Shown in pieces: positions 1 to 64,000 of a DNA stretch of 64,000 nt. A program made the translations under genes and the position numbers. The number at the start of each line of letters is the position of its first letter. Position 1 is the first letter of the stretch. Origin of the DNA: Eledone cirrhosa (taxonomy: Eukaryota). The stretch is taken from positions 172,236,001 through 172,300,000 of the forward strand of contig OZ024743.1 in NCBI GenBank assembly GCA_964016885.1. The letters are read 5' to 3'. The notes beneath the pieces were generated by a model. That model did no database searches. It saw only the letters and a list, made by a program, of their open reading frames with translations, and was not told the DNA's origin.

Positions 1-3000
1 ATGTGTCAATGAAAACGAAGTAAATTGTAACACTTCGAATCGCAGGGTTGGGGCGGAATCACTGACAGCAGAACAAATTAAAGAAAGGATCGAAAGAGTG
101 GCGGGAGTGCATGCTCAAGATGAAACTCAAAATGAAAATAATGAGATCGTAAATGATAAAGAAATGAATGAAAATGAACTTGCCAACTTGAAGAATGAAA
201 TTATGATCGAATGGACGAAAATGAAAGAATCTGACATGGGGGAACGAGACACACTCTCCCTAAGATCCAGAACTCCAAACAGAACCAAAAGATAATACAC
301 AAGACTAACATAATTCTCAAAAAATTTTATCATCACAAATAAACTAAACATTACTGATCTAAATCATGTTTATTATGCATTGGCTAAAGTCACCATTCAC
401 TTATGCGGAGTGAAAATGGAAAAACAAAGGAATTTCCACAAAAAAACCTACTTGGCAAGAGAACATCAATCGCCAAATAAACCTTCTCCGATCTGACATA
501 GGGATTTTAACAAACTATAAAGTAGGTGAACATGTTAACCAAACTAAACTTAGAAAATTGAAAAGAAAATACAGTATAAAATCAACAAGTGACATAGACA
601 TGCTGATAGAAACAATCAAGCAAAAAGTGTCGGCCAAAGCTGCTCGTATAAGGCGCTTTGAAAAAGGATCTATATTCTATTAGGACAATAATATGTTCAA
701 AAACAACCAAAGAAACTTCTACAGAAAATTTGGCAAGTCAACAATAACTGCTAAATCAATACCACCCAAGGAGGAAGTGCAAGAATTCTGGGAAAAGATC
801 TGGGCCGAAGAAAAAGTTCATAATATACATGCCCCATGGATAGACACACAAATATTGAAAGATACAGCTCACCTTGAGGAACAAACATGGGAAAATATAA
901 CATTTGAACATCTGCGTTTAGCTCTTAGTAAATCCAGCAAATGGAAATCACCAGGGAAAGACAAAATGCCAAATCTTTGGATAAATGCCTTCACGGAGTC
1001 TCATGAGCTGAAAGCCCAACTTTACAATGAATTGGTTAAGGAGCCAGAAAAGATACCATCATGGCTAGTTAACGGCATTACATTCCTGCTTCCGAAGAAT
1101 GATGAGACAAACAATCCCAAAAATTACAGATCGATAACTTGCTCGACCACAATGTATAACATTATAACATCAGTCGTAACTGAATATACATATGACCACC
1201 TGATAACAAATGACCTATTTCCCATTGAGCAGAAAGGGTGTAAACGAGGTTCATATGGCTGTAAGTATCAGCTTTTTGTTAACAAAATGATACTGGAAGA
1301 TTGTCATAATAGACAGAAAAATCTATCAATTCCTTGGATAGTTTGCCACACAGTTGGATTGAAAAGTGTTTAGAGATTTACAAAATATCTTCCGTTGTCA
1401 GGAGGTTCCTGTCATTCAGTAAGAAACATGGAAAACGACACTCCTTTTGAGTAGAGAAAAAGAATCACTGGAAGCTGGAGTAGTTAATATGTATTGTGGA
1501 ATTTTTCAGGGTGACTCTTTATCACCGCTTTTATTCTGCATCGCACTTATACCATTAAGTAAAATGCTCAATGAAACAAAACATGGATTTAAAGTCTATG
1601 ACAAAACCATTAATCACTTGTTCTACATGGATGACCTGAAACTATTTGAAAAAAATGATGAGCAATTGTAAGGGCTATTATCCACTGTGAAGCAGTTCAG
1701 TGATGATGTTAAAATGGAGTTTGGACTAGACAAATGCGCCAAAGCCACGTTCACCAGAGGAAAGCTGCTGAGAAGTTCAGACATTAATCTTGATCGGGGG
1801 AACTTGATCAAGGGGAAACTTACAAATATCTAGGTGTTTGTGAAGGAGACGGAATCAAGCACTTGACAATGAGGGAAAGGGTCAGGAAGGAGTTTTACCG
1901 CAGAGTAAGAGCAATCTTAAGAACGGAATTGAATGCAAGGAATAGGATCGATGCCATAAATATGCTTGCCATACCAGTAGTAACCTACAGTTACAATGTC
2001 ATCAACTGGTCAAGCACAGAGATCCGTAGGCTCGATACAAAATTTAGAAAATTCTTAACCATGTACAAAATGCCTCACCTTAACGCAGATACAGATAGAA
2101 CATATCTCCCTAGCTAGGAAAGAAGGAGGACGTGGATTAATCCAGTTAGATATTGCTTTGAAAACTGCAACAATTGGATTATCTACATATCTATGGGAAT
2201 CACATCATTGGATGATCAAACTCGTTTTGAAACCCGAAAGCATCAAAAGATCATACTCCACTACAAAAGATGCACAACGATAGAGTAATGAACTAGAAAT
2301 TTCAGAAGTTCCATTTACTGCTGAAATTAAAAAGACAAAAAAAGCAAAGCAGGTAAAAGTAACTGCAAAGAAAGAACTGCTACAGAAACTGGCTAAGAAA
2401 TGGCAAGAAAAGCCTCTGTATGGAAAATACCTAGAAAAAGCTAACAATCCTGATGTTGACAAAACTTTAACCCATCAGTGGTTGGCATCCTCTGGACTGA
2501 AATCGGAGACTGAAAGACTGATTATATCAGCACAAGATCAGTGTCTGCCAACATAAAATTATCAAGCCAACATAATAAAAAATGGATGCGACCCATTATG
2601 CCGTGTATGTAAAAAACAACCAGAGACCATTGATCATATAATTTCAATATGCGGTACTATAGCTCCAACCGAATACCTAAACAGGCACGAGAGAGCTGCA
2701 CAATACATACATTGGATAATGTGTAAGCATTTTAACCTGCTACATCAAAAGAATTGGTAGGAGCATCAACCACCTCCCGTACTGAAAAAGATCACATCTC
2801 ATTCTTGTGGCACTTTAGCATCCAAACAGACCGAAAAATTATCACAAATCCCAGGAAACTCGCGTATAGAAGAAATACAAAAGATAGTACTAATGGGAAC
2901 TGCCCATATACTAAGGAAGATTTTGTCAATATAAGTACATCACAAGTCTAAACACCCAAAGATGCATGTGTGTGTATGTATGCTCTTTCTTGAAGATGGC

Positions 3001-3072
3001 GGACCTTACTGTCTCTTGAGGTCACTGGTTGGGACTTGGTGATAACTCGTATGAACATAAAGCAAAATAAAT
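1..3072 (+). pseudogene. R4/Dong-clade non-LTR retrotransposon, family B, degenerate copy (5' end outside window)
   Basis: Broken ORFs carry RT motifs (KSPGKD, NYRSITC, GIFQGDSLSPLLF, HLFYMDDLKLF) and a CCHC region. The 3' UTR matches 37123-37266. There are many stops and frameshifts and an internal deletion in the endonuclease. Confidence 0.9.
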
Positions 3073-3770
3073 GCACAAGGCCAGCAATTATCCCAGAGCA
3101 TTACTGGTACTTGATTTTATCGACCTCGTAAGGATGAAAGGCAAAGTTAATAATGGTTTCTTATTTAGGCACAAGGTCAGCAAGTTGGTGGCGTTGAGGG
3201 AAACGGCGATGAAATTGACCCTAGTGCGTGAGTGGTACTTTATTTTATCGACCCCGTAAGGATGAAAGGAAAAGTTAACCTCGGCAGAATTTGAACTCAG
3301 ATCATAAAGGGCCGTAACTCTATGCGGCAAAGCATGGCGTTCGACCCTCTACCGATACTGCCAATCCACCGCCCTAATAATAATAATAATAATTGTTTCT
3401 ACTTTTGGACCAAGACCAGCAATTACGCAGTACATTACTGGTACTTTATTTTATCGACCCCGTAAGGATGAAAGGCAAAGTTAACCTCGACAAGATTTGA
3501 ACTCAGACCGTAATAGGACGTAACTATGATAGAAAGCATGACGTCCAACCCTCTACCGATACTGCCAAGGCACAAGGCCAAACTTTTGGGGGAGGGGAAA
3601 GTCGATTAAATTGACCCCAGTGCGTGACTGGTACTTTATTTTATCGACCCCGTAAGGATGAAAGGCAAAGTTAACCTTGGCGGGATTTGAACTCAGATCA
3701 TAAAGGTACGTAACTCTATGCTGGAAAGCATGGCGTCCGACCCTCCATCGATACCGCCAATCCACCGCCC
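3073..3770 (-). mobile_element. Cluster of four tRNA-derived SINE copies (Meta-domain-like core), two of a longer-tail variant
   Basis: Repeated units at ~3073-3150, 3155-3373, 3391-3566 and 3568-3770. The reverse complement shows an A box (TGGCAGTATCGG), a B box (GAGTTCAAATCC) and the core GCCTTTCATCCTTACGGGGTCGATAAAAT. Confidence 0.9.
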
Positions 3771-3789
3771 ATAATATTAATAATAATGA

Positions 3790-4955
3790 TGATAGACTTT
3801 ACTTAAAGAGATCTGAAGGTGGAAGAGGTCCCTTTATGATCTGAGTTCAAATCCCGCCGAGGTTAACTTTGCCTTTCATCCTTACGGGGTCGATAAAATA
3901 AAGTACCAGTGTTCAGATGGAGAAAAACAACCTGCACAAATATGTGGCTGATAGTAGGGAACCAATGCTCAAAATTGTACTGAAGGAGAAGACAAGAGAC
4001 CAGGGGATGTCCAAGGAAGAAATAATTGTTTCTACTTTAGGCACAAGACCAGCAAATACCCAGTGCATTACTGGTACTTTATTTTATCGACCCCGTAAGG
4101 ATGAAAGGCAAAGTCAACCTCCAAGGAAGAAATAACAACAAGTGGGAAGAGCAACGCTCATGAAAAATCCCTTCATAGTACCTTCTTTAAGAAAACGGAA
4201 TTCAGAGATCCACAGACATGGAACTGGTTAAAAATAGGAGACCTTAAAAAAGCTACAGCAGAAATGCTAATAATTGCGCAAGGGCAAGCCCTCAGAACGA
4301 AGTGGGTGAGACACAATATTGACAAGGAGGAGGTTAGCTCACTGTGTAGGATCTGTGGAGAGAGAGAGGAGACTGTGGGTCACATTGTATCCGAGTGTAA
4401 AGGCTGGAGACATGATATTAGAGGCAGGGTGATTTACTGGTATCTATGCAAACTAAACAATTTACTACATTCTGAGAAGTGGTATGAGAGGTGGCCAGAG
4501 TCGGTGATAGAAAACGATCCAGTAAAGGTGCCATGGGATTTTAGGATACACACGGACAAGAAATTAGAACACAATAGGCCTGACCTGGTGGTTTTGGACA
4601 ATGAAAAAAGATCGTGCCTGATTCTAGCTGTAGCCTGCCCATTTGACACGAGAGGGAGAAAATTAACTGATACCAGGATTAAAGTGGGAGTTAAAAAGGA
4701 TTTGGAACTGCCATGAAATCAAGGTCGTCCCGATTGTCATAGGTGCACTTGGTACTATCTCAAAGAGTTTCCAAGGATGGTTAAAGAAAATTAGTCCAGC
4801 CCCGCTTTTTGGAACACTTCAAAAGGCATGCTTGCTGGGAACAGCAAAAACCCTCCGATACGTCCTGAATATCTGCGGCTGCAGGTAGCGGCTTGATATT
4901 CATTTCACCCAACTTCCCAGTTAAATAACATCAGTGACTGGGACTCAAAGAACAA
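3790..4955 (+). pseudogene. 5'-truncated R4/Dong element related to family A, interrupted by two SINE fragments
   Basis: Homologous to 8518-9548 (CRICGEREETVGHIVSEC, RHD, RPDLVVLD). SINE pieces lie at 3829-3910 (+) and 4026-4119 (-); the latter has the 16-bp TSD TCCAAGGAAGAAATAA at 4010 and 4120. Confidence 0.88.
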
Positions 4956-4956
4956 C

Positions 4957-5030
<74 letters not shown>
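4956..5030 (+). repeat. (TAA)n microsatellite, R4/Dong tail and target
   Basis: Pure AAT run between the 3' end of one element and the 5' end of the next. Confidence 0.97.
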
Positions 5031-8000
5031 GGGAAGAAGACGCACGAGGTGACGGAGGTCATGAAATCGCTCCCGTAAGTTTTGAATTTTTAACATATTT
5101 AAACCATTTGTGAAATAACAACTCTTAGCACAAATGCTACGTAAAGCACCCGGCTTGAGCCCCAAAAAATTCGGACCCAAAATATATTGTTATAAGGCTC
5201 AAATATTCAAATATTCAACTTTGTATTGTACACTGTATATCCAAAAAAAAAAAAATGGCTATAAATGGAAGAAGAACCCCTCCCCTCCTCTCCTCTGGCT
5301 ACACTATATAGGACAGCTAAACTCACCAACACCAGAAACTAGATACACCACCCACCCCATCATCTGTGTACACTAAACACAACAGCCAGATAACGACACA
5401 TTTTCACCTTCACCGCCACCGCTCACTACGGCCATCATTACCACCACTATCCCATCACCGCCGCCACCACCCCTTGACTCCGCTACAGCACCATCACTAC
5501 AGTAATACGGTCACATCACCGCCACCACTGCCTCGGTATCGACATCACCACCACCACTGTCTCAGTATCGCTAACGCCGCCAGTCTCCCACTTCCCTGCT
5601 GGTTGCTACTTCCACATTATAGAATTCCTACTACTACCAAAGAGGAAGGCATCAAAATATATAGATAGACCCAAAAGAAAAAAGAAAAAACAAACAACAA
5701 AACCAAAGCAGCACAACGAGAAAAACAAACAGAGAAAAACGAAAACAAAAAAAAGAAACCCCAAAAACGTAAAGAAAATAAGAATGAAGAGAGAAGCAGG
5801 CGGACGGACAGAGAAGAGGGGGGAAAAAGTAAAACTTAAAAAACTAAAACTAAGTCAGACATTCGAACACTACATTACAATGAAACTTATGCTTATTCAT
5901 TTCTGGGGCCCTTTCTGCCTGTGTGTTTGTTTGTTTATGTGTGTTCGTATACAGCGTGGTGATAATGCCACACAAGGGCCAAGTGGGATGGCGGATCCAC
6001 AGATGCTATGTAAACATACATTCGCCAATCCTCGATAAGAGTGTTTAAATATCGAACATAAACAGTTCGAATAACGGTGAAATGGAGACTAGAACGTCAT
6101 GTGACAGACTCTCACCCAACAGGTGCCCCCTGGCTCAGCAGCAGGAACCTGACTGTCAACCAAATACTGCTGATGTTGGAGGAAGGAGAAGAAGGAAAGG
6201 GGCCAGAACCAACTGGACGAAAGAATTGAATAGAACTGTTATGCAATGCTACCTGAAAAGTAACCCCAAGGAGAGGGGCTACAGGAGACGGATGCATAAC
6301 ATCTGGAACGAGATTGGTTTATTTAAATTAGATGAACAAAAATTGGCCGGGCAGGCTCGGGTAATAAGAACTAATGGGTGGATAAGCGAGCTGGAACTGG
6401 AGGAACTGAGCAGAGAGAATGGCTTGGAGATGGCGGGTGTAGTATGCCAGACAAGCGAGCCGGTGGGAAATGAAGGTGAGGAGGTCCTGAGAACGGAGGA
6501 ACCACCCGAAGCAGACAATGATCTGAGTACTGAGATAAATAATACCTGGAACAGAGATACGGCCACTGAGGAGATGAATGCTGACGGGCTAGGACAAGAT
6601 TCGGTTGACATCCTAAATTTAGTGGTAGATGAATTGAACAATGATAGTGGGAGACCTATGAACCTAAGATTTGTAGACAGGAAAAAGTTAAAAGAAACAA
6701 CAGCTAAGGTAAACAAAGTCATCCCATACCTTGAGGCGAGGAGCCTTCACCAGTGCAACAATATCCTCAGAGCAACAGCAAATACGGTGAGGAAACTACT
6801 TGGTATAAAAGCGAGAGGAAACAACAGACAAGAAAGAGCAGAGCCGTGGTGGAAGAAGCGACTGAGTGGGCAAATCGGGGAAATGAGAAATGACATAGGA
6901 AAGCTTGAGTCACTATTGAATGGGACACTAAAAAACATAGGCACTAAAAATAGACTGGAAATAAAATACAAAACTAGGAGTAAAAAGTTAAATATTATCA
7001 TAGAGGAATTGAAGCAACGCATTGTAGCAAAGAGTGCAAAAATCAGGCGATACGAGAACAGAGTCAGTCAGTATAAACAGAACCGTATGTTCGACAACAA
7101 CCAGAAGATGCTGTTTGGACAGCTTGAGGGCAAAGAAAGAGGCAACGACTTGATCCCTGGGGCGGAGCAAACTAAAACATTCTGGAGAGGAATATGGGAG
7201 CAGGATGTTAGACACAATGCCCAGGCAGGGTGGATTGAGACAGTACAGAGGGAGATCGGTGAGCAGGCACAGCAACAGACTGATTTGAGTATCACAGTTG
7301 AAACTCTTAAGGGGCAAGCCAAAAAACTAACCAACTGGAAATCACCAGGCCCAGATGGTGTGCAGGGGTATTGGATTAAACATCTAACATCCCTCCACCC
7401 GAAGCTGACGGCCATGTTCAATGACTGCTTGGTGTCGGGTGAGGTGCCAGAGTGGTTGACAAAAGGTACCACAGTTCTGATAATGAAAGACCGAATCAAG
7501 GGTAATGATGCTACCAACTATAGACCTATCACATGTCTGCCCGTAATGTGGAAACTGTTGACGAGCATTGTGTCTGAGGAAATCTACCATCACCTCCACA
7601 CAAACAACTTGTTACCGGACGAACAGAAAGGATGCCGAAAGAAGTCACGTGGTACAAAGGACCAGTTGCTTATTGATAAGATGGTAATGGGGAATTGCAG
7701 GAGGAGACACACTGATCTTGCCATGGGATGGATAGACTACAGAAAGGCATTTGACATGGTGCCTCATTCCTGGATCACCAAAAGCCTGGAGATCTTCAGG
7801 GTGGCAGATAACATCAGACAGTTGCTAGGCAGGAGTATGGGGCCCTGGGAGACAGAGTTGACATCAACTGGAGTATCCTTGGGAAGCGTGAAGATCAAGA
7901 GAGGTATCTTCCAGGGAGATAGCCTGTCCCCTCTGTTGTTTGTCCTTGCCCTGATGCCCTTGACCATTATGCTGCGAAAAGTGAGAGCAGGATACAAGTT

Positions 8001-9560
8001 GGGAAGGGGAGAGCTTACCATCAATCACCTCCTCTTCATGGACGATCTTAAGCTCTTCGGGAAAAGTGAGAAGGAGTTGGATGTGCTTGTTGACACTGTC
8101 CGTATTTTCAGCAGTGATATATGTATGCAGTTTGGTATTGGTAAATGTGGAGTCATTGTGATGAAGAGGGGTAGGTTGAGCAGAAGTAACGGGATCCAGA
8201 TACCAACAGGTGAGATGATAAAGGAAATTGACTCTGAGGAAGGATACAAGTATTTGGGCGTTCTGGAGGCTGATGGCATAAAGAACAAAAAAATGAAGGA
8301 ATTGTTAAGAACTGAATACATTCGGAGAGTAAGGAGCGTATTGAAGTCACATCTGAACAGCAGAAATGCCATAAGCGCAGTAAATTCCCGAGCTGTGTCT
8401 ATTATTAGGTACAGTGCGGGAATTCTGAGATGGAATGTTGCTGAACAGAAAGAAATGGATAGGAAGACTAGGAAGCTATTGACTATCTACAACATGTTCC
8501 ACAAGAGGAGTGATGTCGATAGACTCTACCTAAGGAGATATGAGGGTGGAAGAGGTCTTATCAGCATAGAGGACGGTGTTCAGATGGAGAAAAACAACCT
8601 ATACAAATACGTGACCTATAGTAAGGAGCCAATGCTCAGAGCTGTACTGAAGGAGGGGACAGTAGGCCAGGGGATGTCCAGGGAGGAAATAACATCTAGG
8701 AGGAAGAGAAGCCTTAAGGGAAAACCCCTTCATAGTACCTTCTTTGAGAAAACTGAATTTAGAGATCCACAGACATGGAACTGGTTGAGAAGAGGAGACC
8801 TCAAAAAGGCTACAGAAGGAATGCTAATGGCTGCGCAGGAGCAGGCCCTCAAAACGAAGTGGTTGAAGCACCATATCTACAAGGAGGAGGCCAGCCCACT
8901 GTGCAGGATCTGTGGAGAGAGAGAGGAGACTGTGGCTCACATTGTGTCCGAGTGTAAACACCTAGCCCAGACCCACTATAAGGGCTGGAGACACGATGTG
9001 ATGGGCTGGGTGATCCACTGGCACCTGTGCAAAGTAAACAATCTACCACATTCTGAGAAATGGTATGAGCATAGGCCAGAGGCGGTGATGGAGAACAATC
9101 AGGTGAAGGTGCTGTGGGATTTTAGGATACAGACGGACAAAAAACTGGAACACAATAGACCTGACCTGGTGGTTGTGGACAAAGAAAAAAGATCGTGCCT
9201 GATTGTGGATGTGGCCTGCCCGTTCGACACGAGAGTGCAAGAGAAGGAGAGGGAGAAAATTAACCGATACCAGGACCTAAAGTGGGGGGTGAAAAGGATT
9301 TGGAATTGCCATGAAGTCAAAGTGATCCCGATTGTCATAGGCGCACTGGGGACTATCTCCAAAAGTTTCCAGGGATGGTTAAAGAAAATCGGCCCCTTCA
9401 CGCTTTTTGGAACGCTTCAAAAGGCATGCTTGCTTGGAACAGCAAGAACCCTCCGATACGTCCTGAATATCTGAAGCTACAGGTAGTGGCTTGATATTCA
9501 ATCCAACGGACTTTCCAGTTAACCAACATCAATGACTGAGATTCAAGGAATAACAATAAC
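5031..9560 (+). mobile_element. Full-length R4/Dong-clade retrotransposon, family A copy 1
   Basis: ~1.05-kb 5' leader, single ORF and ~75-nt 3' UTR, bounded by (TAA)n on both sides. Near-identical to 21573-26100. Confidence 0.93.
6082..9474 (+). CDS. R4/Dong-type polyprotein: N-terminal domain, reverse transcriptase, CCHC zinc knuckle, restriction-like (PD..D) endonuclease; 1130 aa, uninterrupted
   Basis: Motifs KSPGPDG, NYRPITCL, IDYRKAFD, GIFQGDSLSPLLF, LFMDDLKL, YKYLG, EGGRGL, CRIC..ETVAHIVSEC, RHD, RPDLVVVD..IVDVA and KEREKINRY. Confidence 0.95.
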   Translation: METRTSCDRLSPNRCPLAQQQEPDCQPNTADVGGRRRRKGARTNWTKELNRTVMQCYLKSNPKERGYRRRMHNIWNEIGLFKLDEQKLAGQARVIRTNGWISELELEELSRENGLEMAGVVCQTSEPVGNEGEEVLRTEEPPEADNDLSTEINNTWNRDTATEEMNADGLGQDSVDILNLVVDELNNDSGRPMNLRFVDRKKLKETTAKVNKVIPYLEARSLHQCNNILRATANTVRKLLGIKARGNNRQERAEPWWKKRLSGQIGEMRNDIGKLESLLNGTLKNIGTKNRLEIKYKTRSKKLNIIIEELKQRIVAKSAKIRRYENRVSQYKQNRMFDNNQKMLFGQLEGKERGNDLIPGAEQTKTFWRGIWEQDVRHNAQAGWIETVQREIGEQAQQQTDLSITVETLKGQAKKLTNWKSPGPDGVQGYWIKHLTSLHPKLTAMFNDCLVSGEVPEWLTKGTTVLIMKDRIKGNDATNYRPITCLPVMWKLLTSIVSEEIYHHLHTNNLLPDEQKGCRKKSRGTKDQLLIDKMVMGNCRRRHTDLAMGWIDYRKAFDMVPHSWITKSLEIFRVADNIRQLLGRSMGPWETELTSTGVSLGSVKIKRGIFQGDSLSPLLFVLALMPLTIMLRKVRAGYKLGRGELTINHLLFMDDLKLFGKSEKELDVLVDTVRIFSSDICMQFGIGKCGVIVMKRGRLSRSNGIQIPTGEMIKEIDSEEGYKYLGVLEADGIKNKKMKELLRTEYIRRVRSVLKSHLNSRNAISAVNSRAVSIIRYSAGILRWNVAEQKEMDRKTRKLLTIYNMFHKRSDVDRLYLRRYEGGRGLISIEDGVQMEKNNLYKYVTYSKEPMLRAVLKEGTVGQGMSREEITSRRKRSLKGKPLHSTFFEKTEFRDPQTWNWLRRGDLKKATEGMLMAAQEQALKTKWLKHHIYKEEASPLCRICGEREETVAHIVSECKHLAQTHYKGWRHDVMGWVIHWHLCKVNNLPHSEKWYEHRPEAVMENNQVKVLWDFRIQTDKKLEHNRPDLVVVDKEKRSCLIVDVACPFDTRVQEKEREKINRYQDLKWGVKRIWNCHEVKVIPIVIGALGTISKSFQGWLKKIGPFTLFGTLQKACLLGTARTLRYVLNI

Positions 9561-9632
<72 letters not shown>
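9548..9632 (+). repeat. (TAA)n tract
   Basis: AATAAC x2 followed by an AAT run. Confidence 0.97.
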
Positions 9633-9633
<1 letters not shown>

Positions 9634-9635
<2 letters not shown>

Positions 9636-10216
9636 GGAAGAAGACGCACGAGGTGGTAGAAGGTCATGAAATCGCTCCCGTAAATTTTGAATTTTTAACA
9701 TATTTAAATCATTTGTGAAATAACAACTCTTAGTACAAATGTTACGTAAAGCATCCGGCTTGACCCCCAAAAAAATTCGGACCCAAAATATATTGGCTCA
9801 AATATTCAAATATTCAACTACATCATTACTACAACTATCCAATCACCGCCGCCACCACTCCTTCATTGCTACCACCGCTACAACACCATCACTACAGTAA
9901 TACGATCACATCACCACCACCACTGTCTCAGTATCGCTACCGCCGCTATTGTCTCCCACTGCTTCCTGCTAGTTGCTGCTAGAACAGCACTGCCACCACA
10001 TTATAGAATTCCTACTAAAAAAGAGGAAGGCATCAAAATATATAGATAGACTCAAAAGAAAAAACAAAAATCAAAACCAAAGCAGCACAGCAACAACAAC
10101 AAAAAAAAAAGAAAAACAAACAGAGAAAAACAAAAACAAAAAAAAACGTAAAGAAAATAAGAATGAAGAGAGAAACAAGCGGACGGACAGAGAAGAGAAG
10201 GGAAAAACTAAGTCAG
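9634..10216 (+). mobile_element. Family-A 5' leader only (internally deleted; ORF absent)
   Basis: Starts GGGAAGAAGACGCACGAGG..ATGAAATCGCTCCCGTAA like 5031. Ends at AACTAAGTCAG, where unrelated sequence begins. Confidence 0.85.
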
Positions 10217-10219
10217 CAC

Positions 10220-10555
10220 AACCTCTGCAGGAATTTTACCTACTTTTCAATCTCTTGGTCCATTTTGGGCCAGTATACATAACTTCTCATAAGAGCTTTT
10301 ACTCTTGAAATTCCCGGATGACTAATGTGAAATCCTTTTAATATTCGCATTTGTAGTGTGACGGAAATTACTACTCTTTGTGTATACATCAGTACATTGT
10401 CAAAAATTGAGTACGAGTTCGAATCTGGGTTGTGTTGTGCAAATGACATTTTTCTATGTATTTTTTCTGCTCTCAGTAATCTTTTCATTTTCATAATAAA
10501 ATCATCTTCTGCTTTTAATTTAAACGCTACAGGGACTGGATTAGCAAATTAGTTA
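10220..10555 (-). pseudogene. Ty3/gypsy-type pol fragment (integrase zinc-binding region)
   Basis: Translation RVVISVTLQMRILKGFHISHPGISRVKALMRSYVYWPKMDQEIEK matches the H-x3-HPG..K...RSYVYWP motif. Confidence 0.8.
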
Positions 10556-10559
10556 ATCA

Positions 10560-12255
10560 GCAGCTGACAGGGACCATCGTCAACAACAGGTGGTGGGGCG
10601 TTCTAAAGAGAGAGATTAGAGTAGCATCCATAGCATTCAGTAAAGAAGTAGCGATCGGAAAAAATAAAACGGAAAGGTAGTTAGTAACTATGATTAGATG
10701 AGGCGATTAGGAGTGGCATTGCAACCGACGTGCTGGATGTGAGAATGTCATTAGACCATTTATTCAATGCGAAACACGAAGCCTTCATTGCCAGGGCTAA
10801 GGCGCGTGCTCTAAGAAACGAGGGAACTAAAGCTGTTTGGTGGGTCCGCGAGACAGAGGCGCAGCGGGGTAACAAAACCACAATTCGGTCGTTGACGGAC
10901 CGAGACGGACGCGAGCAGAACGATTCTAGACAGAAGTGTCAGACCTTTCGTCAGCCATTTGCATGGCTGTTCGGGGGCAGTGGTGGGTCGGAGGTCGTGG
11001 TGGACTTCAGTCCCTACCTCAACGGCCTACCTGTTCTCTCGACGGCCGATGCTGATTGCTGTGAAAGACCAATAACTTCAGCCAAGATTCGGGAGGGCCT
11101 AGTCGGTTGTACCAGGCGCAAGTCACCCGGTTTAGATGGTCACCCCTATGAGCTTTACGTTGATATTCTAGATTTGTTCTCCGATCTCCTCGAAGCGCTA
11201 AACAGCCCATGTCAGCAGAATGGGAGTATTCCCAGAGTGATACTTTAGATAATTTCTGGCCCATAACTCTACTGAAGACAGAGTTTCAGATTTGAGCCAA
11301 GGTGTTAGTGAAGGGGTTGGCACATATCGGCGTAGATTTGGTACGGGAGGCGCAAACTTGCGCAATCCCGACACGACAACCTCCACTTCATGCGATACAT
11401 CTTAGAGAGGGTGGGGTTTAAACCTTGCTTCGGTGGGGCTCTGATCAACTTAGATCAATTGAAAGCATTCGATAGGGTCCACCATCGGTACCTAGAGGCT
11501 GTCCTCAAGGCAGCTGGCTTCAGCCCCATCTGCAGAAGCTGGATCGCTGCAATGCACAAAGGCATTTGCTCGGTGGTCAATCCTATGCCGTCCCTCTTAG
11601 CACATGACCAAATTGGAACGGCTGCTCTTCAACGTTTTGTGGAAGGAACAGGTTCTACTGGTGAGACGGTTCATCTTCTGCCAACACCCTTTACACGGAC
11701 AGCTGATGATGCACAAACATACGCGTGGAGATTACCCCGCTGCCTTCGTTTGGCCGGGAAAAGTAGGCAGTTTTCCTCTGTCTGATAGCTGTAACAAAAG
11801 AAGTTGTGTGGTGGACTCGACTGATATGTCGGAAGACAGACACTTTTCTCTTCGAGCAAGCCCTCGTCAACTTTTTCAAATTCCAATCGGAAAGAAAGTT
11901 GAGGGTGGAGAGACAAATACTGCCCCCCAGATCATTTTTTAAAAGGTGGGTGATTGTTGCGAGGATGACCCGCGTGAATGGGCTCACTCTGAACATGTGT
12001 CTGTAGGCTGGAAAGATTGAAGAAGAGAGGGACGTGTTCTTGGAGATGAGGTTAGCTTGGGATTTGTGGGGTGACTAACGTCACCTCTAGGTGTTATCCC
12101 CCCTACTGGGGAATTCTGTTGTTGATATTTTTCTGTTAATTGTTTTTGTTAATCATTTTACACGCTTGTATGTAAACACCCACTGGCCCCATCTTTGAAT
12201 TGTCCTCTATGTTCTGATCCTTGTGGCAATAATAAAGAAATGATAGTTATTATTA
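10560..12255 (+). pseudogene. L1/Tx1-like LINE ORF2 remnant with 3' end
   Basis: KSPGLDGHPYELY and LINLDQLKAFDRVHHRYL motifs. The 3' end has AATAAA followed by TTATTATT. Confidence 0.75.
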
Positions 12256-12267
12256 TGATTTGAAGTA

Positions 12268-12460
12268 CGGCGGTGGATTGGCAGAATCGGTAGAGAGTCG
12301 GACGCCGTGCTTTGACGCATAGAGTTACAGCCCTTGCCATTCTGAGTTCAAATCCCGCCGAGGTTAACTTTGCCTTTCATCCTTACGGGGTCGATAAAAT
12401 AAAGTACCAGTAATGAACTGGGTAATTGCTGGCCTTGTGCCAAAAGTAGAAACAATTATT
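12268..12460 (+). mobile_element. tRNA-derived SINE, full length
   Basis: A and B boxes plus core. TSD ATTATTATGATTTGAA at 12249 and 12455. Confidence 0.92.
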
Positions 12461-12464
12461 ATGA

Positions 12465-13445
12465 TTTGAAACTTCCTTTGAGTTCTGATTCTTTCCGAAT
12501 CATGTCGAGTCTCAACCTGGCACGTGAGGCAAATTTTGATAATACACACATTTTACAATCAATTGTCTCACAAATGATGCCACAAGAGCACAAACAACAG
12601 TTAATGTCCTTGCAAAGTTTTTTAATTGATAGTGCCCTTCTTAGTACATGGGCAGTACCAGTCAGCAATATTTTCTGTATCTCTTGCAGCAATGGCTTTC
12701 CAGGTAGCCTGTCAAATATTTTTCAGTAACCTTTTTTATCATTCCAAGTGTGCCGACTATCATTGGTAATGTACATGCCTTAAGATGCCACATTTTCTCA
12801 ATCAATTTCAATTGATAGATCTTTATACTTACTGAGCTTTCCGACTCTTTTGATGAGATCTTATGATCTGCTGGAATGCTCATGTCAATTAATAAGCATG
12901 TTTTCTCTTTATGGTCCTTCACAATTATATCAGGTCTGTTAGCCTTGATTGTTCTGTCAGTGTTCATAGGGGAATCCCAGAGGATTGTTGCGTTCTCGCC
13001 TCCTGTTACTGCATCTGGGTGATAATTTTACCATTTCCCTCTGTTTTCAGGCGATAAAACCTGCACATTACATAGTGTAAGTATTGACCCACTCTATCAT
13101 GCCTCGTTTTATATTCCTGATGTATCTAATACCTTGCAGCCTGACACCAGGTGGTCTATGGTCTCAATATGTTCATCACAGAATCCACACTTTTAGTCAG
13201 TTCCATTTCTGATCATATTGGCTTGAAAGTTGTGTGTTCGGAGACACTGGTCTTGTGCAGCCAAAATAAAGCTTTCACTCTCTGCATTTAGCCCAGAACT
13301 TCGTAGCCACTGATGGGGGAGTGCTTGATCTACATCAGGTTCTTTGCTATGGGAACATACTGTTCATGCAGTGGTTTTTGCTCCCATTTAGTGCACAGTC
13401 TCTGTTGGCCTTCATATTTTGCCAACACTGATATTTTTTGCGGCT
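12465..13445 (-). pseudogene. 5'-truncated R4/Dong element, family C
   Basis: Minus-strand TDRTIKANRPDIIVKD..CLLIDMSIP and EIQKILLTGTAHVLRRAL, with a TAA-type tail at the left end. Confidence 0.85.
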
Positions 13446-13499
13446 TTAATTACAGAATCGCCATTATTATTTTCAAAATGTATTCCCATTTATTCCGCA

Positions 13500-14830
13500 A
13501 ACTTCCTACTTACAGAGGCCGGATAAGCGAATTAGTTAAGCGTGCCTTGACGGGTGCGATCGTCAACAACAGGTGGTGGTTCACCCTGGAAAGGGCAATT
13601 AGAGTAGTATCGATAAGGTTCAGCAAAGGAGTAAGCGTTAGAGGAAAATAGAGTAGAGGGAGAGCTAGTTAGCAAGCTAGAAAAGGCGTTTAGGACAGGC
13701 ATCGCAACTGACGAGCTTGCTTGCGGCGAGAATGGCACTGAACCAATTCTTCAACGCAAATCACGAATGCCACGTTGTCAGAGCTAGAGCGCGTGCTCTA
13801 AGACACGAGGGGATAAAAGCCATCCAATGGGCCCAGTTAGTGGATGTGCGACGTGGCAACAATTCCACAATTCGGTCTTTGCCTGACCAAAACAGGCGCA
13901 TGTTACTCGAACCCGAGCAGGTGTGAGGTTCTTCAGTAACACTTTGTCAGTAACACTTTGTCAGAGTATGGACTTCAGTGCATACCTGGACTGCCGCGAC
14001 TCTCGAGGACCACAGCGCAGTATTGCGAAAAGCCGATAACAGCAGGTGAAATACGGGAAACGATGTCTGATGCACGAGGGATAAATCGCCAGGTTTGGAT
14101 GATCTGCTCTACGAGCTTTATGCGTACATGCCAGACTTATTTGGCGACCTCTTGGCAGATGTCTACTGCAACTGGCAGCAGAACGGGAGCATTCCTAGTT
14201 CTGTGAGACGGGGAGCAGTGGCGCTGTTGAGAAAAGACTCGGGGGGAGGGATTTATAGACAACTTCAGGCTAAACGCAGTGTTCAATATTTTGGACAAGG
14301 TGTTAGCAACGAGATTGGCGCTTGTCGTCGGTGGTCTGGGGGAGGGGGGGGGGGTGAAGACAGATCCATCCACGACAACCTTCACCTCATTCGATACATC
14401 GCGGTAGATAGATGGTAGCTAGGGAACCTGGCACGGGAGGGACCTTGATCAATTTATATCAGTCGAAAGCTTTCAATAGGCTCGGTCATCGTTATCTGAC
14501 GCCAGTCCTGAGGGCAGCCGGCTTGGGCCCGTCTGCAGAGACTGGATCGCTTCGATGCACAGTGACATCTGCTCTGTGGTGAGAGTGAACGATCACCTTT
14601 CGGAATCGTTCAACATCATGCTAGGTATTCCAAGGATGTCCCCTCTCGTCCCTGTTGTACGTATTGACTCTTGAGCCATTGCTGCACAAACTGGAGATAT
14701 TGAACTGGGATGCGCGAGAACCGTGTCAGCATATGCCAATAACCTCACTGTAGTGGTGTCGAACGCCAAACACATCGTGGCGATCGGCACTACACTAAAC
14801 TGTTACAGGAACAATGATCAACCAGGAAAC
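13500..14830 (+). pseudogene. L1/Tx1-like ORF2 remnant
   Basis: Paralogous to 10560-11600: IVNNRWW, YELY..MPDLFGDLL, IHDNLHLIRY and a YANN version of YADD. Confidence 0.72.
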
Positions 14831-14861
14831 GTCGGTGGGTCAGGCAGCTATAAAGTAAAAG

Positions 14862-15029
14862 TATGAAGCCCTGGGAAACAGAACTAACAACAGGTGAAAA
14901 ATCTTTGGGAAGCGTAAAGATCAAGAGATAGCTTGTTCCCTTTGTTGTTTGTCCTTACCCTCATACCCTGGTCCCTCATATCGTGAAAAGTAAAAGCAGG
15001 ATACAAGCTCTTCACGGACGACCTAAAGC
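14862..15029 (+). pseudogene. Short, internally deleted R4 family-A-like RT fragment
   Basis: CCCTGGGAAACAGAACTAACA..TTGGGAAGCGTAAAGATCAAGAGA..CTCTTCACGGACGACCTAAAGC resembles 7842-8053. Confidence 0.7.
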
Positions 15030-17520
15030 CACAAGCACGTCGGTCGCGGTGCCTTTACTAAGCGCCTCCTCTAATTTTCTAACTAGTTCTCCAACTGCTC
15101 TAACGCATTATTAAACCTAACGGATAGTATTCTAATCGCCCTTTTCAGGGCAAACCACTATTTGTTATTGACGATTTCCCCCGTCAACGCCCGCTTAATT
15201 AGTTCGCTAATCCGGTCTCTGTAGGCTTTGCGCGCTGTTAACGATGCCTTTAGCTTCCAGTAGCCGGGTCCCTGTCTATGAAACCTGTCTAAGTCTACCA
15301 CACAGATCACGAATTTATGGTCCGTGTAGTCGGCTATCTTGAATTGTGGACAGCCTGTACTAGACCTATCTATTTCCTTACAAAATACCCTATCAAGATA
15401 CGATCTAGGTGACCCGATGCGGTTTGTACATGTCCACATTGGCACATCTGAAAATCCAGACGGTACCTGTCAGACAGTGAAAAACGTCTGAGCAGGTTGG
15501 TTTGTGAGGCTTTTACACCCTCCTCTCCTATCCGCTAATCCCACACAGTCCCAGCGTGCATCTAAGATCACGTTCCAATCGCCCATGATCACTAAAGAGC
15601 GGGGCGTTCCAAGAAAGGTCTCCAGTCACTGGAAGCTGTCAGGTTGTCCTATCCCTCTCGGGGCATAGATGGACACTAGTCTCAAAGCTTGCCCTTCTTC
15701 GCTGGTCACGTCCCGCACCACCAACGTACATTCTGGTTCCAAGAAGACGGCCCGTATCCCGAGATCCAGACTTCTTCAGAACAACACAGCCACCACCCTT
15801 GTAGATGTGTCCACCTCGTAACCGCCGAAAATGGATGCGAATGACCGTGCCTCGGAGATTCTGGTCTTGCTGAAGGCCACCACATTTATGTTTTGAGACC
15901 TGAGATCGTTGAGCAGGTGACCCTGCTTCCAAAATGACACAAGGTCACATGCATTTATGCTGCCTATCCTGAGAGAAGCCGTGTTAGCTAAGATAGGAGG
16001 AAAACAAATGAGAGGAAAAAAGATTTAAAAAATAGTACTTTGGGCTTTTTTTTAGAAAGGGTGTGGGTGATCCATCCCTCCAACCAGTGGTGGATTTCTT
16101 CACGAGAATGTCAGAGTATATTCTTTTAGTAAGGTTCCCTCAATAGTCTTCAATTGACACAGGGACCTTTTTCTTTACAGTTGTGTAATTGTTTCGTGAG
16201 ATTTCAATTATTTTTATGTGTGTGGGAGGTGCAATTTTAGTGGTCTGTATGTAGTTTGTTTTTGTGATGTTGTTCAATGAAATTTAAAAGCATTGTGTTG
16301 TCTGTGTATTGTGTATGTTTTGGGGCTGTTCGTGCTTTTTGTGTTTGCTGTGGTGTTGCTGGAGGTGACGATGAGGTAGATCATAATGGTGGCAGTAATG
16401 GTGGTGGCGGTGCTGGTGGTGGGGTTGGTGGTGGTGATGATGTAGGTGATTGTGTGTTGGCTGTTGATGATGATTGCGCTGGACTGTTTGTGTTTTCTTC
16501 CTCCTCTTTTATTTGGGAGGGCGGCGGTAGGGGAAGCACGTACACGCCTTGGTGAGTTTGGGGCAGAAGGCCTTTCGACAGTCATTTGTAGATGGCTGCC
16601 GTCATCCAGGTCGATCACATCGGGGATGGCCTCTATCCTGTCGAGGTCTGCTTGAGTGATTATTTCCATCCCCGAGCCTGACCAGTTTTTCTGTCTTATA
16701 TGCATGACGTCTAGAATTGCTGTTGACTCTTCGACGTCTGCGAGGACGGCCACCATCAATCCCTCGCGACTCTCTGGACAGAGTATGGGGTCACCATCAC
16801 TATTTCATCACTGCGGAGTGGCATATTGGAGTATGCTCTAGTTTCTTCGGGTGTAGCGAATAGAACATCAACGGTGCCATACTTCAAACCTCGAGCTATG
16901 TAGATTTTCTGTGCCCCGACAGCACGCATGGCCCTTTGGTCCAGCGACTCGGTCACCCGTTCCACCCGGTGCAATTTCTGTCCAATTGTGCGGTAGGAAA
17001 CCGAAGACAAATGTCGGTTTTTCATGACATCGTGTCCGGCTTTTTTACCAACATCTTGGCCTGCCTCCTCTCCGTGTCACTGACGTGTACACGTTTGACA
17101 TTTTTGGCAGCCTTCGCGAATGATGTAGCTTGGGTTGCTCCTGTTTGCTGTGTCGGTTCGTCGTTACTCTTGCTTTTGTTGTTATTGTTGGTGGTGGTGG
17201 TGGTCTTGTTAACTTTTTCTTCCGTGTTGCTGTTGTTCTTTGGGTCTTTTGCAGCTGTTTCAACTGCTGTTATTGTTGTTAATATGGTGGTGGCGCTGGT
17301 GTTAGTGTTGTCTTTGTTTTTGATTGCTGGTGTTGATTTTTCTAACAACGGGAAATTATCGAAATCATCTGGCACTATATAGTTACTACTGCTGCTGATG
17401 ATAATGTTGTTGCTTCTGCCGTGGGATATGACGAAATTAGCTGTTCCACATTCTGGTCAACCTACTGTCTGCGGTCAGTTTGTCCAGTCGACCATGTTTC
17501 TTTTGTTAAAAACAAATTAG
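15030..17520 (-). pseudogene. L1/Tx1-like LINE 5' half: ORF1 remnant and APE endonuclease
   Basis: Minus-strand APE motifs (SYLDRVF, YTDHKFV, GPGYWKL). Upstream T/N-rich ORF1 fragments with SFAKAAK lie at 16274-17375. Confidence 0.72.
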
Positions 17521-17714
17521 TGGGTATGATTGTAAATAAACACAAATTCAGCCTTTAAGGGCGACATATACAGTTAAAAATCGACCTGCGCTAAAAGAGG
17601 GGTTTTTTTTAGCTACATAACAATGTATAATATTTTGTATGAAAGTTTCATTAACATAAAAAATCAATAGACTTACTCCGTCGTAGTTACACATGTCTCA
17701 AGAGATTCAGCACA

Positions 17715-19130
17715 ATAATAATAATAATGATTCTTTCTTTATTGGCCACAAGACATCAAGAAAAACATTACAGACGGCAGAGGACTGTACAGGACGGTAC
17801 GATGTGGGTTTTGTGCGTGTAAAGATTTTTATTATTTATATAAGAAACGAAAAAGAAGAAAAGACATAGAAACATATATATATATAAACAATAAAAATGA
17901 AAATTCAAGCAATGAAAAATTCCCCAATAGGGGGAAACCTCCAAGGGTTTCTCGTGGCGAAATCCACACAAAAGACCACGGCCACCCTGACCACCGGGAC
18001 AAGCGCCCGCTCTCAATTTTTTACCATTCCTCAAACTACAAGTGTATACAGTGTCTGTCTTTAACCCTTTCAACCTTGTCCATCACACAATCTCTTGCGC
18101 CATGGCCACCAGGCAGATGAAAACCGCCTGCCCTAACTCCTCGAAGGAAGACGGCGAGACCATCTGCACAATGGACTCAGTTGATAACCGGATCGCAACT
18201 GTTCGACATAGCTCCACAAGTCAGCAATGCTCGGGCACTGAACAAGTGCGTGCACGACGGTTTCGTCGCTCTGTGCACATCTCGGACAGGCTCGGCTGAT
18301 GGCACTTCCGTGCCTGTAGAGCTTATCTCGAACCGGCAAAGCTCCCTGGTAGCACTGCTAGGCCAGGGATTTCTGGAAGTTATCCATAGGCCCTGGGCTG
18401 AAAGTTCTCCGGAAGAGAGCAAACAGCTGATCTTCTTCTACGCCCAGGATCTCTCCGAGAACGTCGTCGCTCTTCCCCTCAACTAGTCCTCTATAAAACG
18501 CTGAGGTGGATGTTCCAACGATACTGGTGCCCAGCTGGAAGAGGGCAGTAAGCGCCTGGAGACATTCCAGTTTCCAAGCGCTATCCCTCGGTCTTTTCCT
18601 GACCCAGCACTGCAGTTCCATCAAGGAGACGAGCTGTGGGACAACGTACCTGGCGAACGGCGACCATACCTGTTCACCGTCAAGGAAGCACCAGGGATGC
18701 CGCAGCCTCAGCGCATGTTTGCGCATCATCAACCATAGCATGCCCAGTCCTCGACGCAACGAGTGTTGACAGCAGATGGATCTTCTGACCATGGGAGCGC
18801 GTCCCTTCTACAAAAATCGGAAGAGGAGGCGCTCTATTTTGGTGAGAGTTGGGCCGGGGCAAGGGACGACGGTGAGGCAGTAGCAGATGACGGATGCGAT
18901 GTACGCATTCGCCACCTCCACTCGGCCTTTCAGGGACAGCTTCATCTCGGCCCATTTCTGGGTAAGGGAGACCACTCTGCTCGTCACCTCGCTCCAGAAT
19001 TTCTCCATCTGGAGATCCGGTCCGAACCAGACCTCAAGCAATTTAAGCGTTCCGTCCGTCCAACGCCCCACGACACTATCGGACGGCATGGACTTTGCTC
19101 TCCAGGTGCCGAGCTGTAGGCCCACCGTCA
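17715..19130 (-). pseudogene. L1/Tx1-like LINE 3' half with (TTA)n tail
   Basis: LSLKGRVEV, GLGM and CPRCAQSDETVVHALVQC (CCHC). AATAAA is followed by (TTA)n on the minus strand. Confidence 0.78.
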
Positions 19131-21497
19131 AAGACAAAATACAAAACTTTTGGATAAATGCCTTCACAGAGTCTCGTGAGCTGCTAGCCCAACTTTACAA
19201 TGAAATGGTTAAGGAGCCAGAAAAGATACCATCATGGCTAATTACGGCATTACATTCCTACTTCCGAAGAATGATGAGACAAACAATCCCAAAACTTACA
19301 AACCGATAACTTGCTTGACCACAATGTATAAAATGTTAACATCAGTCCTAACTGAATATACGTATAATCACCTGATAACAAATGATCTATTTCCCAATGA
19401 GCAGGAAGGGTGTAAACGAGGCTCATATGGCTGTAAAGATCAGCTTTTGGTTAACAAAATGATACTGGAAGATTGCCATAATAGACACAAAAATCTATTC
19501 AATTGCTTGGATAGATTACAAAAAAGCATTCGAGAGTTTGCCACACAGTTGGATTGAAAAATGTAAAGAGAAGATTTTCAAAATATCTCCCGTTGTCAGG
19601 AGGTTCCTGTCATTCAGTATGAAGACATGGAAAACGATACGCCTTTTGAATAGTGAAACAAAATCACTGGAAGCTGGGGAAGTTAATATTTATTGTGGAA
19701 TTTTTCAGGGTGACTCTTTATCACCGCTTTTATTCTGCATCGCACTTATACCATTAATTAAAATGCTCAATGAAACAAAACTTGGATATAAAGTCAATGA
19801 CATAACCATTAATCACTTGTTCTACTTGGATGAACTGAAACTATTTGCAAAATATGATGAGCAATTGCAAGGGATATTATCCACTGTGGAGCAGTTCAGT
19901 GATGACATTAAAATGGAGTTTGGACTAGATAAATGCGCCGAAGCAACGTTCACCAGAGGAAAGCTGCTGAAAAGTTCAGAGGTTAATCTTGATCGGGGGA
20001 ATGTGATAAGAGAACTTGATCAAGAGGAAACTTACAAATATCTAGGTGTTTGTGAAGGAGACGGAATCAAGCTCTCGACAATGAGGGAAAGGATAAGGAA
20101 GGAATGTTACCGCAGAGAAAGAGCAATCGTAAGAACGAAATTGAATGTAAGAAACAGTGTAGATGCCATAAACACGCTTGCCATACCAGTAGTAACCTAC
20201 AGTTACAATGACATCAACTGGTCAAACGCAGAGATCCGTAGGCTCGATACAAAAATTAGAAAATTCTTAACCATGCACAGAATGCATCACCCTAAGGCAG
20301 ATAGAATATATTTCCCTAGGAAAGAAGGAGGACGTGGGTTAATCGAGTTAAATATTGTGTTGAAAACTGCAACAATTGGATTATCTACATATCTAAGGGA
20401 ATCACATGATTGGATGATCAAACTCGTTTTGAAACACGAAAGCATCAAAAGATAATACTCCATTACAAAAGATGCACAAAGATACAGTAATGGACTACAA
20501 ATTTCAGAAATTCCATTTACTGCTGAAATGAAAAACACAGAAAAAGCAAAGCAGGTAAAAGTAACTGGAAAGAAAGAACTGCTACAGAAACTGGCTAAGA
20601 AATGGCAAGAAAAGCCTCTGTATGGAAAATACCCAGAAAGAGCTAACAATCCTGATGTTGACAACACATTAACCCATCAGTGGTTGGCATCCTCTGGACT
20701 GAAATCGGAGACTGAAAGACTGATTATATCATTATATCAGCACAATATCAGTGTCTGCCAACAAAAAGATCATGAAGCCAACATAATAAAAAATGGATGC
20801 GATCCATTATGCCGTATATGTAAAAAACCAACCAGAGACTATTGATCATATAATTCAGTCCTATAGCTCCAACCGAATACCTAAACAGGTACGACAGAAT
20901 TACACAATACATACATTGGATAATGTGTAAGCATTTTGACCTGCCATATCAAAAGAATTGGTGGGAGCATCAACCACCTCCCATACTTGAAAAAGATCAC
21001 ATCTCAATCTTGTGGAACTTTAGCATCCAAACAGACCGAAAAATAGATGCAAATAGACCTGATATAATACTGAAGGACTTGAGGGTATGCCTGCTAATTG
21101 ATATGTCCGTTCCAATAGACAAGAATGTATCTATATAAACATTTGAAAAATAAGGACCTGGAGATAGAAATTGGAAAAATGTGGAAATTGAGAACTAAAA
21201 CAATACCAGTGGTTGTAGGCGCTCTATGAATGATACCTAAGGGGTCTAATGATTACTTATCACAAATCCCAGGAAACGCGCGTATAGGAGAAATACAAAA
21301 GATAGTACTAATGGGAACTGCCCATATACTAAGGAAGATTCTGTCAATATAAGTACATCACAAGTCTAAACACCTAAAGATGCATGTGTGTGTATTTATG
21401 TTCGTTCTTGAACATGGCGGACCTTGTTGTCTCTTGAGGTCACTGGTTGTGACTTGGTGTTAACTCGTATGAACATAAAGCAAGATAAATGCAACTA
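19131..21497 (+). pseudogene. 5'-truncated R4/Dong family B copy
   Basis: Near-identical to 34897-37266, with frameshifts and stops and YLDE in place of YMDD. Confidence 0.9.
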
Positions 21498-21502
21498 TAA
21501 TA

Positions 21503-21572
<70 letters not shown>
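21496..21572 (+). repeat. (TAA)n tract
   Basis: AAT run between a family B tail and a family A head. Confidence 0.97.
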
Positions 21573-21573
<1 letters not shown>

Positions 21574-24500
21574 GGGAAGAAGACGCACGAGGTGACGGAG
21601 GTCATGAAATCGCTCCCGTAAGTTCTGAATTTTTAACATATTTAAACCATTTGTGAAATAACAACTCTTAGTACAAATGCTACGTAAAGCACCCGGCTTG
21701 AGCCCCAAAAAATTCGGACCCAAAATATATTGTTATAAGGCTCAAATATTCAAATATTCAACTTTGTATTGTACACTGTATATCCAAAAAATAAAATGAC
21801 TATAAATGGAAGAAGAAGAACCCCCCCCCCCCTCCTCTCCTCTGGCTACACTATATAGGACAGCTAAACTCACCAACACCAGAAACTAGATACATCACCC
21901 ACCCCATCATCTGTGTACACTAAACACAACAGCCAGATAACGACATTTTCACCTCACCGCCACCGCTCACTACGGCCATCATTACCACCACTATCCCATC
22001 ACCGCAGCCACCACCCCTTCACTCCTTCACTACTGCCACCGCTACAGCACCATCACTACAGTAATAAGGGCATATCACCGCCACCACTGCCTCGGTATCG
22101 ACATCACCACCACCACTGTCTCAGTATCGCTAACGCCGCAGTCTCCCACTTCTCCCTGCTGGCTGCTACTCCCACATAATAGAATTCCTACTACTAACAA
22201 AGAGGAAGGCATCAAAATATATAGATAGACTCAAAAGAAAAAAGAAAAAAGAAAAAACAAAACCAAAGCAGCACAGCAACAACAGCAAAAACGAGAAAAA
22301 CAAACAGAGAAAAACAAAAACAAAAAAAGAAACCCCAAAAACGTAAAGAAAATAAGAATGAAGAGAGAGGCAGGCGGACGGACAGAGAAGAGGGGGGGAA
22401 AAGTAAAACTTAAAAAACAAAAACTAAGTCAGACATTCGAACACTACATTACAATGAAACTTATGCTTATTCATTTTTGGGGCCCTTTCTGCCTGTGTAT
22501 TTGTTTGTTTATGTGTGTTCGTATACAGCGTGGCGATAATGCCACACAAGGGCCAAGTGGGATGGCGGATCCACAGATGGCTATGTAACTATACATTCGC
22601 CAATCCTCGATAAGAGTGTTTAAATATCGAACATAAACAGTTCGAATAACGGTGAAATGGAGACTAGAACGTCATGTGACAGACTCTCACCCAACAGGTG
22701 CCCCCTGGCTCAGCAGCAGGAACCTGACTGTCAACCAAATACTGCTGATGTTGAAGGAAGAAGAAGAAGGAAAGGGGCCAGAACCAACTGGACGAAAGAA
22801 TTGAATAGAACTGTTATGCAATGCTACCTGAAAAGTAACCCCAAGGAGAGGGGCTACAGGAGACGGATGCATAACATCTGGAACGAGATTGGTTTATTTA
22901 AATTAGATGAACAAAAATTGGCCGGGCAGGCTCGGGTAATAAGAACTAATGGGTGGATAAGCGAGCTGGAACTGGAGGAACTGAGCAGAGAGAATGGCTT
23001 GGAGATGGCGGGTGTAGTATGCCAGACAAGCGAGCCGGTGGGAAATGAAGGTGGGGAGGTCCTGAGAACGGAGGAACCACCCGAAGCAGACAATGATCTG
23101 AATACTGAGATAAATAATACCTGGAACAGAGATACGGCCACTGAGGAGATGAATGCTGACGGGCTAGGACAAGATTCGGTTGACATCCTAAATTTAGTGG
23201 TAGATGAATTGAGCAATGATAGTGGGAGACCTATGAACCTAAGATTTGTAGACAGGAAAAAGTTAAAAGAAACAACAGCTAAGGTAAACAAAGTCATCCC
23301 ATACCTTGAGGCGAGGAGCCTTCACCAGTGCAACAATATCCTCAAAGCAACAGCAAATACGGTGAGGAAACTACTTGGTATAAAAGCGAGAGGAAACAAC
23401 AGACAAGAAAGAGCAGAGCCGTGGTGGAAGAAGCGACTGAGTGGGCAAATCGGGGAAATGAGAAATGACATAGGAAAGCTTGAGTCACTACTGAATGGGA
23501 CACTAAAAAACATAGGCACTAAAAATAGACTGGAAATAAAATACAAAACTAGGAGTAAAAAGCTAAATATTATCATAGAGGAATTGAAGCAACGCATTGT
23601 AGCAAAGAGTGCAAAAATCAGGCGATACGAGAACAGAGTCAGTCAGTATAAACAGAACCGCATGTTCGACAACAACCAGAAGATGCTGTTTGGACAGCTT
23701 GAGGGGAAAGAAAGAGGCAACGACTTGATCCCTGGGGCGGAACAAACTAAAACATTCTGGAGAGGAATATGGGAGCAGGATGTTAGACACAATGCCCAGG
23801 CAGGGTGGATTGAGACAGTACAGAGGGAGATCGGTGAGCAGGCACGACAACAGACTGATTTGAGTATCACAGTTGAAACTCTTAAGGGGCAAGCCAAAAA
23901 ACTAACCAACTGGAAATCACCAGGCCCAGATGGTGTGCAGGGGTATTGGATTAAACATTTAACATCCCTCCACCCGAAGCTGACGGCCATGTTCAATGAC
24001 TGCTTGGTGTCGGGTGAGGTGCCAGAGTGGTTGACAAAAGGTACCACAGTTCTGATAATGAAAGACCGAATCAAGGGTAATGATGCTACCAACTATAGAC
24101 CTATCACATGTCTGCCCGTAATGTGGAAACTGTTGACGAGCATTGTGTCTGAGGAAATCTACCATCACCTCCACACAAACAACTTGTTACCGGACGAACA
24201 GAAAGGATGCCGAAAGAAGTCACGTGGTACAAAGGACCAGTTGCTTATTGATAAGATGGTAATGGGGAATTGCAGGAGGAGACACACTGATCTTGCCATG
24301 GGATGGATAGACTACAGAAAGGCATTTGACATGGTGCCTCATTCCTGGATCACCAAAAGCCTGGAGATCTTCAGGGTGGCGGATAACATCAGACAGTTGC
24401 TAGGCAGGAGTATGGGGTCCTGGGAGACAGAGCTGACATCAACTGGAGTATCCTTGGGAAGCGTGAAGATCAAGAGAGGTATCTTCCAGGGAGATAGCCT

Positions 24501-26100
24501 GTCCCCTCTGTTGTTTGTCCTTGCCCTGATGCCCTTGACCATTATGCTGCGAAAAGTGAGAGCAGGATACAAGTTGGAAAGGGGAGAGCTTACCATCAAT
24601 CACCTCCTCTTCATGGACGATCTTAAGCTCTTCGGGAAAAGTGAGAAGGAGTTGGATGTGCTATGTATGCAGTTTGGTATTGGTAAATGTGGAGTCATTG
24701 TGATGAAGAGAGGTAGGTTGAGCAGAAGTAACGGGATCCAGATACCAACAGGTGAGATGATAAAGGAAATTGACTCTGAGGAAGGATACAAGTATTTGGG
24801 CGTTCTGGAGGCTGATGGCATAAAGAACAAAAAAATGAAGGAATTGTTAAGAACTGAATACATTCGGAGAGTAAGGAGCGTATTGAAGTCACATCTGAAC
24901 AGCAGAAATGCCATAAGCGCAGTAAATTCCCGAGCTGTGTCTATTATTAGGTACAGTGCGGGAATTCTGAGATGGAATGTTGCTGAACAAAAAGAAATGG
25001 ATAGGAAGACTAGGAAACTATTGACTATCTACAACATGTTCCACATGAGGAGTGATGTCGATAGACTCTACCTAAGGAGATCTGAGGGTGGAAGTGGTCT
25101 TATCAGCATAGAGGACTGTGTTCGGATGGAGAAAAACAACCTATACAAATACGTGACCTATAGTAAGGAGCCAATGCTCAGAACTGTACTGAAGGAGGGG
25201 ACAGTAGGCCAGGGGATGTCCAAGGAGGAAATAACATCAAGGAGGAAGAGCAGCCTTAAGGGAAACTCCCTTCATAGTACCTTCTTTGAGAAAACTGAAT
25301 TTAGAGATCCACAGACATGGAACTGGTTGAGAAGAGGAGACCTCAAAAAGGCTACAGAAGGAATGCTAATGGCTGCGCAGGAGCAGGTCCTCAAAACGAA
25401 GTGGTTGAAGCACCATATCTACAAGGAGGAGGCTAGCCCACTGTGCAGGATCTGTGGAGAGAGAGAGGAGACTGTGGCTCACATTGTGTCCGAGTGTAAA
25501 CACCTAGCCCAGACCCACTATAAGGGCTGGAGACACGATGTGATGGGCAGGGTGATTCACTGGCACCTGTGTAAAGTAAACAATCTACCACATTCTGAGA
25601 AATGGTATGAGCATAGGCCAGAGGCGGTGATGGAGAACAATCAGGTGAAGGTGCTGTGGGATTTTAGGATACAGACGGACAAAAAACTGGAACACAATAG
25701 ACCTGACCTGGTGGTTGTGGACAAAGAAAAAAGATCGTGCCTGATTGTGGATGTGGCCTGCCCGTTCGACACGAGAGTGCAAGAGAAGGAGAGGGAGAAA
25801 ATTAACCGATACCAGGACCTAAAGTGGGAGGTGAAAAGGATTTGGAACTGCCATGAAGTCAAAGTGATCCCGATTGTCATAGGCGCACTGGGGACTATCT
25901 CCAAAAGTTTCCAGGGATGGTTAAAGAAAATCGGCCCCTTCACGCTTTTTGGAACGCTTCAAAAAGCATGCTTGCTTGGAACAGCAAGAACCCTCCGATA
26001 CGTCCTGAATATCTGAGGCTGCAGGTAGTGGCTTGATATTCAATCCAACGGACTTTCCAGTTAACCAACATCAATGACTGAGATTCAAGGAATAACAATA
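21573..26100 (+). mobile_element. Full-length R4/Dong family A copy 2
   Basis: Leader, ORF and 3' UTR as in copy 1. Confidence 0.93.
22657..26016 (+). CDS. R4/Dong-type RT-endonuclease polyprotein, 1119 aa, with an in-frame 11-aa deletion in the RT
   Basis: Same motifs as 6082-9474 but lacks VDTVRIFSSDI after ELDVL, so it is probably defective. Confidence 0.9.
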   Translation: METRTSCDRLSPNRCPLAQQQEPDCQPNTADVEGRRRRKGARTNWTKELNRTVMQCYLKSNPKERGYRRRMHNIWNEIGLFKLDEQKLAGQARVIRTNGWISELELEELSRENGLEMAGVVCQTSEPVGNEGGEVLRTEEPPEADNDLNTEINNTWNRDTATEEMNADGLGQDSVDILNLVVDELSNDSGRPMNLRFVDRKKLKETTAKVNKVIPYLEARSLHQCNNILKATANTVRKLLGIKARGNNRQERAEPWWKKRLSGQIGEMRNDIGKLESLLNGTLKNIGTKNRLEIKYKTRSKKLNIIIEELKQRIVAKSAKIRRYENRVSQYKQNRMFDNNQKMLFGQLEGKERGNDLIPGAEQTKTFWRGIWEQDVRHNAQAGWIETVQREIGEQARQQTDLSITVETLKGQAKKLTNWKSPGPDGVQGYWIKHLTSLHPKLTAMFNDCLVSGEVPEWLTKGTTVLIMKDRIKGNDATNYRPITCLPVMWKLLTSIVSEEIYHHLHTNNLLPDEQKGCRKKSRGTKDQLLIDKMVMGNCRRRHTDLAMGWIDYRKAFDMVPHSWITKSLEIFRVADNIRQLLGRSMGSWETELTSTGVSLGSVKIKRGIFQGDSLSPLLFVLALMPLTIMLRKVRAGYKLERGELTINHLLFMDDLKLFGKSEKELDVLCMQFGIGKCGVIVMKRGRLSRSNGIQIPTGEMIKEIDSEEGYKYLGVLEADGIKNKKMKELLRTEYIRRVRSVLKSHLNSRNAISAVNSRAVSIIRYSAGILRWNVAEQKEMDRKTRKLLTIYNMFHMRSDVDRLYLRRSEGGSGLISIEDCVRMEKNNLYKYVTYSKEPMLRTVLKEGTVGQGMSKEEITSRRKSSLKGNSLHSTFFEKTEFRDPQTWNWLRRGDLKKATEGMLMAAQEQVLKTKWLKHHIYKEEASPLCRICGEREETVAHIVSECKHLAQTHYKGWRHDVMGRVIHWHLCKVNNLPHSEKWYEHRPEAVMENNQVKVLWDFRIQTDKKLEHNRPDLVVVDKEKRSCLIVDVACPFDTRVQEKEREKINRYQDLKWEVKRIWNCHEVKVIPIVIGALGTISKSFQGWLKKIGPFTLFGTLQKACLLGTARTLRYVLNI

Positions 26101-26116
26101 ACAATAATAATAATAA

Positions 26117-26118
<2 letters not shown>

Positions 26119-26147
<29 letters not shown>

Positions 26148-26272
26148 AAGAAGAAGAAGAAGAAGAAGAAGAAGAAGAAGAAGAAGAAGAAGAAGAAGAA
26201 GAAGAAGAAGAAGAAGAAGAAGAAGAAGAAGAAGAAGAAGAAGAAGAAGAAGAAGAAGAAGAAGAAGAAGAA
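26119..26272 (+). repeat. (AGA)n microsatellite, about 50 units
   Basis: Pure AGA run following a short TAA tail. Confidence 0.97.
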
Positions 26273-26537
26273 GGAAAGAATTGAATAGAACTGTTATGCA
26301 ATGTTACCTGAAAAGTAACCCCAAGGAGAGGGGCTATAGGAGACGGATGCATAATATCTGGAAAGAGATTGGTCTATTTAAATTAGATGAACAAAAATTA
26401 GCCGGGCAGGCTCGGGTAATAAGAACTAATGGGTGGATAAGCGAGCTGGAACTGGAGGAACTGAGCAGAGAGATTAGCTTGGAGATGGAGGGTGGAGTAT
26501 GCCAGGCAAAAGAGCCAGTGGGAAATGAAGGTGAAGA
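26273..26537 (+). pseudogene. Internal fragment of the family A ORF N-terminus (copy-3-type variants)
   Basis: KELNRTVMQCY..WKEIG..REISLEMEGGVCQA matches 27970-28230. Confidence 0.9.
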
Positions 26538-26540
26538 TAT

Positions 26541-29500
26541 ACGCACGAGGTAGTAGAAGGTCATGAAATCGCTCCCGTAAATTTTGAATTTTTAACATAT
26601 TTAAATCATTTGTGAAATAACAACTCTTAGTACAAATGCTACGTAAAGCATCCGGCTTGAGCCCCAAAAAAATACGGATCCAAAATATATTGTTATAAGG
26701 CTCAAATATTCAAATATTCAACTTTGTATTGTACATTGTATATTCAAAAATGAAAATGGCTATAAATGGAAGAAGAAGAACCCCCCCCCCCTCCTCTGTC
26801 TACACTATATAGAACAGCCAAACAACACCAATCTCACCAACACCAGAAACTAGATACACCACCTACCCCATCACCTCTCTGTGTACACTAAACACAACAG
26901 CCAGATGACGGCAATTTCACCACCACCACAACCAATCTCAACATAATAATGATAATAATAAATACTATTATTATTGTCCCAAGTTTTATCAAAATGTTTA
27001 ATTCAAACACATATACGCAACTAACCCCATAGATTCACCGAACGGACATCAGTAACGACAACGCCGCCCATCCATCATTACTACCACTATCCCATCACCG
27101 CCGCCACCACTCCTTCATTGCTACCACCGCTACAACACCATCGCTACAGTAATACGACCACATCACCACCACCACTTCCATCATTACTACCACTATCCCA
27201 TCACCTCCGCCACCACTCCTTCATTGCTACCACCGCTACAACACCATCACTACAGTAATACGATCACATCACCACCACCACTGCCTCAGTATCGACATCA
27301 CCACCACCACTGTCTCAGTATCGCTACCGCCGATATTCTCTCCCATTGCTTCCTGCTAGTTGCTGCCACCACATTATAGAATTCCTACTAAAAAAGAGGA
27401 AGGCATCAAAATATATAGATAGACTCAAAAGAAAAAACAAAAAACAAGCATGAAAGCCAAAGCAGCACAGCAACAACAGCAAAAAAAGAGAAAAACAAAC
27501 AGAGAAAAACAAAAATAAAAAAAAACGTAAATAAAATAAGAATGAAGAGAGAAACAAGCGGACGGACAGAGAATAGAAGGGAAAAACTAAGTCAGACATT
27601 CGAACACTACATTACAATGAAACTTATGCTTATTCATTTTTGGGTTTTTTCTGCCTGTTTGTTTGTTTATTTGTGTTCGTCTACAGCGTGGTGATAATGC
27701 CACACAAGAGCCAAGTGGAGCGGCACAACCACCGGAGACGGTGAATCCACAGATGGTTATGTAACCATACATTCGCCAATCCTCGATAAGAGTGTTTAAA
27801 TATCGAACCTAAACAGTTCGAATAACGGTGAAATGGAGACTAGAACGTCATGTGACAGACTCTCACCCAACAGGTGCTCCATGGCTCAGCAGCAGGAACC
27901 TGGCTGTCAACCAAATACTGCTGGTGTCGGAGGAAGAAGAAGAAGGAAAGGGACCAGAACCAACTGGACGAAAGAATTGAATAGAACTGTTATGCAATGT
28001 TACCTAAAAAGTAACCCCAAGGAGAGGGGCTATAGGAGACGGATGCATAACATCTGGAAAGAGATTGGTCTATTTAAATTAGATGAACAAAAATTGGCCG
28101 GGCAGGCTCGGGTAATAAGAACTAATGGGTGGATCAGCGACCTGGAACTGGAGGAACTGAGCAGAGAGATTAGCTTGGAGATGGAGGGTGGAGTATGCCA
28201 GGCAAACGAGCCAGTGGGAAATGAAGGGGAAGAGGTCGAGAGAACGGAGGAACCACCCGAAGCAGACAATGATCTGAATACTGAGATAAATAATACCTGG
28301 AACAGAGATACGGCCACTGAGGAGATGAATGCTGACGGGCTAGGACAAGATTCGGTTGACATCCTAAATTTAGTGGTAGATGAATTGAACAATGATAGTG
28401 GGAGACCTATGAACCTAAGATTTGTAGACAGGAAAAAGTTAAAAGAAACAACAGCTAAGGTAAACAAAGTCATCCTATACCTTGAGGCGAGAAGCCTTCA
28501 CCAGTACAACAATATCCTCAAAGCAACAGCAAATACGGTGAGAAAACTACTTGGTATAAAAGCGAGGGGAAACAACAGACAAGAAAGAGCAGAGCCTTGG
28601 TGGAAGAAACGACTGAGTGGTCAAATCAGGGAAATGAGAAATGACATTGTAAAGCTTGAGTCACTACTGACTGGGACACTAAAAAACATAGGCACTAAAA
28701 ATAGACTGGAAATAAAGTACAAAACTAGGAGGAAAAAGCTAAATATTATCATAGAGGAACTGAAGCAACACATTGTAGCAAAGAGTGCAAAAATCAGGCG
28801 ATACGAGAACAGAGTCAGTCAGTATAAACAGAACCGCATGTTCGACAACAACCAGAAGATGCTGTTTGGACAGCTTGAGGGGAAAGAAAGAAGCAACGAC
28901 TTGATCCCTGAGGCGGAACAAACTAAAACATTCTGGAGAGGAATATGGGAGCAGGATGTTAGACATAATGACCAGGCAGGGTGGATTGAGACAGTACAGA
29001 GGGAGATCGGTGAGCAGGCACACCAACAAACTGATTTGAGTATCACAGTTGAAACTCTTAAGGGGCAGGCCAAAAAACTAACCAACTGGAGATCAGCAGG
29101 CCCAGATGGTGTGCAGGGGTATTGGATTAAAAATATAACATCCCTCCACCCGAAACTGACAACCATGTTCAATGACTGCTTGATGTCAGGTGAGGTACCA
29201 GAGTGGTTGACAAAAGGTACCACAGTTCTGATAATGAAAGACCTAATCAAGGGTAATGATGTTACCAACTATAGACCTATCACATGTCTGTCCGTAATGT
29301 GGAAACTGTTGACGAGCATTGTGTCTGAGGAAATCTACCATCACCTCCACACAAACAACTTGTTACCGGACGAACAGAAAGGATGCCGAAAGAAGTCACG
29401 TGGTACAAAGGACCAGTTACTTATTGATAAGATGGTAATGGGGAATTGCAGGAGGAGACACACTGATCTTGCCATGGGATGGATAGACTACAGAAAGGCA

Positions 29501-31303
29501 TTTGACATGGTGCCTCATTCTTGGATCACCAAAAGCCTGGAGATCTTGAAGGTGGCAGATAACATCAGACAGTTGCTGGGCAAGAGTATGAGGTCCTGGG
29601 AAACAGAGTTGACATCAACTGGAGAATCCTTGGGAAGCGTGAAGATCAAGAGAGGTATCTTCCAGGGAGATAGTCTGTCACCTCTGTTGTTTGTCCTTGC
29701 CCTGATGCCCCTGACCAGTGTACTGCGAAAAGTGAGAGCAGGATACGGGTTGGGAAAGGGAGGGCTTACCATCAATCACCTCCTCTTCATGGACGATCAT
29801 AAGCTCTTCGGGAAGAGTGAGAAGGAGTTGGATGTGCTTGTTCACACTGTCCGTATTTTTCAGCAGTGATATATGTATACAGTTTGGTATTAGTAAGTGT
29901 GGAGTCATTGTGATGAGGAGGGGTAGGTTGAGCAGAAGTAACGGAATCCAGATACCAACAGGTGAGATGATAAAGGAAATTGATTCTGAGGAAGGATACA
30001 AGTATTTGGGCGTTCTGGAGGCTGATGGCGTAAAGAACAAAAAAATGAAGGAATTGTTAAGAACTGAATACATTCGGAGAGTAAGGATCGAATTGAAGTC
30101 ACATCTGAACAGCAGAAATGCCATAAGCGCAGTAAATTCCCGAGCTGTGTCTATTATTAGGTACAGTGCGGGAATTCTGAGATGGAATGTTGCTGAACAA
30201 AAAGAAATGGATAGGAAGACTAGGAAGCTATTGACTATCTACAACATGTTCCACAAGAGGAGTGATGTCGATAGACTCTACCTAAGGAGATCTGAGGGTG
30301 GAAGAGGTCTTATCAGCATAGACGACTGTGTTCAGATGGAGAAAAACAACCTACACAAATACGTGACTGATAGTAAGGAGCCAATGCTCAATATTGTACT
30401 TAAGGAGAGAGAGGACAATAGACCAGGGGATGTCCAACGAGGAAATAACAACAAGGAGAAAGAGCAGCCTTCATGAAAAATCCCTTCATAGTACCTTCTT
30501 TGAGAAAACTGAATTCAGATATCCACAGACATGGAACTGGTTGAAAAGAGGAGACCTTAAAAAGGCTACAGAAGGAATGCTAATGGGTGCGCAGGAGCAG
30601 GCCCTCAAAATGAAGTGGTTGAAACACCATATTTACAAGGAGGAGGCTAGCCCACTGTGCAGGATCTGTGGAGAGAGAGAGGAGACTGTGGCTCACATTG
30701 TATCCGAGTGTAAACACCTAGCCCAGACCCACTATAAGGGCTGGAGACATGATGTGATGGGCAGGGTGATCCACTGGAACCTGTGCAAAGTAAACAATGT
30801 ACCACATTCTGAGAAATGGCATGAACATAAGCCAGAGGCGGTGATGGAGAACGATCAGGTGAAGGTGCTGCGGGATTTTAGGATACAGACGGACAAGAAA
30901 CTGGAACACAATAGACCTGACCTTGTGGTTGTGGACGAAGAAAAAAGATCGTGTCTGATTGTGGATGTGGCCTGCCCATTCGACACGACAGTGCAAGAGA
31001 AGGAGAGGGAGAAAATTAACCGATACCAAAACTTAAAGTGGGAGGTAAAATGGATTTGGAACTGCCATGAAGTCAAAGTGATCCCGATTATCATAGGCGC
31101 ACTGGGGACTATCTCAAAAAGTTTCCAGAGATGGTTAAAGAAAATTGGCCCCTTCACGCTTTTTGGAACGCTTCAAAAGGCATGCTTGCTGGGAACAGCA
31201 AGAACCCTCCGATACGTCCTGAATATCTGAGGCTGCAGGTAGTGGCTTGATATTCATTCCAACGGAGTTTCCAGTTAACTAACATCAATGACTGAGATTC
31301 AAG

Positions 31304-31305
<2 letters not shown>
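26541..31305 (+). pseudogene. Full-length R4/Dong family A copy 3 (frameshifted; ORF pieces 27833-29869, 29817-30476, 30394-31230)
   Basis: Longer leader with an internal tandem duplication. Frameshifts near 29860 and 30410. Confidence 0.92.
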
Positions 31306-31371
<66 letters not shown>

Positions 31372-31560
31372 GGTTTCCAGGGATGGTTAAAGAAAATCGG
31401 CCCCTTCACGCTTTTTGGAACGCTTCAAAAGGCATGCTTGCTTGGAACAGCAAGAACCCTCCGATACGTCCTGAATATCTGAGGCTGCAGGTAGTGGCTT
31501 GATATTCAATCCAACGGACTTTCCAGTTAACCAACATCAATGACTGAGATTCAAGGAATA
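31372..31560 (+). mobile_element. Extremely 5'-truncated family A copy (last ~190 bp) between TAA tracts
   Basis: Matches 25907-26095. Flanked by (TAA)n at 31305-31371 and 31557-31597. Confidence 0.9.
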
Positions 31561-31568
31561 ACAATAAC

Positions 31569-31597
<29 letters not shown>

Positions 31598-31601
<4 letters not shown>

Positions 31602-32354
31602 AAATTACCAAGCCAACATAAAAAAAAATGGGTGCAGCCCATTATTCCGTGTATGCAAAAAACAACCAGAGACCATTGACCATATAATTTCAATGTGCTG
31701 TCCTATAGCTCCAACCGAATACCTAAACAGGCATGACAGAGCTGCACAATACATACATTGGATAATGTGTAAGCATTTTGACCTGCCCCATCAAAAGAAT
31801 TGGTGGGAGCATCAGCCACCTCCCATACTTGAAAAAGATCACATCTCAATCTTGTGGAACTTTAGCATCCAAACAGACCGAAAAATAGATGCAAACAGAC
31901 CTGATATAATATTGAAATACTTTCAAAAGAGGGTATGCCTGCTAATTGATATGTCTGTTCCAATAGACAAGAATGTATCTATAAAAACATTTGAAAAATT
32001 GAGCAAGTATAAGGACCTGGAGATAGAAATTGGAAAAATGTGGAAATTGAGAACTAAAACAATACCAGAAGTTGTAGGCCCTCTGGGAATGATACCTAAG
32101 GGGTCTAACGATTACTTATCGCAAATCCCATGAAACCCGCGTATAGGAGAAATACAAAAGATAGTACTAATGGGAACTGCCCATATACTAAGGAAGATTC
32201 TGTCAATATAAGTACATCACAAGTCTAAACACTAAAGATGCATGTGTGAATATGTATGTTCTTTCTTGAACATGGCGGACCTTGTTGTCTCTTGAGGTCA
32301 CTGGTTGTGACTTGGTGATAACTCGTATGAACATAAATCAAGATAAATGCAACT

Positions 32355-32355
<1 letters not shown>
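31598..32355 (+). pseudogene. 5'-truncated R4/Dong family B copy
   Basis: Begins at KNYQANI. Contains RHD, RPDII, LIDMSVP and KLSKY, then the 3' UTR and (TAA)n at 32356-32412. Confidence 0.9.
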
Positions 32356-32411
<56 letters not shown>

Positions 32412-32415
<4 letters not shown>

Positions 32416-35400
32416 AATCGCTCCCGTAAGCTTTTGATTTGTAACATATTTAAATCAATTGTGAAATAACAATTCTTAGTACAAATGTTGCATAAACCAC
32501 CAAATGAAGCCCCATAAAATTTTGGATCCATATTATATTGTTATATCGCTCAAATATTCAATTTTGTATTATATATTTTGTATTCAAAAAAAGAAAATGG
32601 TTATAAATGGAAGAAAACACCCTCTGTCTACACTATATAGAACAGCCAAATAACAGCAATTTCACCAACACCAGAAACTTGATACGCCACCTATCCCATC
32701 ACACTAAATATAACAGCCAGATAACGGCAATTTCACCACCACCACCACCATCAATCCAGGCATGATAATAATAATTACTATTATTATTGTCTCAAATTTT
32801 AACAAAATGTTTAATTCCAATTTTACGGGAATATGTCAACACAATATATATTAAACATACGAACACAAACTCATAGATACTACATATCACAAAACCCAGT
32901 AACCACAACGCCACCGCCGCCACCACCCCATCCATCATCTTGCTACAACTATCCCATCGCCGCCGCCACTACTCCTTCATTGCTACCACCACTATTCCCC
33001 TGTTAACTTGAGAGAGAAAGGGGAAGGTGGCGGTATCACTAGACAAGGAAGAGGCTAGCAAAAGATATAAATAGATTGACTTAGTGACCTGGCCACCGGC
33101 CAAACGTCAACATCAACAACTATGGGACTGCTGGCTCAGCCCTTCCTCACCAACAATATAAAAAGCCCCGGCACCACCACCGACATAGCCAACAACAATA
33201 ACAGGCAACTACAGCAAAAAGTATATTATATTATTGTAATGCACTGGGTGATTGCTGGCCTGGAATGGAGACAATTATTAATAATTTCATTCTTAAGCCA
33301 CGCAATGCTCACATTAAGGAACCACTCATGATAATAACAATTTAAAAAAACAACAAAAAGAAAACCCCGTGACCAAGAAATACCGGGATGGCGGCCGGCG
33401 GGGAATAGCCGTGCCTCTAGGGTAGAACGACCCCTCTAGTCTTGGTTGACACTCGTTCTAGAAGTGGTAACACGAAATGATTACCCCTTGGCGGATAAGG
33501 ATAAAACGCGACAAAATAAAGTAAATGTCTAATGATAAAATCTCATACCGGATCGGCCGTCACCAGGGTAAAAAAGGGCCGCGTCCCTCAGAGAGGAACC
33601 AGACTGGGGTCGAAAAATCAGCTAATGGTTCAAACCTTCCCATCACTTCGGAGCTGGAGACCTCCCATAACCGGAATACTCCTACTGTTGGCCCTCCATG
33701 CTCACCACCAAGAAATCCAAAGAAAAAGAGAGAAAAATGGTCAAGAGAAGATAATAAAGAAGTCCTTGAGGCTTTCTACACTGCCATGTACTACCCATCA
33801 AATACATCGAATACAGAACAGACATATATCAACTGGAAAAAGAAACATCCCGAAAACAGAGGCTATATTGTCAGTAACAAACTAGCCAATATACGAAGAA
33901 ATATTGTAAGAAAAAAGTTACTAACTGATATAGAAATTGATCAGATCAAGCTATTACAAAATCAGCGAAGGGAAAATGAAACATGTGTCAGTGAAAACGA
34001 GGTAAACTGTAACAATTCGAACCCCAGGGTTGGGGCGGAATCACTGGCAACAGAACAAATTAAAGAAAGAATCGAAAAAGGAAAATAATGAGATCGTAAA
34101 TGATAAAGAAATGAATGAGAATGAACTTGCCAACTTGAAGGATGAAATTATGATCGAATGGATGAAAATGAAAGAATCTGACATGGGGCAACGAGACACA
34201 CTCCCTAAGATCCAGAACTCCAAACAGAACCAAAAGATAATACACAAGACTAACATAATTCTCAAAAACATTATCATCACAAACAAACTAAACATTACTG
34301 ATTTAAATCATCTCTATTATGCATCGGCTCAAGTCACCACTCACTTATGTGGAGTGAAGATGAAAAAATAAAGGAATTCCCACAAGAAATCTACTTGGCA
34401 AGAGAACATCAATCGCCAAATAAACCTTCTCCGATCTGACATAGAAATTTTAACAAACTATAAAGTAGGTGAACATGTTAAACAAACTAAACTTAGAAAA
34501 TTGAAAAAGAAGTACAGTATAAAATCAACATGTGACATAGACATGCTGATAGAAATAATCAAGCAAAAAGTGTCAGCCAAAGCTGCTCGTATAAGGCGCT
34601 TTGAAAAACGATCTAGATTCTATAAGGACAATAATATGTTCAAAAACAACCAAAGAAACTTCTACAGAAAAATTGGTAAGTCAACAATAACTGCTAAATC
34701 AATACCACCCAAGGAGGAAGTGCAAGAATTCTGGGAAAAGATCTGGGCCGAAGAAAAAGTTCATAACATACATGCCCCATGGATAGACAGACAAATGAAA
34801 GATACAGCTCACCTTGAGGAACAAATATGGGAAAATATAACAGTTGAACAGTTGCGCTTGGCTCTAAGAAAAACCAGCAAATGGAAATCCCAGGAAGAGA
34901 CAAAATACAAAACTTTTGGATAAATGCCTTCACAGAGTCTCATGAGCTGTTAGCCCACTCTTTACAATGAAATAGTTAAGGAGCCAGAAAAGATACCATC
35001 ATGGCTAGTTAACGGCATTACATTCCTGCTTCCGAAGAATGATGAGACAAACAATCCCAAAAATTACAGACCGATAACTTGCTTAACCACAATGTATAAA
35101 ATTTTAACATCAGTGCTAACTGAATACACATATGACCACCTGATAACAAATGACATATTTCCCATTGAGCAGAAAGGGTGTAAACGAGGCTCATATGGCT
35201 GTAAGGATCAGCTTCTGGTTACCAAAATGATACTGGAAGATTGTCATAATAGACACAAAAATCTATCGATAGCTTGGATAGATTATAAAAAGGCATTCGA
35301 TAGTTTGCCACACAGTTGGATTGAAAAATGTTTATAGATTTTCAAAATATCCCCCGTTGTCAGGAGGTTTTTGTCATTCAGTATGAAGACATGGAAAACG

Positions 35401-37267
35401 ACACTCCTTTTGAATAGTGAAACAAAATCACTGGAAGCTGGAGAAGTTAATATTAATTGTGGAATTTTTCAGGGTGACTCTTTATCACCGCTTTTATTCT
35501 GCATCGCACTTATACCATTAAGTAAAATGCTCAATGAAACAAAACATGGATATAAAGTCTATGACAAAACCATTAATCACCTGTTCTACATGGATGACCT
35601 GAAACTATTTGCAAAAAATGATGAACAATTGCAAGGGCTATTATCCACTGTGGAGCAGTTCAGTGATGACATTAAAATGGAGTTTGGACTAGATAAATGC
35701 GCCAAAGCAACGTTCACCTGAGGAAAGCTGCTGAAGAGTTCAGACAGTAATCTTGATCGGGGGAACGTGATAAGAGAACTTGATCAAGAAAAAACTTACA
35801 AATATCTAGATGTTTGTGAAGGAGACGGAATCAAGCACTCGACAATGAGGGAAAGGATAAGGAAGGAATGTTACCGCAGAGTAAGAGCAATCTTAAGAAC
35901 GGAATTGAATGCAAGGAATAGGATCGATGCCATAAACACGCTTGCCATACCAGTAGTAACCTACAGTTACAATGTCATCAACTGGTCAAGCACAGAGATC
36001 CGTAGGCTCGATACAAAAATTCGAAAATTCTTAACCATGCACAGAATGCATCACCCTAAGGCAGATATAGATAGAATATATCTCCCTAGGAAAGAAGGAG
36101 GACGTGGGTTAATCCAGTTAGACATTGCGTTGAAAACTGCAACAATTGGATTATCTACATATCTAAGGGAATCACATGATTGGATGATCAAACTCGTTTT
36201 GAAACACGAAAGCATCAAAAGATCATATTCCATTACAAAAGATGCACAAAGATACAGTAATGGACTACAAATTTCAGAAGTCCCATTTACTGCTGAAATG
36301 GAAAACACAGAAAAAGCAAAGCAGGTAAAAGTAACTGCAAAGAATGAACTGCTACAGAAACTGGCTAAGAAATGGCAAGAAAAGCCTCTGTATGGAAAAT
36401 ACCCAGAGCGAGCTAACAATCCTGATGTTGACAAAACTTTAACCCATCAGTGGTTGGCATCCTCTGGACTGAAATCGGAGACTGAAGGACTGATTATATC
36501 AGCACAAGATCAGTGTCTGCCAACAAAAAATTACCAAGCCAACATAATAAAAAATGGATGCAGCCCATTATGCCGTGTATGCAAAAAACAACCAGAGACC
36601 ATTGACCATATAATTTCAATGTGCAGTCCTATAGCTCCAACCGAATACCTAAACAGGCATGACAGAGCTGCACAATACATACATTGGATAATGTGTAAGC
36701 ATTTTGACCTGCCCCATCAAAAGAATTGGTGGGAGCATCAACCACCTCCCATACTTGAAAAAGATCACATCTCAATCTTGTGGAACTTTAGCATCCAAAC
36801 AGACCGAAAAATAGATGCAAACAGACCTGATATAATATTGAAAGGACTTTAAAAAGAGGGTATGCCTGCTAATTGATATGTCTGTTCCAATAGACAAGAA
36901 TGTATCTATAAAAACATTTGCAAAATTGAGCAAGATAGAAATTTGAAAAATGTGGAAATTGAGAACTAAAACAATACCAGTGGTTGTAGGCGCTCTGGGA
37001 ATGATACCTAAGGGGTCTAATGATTACTTATCGCAGATCCCAGGAAACCCGCGTATAGGAGAAATACAAAAGATGTTACTAATGGGAACTGCCCATATAC
37101 TAAGGAAGATTCTGTCAATATATGTACATCACAAGTCTAAACACTAAAGATGCATGTGTGAGTATGTATGTTCTTCCTTGAACATGGCGGACCTTGTTGT
37201 CTCTTGAGGTCACTGGTTGTGACTTGGTGATAACTCGTATGAACATAAAGCAAGATAATGCAACTGT
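32412..37267 (+). pseudogene. Full-length R4/Dong family B copy (ORF 33525-~37122 disrupted)
   Basis: Leader starting ATGAAATCGCTCCCGTAA, N-terminal KWSREDNKEVLEAFY, then RT, CCHC and RLE pieces with several stops and frameshifts. TAA tail at 37267-37290. Confidence 0.92.
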
Positions 37268-37299
37268 AATAATAATAATAATAATAATAAAATAAGGAA

Positions 37300-38075
37300 A
37301 TAGGCAAACAAAACACACAAAACTGGCTCTGAAGCACTGGACTAAAAGCTGAGATGAAATGATTTATAATTGTAGCGCACGACCAGAGTCTACCTACCAG
37401 AAACTACAAGAAGTACATAATGAAACAAAACACAATAAGTAACTGTAGATATATGGAGATAGGGAAGAAACAATCAACCACATAGTCCCTGGATGCCCAG
37501 CTGTAGCAAAATAAGAATATATCCACAGGCATGATAGAGTTGGGACCTTCATGCACAGGAAATTATGACAGCATTATTAAAGACCAACAGAAAAAAAGAT
37601 AGTACAAACACACACCAGAAAATGTGTCAGAGAATGACAAAGCAACCATTCTCTGGGATATGCTAATACATATAGACAGAGAGATCAAGCTTAACCGATC
37701 AGACATTATAGTCAAAGACAAAGAAAAAATGTCTTCTAATAGATGTATTTATCCTCACAAACGACAATATATCTTCCAAGTAAATAGAGAAACTCTCCAA
37801 ACATAAATATCTAGAGATTGAAATAACTCGAATGTGGAAAAGGAAAACAGAAATAATACATATAATAATAGGTGCTCTAGTAATGATAAAAATACACACA
37901 CAGACAAATACATATTACTAGACACTGCACACATATTACGAAAAGTACTATCAATACAATAGAAACAATACCAGCAAACACTACACTGCTCATACCCAAG
38001 GCGCACAGAGTTGTGCTCGGTAAAGCAGTAATGATGCGCAATAAAAATAATAACGGAAATAATAATTATAATAAT
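37300..38075 (+). pseudogene. Old 5'-truncated R4/Dong element, family D
   Basis: Degenerate ETINHIV.GC, RHD, ILWDM.IH.DREIK.NRSDIIVKDK and TAHILRKVLS, with an AAT-rich tail. Confidence 0.75.
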
Positions 38076-38262
38076 AATTGTTTCTACTTTTGGCACAAGG
38101 CCGGCAATTACCCAGTATATTACTGGTATTTTATTTTATCGACTCCATAAGGATGGAAGGCAAATTTGACCTCGCCGGGATTTGAACTCAGAAGGGCAAG
38201 GGCCGTAACTCTGTGCGTTAAAGTATGGCGTCTGACCCTCTACCGATACTGCCACTCCACTC
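38076..38262 (-). mobile_element. tRNA-derived SINE (diverged)
   Basis: Same SINE consensus in reverse orientation. Confidence 0.88.
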
Positions 38263-38296
38263 CAGAAAATAAGACTAAAGTATATGTGTATATGTA

Positions 38297-38304
<8 letters not shown>

Positions 38305-38344
<40 letters not shown>

Positions 38345-38402
38345 TCTCTCTCTAACTCTCTCACTCTATCTATCCTTCTCTCTATCTCTCTCTCTCTCTT
38401 TC
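38305..38402 (+). repeat. (CT)n microsatellite
   Basis: Imperfect CT run. Confidence 0.9.
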
Positions 38403-38667
38403 TTTCGATATATATATTTAGAATGTTGAGAAGTGAGACACGAGTTGATATATATGATAGTAAAGAAGAAAAAATGTTAATGGGATTTTCTCATAGAATA
38501 ACAGCAAAACATTTATTTACAAAAAAGGAGTTTACCGTACCGGTTTCAGCAACGTGGGTTTCTTCATGCTACGGAAGTGTATAAAAACATTTATAATGGG
38601 ATTTATATTAATAAGAATATATTATAAAATAACATTACACATATATATATATATGCATATATATATG

Positions 38668-39512
38668 TTTGTTATAATTGGGGAGGGTCATATTGTTATA
38701 ATATTGTCAGAAATAATAACAGAACATACCCACTGTTTGGTTTGTGTTGGTTTTTGCTTCTATATCTTTTATATCTCCATAGTTAATTTATTTGATAATC
38801 AATGTTTATCATTGATTGACCAACGGTAAAAAATACAGATATAAATATATATATATAGTCTATCAAAGTTCTTTCGTCACACATCCGCGATATCATCAGT
38901 GGTACTATTATGTTTCCTCCCATTGTATTATAATGCCTACGCCATTTTTATTTTATTTATTTATGTCTTCTTGTCTCTGTTTCTGCGCATTTGCTTGTAT
39001 GTATGTTTGTCGTGTGTGTTCGCGTTGAGTGTATGTATTTTTGTTTTTGTATTCTATGTGTTTGTTGTTATTGTACTTGTGTTTATATTTATTGATTTAT
39101 TTATTTATATTTCCCTTAAGTCAGTATTGTTTGTTTGGGTATGGTTGTTGTTGTTATTCCATTCATTCTTTCTGTTCAACTTCGGACTTCTTAGTTCTAT
39201 TACTTCTCTGATTTGCCTACTTGTTGAGTCATTTCTATGCTTAAGATATTATTTTAATTTCTATGTTGTCTATATTACTGTCATGTCTGGCGTGTTCATG
39301 TTTTTGTCCTTATTGCCGCCTTTGTTGGTCTATTCTTTCTCCTATGCTTCGAGCTCTCTCACCTATGTATGTCGTTGTTATGTTTCTGCAAGTACCTTCT
39401 GTACATCTTATGCTATAGACTACATTTCTACTTTTACAATTTAACAGCTAGCGTGTTCTGTTATTATTTCTGGCAATATTATAATAATATGACCCTCCCC
39501 ACGTATAACAAT
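38668..39512 (-). mobile_element. 5'-truncated Penelope-like element (GIY-YIG end plus pseudo-LTR) with a short inverted pLTR
   Basis: Minus-strand CKSRNVVYSIRC..YIGERARSIGER..PKLNRKNEW. Segment 38668-38726 is inverted at 39453-39510. Hammerhead-like core at 38861-38905. Homologous to 52125-52965. Confidence 0.8.
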
Positions 39513-39576
39513 ATTTCTTTGACACACGATTTCATATCAGAAACCTTGCAAAACAGATATATATATATATATATAT

Positions 39577-41446
39577 ATAGGAAAAAGTATGACCCCGACG
39601 GCAGAGCTCAAGCCGTTTCGACGGCTATTTCTGGACCAGAAATAGCCGTCGAAACGGTTTGAACTCTGCCGTCGGGGTCATACTTTTTCCTATTTACCAC
39701 TCTACTATCCTAAGTATTGAGTACTCTGGTGCGTTATGGTCCATCTGGTTCCTTACCACAATTCCTTTGTTATATATATATATATATATATATATAAGTA
39801 TGTATACGTACATACATATATTTACATACATGCACATATACATATAAATGTACGTATGGATTTACCGAACATTTATTATAATGCTCAGTTTGTTTCTAAA
39901 CAAACATCCCGAATTAAGCTGTACAGTGTTTAGCAACCATCGTTGCCCTTTTGTTCAACACTGACAAAGGAACGATGTACAAGTTTCAAGCTTATTAGCT
40001 ATCGTCAGCACCGTATACCTTCCTGCCAGATGATTGAACGTCTGAAAGTATATACTTTCCTTATGCATATTAACGGCTGAGCAGCCTAATTTGCATATCG
40101 AGTGAGTTAATCGGCCGGGCGCACCGAAAACGATAAATGGAAAAAATGAAACGAAATTTCTTTTCTCACTCTCAGTACGGCTGTTACTTAAATATAAGTA
40201 TGTATACATACATACATATAAGTATACAGGCGCACAGTAGTATGTATATATATATATACATACATGCACACATATATATATATGTACGTATGGATTTACC
40301 GAACATTTATTATAATGCTCGGTTTGTTTGTAAACAAACATCCCGAATTAAGCCGCACCGTGTTTAGCAACCATCGTTGCCCTTTTGTTCAACACTGACA
40401 AAGGAACGATGTACTAGTTTCAAGCTTATTAGCTATCGTCAGCACCGTATACCTTCCTGTCAGAGTTCATCGTTCCTTTATCAGTGTTGAACAAAAGAGC
40501 AACGATGGTTGCTAAACAATGTACGGCTTAATTCGGGATGTTTGTTTACAAACAAACCAGGCATTATAATAAATGTTCGGTAAATCTATACGTACATATA
40601 TATATGTGTGCATGTATGTATATATATACATACTACTGTGAGTCTGTATACATATATGTATGTACGTATACATACTTATATTTAAGTAACAGCCGTACTG
40701 AGAAGGAGAAATGAAATTTCGTTTCATTTTTTCCGTTTATCGTTTTCGGTGCGCCCGGCCGATTAACTCACTCGATATGCAAATTAGGCTGCTCAGCCGT
40801 TAATATGCATAAGGAAAGTATATACTTTCAGACGTTCAATCACCTAGCAGGAAGGTATACGGTGCTGACGATAGCTAATAAGCCTGAAACTAGTACATCG
40901 TTCCTTTGTCAGTGTTGAACAAAAGGGCAACGGTGGTTGCTAAACACTGTACGGCTTAATTCGGGATGTTTGTTTACAAACAAACCGAGCATTATAATAA
41001 ATGTTCGGTAAATCTATACGTACATATATATGTGTGTGCATATATGTATATATATACATACTACTGTGCGTCTGTATACATATATGTATGTACGTATAGA
41101 TACTTATATTTAAGTAACAGCCGTACTGAGAGGGAGAAATGAAATTTCTTATCATTTTTTCCGTTTATATATATATATACGTACATACATGTGTATATAT
41201 ATATATATATATAACAAAGGAATTGTGGTAAGGAATGGACCATAACGCACCAGAGTATTCAATAATTAGGGTAGTAGAGTGGGAATAGGAAAAAGTATGA
41301 CCCCAGAGGCAGAGCTCAAGCCGTTTCGACGGCTATTTCTGGACTAAATTAGAATATTTTTTCTTTATACACCAGGCTAAAAATTCTAATTTAGTCCAGA
41401 AATAGCCGTTGAAACGGCTTGAGCTCTGCTGTCGGGGTCATACTTT
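39577..41446. repeat. Non-coding foldback element: long inverted arms with hairpin termini and internal duplications
   Basis: Hairpins at 39577-39693 (centre 39635) and 41285-41446. Segment 39636-40460 is mirrored by ~40470-41345. Flanked by (TA)n. Confidence 0.85.
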
Positions 41447-41451
41447 ATATA

Positions 41452-44400
41452 TAACAAAATAAGATGCTGAGGTTACATATATAGTTTAATCATAATAATT
41501 ATTTCCACGGTTCTCCATGCAATAGAGATGTCCTTCATGCATTTGCTGTTGATTATGAGAACGGTATCCTCAGAAGAAAATCGTTATGTTTGATATGTCA
41601 CTGGCAGGAAAAAACACACATCCTATTGCTTGTGTGCGCAGCATACATATGAGTTCATTGAAGGGCTTGCCAGCCGTCGTGTTTTCTAGAGAAAGCTATC
41701 AACGAAAAGAGACGAAAACAACGAAGAACTATGTGCCGCCAAAACCCAGTAGACAGTGAAAGCAATAAATGGAGCTCTGGGGGGGGGGGTTATATATTTT
41801 GTTGACAACCACCTATAGACAACAATTACAACAACAACAACAACAAAAACGACGACGACGACGACAACGACAACAACGATAATAACATCAAACCGCCGAC
41901 CAATGTCTTCCACACTGGTCGCAATAGTCGTGGTGATACTACCACCCTATTGACAACAACAACTAAAACAACAGCTACAATAAACACAACGACAACGACA
42001 GCAACAAACGACAACAAGAGACCAGCGTCGTGTACACAGGACGCAGTCGTCGCAGTGACGGTACTGCCCTGTCGACAATAAACAGCGTTAACGCCAAAGT
42101 AATAAAAAGGAGGTCAGAGGTAGGTGGGTACACAGAGTTGGTGGTATCAATGACCATGACCATAAATAGCAACAACAACAATGGTAACGGCAACAAGCAC
42201 CAACACCACCCATCACCCACCCCGTTCGTCGTAGTATTGGTGGTATCATCTATGTTAGTATTAAGCCATTGGTAACACCACCACCAACAACAACAACAAC
42301 ACCAGTGATGACCCCACCACAGCGACGGCGGGAACACGAAAAAGCCACGCTTCCATGAAAAATAAACTAACCACAATAGTAGTCCGTTGAAAACAAGGAA
42401 GTGAAAATGGGATAGAAACATAGATGGGTATTTTTTATATATAAACAAATACATTTACAGTTAATACAATCCTCTCTATCATTGTAAGGCCCAATTCAGT
42501 CCCAACTACAGTGGCAACAATACTATTAAAGGGGCTGTTAGGCTATGGAAGAGAGTTACGGGAAGCGAAAGTAGGGACAGGAACAAGCAAATAAGAAACG
42601 AGAACACATATAGAGAACACAATAATAAAAGAACGGGACAAAAATACATAAAAAACAGCAGTAGGTATATAAACAGAGGAATAAGGAAGAAAGGACAAGA
42701 AACATGTACACATAGAGACTCCAGGTGTGCAAACAAGATATCCAAGGTTCGTCTGACGCTGGGGTTGCTGCGTGCCGTGCCCGGCTTCCACGGACAAGTT
42801 TGCAATAGTCTTCAACTAGTACAACTACGTTGTTAGTCTGTACAGTTTGAAAAACGTTCCAGATGACCTGTGTAGGCAGGTACTGAAGAGGTTACTCCTT
42901 TTATTGATAACTTGAGCTCCCCTCTCGATTATTTCCATAATCTCGGTGACACACAAATCGCACGAGTCATGTACACCCCTTCGTAGGGTTGGGCCGAGGC
43001 TACCTTGGACCACGACAAGGTGAATTCTACGTTATCATGTTTGAGATGCCACACTAGTTCTGAGAGGGCGGTACTGTGTTTCTTATCAACCCTCTTAAAG
43101 GTGTGGCAGTGATTGTACCAGCGTTCCTTAAATTTAGTAGCTGTGGCTCCGGTATAGGTGGAGGTATGGTTGTTGGTATTCACCCTACATTCATATACCA
43201 AGCCACTGCCGAGGCACCTACCCTCCAGGAGGCAGTTACTGGGGTTTCTACAATTACGGCCCGGAGAGGTGTTGCCGCCTTGAGCTCCGGATCGCGTTGT
43301 ATGATTTCCCGGTCTTTCACGGTCCAAGATGTTACCAATAGAGGAAGAGGTATGTGCGTGGTGCGTCTCCTCACGGTTGCTGTTTCCCCTGGAGTTGCGG
43401 ACGTTTTTATAATCTACTGCGGTTCAAGGCTTATATATTTTGTGCTAGGTATCTAGTTGTGGAGTAGGACAATTTAATCGTGTGCCTGTTGAAGATGGCG
43501 TGGTACCGGTGTTGTTTATGGAAGTGCTTATCCAAAGCCCTGAAGAAAGAGGCCACTATGTTGTTGCGTAAACCGGCGCAGAGGGTGGGGGGGTAAACCA
43601 AATGACATTACGGGAACGGGTTCGCTTCTTGTTGTAGTCATCAGGCTCCGCACCTGTTCCGTCAGAGTATGTGTTGCGTATTCACTGTGGACGTCTGGAA
43701 GAGCCATGCCCCCCAATTCGTCGCTGCCCATTGGGTTGGTTAAGCCGATCGGAGCACCCCGAACTGAGTGGTCTCCATTCATAACGAGGGAGGCTGTTTG
43801 TACCTTCTACACTCACTCCCGGGCCCACACATGTCCCCCGCGGCTCCACTGCGTGGGCTTCCCTGCTTTCCAATGTAGCCGAGGTCTGGTCCCTTCCTAA
43901 TAAGCCATGGTTAGCAGTTCCTCCAGGATTACTCTATAGTGTGGTATCAGGGATGAGTAATGAAGTCCTAGTCGTGTTGGTCCCGTCGTTGTTTCCTTCC
44001 GATGTGTTACTGTCAGCGGTATTCATTAGACTGGGTATAAACTTAATTCCTTCCTTGTAACCTGCATTACTAAGGGTATTATTATAATAGCTAGCTACGC
44101 TATTGAAGTTTTCCTGGCTAGGTGACAAAGAAGAAATCCTACGGGATATGTTATTAACTATGGCACTCCTGATTGACCCGGGATGGTTGGAGTTGGCATT
44201 TAAGTACTTGAGGCACTCGTTCGGCTTGTGGTGCGGGTAGTAGAGGCAGGTTTCTATATTGATGGTAACATCCAGAAAGTTGACTATATTTCTATTATTT
44301 TCTATGTCTATACTGAGGCCTAGGTTTTTGAAAAATGTAATTAAGCTCTTTCTAGTCCTTGTTATCACGCTGTTGCTGTGGTCGAGTAGCATAAACAACG

Positions 44401-46118
44401 CATCGTCGCGGTATATTCCACCGCCTAACGATGGGATCTCGCTTTTCAGGTTCCTGAGGATGTAGAGGCCGACCAGGTCAGTAACCTGCGCCAAGGTGCT
44501 CGGTCCCGTCGTTATGTCAAAATTGTCCGGCCACTCTCTCCTTGTCCAGAGCTCCCCGTCGAAATCTATCAGTGATTTCCTGGCAGTATGAATGATGTTA
44601 ATTTCATCCGTCAGTATACCTGCGTGCAAACATAAGTGCCTTGTTAAGCACCACCGGGGAGATTGATGCATAATTATTACATATATCTAGCTGTATAAAA
44701 TGTGTCCTACCTTTGCACTGCAGTCCGTTAAACCACTCAATTACTTCCCCCGTTCTGGACCATTGCTGTAATTGGATCTTCTTTCTAAGGGTTGGTATGA
44801 TTCTGTCCAGTATTTTCTTGCTAATACACCCGATGTTAGACTTTGATGGTACTATAAGTCTGGCTGGGAGTTCCGTTCCGAAGTTCAGTTTGTGATCCTT
44901 TAGCAAGATACGGGGTACTTTGAGTTGGTAAGGTCCGGTCCTATCCGCAATGCTGAGTATTTTCACTATTCTATTAGTCCGCTCGTTAATGTCGTCAAGG
45001 TTAGCCTGTGTAGTTTTTCTGTAATTCTCTTAAGTTCCTTAAGTGTTAGTTTTCTATAAGTTGCTGCATCCAAGTTGTAGAGGTCACCCGTTTTATCCGC
45101 ATCAACGAGAATTCCGCCTGAGCATTTTAGTGCAGAGATCCTATTCGCTAGTTTCCTGAGGTGAGGCTGCTCTTTAGATGGGAACCTATTGAATTTGACG
45201 CCTGAAATAATATTGGCCATCTCTTTCTCAAAGCTCTCCATAAGTTTCTTTTGCGGTGGGTTTTTTCTAGATTTAAAACCGAACGCAGAGTCCGGGTTGC
45301 CAGTGTTCACATCATTCGTAGGGGTTTTCCTATCAAAGTGGAAGGCCTTCCACCGCATTCTGCTTACAAACGAATCTGTTTTAAAGATTAGCTGTCTGGT
45401 GTACTCCTTTTTGCTGGGTAAGCGAATGTCCTTCAGCGACTCGGAGATGTTAGAAGATTGCATCCTATTTTCAGCTGCTTATTCTCAAAGGGCTCAACAG
45501 TGCTGGAGCTGTATGTGTTCGGTAAAGATTGTTTTGGTAAAAACAGGAGTAAGCAGGAGAAAGTTCTCAACAATCGTTGTTTTTAGTTACGATGGAGAAT
45601 TTTATAAAAATAACAAAATAAGATGCTGAGGTTACATAAATCGTTTAATCAGTATAATTATTTCCACGATTCTCCATGCAATAGAGATGTCCTTCATGCA
45701 TTTGCTGTTGATTATGAGAACGGTATCCTCAGAAGAAAATCGATATGTTTGATATGTCGCTGACAGGAAAACACACGTCCTAATGCCTGTGTGCGCAGCA
45801 TACATATGAGTTCATTGAAGGGTTTGCCAGCCGTCGTGTTTGCTAGAGAAAGCTATCAGCGAAAAAAGACGAAAAGAACGAAGAACTGTGTGCCGCCAAA
45901 ACCAAGTATACAGTGGAAGCAATAAATGGAGCTCTGAGGGGAGGGGGGTTATATATTTTGTTGACAACCACCTATAGACAACAACTACAATAACAACAAC
46001 AACAACGACAACAACAATAACGACAATAACATCAAACCGCCGACCAATGTTGTCCACACTGGTCGCAATAGTTGTGGTGATACCATCACCCTATTGACAA
46101 CAACAACTAAAGCAACAG
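41452..46118 (-). mobile_element. Near full-length Penelope-like element (Nematis-like) with direct pseudo-LTRs; ORF disrupted (~45463-42830)
   Basis: Direct repeats at 41452-41975 and 45611-46118. Minus-strand RMRWKA, ADKT, PARLIVP, IYRDDAL, NFLDVT, SNHP, NVIWFTPP and LVYEC..YTGAT..FKERW.NH. TA-rich flanks. Confidence 0.88.
41494..41580 (-). ncRNA. Hammerhead-like motif in the pLTR (second copy at 45652-45740)
   Basis: CTGAGGA-TACCGTTCTC..GAGAACCGTG-GAAA with a long stem-II loop. Stems I and III are weak. Confidence 0.45.
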
Positions 46119-46295
46119 CTTTATATATATGTATGTATGTATATATATATATATATATACATACGTGGACGTGAACAACAATTATAATTGAGTGGCTGCT
46201 ATTTGCAGTATAGCAATATAAGGTAGCACTTACCAATGAAACGGTCGTAAATACCTGGATAAAATCCTTCTCTTAATGCTGTGTTTTCTCTTTTA

Positions 46296-46360
<65 letters not shown>

Positions 46361-46637
46361 AAGATTGGAATTAAGAGTATTCCGCAGTTCACTGTAATAA
46401 TAATAATAGTATTAGCTCAAAGAAGAATAGAGAATTTCCTTCTGAGCTCAAATGCAAGTATATATTAGACAAAGAGAAGTGTGTTACACAGTGAGATGTG
46501 TGTAAAGAATTATTACGAGTGTTTTTTCCGTTACTGTATTGAGAACAATATCTACAAGTTAGCAATTAAATAGAAAAAAAACAATTCAGAATCAAATCTC
46601 TGGATTAGAGTTTTAAATCACAAACCTTATAACTATA

Positions 46638-46713
46638 TTTTGCTGATACGAATCTCGCTTCGTTTCACCACCTATATGTGAAGTATCAGGTCACAGGATC
46701 CTCAGTCAGCAAA
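46638..46713 (-). ncRNA. Type I hammerhead ribozyme candidate
   Basis: Reverse complement reads TTTGCTGA-CTGAGGA-stem II-GAAA-CGAA(GCGAGA)TTCG-TA-TCAGCAAA, giving an 8-bp stem I, a full stem III and a GUA cleavage triplet. Confidence 0.7.
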
Positions 46714-46851
46714 TGCGAACACTGAACACTACACATCTAACCTCATCATGGATAGAGAGATTGCTAATAGATACGCTGCCCAGAGTAGGGCAAAATCACG
46801 TGTTATTTGCATCAAATAACGGCTCTCATGGATTGGGGAAGACGCTAAAAA

Positions 46852-46917
<66 letters not shown>

Positions 46918-47009
46918 GTATGTATATGTATATGTATATATATAAATATAATTCGTTTCTGAATTTGTTTAGCAAGATTCATTATCTGAAAACGTGTGTT
47001 TGAAACCGA

Positions 47010-47885
<876 letters not shown>

Positions 47886-48370
47886 GCTAAATATTTTTAT
47901 AACTGATATAAAGCACTCAACAAATTATTGGAGTAAATATACAATATATTAACAAATGGAAACTATATTTATAAAACCATATTTATTTCATTATACATAT
48001 TTCAAGGGCCACCAGAGCAAACTATGGCGCGCTTTCATCAGATAAAATATAATATAGGTTAGTTCTATAAATAAATATTGACATACCCTTAAAAAATGCA
48101 ACCATTCTGGTTGGAATTTCCTGGATAGTGGAGTTATTAGATTTATTGTTGGTTTATTATGCAAATTAGTGTTGGAAAGGTTTAAAACAGTATATTTAAA
48201 TTAAATCGTTGGAATAGGGAAAAAAGAAAAGAAAGAGAAAAAAAATGAAGGAAAGAAAGAAAGAGAGAAACCTGGGTATATTTTAGGGAGAGAGAATAGC
48301 GTAATTTTGAGAGAAGAGGCGAAGAAATAAATATAGAGTGGATGAATACCGTAAGATGGATGAATCAATA

Positions 48371-48750
48371 ATTGTTTCTACTTTTGGCACAAGGCCAGCA
48401 ATTACCCAGTACATTACTGGTACTTTATTTTATCGACCCCGTAAGGATGAAAGGCAAAGTTAACCTCGGCGGGATTTGAACTCAGATCATAAAGGGACGT
48501 AACTCTATGCTTCAAAGCATTGTGTCTGACTCTCTATCGATACTGCCAATCCTGAATCAATAATTGTTTCTACTTTTGGCACAAGGCCAGCAATTATCCA
48601 GTACATTACTGGTACTTTATTTTATCGACCCCATAAGGATGAAAGGCAAAGTTAACCTCGGCAGGATTTGAACTCAGAATGGCAAGGGCCGTAACTCTAT
48701 GCGTCAAAGCATGGCGTCCAACCCTCTACCGATACTGCCAATTCACCGCC
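48371..48750 (-). mobile_element. Two tandem SINE copies
   Basis: Units at 48371-48551 and 48561-48750, separated by repeated TGAATCAATAA target sequence. Confidence 0.9.
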
Positions 48751-49857
48751 CAATCCTGAATCAATAATACCAACTAATAACAGATACTAATAAAAAAAAA
48801 GTTAAGTTGAAGAATTTATCTAATGTTTAATTAATAATGTTTAATTAATAATTTTGATTAAATGTTTAATTAGTAATTTATCAATTCAATCCGTAGTTGA
48901 AATGTTTAAATGTGTATGTTATATTATATTATTATTAGAGAATATATATTATTAAAAATTATATTATTAAAGAATATATATTATTAAAAACAGTATATTT
49001 GAATTAAGCCGTTGGAATAGGGAAAAAACGAAAGAAAGAAAGAGAGAAACCTGAGTATATTTTAGTGAGAGAGAATAGCGTAATTTTGAGGGAGGAGGGG
49101 AAGAAAAAAAATATAGCGTGGATGAATACTAATAACAACCAATAACAGATACTAATAAAAATGGATAAAGCTAAGTTGAAAAATTTATCTAATGTTTAAT
49201 TAATTTGATTAAATGTTTAATTAATAATTTATCGATTCAATCCCTAGTTTAAATGTTTAAATGTGTATGTTATATTATTAAAGTTGAGACCTATATATTA
49301 TTATTAAAGAATATATATTATTAAAAATTATATTATTAAAAAACCAAATATAATTTTATTATTATTAATTAATAATTAAAAAAAAATTTTTAAGTTTAAA
49401 ATATTCGAATATTTCTAAGCTCATGGAATTTCTAAGAGTTTACCGAAGAATAATCACTTATATGTAATAGCAGTAGAGCGTAAAGGAAATTGCTAGCGAT
49501 CTAATAATAATTATTAAGATAGCTCTAAGGATTAAATAATATAAATTTAAATGTTATAAAGTTATGATGTTAAAAAAATTTTAATTATCCATCTTAATAG
49601 TGTAATTAGAGCATGAATTTTATGTTATTTTATATCAAGTTATAAATTCATTACTCAACTTGTTATACAGTTATGACCGTTAAAAACATAATTTTTTTCT
49701 ATAACGTGTTAACATTTAAAAATTCAGTCATTGGAATATATCCAAAGCATAAACCATAAAAAAATCGTTCACAAGAGCACATCCGTAGAATATATTTAAA
49801 GTATAAATTTCATATGTATATATAAACACTTTGATATATACATACACACACATACAC

Positions 49858-49931
<74 letters not shown>

Positions 49932-50251
49932 AGCATTTGAAAAAATATATACATAATATATTCAATAAAAAATATGAAATATTAATTGTAATTTAAATTA
50001 TGAATTATGAATTCCTCGTACCCATCATAGGAATTTTCAGAAAAAACCTCTCTTCAAATCTTTCAGTGCATTTATCAAGAAGAGTTCCTCAAGAAAAAAT
50101 CCTTTCAAGATAGTTACAAGCAATCATGTGAAGGAATCCAATTAATTATCGATAGGTTTAATAAAGATGAGTTATGTATTACAATTTATATATATATTTA
50201 AACGTTGAGTTCAATGTATGTTTGCAACAACTGAAAAGATTGCTTCTTAAA

Positions 50252-50956
50252 TTAACTTTTTAATATAAAGAATATTTCCTCTATACAAAGAGCGCAATTT
50301 TCAGAAGAAGCATTGAATGGGGGAGCTTTAGAGATAATATTCCAAAGTAAAGAATAGTTAGTGTTCTTTGATTTTAGGTCCCACAGTAAATTAGTTAGAG
50401 AAGTTGAAGATTTTTTATTTATATTCGTAAAAGAGCATTTATGGTTATTAAAACGCGCCTTAAAATCTGTGAAGGTAGATCCTACATAATTAAATGAATT
50501 TAAATTAGTTTTTACATTACAATTATATACTATATTTTTAACTAACCAATTATTATTTAACGGACAGTTAGATTTATTTCTACAGTTAGATTTATCAAAA
50601 TTTGAATTTCTATGTGCCGTATTATTCAATTGGATATTGCTGGGGTTATTAATGGGGTTATTATTCTGGTTAGGTTTTAAGTTTCTATTATTAATTCTAT
50701 TAATATTCTGCGCTAAATTACTGGTGGTTGAATAAGTTAATTTTATAGTATCTCTATTAAATATTGAGTAATACCTATGTGTTCTAGGGAAGCATTTATC
50801 AAGAGCTTTAAAGAATAATTTAGCGATAGGAGTTTTATTACTTAATGAGAAAGGAGGAGCAAACCATAATATATTCCTAGTTCTATTTCTTTTTTTGTTT
50901 TCCGAATTATTGTAAGGTTTTCTATTATAGTTGTTAAAATTATAGTTATTTGTCAT
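50252..50956 (-). pseudogene. Penelope-like GIY-YIG endonuclease region
   Basis: 234-aa fragment with the VY..YVG motif and Cys-rich linker. Confidence 0.85.
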
Positions 50957-51359
50957 AATATTACTATCAATGTATTTAATTTTATTGCTATATCCAGCTC
51001 TACCTAACGCTTCGTTATAATATTGCGCTTTATCTTCAAAAATATTCTTATTAGCTGAAATTCAAGAAATACGTTGCCTATTCCAACGGCTTAATTTAAA
51101 TATACTGTTTTTAATAATATATATTCTTTAATAATATAATTTTTAATAATATATATTCTCTAATAATAATATAATATAACATACACATTTAAACATTTAA
51201 ACTACGGATTGAATTGATAAATTATTAATTAAACATTTAATCAAAATTATTAATTAAACATTATTAATTAAACATTAGATAAATTCTTCAACTTAACTTT
51301 TTTTTTATTAGTATCTGTTATTAGTTGGTATTATGATTTATCCATTGATTTATCCATGA

Positions 51360-51550
51360 GCGGTGGTGGATTGGCAGTATCGGTAGAGAGTCGGACGCCA
51401 TGCTTTCCAGCATAGTTACGTACCTTTACGGTCTGAGTTCAAATCCCGCCGAGGTTTACTTTGCCTTTCATCCTTACAGGGTCGATAAAATAAAGTACCA
51501 GTAATGCACTGGGTAATTGCTGGCCTTGTGCCTAAAGTAGAAACAATTAT
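51360..51550 (+). mobile_element. SINE
   Basis: A and B boxes plus core. Flanking repeat TTGATTTATCCAT. Confidence 0.9.
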
Positions 51551-52050
51551 TGATTTATCCATCTTACGGCATTCATCCCCGCTATATATTTTTTATTAGT
51601 ATCTGTTATTAGTTGTTATTATTGATTTATCCATCTTACGGTATTCATCCACACTATATTTATTTCTTCGCCTCTTCTCTCAAAATTACGCTATTCTCCC
51701 CCACTAAAATATACTCAGGTGTCTCTCTTTCTTTCTTTCCTTCATTTTTTTCTCTTTCTTTTCTTTTTTCCCTAATTCCAACGGCTTAATTTAAATATAC
51801 TGTTTTAAACCTTTCCAACACTAATTTGCATAATAAACCAACAATAAATCTAATAACTCCACTATCCAACCAGAATGGTTGCATTTTTTAAGGGTATGTC
51901 AATATTTATTTATAAAACTAACCTATATTATATTTTACCTATATTATATTTTATCTTATGAAAGCGCACCATAGTTTGCTCTGGTGGCCCTTGAAATATG
52001 TATAATGAAATAAATATGGTTTTATAAATATAGTATCCATTTGTTAATAT

Positions 52051-52090
<40 letters not shown>

Positions 52091-52124
52091 TGTTTTGCGA
52101 GGTCTTTGATATTCGAAACAAATA

Positions 52125-53480
52125 TTATTATACTTGGGGAGGGTCGTATTGTTGTAATAATATTGCCAGAAATAATAACAGAACACACTCACTGTTTGGT
52201 TGTTGTTGTTTTTCGCTTCTGTATCTTTTATATCTCCATAGTTAAATCATTCGGCAATCAATGTCTATCATTGATTGACCAACGGTCAAAAATACCGATA
52301 GAAATACATATATATAGTCTAACAAAGTTCTTTCGTTGCACATCTGCAACATCATCAGTGGTACTATTATGTTTCCTCCTGTTGTATTGTATATCTACGC
52401 CATTTTTATTTTATCTGTTTATTTATTTATTTATTTTTGTCTTCTTCTCTGCGCATGCGTTTGCGTGTGTGTATAGTGTTTGGTGTTTGTGTTCGCGTTT
52501 GGGTGACTGTGTTTTGGTTATTGTATTCTATCTTAGTTTATTAGTGTGTTGATATGTTTGTTGTTATTGTGCTTGTGTATATATTTATTTATTTATTTAT
52601 TTATTTATATTTCTCTTAAGTCAGTATTGTTTGTTTGGGTGCTGTTGTTATTCTATTCATTTTTTTCTGTTTAGCTTTGGCTTTCTTAGTTCTATTTCGC
52701 TTGCCTCTCTGATTTGCCTATCTGCTAGGTCATTTCTTTGTTTAGATATTATTTTAATTTTTATGTTGTCTATGTCACTGTCCTGTTGTTGTCTGGCGTG
52801 TTCGTATAGTATCGAACCGTTTTTTTGTCCTTTTCATCTCCCTCAGTGTTGATCTATTCTTTCTCCTATGCTTCGAACTGTCTCGCCTATTTATGTTGTT
52901 GTCATGTTTCTGCAAGTACCCTCTGTACATCTTATGCTATAGACCTCATTTCTAGTTTTACAGTTTATCTGGGGGGTTTACTTTACATATAACACATTTC
53001 TTATTAGTATAGTGGGTTTTCTTAAAAGGGTATGTTTTGCTGATCAGGGATTTTATTGTAGTTCCTGGTTTTCTACCACTTTAAAAATTAAGTGGGTCTT
53101 TCTCAGGGCCTTTCTACATTGGTTAGCTAATTTCCTCCCAGGGGTAGCGTCCACGAACATGACACTCTGGTATCTCTGGTTGTCGTACCATGAAGTGGCT
53201 TTCCCTATCTCATGTTTAGTCCTATCTAAGCTATTCCATGATTTGCTCCTGTATAATGGGCAAATTCCTTTCATGTCTATTTCTATGAGGGTCTTATTTA
53301 TTTATTTATATTTCTCTTAAGTCAGTATCTCCGTCAGGGTCTCCGTGGCTCCTATGTATACTCTGATTTTGTCTCTTTGGTTGTAGCCAGAGAACTGCAT
53401 GCGATTGATGAAGTGTTGGATGTGTATTTCCATTTCTGTTGGGTCGCACATGCGGGACACGTTCTTCAACATTTCATGAC
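52125..53480 (-). pseudogene. Penelope-like element 3' part (RT C-terminus, GIY-YIG, pLTR)
   Basis: FINRMQFSGY, SVMFVDATPG and VYSIRC..IGETVRSIGE. Hammerhead core at 52320-52364. Same family as 38668-39450. Confidence 0.8.
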
Positions 53481-53489
53481 AACAATACG

Positions 53490-54945
53490 AATATATGCTG
53501 TACGTTTGCCCAGAAATAAAGACTAACACACAAACATTTTATTCTCAGAGACAGAAAAATCCTTATCAGACGAAGAACAAAGATCTCAAACCTATTAAAT
53601 GCACAATCGAAGAACAGGAGGGAACCCTATTTGAAACAGGCACTGGTTGAAATTTAAACTGCACTCAAACTTTCCTATGAAAATGAGAGGGTAGAGAGAG
53701 GAGCCAGGGTCAAAGAAAATACTAAAACAAGCCCTAACGCCTTCTTTAAATTTGCAAAATAAACTGCGTCGGTACACTGCAAGATAGGGCTACGTTTCCA
53801 TAAAAATGACTCATTGTACGAAGATTCCCTAGGGATAAGTGAGATACTGAATGAACTGTACAAAAGTGTTTCACACCCCCAATGAGGCATATGATAATAA
53901 CTAAACCAGAGGAATTATTTGACCCCACAGCGCTACACGGAGAAATGGTGACACCCAACCACATAGATATATCAGCCATAGAAAAAATGAGAGCAAAGTA
54001 AGCTGCTTGACATGATGGATTCTCAGCAATCCTCCTAAAAATCTTGCAAGCGTACCCTAGCAAGTCCACTGAAGATCCTCTTCGGAAAATCTTTGGCTAG
54101 CGATAAACTACCCAGTGAGCTAAAGAAAGGCATAATATACCCTATTTATAAAGAAGGAAGTAGAACAGAGGCTAAAATCTACAGGCCAGTCTCCCTTATC
54201 ACACATATCAGTAAGGTGATAGAACGAATCATCAGAAAGAAACTGATCACGTTCTTCGAGGAAAATGACCTCCTAACTAAGACCTAACATGGCTTTCGCC
54301 CGGGAAGAAGCTGCCTTACACAGCTTTCACAACACTACCACTAGGTACTAAAGCAGCTGTTAGACCCCTCAAATCTGGACGTGATATATATTGACTTCGC
54401 CAAGGCCTTCGACAAGGTCGACCATGGAATGATATATCACAAACTACAGAGATTCTACGTAGCTGGAAAACTAAGTGAGTGGCTGCATGACTACTTAAAA
54501 GACAGAAACATCAATTAGAAGTCAGTGCCCCTGGGACTCTCTTAGGACCATTATTGTTTTTTGGTGACTCTTTCCGACATACCATCTATAGTACATACCA
54601 CATCCCTCAGTAACTATGCTGATGACACAAAGGTAGCGCAAACAATCAAGAACCCGGCTGATGCTACTCTTTACAAGATCTGGATGCGATATAGAAATGG
54701 GCTGAGGACAATAACATGCAATTTAATGCTGGAAAATTTCAAGCCCTTCGATGTCAACCTGCAAACAAGAATAGTAGAGCAAAGCTACAGCGGGCAACGA
54801 GGGATCGAAATCCCCGTATCAAAATCGACACGAAACCTGGGTATAGACATGAACGAGGATGCATAGTTTGTTCACACACCATGAAAAAAGCGACTGTCTG
54901 CAGACGACTAGCTGACTGGATCTTGAGTACTTTCAAAACAAGTAT
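53490..54945 (+). pseudogene. CR1-like LINE RT remnant
   Basis: IYPIYKEGSR..YRPVSL..ISKVIERII, HGFRPGRSCLTQL, IDFAKAFDKVDH and YADDTK. Confidence 0.82.
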
Positions 54946-55576
54946 AACTATATATAAATATATGATGTGGGTAATAATAAATATTACCCAGTTACAAATA
55001 GGAAAATAGCTCGATGTAAAATACCAAGTATACTACAGAGTCGAAATATACTTAATAATACACCTAACAATTTTGATATCACTATGGGATCTAGTGATTC
55101 TGCACAGGTCACTGATTTAGTTGGCTTATATCTTTTAAACGAAATACATAAAACTTTACCTTATCTGAAGGGTGGAATATATCGTGATGATGCCTTATTC
55201 ATTTTACATTATAAAAAATATAATATTGAAAGAACTAGGAAAATATACATAACTTTTAACCTAAGTCTTACATTGGATAAGAACTCCCAAACTGTTAATT
55301 TCCTTGGTGTTACCCGATGCTTAGATACAAAAACCTCTACACCTGACCATAAACCTAATGAAAAACCTTTTTACGTTGATACCTATTCTAACCACCCTAG
55401 ATCTGTCTTAAATTCTATTATTAAAGGTGTGTTTAATAGAATTAGTAATTTATACTATAATGAATCTATCTTTAGCCAAATAGCTTATTATTATAATGAA
55501 GCGTTATCACGTTCAGACTATAGAAATTAAATTAAGTTTATGCCTTAAAACTCTTTACAACCTAATATTATTTCAC

Positions 55577-55750
55577 GGTGGATTGGCAGTATCGGTAGAG
55601 AGTCGGACGCCATGCTTTCAAGCATAGTTACGTCCCTTTACGGTCTGAGTTCAAATCCCGCCGAGGTTCACTTTTCCTTTCATCCTTTCGGGGTCGATAA
55701 AATAAAGTACCAGTAATGTACTGGTCTTGTGCCAAATGTAGAAACAATTA
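55577..55750 (+). mobile_element. SINE
   Basis: Consensus match with TSD ATTATTTCAC. Confidence 0.88.
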
Positions 55751-56892
55751 TTTCACATAATATGGCTATGAAAAAACCTAGAATATATACAAAAGAAGAA
55801 AGTTAATAATAATACGATTAAAGGAAACAGTAGATTAAATAATGACAGGCACCCTTCTACAACTCCTCCTAGCACTAATGGCCATTTTCTCTATAACAAA
55901 AAACATCTTAATGATGAGAAAAATATTTTGAATAAAAAGCATAATAATAACATTAAACCTAGAATTCATAATACTAAACATAAAACTGAAGGTAATAATC
56001 AAAATAGTTTTAATCCTACTCACTTTAAGGATACACTTATCAGTAACAAAAATAAAAATAATAGAAGAAGGCTTAATTCATATTTTAATCCACCTTTCAA
56101 CTTAAACCTAGAGTAATTTTCTCTATTATTGAAAAGGATTTCCCACTTAATCACAAATACTATTATTTAATTAATAAAAACACCATTAAAATCTCTTATT
56201 CAACCATGCCTAACATTGCTAATCCCATAGCGCGTAGTAATAATAGGAAAATTAATAAATATTTTACTACTTGTAACTTAAATAACAATTCACAACCAAT
56301 ATTGTACCTAATAATACTAGTAACCACTCTCCTAATACATTCATATCTACGACTTATAGGAATATTAATAGCAATTGCAACACTCATATATCTAATTATA
56401 ATAGCTCTTCACATCTTTATCCACATAACCATAACTGTAATTGTAGACTTAATAATGTATGCCCTCTTAATAGAAATTGTCTCGTTAATAATATTGTTTA
56501 TTCCTGTACTGTCACCACTTCCATCAGCTCCAAAACCTCTATTGGTTCTACTTCGAATAATTTTAAGACCATTTATAATTCCCATATTCATACTTTCAAA
56601 AACTCTAAGCTTAAGCATGCGACTTCATTATCAAGTTTTATATCATTTTTGAATAATAATAGTAATACACCTTACACCCTGACCTGGAAGGCGATTGCTA
56701 AACCTTCTTCTTATAAACCTCCAAATAGAATCATTATTTACTCCAAATTAATTTTATTAAATAGGAAATCTGAAATTCTTTCTACTTGTCCTCATATTAA
56801 TCTCTGTTCTTTTCACTATTTTAGACCTAGTAACTGATTTATATCAATGTAGATGTATACCTTATTTTTTAGTACCATTATTATCAATGTAC

Positions 56893-57080
56893 AGTGGATT
56901 GGCAGTATCAGTAGAGGATTGGACGCTATGCTTTGACGCACAGAGTTAAGGCCCTTGCCATTCTGAGTTCGAATCCCGCCGAGATTAACTTTGCGTTTCA
57001 TCCCTACGAGGTCGATAAAATAAAGTACCAGTAATGCACTGGGTGTGTGCTGGCCTTGTGCCAAAAAGTAGAAACAATTA
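56893..57080 (+). mobile_element. SINE inside the inverted-repeat arm (mirror copy at 58575-58762, minus)
   Basis: Consensus match with TSD ATTATTATCAATGTA. Confidence 0.9.
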
Positions 57081-57159
57081 TTATCAATGTATAATAATGA
57101 TTTAATTGTATTTTAAGCCTAAAAGTTTATGTTTAACTATTATATAGTGTCTACCATTG

Positions 57160-57994
57160 AAATAAAAAAACTGCAATAGAAATAAAAAAAGTTGTTCTGT
57201 AAAATAAATTTTAATCCCTCGGTGATGAAGCTTTTTTCTATTCTGTCAGGTATCTCATTAGGATATTTCTCTAGCCAGAATCATATTGCTTCTAGTCTGT
57301 ATTGGTGTGGGATCGTTGTGTAAAGATTCACTACATCGAAAGACACAATAATAGTGTCGTTGTTGACATGTTTGAGGAGGTGGTTTAAGAGGTCCAGATC
57401 GTCTCTTACAAGGCTTGGTATGTGTTTGAGAATTGGTTTTAGTAGTATGTCTATAAAGTTGCTTAGTCTGTGTGTTTCACATTGTGGGCCCGCTACAATT
57501 GGTCTTAATTTAAGGTCTGGGGGGCATTGTGTGTTCACGCAGGTTGAGGTGGATTGTTTACAGGCATCGTTAATTATTTTACACTTGTGGAACTTCGGAA
57601 GTCCGTAAAGGTTGCTGGTTTTGTATTCAAAATATTTCAAATAATCGCGTTCCTTTTTAGTTATGTCTTCCTGGTATCGACAAATGAATGTGTTTAATCT
57701 GGTAATGGTTTTTGATTGCTGGTAGTTTTTTACTCCTTCATAGTAGTTAGTATTTTGTAAGAGAGAGAATATAGAATTTTTATATTGTTCAGCATCCATA
57801 ATAACGACAGTACTTCCCTTGTCCGCTTCCTTAATTATAATGTCCGTATTGTTTTTTAGTTCATGGATAATCTCCCACCATACCCTTCGACTCGTATTGA
57901 GTTTGGGTTTAGGTTTAGCAGCTACAACCCAACAAATGGTAGAAACAGAGTTCTGTACAAATTTTGTGACCACATAGCAACTTTCCCATACCAT
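57160..57994 (-). pseudogene. Neptune-like Penelope RT, N-terminal half (inverted)
   Basis: IIIKEADKGS.VVIMD, LYGLPKFHK, LRPIVAGP and SFDVVNLYTTIP, continuing to ILQNNFFYF..NG. Confidence 0.88.
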
Positions 57995-58839
57995 GAACTA
58001 CCTAAACCCAAACCCAACACGCGTAGAAGGGAATGGGAGATTATCCAAAAAACAATACGGACATATATTAGAGATATATTTAGTAAGGAAAAATAGAACA
58101 ATTTAGTATGTAAAGATTATGGGGATCGAATTAAAAGGTTTTTCAGGGCTAATGATTGCAAAACTAAAGAACTTTAAAAGAATAATAAATTTACAAATTA
58201 CAGGGAAATTAATCATTTATGTATACTAAAAATAGCTATGCATTAATAAAAAAAATTAAAAAAATTATGTGTACTTAAAATGTTAAACAATATTAAAGGA
58301 TAAATAATTATATAAGTTAATTATACTAGTATTGAATAGTTAATATTAAATAAAAATAGAGGGTGAGGCAATGGTTGTTATATATATTATTAGCATAAAT
58401 AAATAACTAAGGCTTGTGAGAAAAGGTGTGGAAACAATGTATTATTAAGTTGCTTAAATGTGATGAGGTGGTTATAATAAATTGTAGTGGCAATAGAATG
58501 GTAGACACTATATAATAGTTAAACATAAACTTTTAGGCTTAAAATACAATTAAATAATTATTATACATTGATAATAATTGTTTCTACTTTTTGGCACAAG
58601 GCCAGCACATACCCAGTGCATTACTGGTACTTTATTTTATCGACCCCGTAAGGATGAAACGCAAAGTTAATCTCGGCGGGATTCGAACTCAGAATAGCAA
58701 GGGCCGTCACTCTGTGCGTCAAAGCATAGCGTCCAATCCTCTACTGATACTGCCAATCCACTGTACATTGATAATAATGGTACTAAAAAAAGGTATAAAT
58801 CTACATTGATATAAATCAGTTACTAGGTCTAAAATAGTG

Positions 58840-60040
58840 AAAAGAGCAGAGATTAATATGGGTACAAAAGCCGCTCCAACTTATACCAACTTAGTCATGG
58901 CATACTTGGAAGTCCAGATATATGAACAGTTCAAATCAAAATACGGATTGACTTTCCACAAATATATATTAGAGAATTGGAAACGCTACTTGGATGATTG
59001 TCTCATTCTTTGGTCTCACACACTCGACCAACTAAATGATTTCAAAAATGTTATTAACGGCATCAATAACCACATCTAATTCACAATGGAATACAGCCAA
59101 GATCAACTCCCATTTCTGGACATCTTAATCTTTAAAAAAGACACAAATATTGAAACTGACATACACTACAAACCAACAGATTCCAAACAATACCTGCTAT
59201 TCACCTCCAACCATCCAAAGAACACGAAGACGAACATCCCTTTTAACCTAGCAAGAAGAATTTGCACAATTGTCTCCAATTATGAAACGCGAAATAAAAG
59301 ACTTCAAGAATTAAAGGAAATTCTACCCGAAAGACAGTACCTACCATTACTAATAAATAATGGAATAGAAAGGGCTAAAGCAATAGGCATTGATGAATTA
59401 CGAAAACAAACAAATTCAAGGTACGTCCAATATTCTATCATATATCTCAACACACAACCCAAGAAATACGGAAGCTTACAACGCTATTCACAAGAACATC
59501 CCACTATTGAAGCAAGACCCAAGAATGAAAAAAGCCCTTGAAACACACAAAATAATCAAAAGCAAAAGACAACCGAAATCACTAAAAACATTACTCACCA
59601 ATGCCAAATTACCTACCACAAATCCACAACCAACTGTCAAAAAATGTGGTCGCTCTAATTGTGGAACCTGCACTCACCTCATTGAAGGCAACACGTATAC
59701 ATTTCAATCAGGACAACATTTTGCTCTAAAAAATCACTTCACTTGCTCATCAAAAAATCTACTTTATGCCATTAAATGTAAAGGATTCAATGGAGATTAT
59801 ATAGGACAAACTAAACTCATACTCAGAAACAGAATGACAGTTCATCGCCAACAATTACGAGATCTAACCACGAGACAGATATCACTAAGTGCCCATCTAG
59901 ACATATGCGCAAGTAATAAGACACCCAAATTCGAAGTCTTCCCATTTTATCTTTGCGCTGACAATATAACAGAACAAATACGAATAAATAAGGAAAATAT
60001 GTTTATTCAAAAATATAGACCTGCATTAAATATAGTTTAA
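58840..60040 (+). pseudogene. Neptune-like Penelope RT C-terminal half and GIY-YIG
   Basis: MGTKAAPTYTNL, KRYLDD, LPFLD, YKPTD..YL..SNHP, CGRSNCGTC and LLYAIKC..YIGQT..RMTVH..PALN. Confidence 0.9.
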
Positions 60041-60311
60041 TATACATTATGTCAACACCATAGCATGCTAACCATCCAAACAGACACATACATACACACA
60101 CATAACACCTTCTACTTTAGAAAATAAAAACCAGAACTAAATAAACCTTAAGATACGTTAATACTCTAATACATGCTAACCACACACCCCCACACAGACA
60201 TAACTGCCGCCCCCTCCCCCTCTGAATTCTGACACCCAAGCACCAGCCATATTCACTGAACCAGAACAATTCTCCCCATCCCTTTTTCTTGACCATTATC
60301 TTTTGTTTGGC

Positions 60312-60498
60312 AGGTGGATTGGCAGTATCGGTAGAGGGTCGGACGCCATGCTTTGACGTATAGAGTTACGGCCCTTGCCATTCTGAGTTCAAATCCTGCC
60401 GAGGTTAACTTTTCCTTTCATCCTTACGGGGTCGATAAAATAAAGTACCAGTAATATACTGGGTGATTGCTGGCCTTGTGCCAAAAGTAGAAACAATT
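60312..60498 (+). mobile_element. SINE
   Basis: Consensus match with 18-bp TSD ATTATCTTTTGTTTGGCA at 60295 and 60496. Confidence 0.92.
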
Positions 60499-62179
60499 AT
60501 CTTTTGTTTGGCACAAAATTCTCTAAATGGCTATAAAAAATTTTCTAAAATACGGGCGCGAAATTTAATGTGCTTGTTCACGTGACAGTCATAATTTCAT
60601 TTATAACCAATGAAATTACATTTATAAAAAAAAAAAGCCTTCGCGAGCCATTTTTTTAAAGTAAAATGAAATTTAAACACAAACTGTGCTTATTCACGTG
60701 ATTGCATCAACCAACCAAACTTCACTGATATATGAAAAAACAATCTGAGCCCCCCCCCCCCCCCCCCCCACATCCTCTACCCTTTGTTTGAAGAAAAATA
60801 TAATAAGAACTTTGTAACGCGAAATTTATTATACTTATTCACCAACCAACCAAATTACTTCTCTAAAAACCTGGCATTTCGAGCCACTTTTTTCCATATA
60901 AAACAGAAGTAACATTCAAAGACCAACCAGATATGAGAAAAACCACAAACCCTCCATCTCAATTCTACTTTTGAAAAGCAGAAGAACTGCGAAACCGGTA
61001 AAGGAACCAAATAAATATATATTTAAAAAAAAAGACTCCAGTTGCATTTTCGATTTCATCTTTTTTCCTTTTATATATATATATATAAGTTGTTAAACAA
61101 TATTCGATGATTATGTCAAAGAATGAGTTTTACAGTAGATTGGAAGCACTCAACGGGAAAAATAATTTTCAGGAGTTATTAATATTAAAATATAAGTATT
61201 AATAAAATAGATGTTCTTTTGATCAATTACATTTTATTATACATATTTCGGATGTACAACAGTACGTCCTCATCAGACAAAATATAATGATACATAACAT
61301 ACACTGAGATGTTATATGGTTAAGATTTACTCAAGGTAGTGATTAACCTAAGAGAAGATTTTATTTATATGCCGACTATGAGAGAATGCGAAAACGTAAT
61401 AAATTCATTAGAGAATGTGTGAGTAAGAAAAAACGTTTTAAAGTGTATGCTACTACGATATATCTAGGAAAGCGTCTCATGAATCATAACAGCCAGTGAT
61501 AGCCACTGAAAAAGGATTTATAAAGAGGGAAAAATAAAGTGTAGGGGGGGGGGAATATGTAGAAGGAGGTTTTTTCGAAAGTTAAACGGTTAAATTTGAA
61601 AGTATTTTATTCATAATATTATAGTGAAAACTCCAGATTTAAGGATTATTTGCTGGTTATTTATATATTATTTGTATAAATTCGATAAGTGTGTTATCAT
61701 TTCTAAACTTCTGAATTTTAAGAGTAACATTTAAAGGATTTAGCGGGCACATAAAGGATGAAATAATATACTGTTGATTATTTACCTAAATTCAAACTTT
61801 AACAAATATACCAACATATTAGGTATGTAAAGCTTTTGAGGTACTTATTTAAATAACTATTATGTATATAGGTATATATTAATGATCCAGTATGTTTGAG
61901 GTAAATAATAACGACGAATATAAAAATAAAATAAGATAATATATTGAAGGATGTTAAGGATAAATATATACCTATGTATAACTGGGTGTAAATGCACTAA
62001 TTATTCTTCAACCAAGATATCAACATATTATTAGAGATATGGATATATATATATATAGATATATATTAGGTATTATTTGTGTAGTATACTTTAGGTAAAT
62101 GATAACAGTTACAATTTTATCAACGTATCACATTCAAAATACATATATATATATAAGAAAAACAATGAGTGCATGGATG

Positions 62180-62625
62180 ATACAGAGTTCAAAATAATGT
62201 CTATAATAATTTTTAGTTTGGATATAATTTTTATATTTGAATCATATATGTAGAAATGTGGTAGGTATATTTAAAAATATTTAAAAATATATAAAATATA
62301 ATATATAACTACATATATACTGTATGGATAATTTAGAGTTCAAAATAATGTCTATAATAATTTTTTATTTGGATATTTTCTCTATATTTGAATCATATAT
62401 ATATAAATGTGGTAGGTATATTTAAAAATATTTAAAATATACAAAATATAATATATAACTACATACATATTATAATTATAATTATATTATAAGTAAATAA
62501 GAGATATTATATTATAAGTAAATATATATAGAAATGTGGTAGGTATATTTAAAAATATTTAAAATATACTACATATAATATATAACTACATACATATTAT
62601 AATTATAATTATATTATAAATAAAT
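62180..62625. repeat. AT-rich tandem duplications (~130-150-bp units)
   Basis: AGAGTTCAAAATAATGTCTATAATAA occurs at ~62184 and 62335. AAATGTGGTAGGTATATTTAAAAAT occurs three times. Confidence 0.8.
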
Positions 62626-63431
62626 AAATAAGAAATCGAAAGCGCAGCGAAAAAAAAACGAAAAAACCACATTTATATATGTTTGAATTCGTCTCAAATT
62701 TTAGATTTCATAGTGTAGTAAATATATTTACAAGAAATATATTATATATTATACTATAAATAATAGATCAAAAACTCGCTAAAAATTTAGAGTTATAGAT
62801 AAGTTTCATAAAAATTTATGGATTGGGTATTAAACTAAAATTTAAAAGAGATCACAAATGTATTAAAAATTCGCAGTTAAATAAATTCCATAAATATGTA
62901 AGGATTAGGTATTATACTAAATTATAAGCATATATAGAAAGGTAGAAATAAGGAGATAAAGAAATGACGGTATTGATCAAAGTTAACAAATAATGTTGTG
63001 TGTATCAAAATTTAGGCTTGCTATTTGAAATATTGTCATTCATTCTAGCGTTGTGTCTTCTAAAGATAGTTATAAAATAAAGCAATATTAGAGGCCGTTA
63101 ATGTTTTTTCTGTTGATTATATATTCCTGGTAAACGAGTTGTTATTGGTTTGGTGCAATTGTTTATTTCTTTCTCATTTTATGTGAGGCTAAAAAAGTGG
63201 ACGTAGCTTTATGGAGGCAACTAGAGAACAATTCACTTTTTTGTTAATTATTAATAATCAACAGGGTCTCCATTGTACAGAGCGGGCAGTTATTTGATAT
63301 ACTAGAGTTGCGTAAATTCCACAGTTCCGAAGTTTTGTCCAAAGAATGGAGTATTCTAAATTCTTCTCTTTTAAAGCTGTGATAAAGACGTAGATGATTT
63401 CGAGAATGAACATTTATGGTTCGCGAAACGA

Positions 63432-63480
63432 GTTTTCTGATGAGGACGTACTGTTGTACATCCGAAATATGTATAATAAA
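63432..63480 (+). ncRNA. Minimal hammerhead-like motif (mirror copy at 61236-61282, minus)
   Basis: CTGATGA-GGACGTAC(TGTT)GTACATCC-GAAA-TATG-TA. Confidence 0.6.
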
Positions 63481-63520
63481 ATGAAATTGATCAAAAGAAC
63501 ATCTATTTTATTAATACTTA

Positions 63521-63592
<72 letters not shown>

Positions 63593-63760
63593 TAACAGAT
63601 TAAAGTTTAAGCAAAGAATCGCTGCTTTCAACCTTAACGGGATCTTCTGAAACTAAAAAAGTCAATCTGTGAACGCAGAAGTAAATATTTCAAAAAACCT
63701 TGCAACCGAAGGAAGACAGAAAGACGATACTTTGGTTCGTGGAAACGTTCCCTGGCAAAG

Positions 63761-64000
63761 AACGGAAAAAAACGAAGATAATACGTCATTATTTGGTGCA
63801 GTGAAAACAATTACACGCGAGGACAAAACCACGCTTATGGTATAAATGAAGTCGTAGACTAATATTCTATTAGGTGGTTCATGGAGACGTTCTCTTGCAA
63901 TGAACGGAAAAAACGAAGATAATACGTCATTATGTGGAGCAATGAGAACAATTACACGCAAAGACAAAACCACGTAAATGGTATAACTGAAGTCGTAGAC
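63761..64000. repeat. ~142-bp tandem repeat running off the window end
   Basis: AACGGAAAAAAACGAAGATAATACGTCATTAT..GAAGTCGTAGAC occurs at 63761 and 63903. Confidence 0.8.

What the first reader, a model, noticed from the sequence alone, without database searches (positions are those of the whole stretch)
5031..32995. One ~580-bp 5' leader is shared by two protein-divergent R4/Dong families
Family A (ORF starts METRTSC) and family B (ORF starts MSNDKIS) have clearly different proteins, pre-AUG regions and 3' UTRs. Yet both begin with the same non-coding block: ATGAAATCGCTCCCGTAA..GTGAAATAACAA.TCTTAG.ACAAATG..TATAAATGGAAGAA..CACTATATAG..CACCAACACCAGAAACT..C/A-rich tract. It occurs at 5061, 9666, 21604 and 26563 in A, and at 32412-32995 in B. 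The A copy-3 leader resembles B's over an extra segment (26900-27005 vs 32715-32815) that copies 1 and 2 lack. Inference: a portable promoter module, with two TATA-like boxes about 200-250 nt in, was exchanged between co-targeting families. It would let (TAA)n-inserting elements transcribe without a host transcription unit, unlike rDNA-inserted R2/R4, which are co-transcribed.
Basis: partly seen in the sequence, partly recalled or inferred. Interest (0 to 1): 0.75.

Follow-up and report, generated by a model that had tools for sequence, protein, structure and literature searches.

The report
Retrotransposons swap a borrowed Tx1 leader
Two distantly related jumping-gene families in this animal genome start with the same front piece, which they have passed back and forth and which likely came from a third, unrelated kind of jumping gene and likely serves as their built-in promoter.

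Summary
Observation confirmed and extended. Families A and B (37% protein identity, separate deep clades) share a leader. Of 98 sampled leader hits, 94 lead into an A (69) or B (25) ORF, and no B copy with another 5' end was found, so neither refuting case holds. Sharing is by repeated exchange. One A subfamily carries about 700 nt of B's leader in front of A's older leader. A B subfamily carries an A leader with 0 of 341 differences. The leader's first ~230 nt match 5' UTRs of L1/Tx1-type elements that sit in the same TAA tracts, and end at their ORF1 start codon. The oldest R4 copies found carry the most Tx1-like heads. The two-TATA mechanism is not supported: box 1 overlaps that relic ATG, neither box exceeds chance, and copies begin ~230 nt upstream of them. 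No ribozyme was found at the 5' end, unlike Bombyx Dong. Promoter function is inferred, not shown. The 9666 copy is a leader only; 580 bp holds for one A copy. The scan noted both the shared leader and the Tx1 link before on other DNA of this genome.

The parts
5030..9550 (+). Family A element, youngest leader type (Ib), full length, open ORF 6082-9474 (RT, CCHC knuckle, RHD, PD..D endonuclease), between (TAA)n tracts
5030..5420 (+). Shared leader core; begins (A)GGGAAGAAGACGCAC
5066..5288 (+). Tx1-type head within the leader (hit to a profile of Tx1-type 5' ends, E 1.8e-10)
5075..5080 (+). GTAAGT, 5' splice-donor consensus, also present in the Tx1-type heads
5260..5269 (+).
5980..6082 (+). 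A-specific pre-AUG region with HDV-like fragments (TCCTCG loop, two stems) but no complete ribozyme fold
9635..10216 (+). Leader-only copy, internally deleted, not followed by an A or B ORF
21574..26092 (+). Family A element, leader type Ib, ORF 22657-26016
26533..31306 (+). Family A element of the older subfamily Ia; keeps the segment (26900-27005) shared with B; ORF broken
32412..37266 (+). Family B element, leader type IIb lacking its first 30 nt; ORF starts 33525, broken
32412..33045 (+). B leader up to CACTAGACAA, the boundary of the ~700-nt block found in the A_IIa subfamily
1..3075 (+). B fragment, cut by the window start, with an internal gap
19132..21496 (+). 5'-truncated B copy
31596..32355 (+). 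5'-truncated B copy, directly upstream of the full B
4120..4952 (+). Older 5'-truncated A copy

Best explanation
Families A and B share a 5' leader that they have exchanged repeatedly; its first ~230 bases likely came from the 5' end of an L1/Tx1-type retrotransposon and likely act as an internal promoter that starts RNA at the element's first base. Shown: sharing in nearly all long copies; leader and ORF trees disagree in both directions; B-to-A capture of ~700 nt (A_IIa = B-type leader + the rest of A's older leader III); A-to-B capture with 0 of 341 differences; colinear likeness to Tx1-type 5' ends up to their ORF1 ATG; no ribozyme fold at the 5' end. Inferred: (a) an early R4 element took a Tx1 5' end plus the start of its ORF1, likely by reverse-transcriptase template switching, because the two clades face opposite ways in the TAA tracts; (b) the head gave promoter activity, replacing Dong's read-through-plus-ribozyme route; (c) later swaps arise when a 5'-incomplete cDNA or copy of one family is joined to the other's leader, by template switching at microhomology, by deletion between tandem neighbours, or by insertion into the leader's own short TAA tract; only hybrids with a whole leader and an intact ORF multiply.
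For: 94 of 98 leader hits lead into A or B. 30 of 30 best B loci carry leader sequence. 25 of 30 B loci from an independent anchor reach into it; the other 5 are cut short at TAA tracts. A and B fall in separate clades, 100/100, each with outside relatives. Leader clade I holds 66 A + 2 B; clade II holds 23 B + 6 A + 2 without ORF. B copies with A leaders nest among young B ORFs. Majority-state distances: B_Ia vs A_Ia leader 0/341, A_IIa vs B_IIa 8/332. Five loci share one A|B junction with AATT microhomology; two other junction forms exist. Older A copies carry leader III (454 hits; 26 of 30 with an A ORF), whose downstream part follows the B block in A_IIa. Leaders align to Tx1-type heads at 126/177 and 123/182 identities; with the search motif removed, 0 of 400 real AT-rich controls reach the score for 3 of 5 heads tested. 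A profile of 19 such heads hits only the five leaders in the window (E 1e-11 to 4e-8) and nothing in the reversed window. Old A copies (69-81% nt to the A ORF) with the profile region covered score 71-117 bits against 32-43 for young leaders. The 5' end is sharp.
Against: No RNA, start-site or reporter data: promoter function is untested. Two of five Tx1-type heads tested did not beat the real-sequence control. Profiles of two other Tx1 families gave weak or no scores. The best-matching head family (T6) is old and decayed: only some of its 20 loci show Tx1 ORF pieces, and the seed locus shows none in 7.7 kb. The old R4 copies were found by searching with a T6-like head, which favours likeness. 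The head tree does not resolve which Tx1 family was the donor. Samples are the first listed hits on one contig or the best 30, not random. The 5'-end count is conditioned on a motif at +30.
Confidence: 0.7

Rival explanations
1. The leader is swapped and Tx1-derived but is not a promoter. The elements are read through from neighbouring DNA or upstream copies, and the leader acts in the RNA (splice donor, stability, translation, 5' joining to the TAA target) or merely hitchhikes.
For: 58 of 98 sampled copies have an A or B 3' end within 280 nt upstream. GTAAGT is kept in 53 of 57 heads from samples not selected on it. Bombyx Dong is processed from a co-transcript (PMC3774820, passages and section 15).
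Against: Read-through needs a way to cut a precise 5' end; no Rfam match, stable fold or strict HDV fold was found. 40 of 98 copies have no such neighbour. Captured 5' UTRs in L1 are promoters (PMC3600994).
Confidence: 0.2
2. One reading: a TATA-driven promoter 200-250 nt inside the leader drives transcription.
For: Both boxes are kept in 89 of 98 copies. 19 of 63 A UTRs carry an internal duplication that includes box 1.
Against: The boxes are not above chance. Box 1 overlaps the relic ATG. Transcripts from there would lose the first ~260 nt, yet copies start at +1.
Confidence: 0.05
3. The leader is native to these R4 elements, kept by selection since A and B split; the Tx1 likeness is convergence of AT-rich promoter sequence or a transfer from R4 to Tx1.
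For: Old A, old B and a third R4 lineage all carry related heads. Likeness to Tx1 heads is only ~70%.
Against: 0/341 and 8/332 differences between families 37% alike in protein cannot be descent. The match is colinear for ~190 nt and ends at an ATG that opens ORF1 in the Tx1-type elements but lies 800+ nt before the R4 ORF.
Confidence: 0.05

Closest known systems
5' UTR recruitment and inter-family recombination in mouse L1 (PMC3600994; abstract and passages seen)
   Same: 5' termini are transferred between simultaneously active families; mosaic families arise; template switching is among the proposed routes.
   Different: There the partners are close relatives within L1. Here they are 37% identical R4-type lineages, swaps go both ways, and the module traces to another clade (APE-type Tx1 into RLE-type R4).
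Dong (Bombyx mori) and R4, R4 clade (PMC3774820 passages and section 15; PMC7998251 passages)
   Same: Single ORF with RT and C-terminal restriction-like endonuclease; (TAA)n target.
   Different: Dong has an active HDV-like ribozyme cutting at its 5' junction. These elements have a 1.0-1.5 kb 5' UTR with a Tx1-type head and no detectable ribozyme at the 5' end.
Trypanosome ingi/L1Tc/RIME/NARTc 77-79 bp 5' signature (recalled, no call)
   Same: Protein-divergent families begin with one shared 5' module.
   Different: That module is short, a promoter-ribozyme, and conserved. This one is 400-700 nt, unstructured, and shared by recent exchange.
Octopus Dong-R4 LINEs (PMC13282606 and PMC9115989; passages seen)
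   Same: Several recently active Dong-R4 families in an animal genome of similar size (5 families, 1129 recent insertions in O. vulgaris).
   Different: The passages seen say nothing on 5' UTRs ('promoter' has 0 occurrences in PMC13282606). That this genome is an octopod is taken from earlier scan notes and was not tested here.

Membership tests
R4/Dong clade | Single ORF with reverse transcriptase, no APE endonuclease | tested here: met
   1130-aa ORF, RVT_1 E 4e-23, no Exo_endo_phos; best solved relatives are R2 proteins
R4/Dong clade | C-terminal CCHC knuckle, RHD and PD..D restriction-like endonuclease | tested here: met
   CRIC..H..EC at 941, RHD at 970, PD..D near 1027 in A; motif definitions recalled
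R4/Dong clade | (TAA)n target | tested here: met
   Flanks of window copies and of most of 98 loci
R4/Dong clade | HDV-like ribozyme at the 5' end (as in B. mori Dong and R4) | tested here: not met
   No Rfam match at E<=10, fold z-scores 0.35 to 2.8, 0 strict descriptor hits in 6 UTR types; cleavage itself not assayed
R4/Dong clade | Phylogenetic placement with named Dong/R4 proteins | tested here: inconclusive
   The 120 listed relatives carry no family names; the tree has no named reference. So 'Dong-like' is firm, strict membership is not shown.
R4/Dong clade | N-terminal Myb/SANT-like domain | not tested
   Described in PMC7998251; no profile comparison run
L1/Tx1 clade (donor heads T1, T3, T4, T5) | ORF1 followed by APE endonuclease and RT on the same strand | tested here: met
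   T1: Exo_endo_phos and RVT_1; T3, T4, T5 match T1 ORF1, EN and RT in order
L1/Tx1 clade (head family T6) | ORF1 followed by APE endonuclease and RT on the same strand | tested here: inconclusive
   Of 20 loci, 2 show ORF1+EN, 1 EN, 1 ORF1+RT piece, 2 RT pieces within ~1.5 kb; the seed locus shows none
Internal promoter of a non-LTR element | Transcription starts at the element's first base | not testable with these tools
   Only the indirect sign of a sharp 5' end
Independent TAA-targeting repeat or SINE | Mostly found without an R4 ORF | tested here: not met
   4 of 98 lack an A or B ORF; two of these are leader pieces joined to an A or B 3' end

The most novel reading that the evidence does not exclude
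A promoter taken across clades from Tx1 freed a ribozyme-dependent R4/Dong lineage from host read-through transcription. It now circulates as a common, continually swapped module among at least three R4 lineages sharing TAA landing sites, with the original ribozyme left as a dead relic just before the AUG.
Probability: 0.35. Interest if true: 0.7.

Novelty: new variant of a known kind. Interest (0 to 1): 0.52.

Why it matters
How site-specific RLE retrotransposons outside rDNA are transcribed is poorly known; the studied ones use read-through and a ribozyme. Here a dated series of copies records a switch of 5' module across clades and repeated swaps between lineages too distant to recombine in their ORFs. 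It gives exact fragments for a reporter or CAGE test, and natural pairs (same ORF, different leader; same leader, different ORF) to ask what a leader does to copy number. It also warns that family consensus libraries hide such mosaics.

Tried and rejected
RNA evidence: no RNA holder listed. Contigs of three runs laid on a B copy covered it in the window's likely own species, but were too sparse in two other organisms to test linkage. Ribozyme at the 5' end: not found. DPE at +28: GGTCAT fits the recalled consensus, but its distance from the first G is 27, 28 or 29 by leader type, so it was not adopted. A B family with its own unrelated leader: an exclusion pattern gave 14 hits; 7 were TAA truncations, 6 leader variants, and 1 was not classified because my script turned it the wrong way. 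My interim idea that the leader is native to A and went only A-to-B was dropped when leader III was found. The window's own Tx1 family (T2) and family T1 are poor donor matches. Two of 100 loci (L157, L187) were dropped because they were fetched on the wrong side. Literature: 9 searches ran; none listed a paper on a leader shared between R4 families or taken from Tx1. Repbase and subscription journals were not searched, and no supplements were read.
Full report
1. What is in the window. Bases 1-37300 are a head-to-tail array of RT-encoding elements on the + strand separated by (TAA)n tracts, with older unrelated remnants between 10217 and 19130. Family A has open ORFs at 6082-9474 and 22657-26016 and a broken copy from 27833; family B has one near-full broken copy at 32412-37266 and three fragments. 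A has RVT_1 and C-terminal CCHC, RHD and PD..D motifs. A and B are 37% identical over 851 aligned residues. With database relatives they fall in two clades, 100/100, each grouping with outside proteins (34 of 120 relatives used in the tree).

2. The observation. The leader aligns at all five places. It is the only long nucleotide match between A and B. The 580-bp figure applies to the 26.5-kb copy; the younger A copies share ~390 + ~65 nt. The 9666 copy has no ORF behind it.

3. A leader 21-mer occurs 1485 times in the 3.0-Gb genome, with 0 control hits. I fetched the first 100 listed places (all on contig C1); 2 were dropped, and of 98, 69 lead into an A ORF, 25 into a B ORF and 4 into neither. 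All 30 best B loci carry leader sequence (these include the window copy and four tandem near-identical copies). So do 29 of 30 best A loci. From an independent B anchor, 25 of 30 loci reach into the shared block and 5 are cut short at TAA tracts. A pattern built to find B copies with another upstream sequence gave 14 hits, none of the 13 classified with a new leader.

4. The exchange was repeated. The leader tree has clade I (66 A, 2 B) and clade II (23 B, 6 A, 2 without ORF), 100/100. B copies with clade I leaders sit among young B ORFs (support within the B tree is low). Majority-state counts: B_Ia vs A_Ia leader 0/341, with their ORFs 1/1515 from young B; A_IIa vs B_IIa leader 8/332; clade I vs II 10-14%. 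Five loci share one A|B junction with AATT microhomology. Two loci show a second form, possibly a deletion of the first, and one a third. Such hybrids were 2 of 25, 3 of 30 and 3 of 30 B copies in three overlapping samples. In the other direction, A_IIa matches B_IIa for ~700 nt to CACTAGACAA. What follows is the downstream part of an older A leader, type III (454 hits at up to 2 mismatches; 26 of 30 with an A ORF, 1 B, 3 none). An old B copy has a type IV leader that resembles II downstream and III in its head. Whether II entered A once or twice is open: A-specific UTR parts differ by 9% between IIa and Ia, like the leader.

5. Origin of the module. This lead came from earlier scan notes and was tested here. 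A leader profile gave a weak hit (E 0.026) to an opposite-strand element that encodes an APE endonuclease and RT. A pattern for elements beginning after (ATT)n found further families with the layout 5' end, CGTAAGTT, AT-rich stretch, AATATTTGGGCC-loop-GGCCCAAATATT palindrome, A-run, ATG. Three of them have ORF1, EN and RT in order. Leaders align colinearly to T6 (126/177) and T5 (123/182), ending at the Tx1 ATG. With the selected motif removed, 0 of 400 AT-rich genomic controls reached the score for L348, L344 and L331; L329 and L332 did not pass. A profile of 19 T6 heads hits exactly the five leaders in the window and nothing in the reversed window. Old A copies and members of a third R4 lineage carry heads with the palindrome largely intact and score far higher, with the caveat that they were found with such a head. 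Leaders I-IV form one clade apart from these. Profiles of T1 and T2 gave weak or no scores, and T6's own status as Tx1 rests on a minority of its loci.

6. How it likely works. 64 of 98 copies begin exactly at AGGGAAGAAGAC and 20 more within 2 substitutions (sample conditioned on a motif at +30). A non-LTR element must carry its promoter inside the RNA or be cut from a longer RNA (PMC3774820, Introduction passage). Bombyx Dong uses a ribozyme at its 5' junction (same paper). Here the 5' end folds no better than shuffles, matches no Rfam family and has no strict HDV fold. An internal promoter acting at +1 is therefore the best inference, and a Tx1 5' UTR is the kind of sequence expected to hold one (own knowledge). 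The TATA-like boxes are too far in, not above chance, and box 1 overlaps the relic ATG. GTAAGT at +46 is kept and may aid transcription; splicing was not shown. Three routes can make hybrids. Template switching fits the microhomology junction. Deletion between tandem neighbours is available, since 58 of 98 copies have a neighbour upstream and 2 of 25 B copies end in an A 3' end. Insertion into the leader's internal TAA run is seen once for a truncated third-family copy (L411) and once for a short repeat (L139). The data do not choose among them.

7. Comparison and verdict. Mouse L1 families recruit and pass on 5' UTRs (PMC3600994), so the process is known. The distance between partners, the two-way traffic and the cross-clade source were not found in nine searches of the held library. 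The scan reported the shared leader and the Tx1 link earlier on other DNA of this genome; those notes are not independent support. Verdict: real, a new variant of a known kind; exchange shown, Tx1 origin well supported, promoter function inferred. Interest 0.52.

Noticed in passing
window 5980-6082; window 33380-33525: Pre-AUG regions of A and B hold HDV-like pieces (TCCTCG or CACTCG loop, P2- and P4-like stems, single-sided changes that keep pairs between subfamilies) but no complete fold; possibly the buried original ribozyme.
   Followed up: partly
19 of 63 A UTRs among L091-L190; many of L031-L060: Internal tandem duplication of the leader from about +150 (about 320 or 690 nt) in young A subfamilies, reminiscent of monomer arrays in mouse L1.
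   Followed up: partly
L152, L158: B 5' part and ORF joined to an A 3' end with no long homology: inter-family chimaeras inside the coding region.
   Followed up: partly
L395, L401, L411: A third R4-like lineage (about 32-50% protein identity to A and B, decayed) behind the same kind of head; in L411 a truncated copy starts at the leader's internal TAA run.
   Followed up: partly
window 26120-26273; many 5' junctions in L091-L190: (GAA)n runs often sit between the TAA tract and the 5' end, whose first bases are GAA-like; origin unexplained.
   Followed up: no
L142, L160: Very short internally deleted copies: 90-320 nt of leader joined to the last few dozen bases of a B or A 3' end, like SIDE elements; single copies in the sample.
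   Followed up: no
L329-L358, L265-L294: Several L1/Tx1-type families begin right after (ATT)n, opposite to the R4 elements; most share a GTAAG and a GGGCC/GGCCC palindrome in a ~210-nt 5' UTR.
   Followed up: partly
window 33285-33340: A stretch of B's UTR resembles, by eye, the reverse of a Tx1-type 3' end seen at window 17728 and in L380.
   Followed up: no
window 10217-10520 (- strand) and 12480-13480 (- strand): By eye, a decayed LTR-retrotransposon integrase-like piece follows the leader-only copy; a further R4-like remnant, 67% to B over 226 nt, lies on the minus strand.
   Followed up: no
L111 5' junction: An A element inserted at a short TAATAA inside another A ORF, so two repeats can serve as target.
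   Followed up: no
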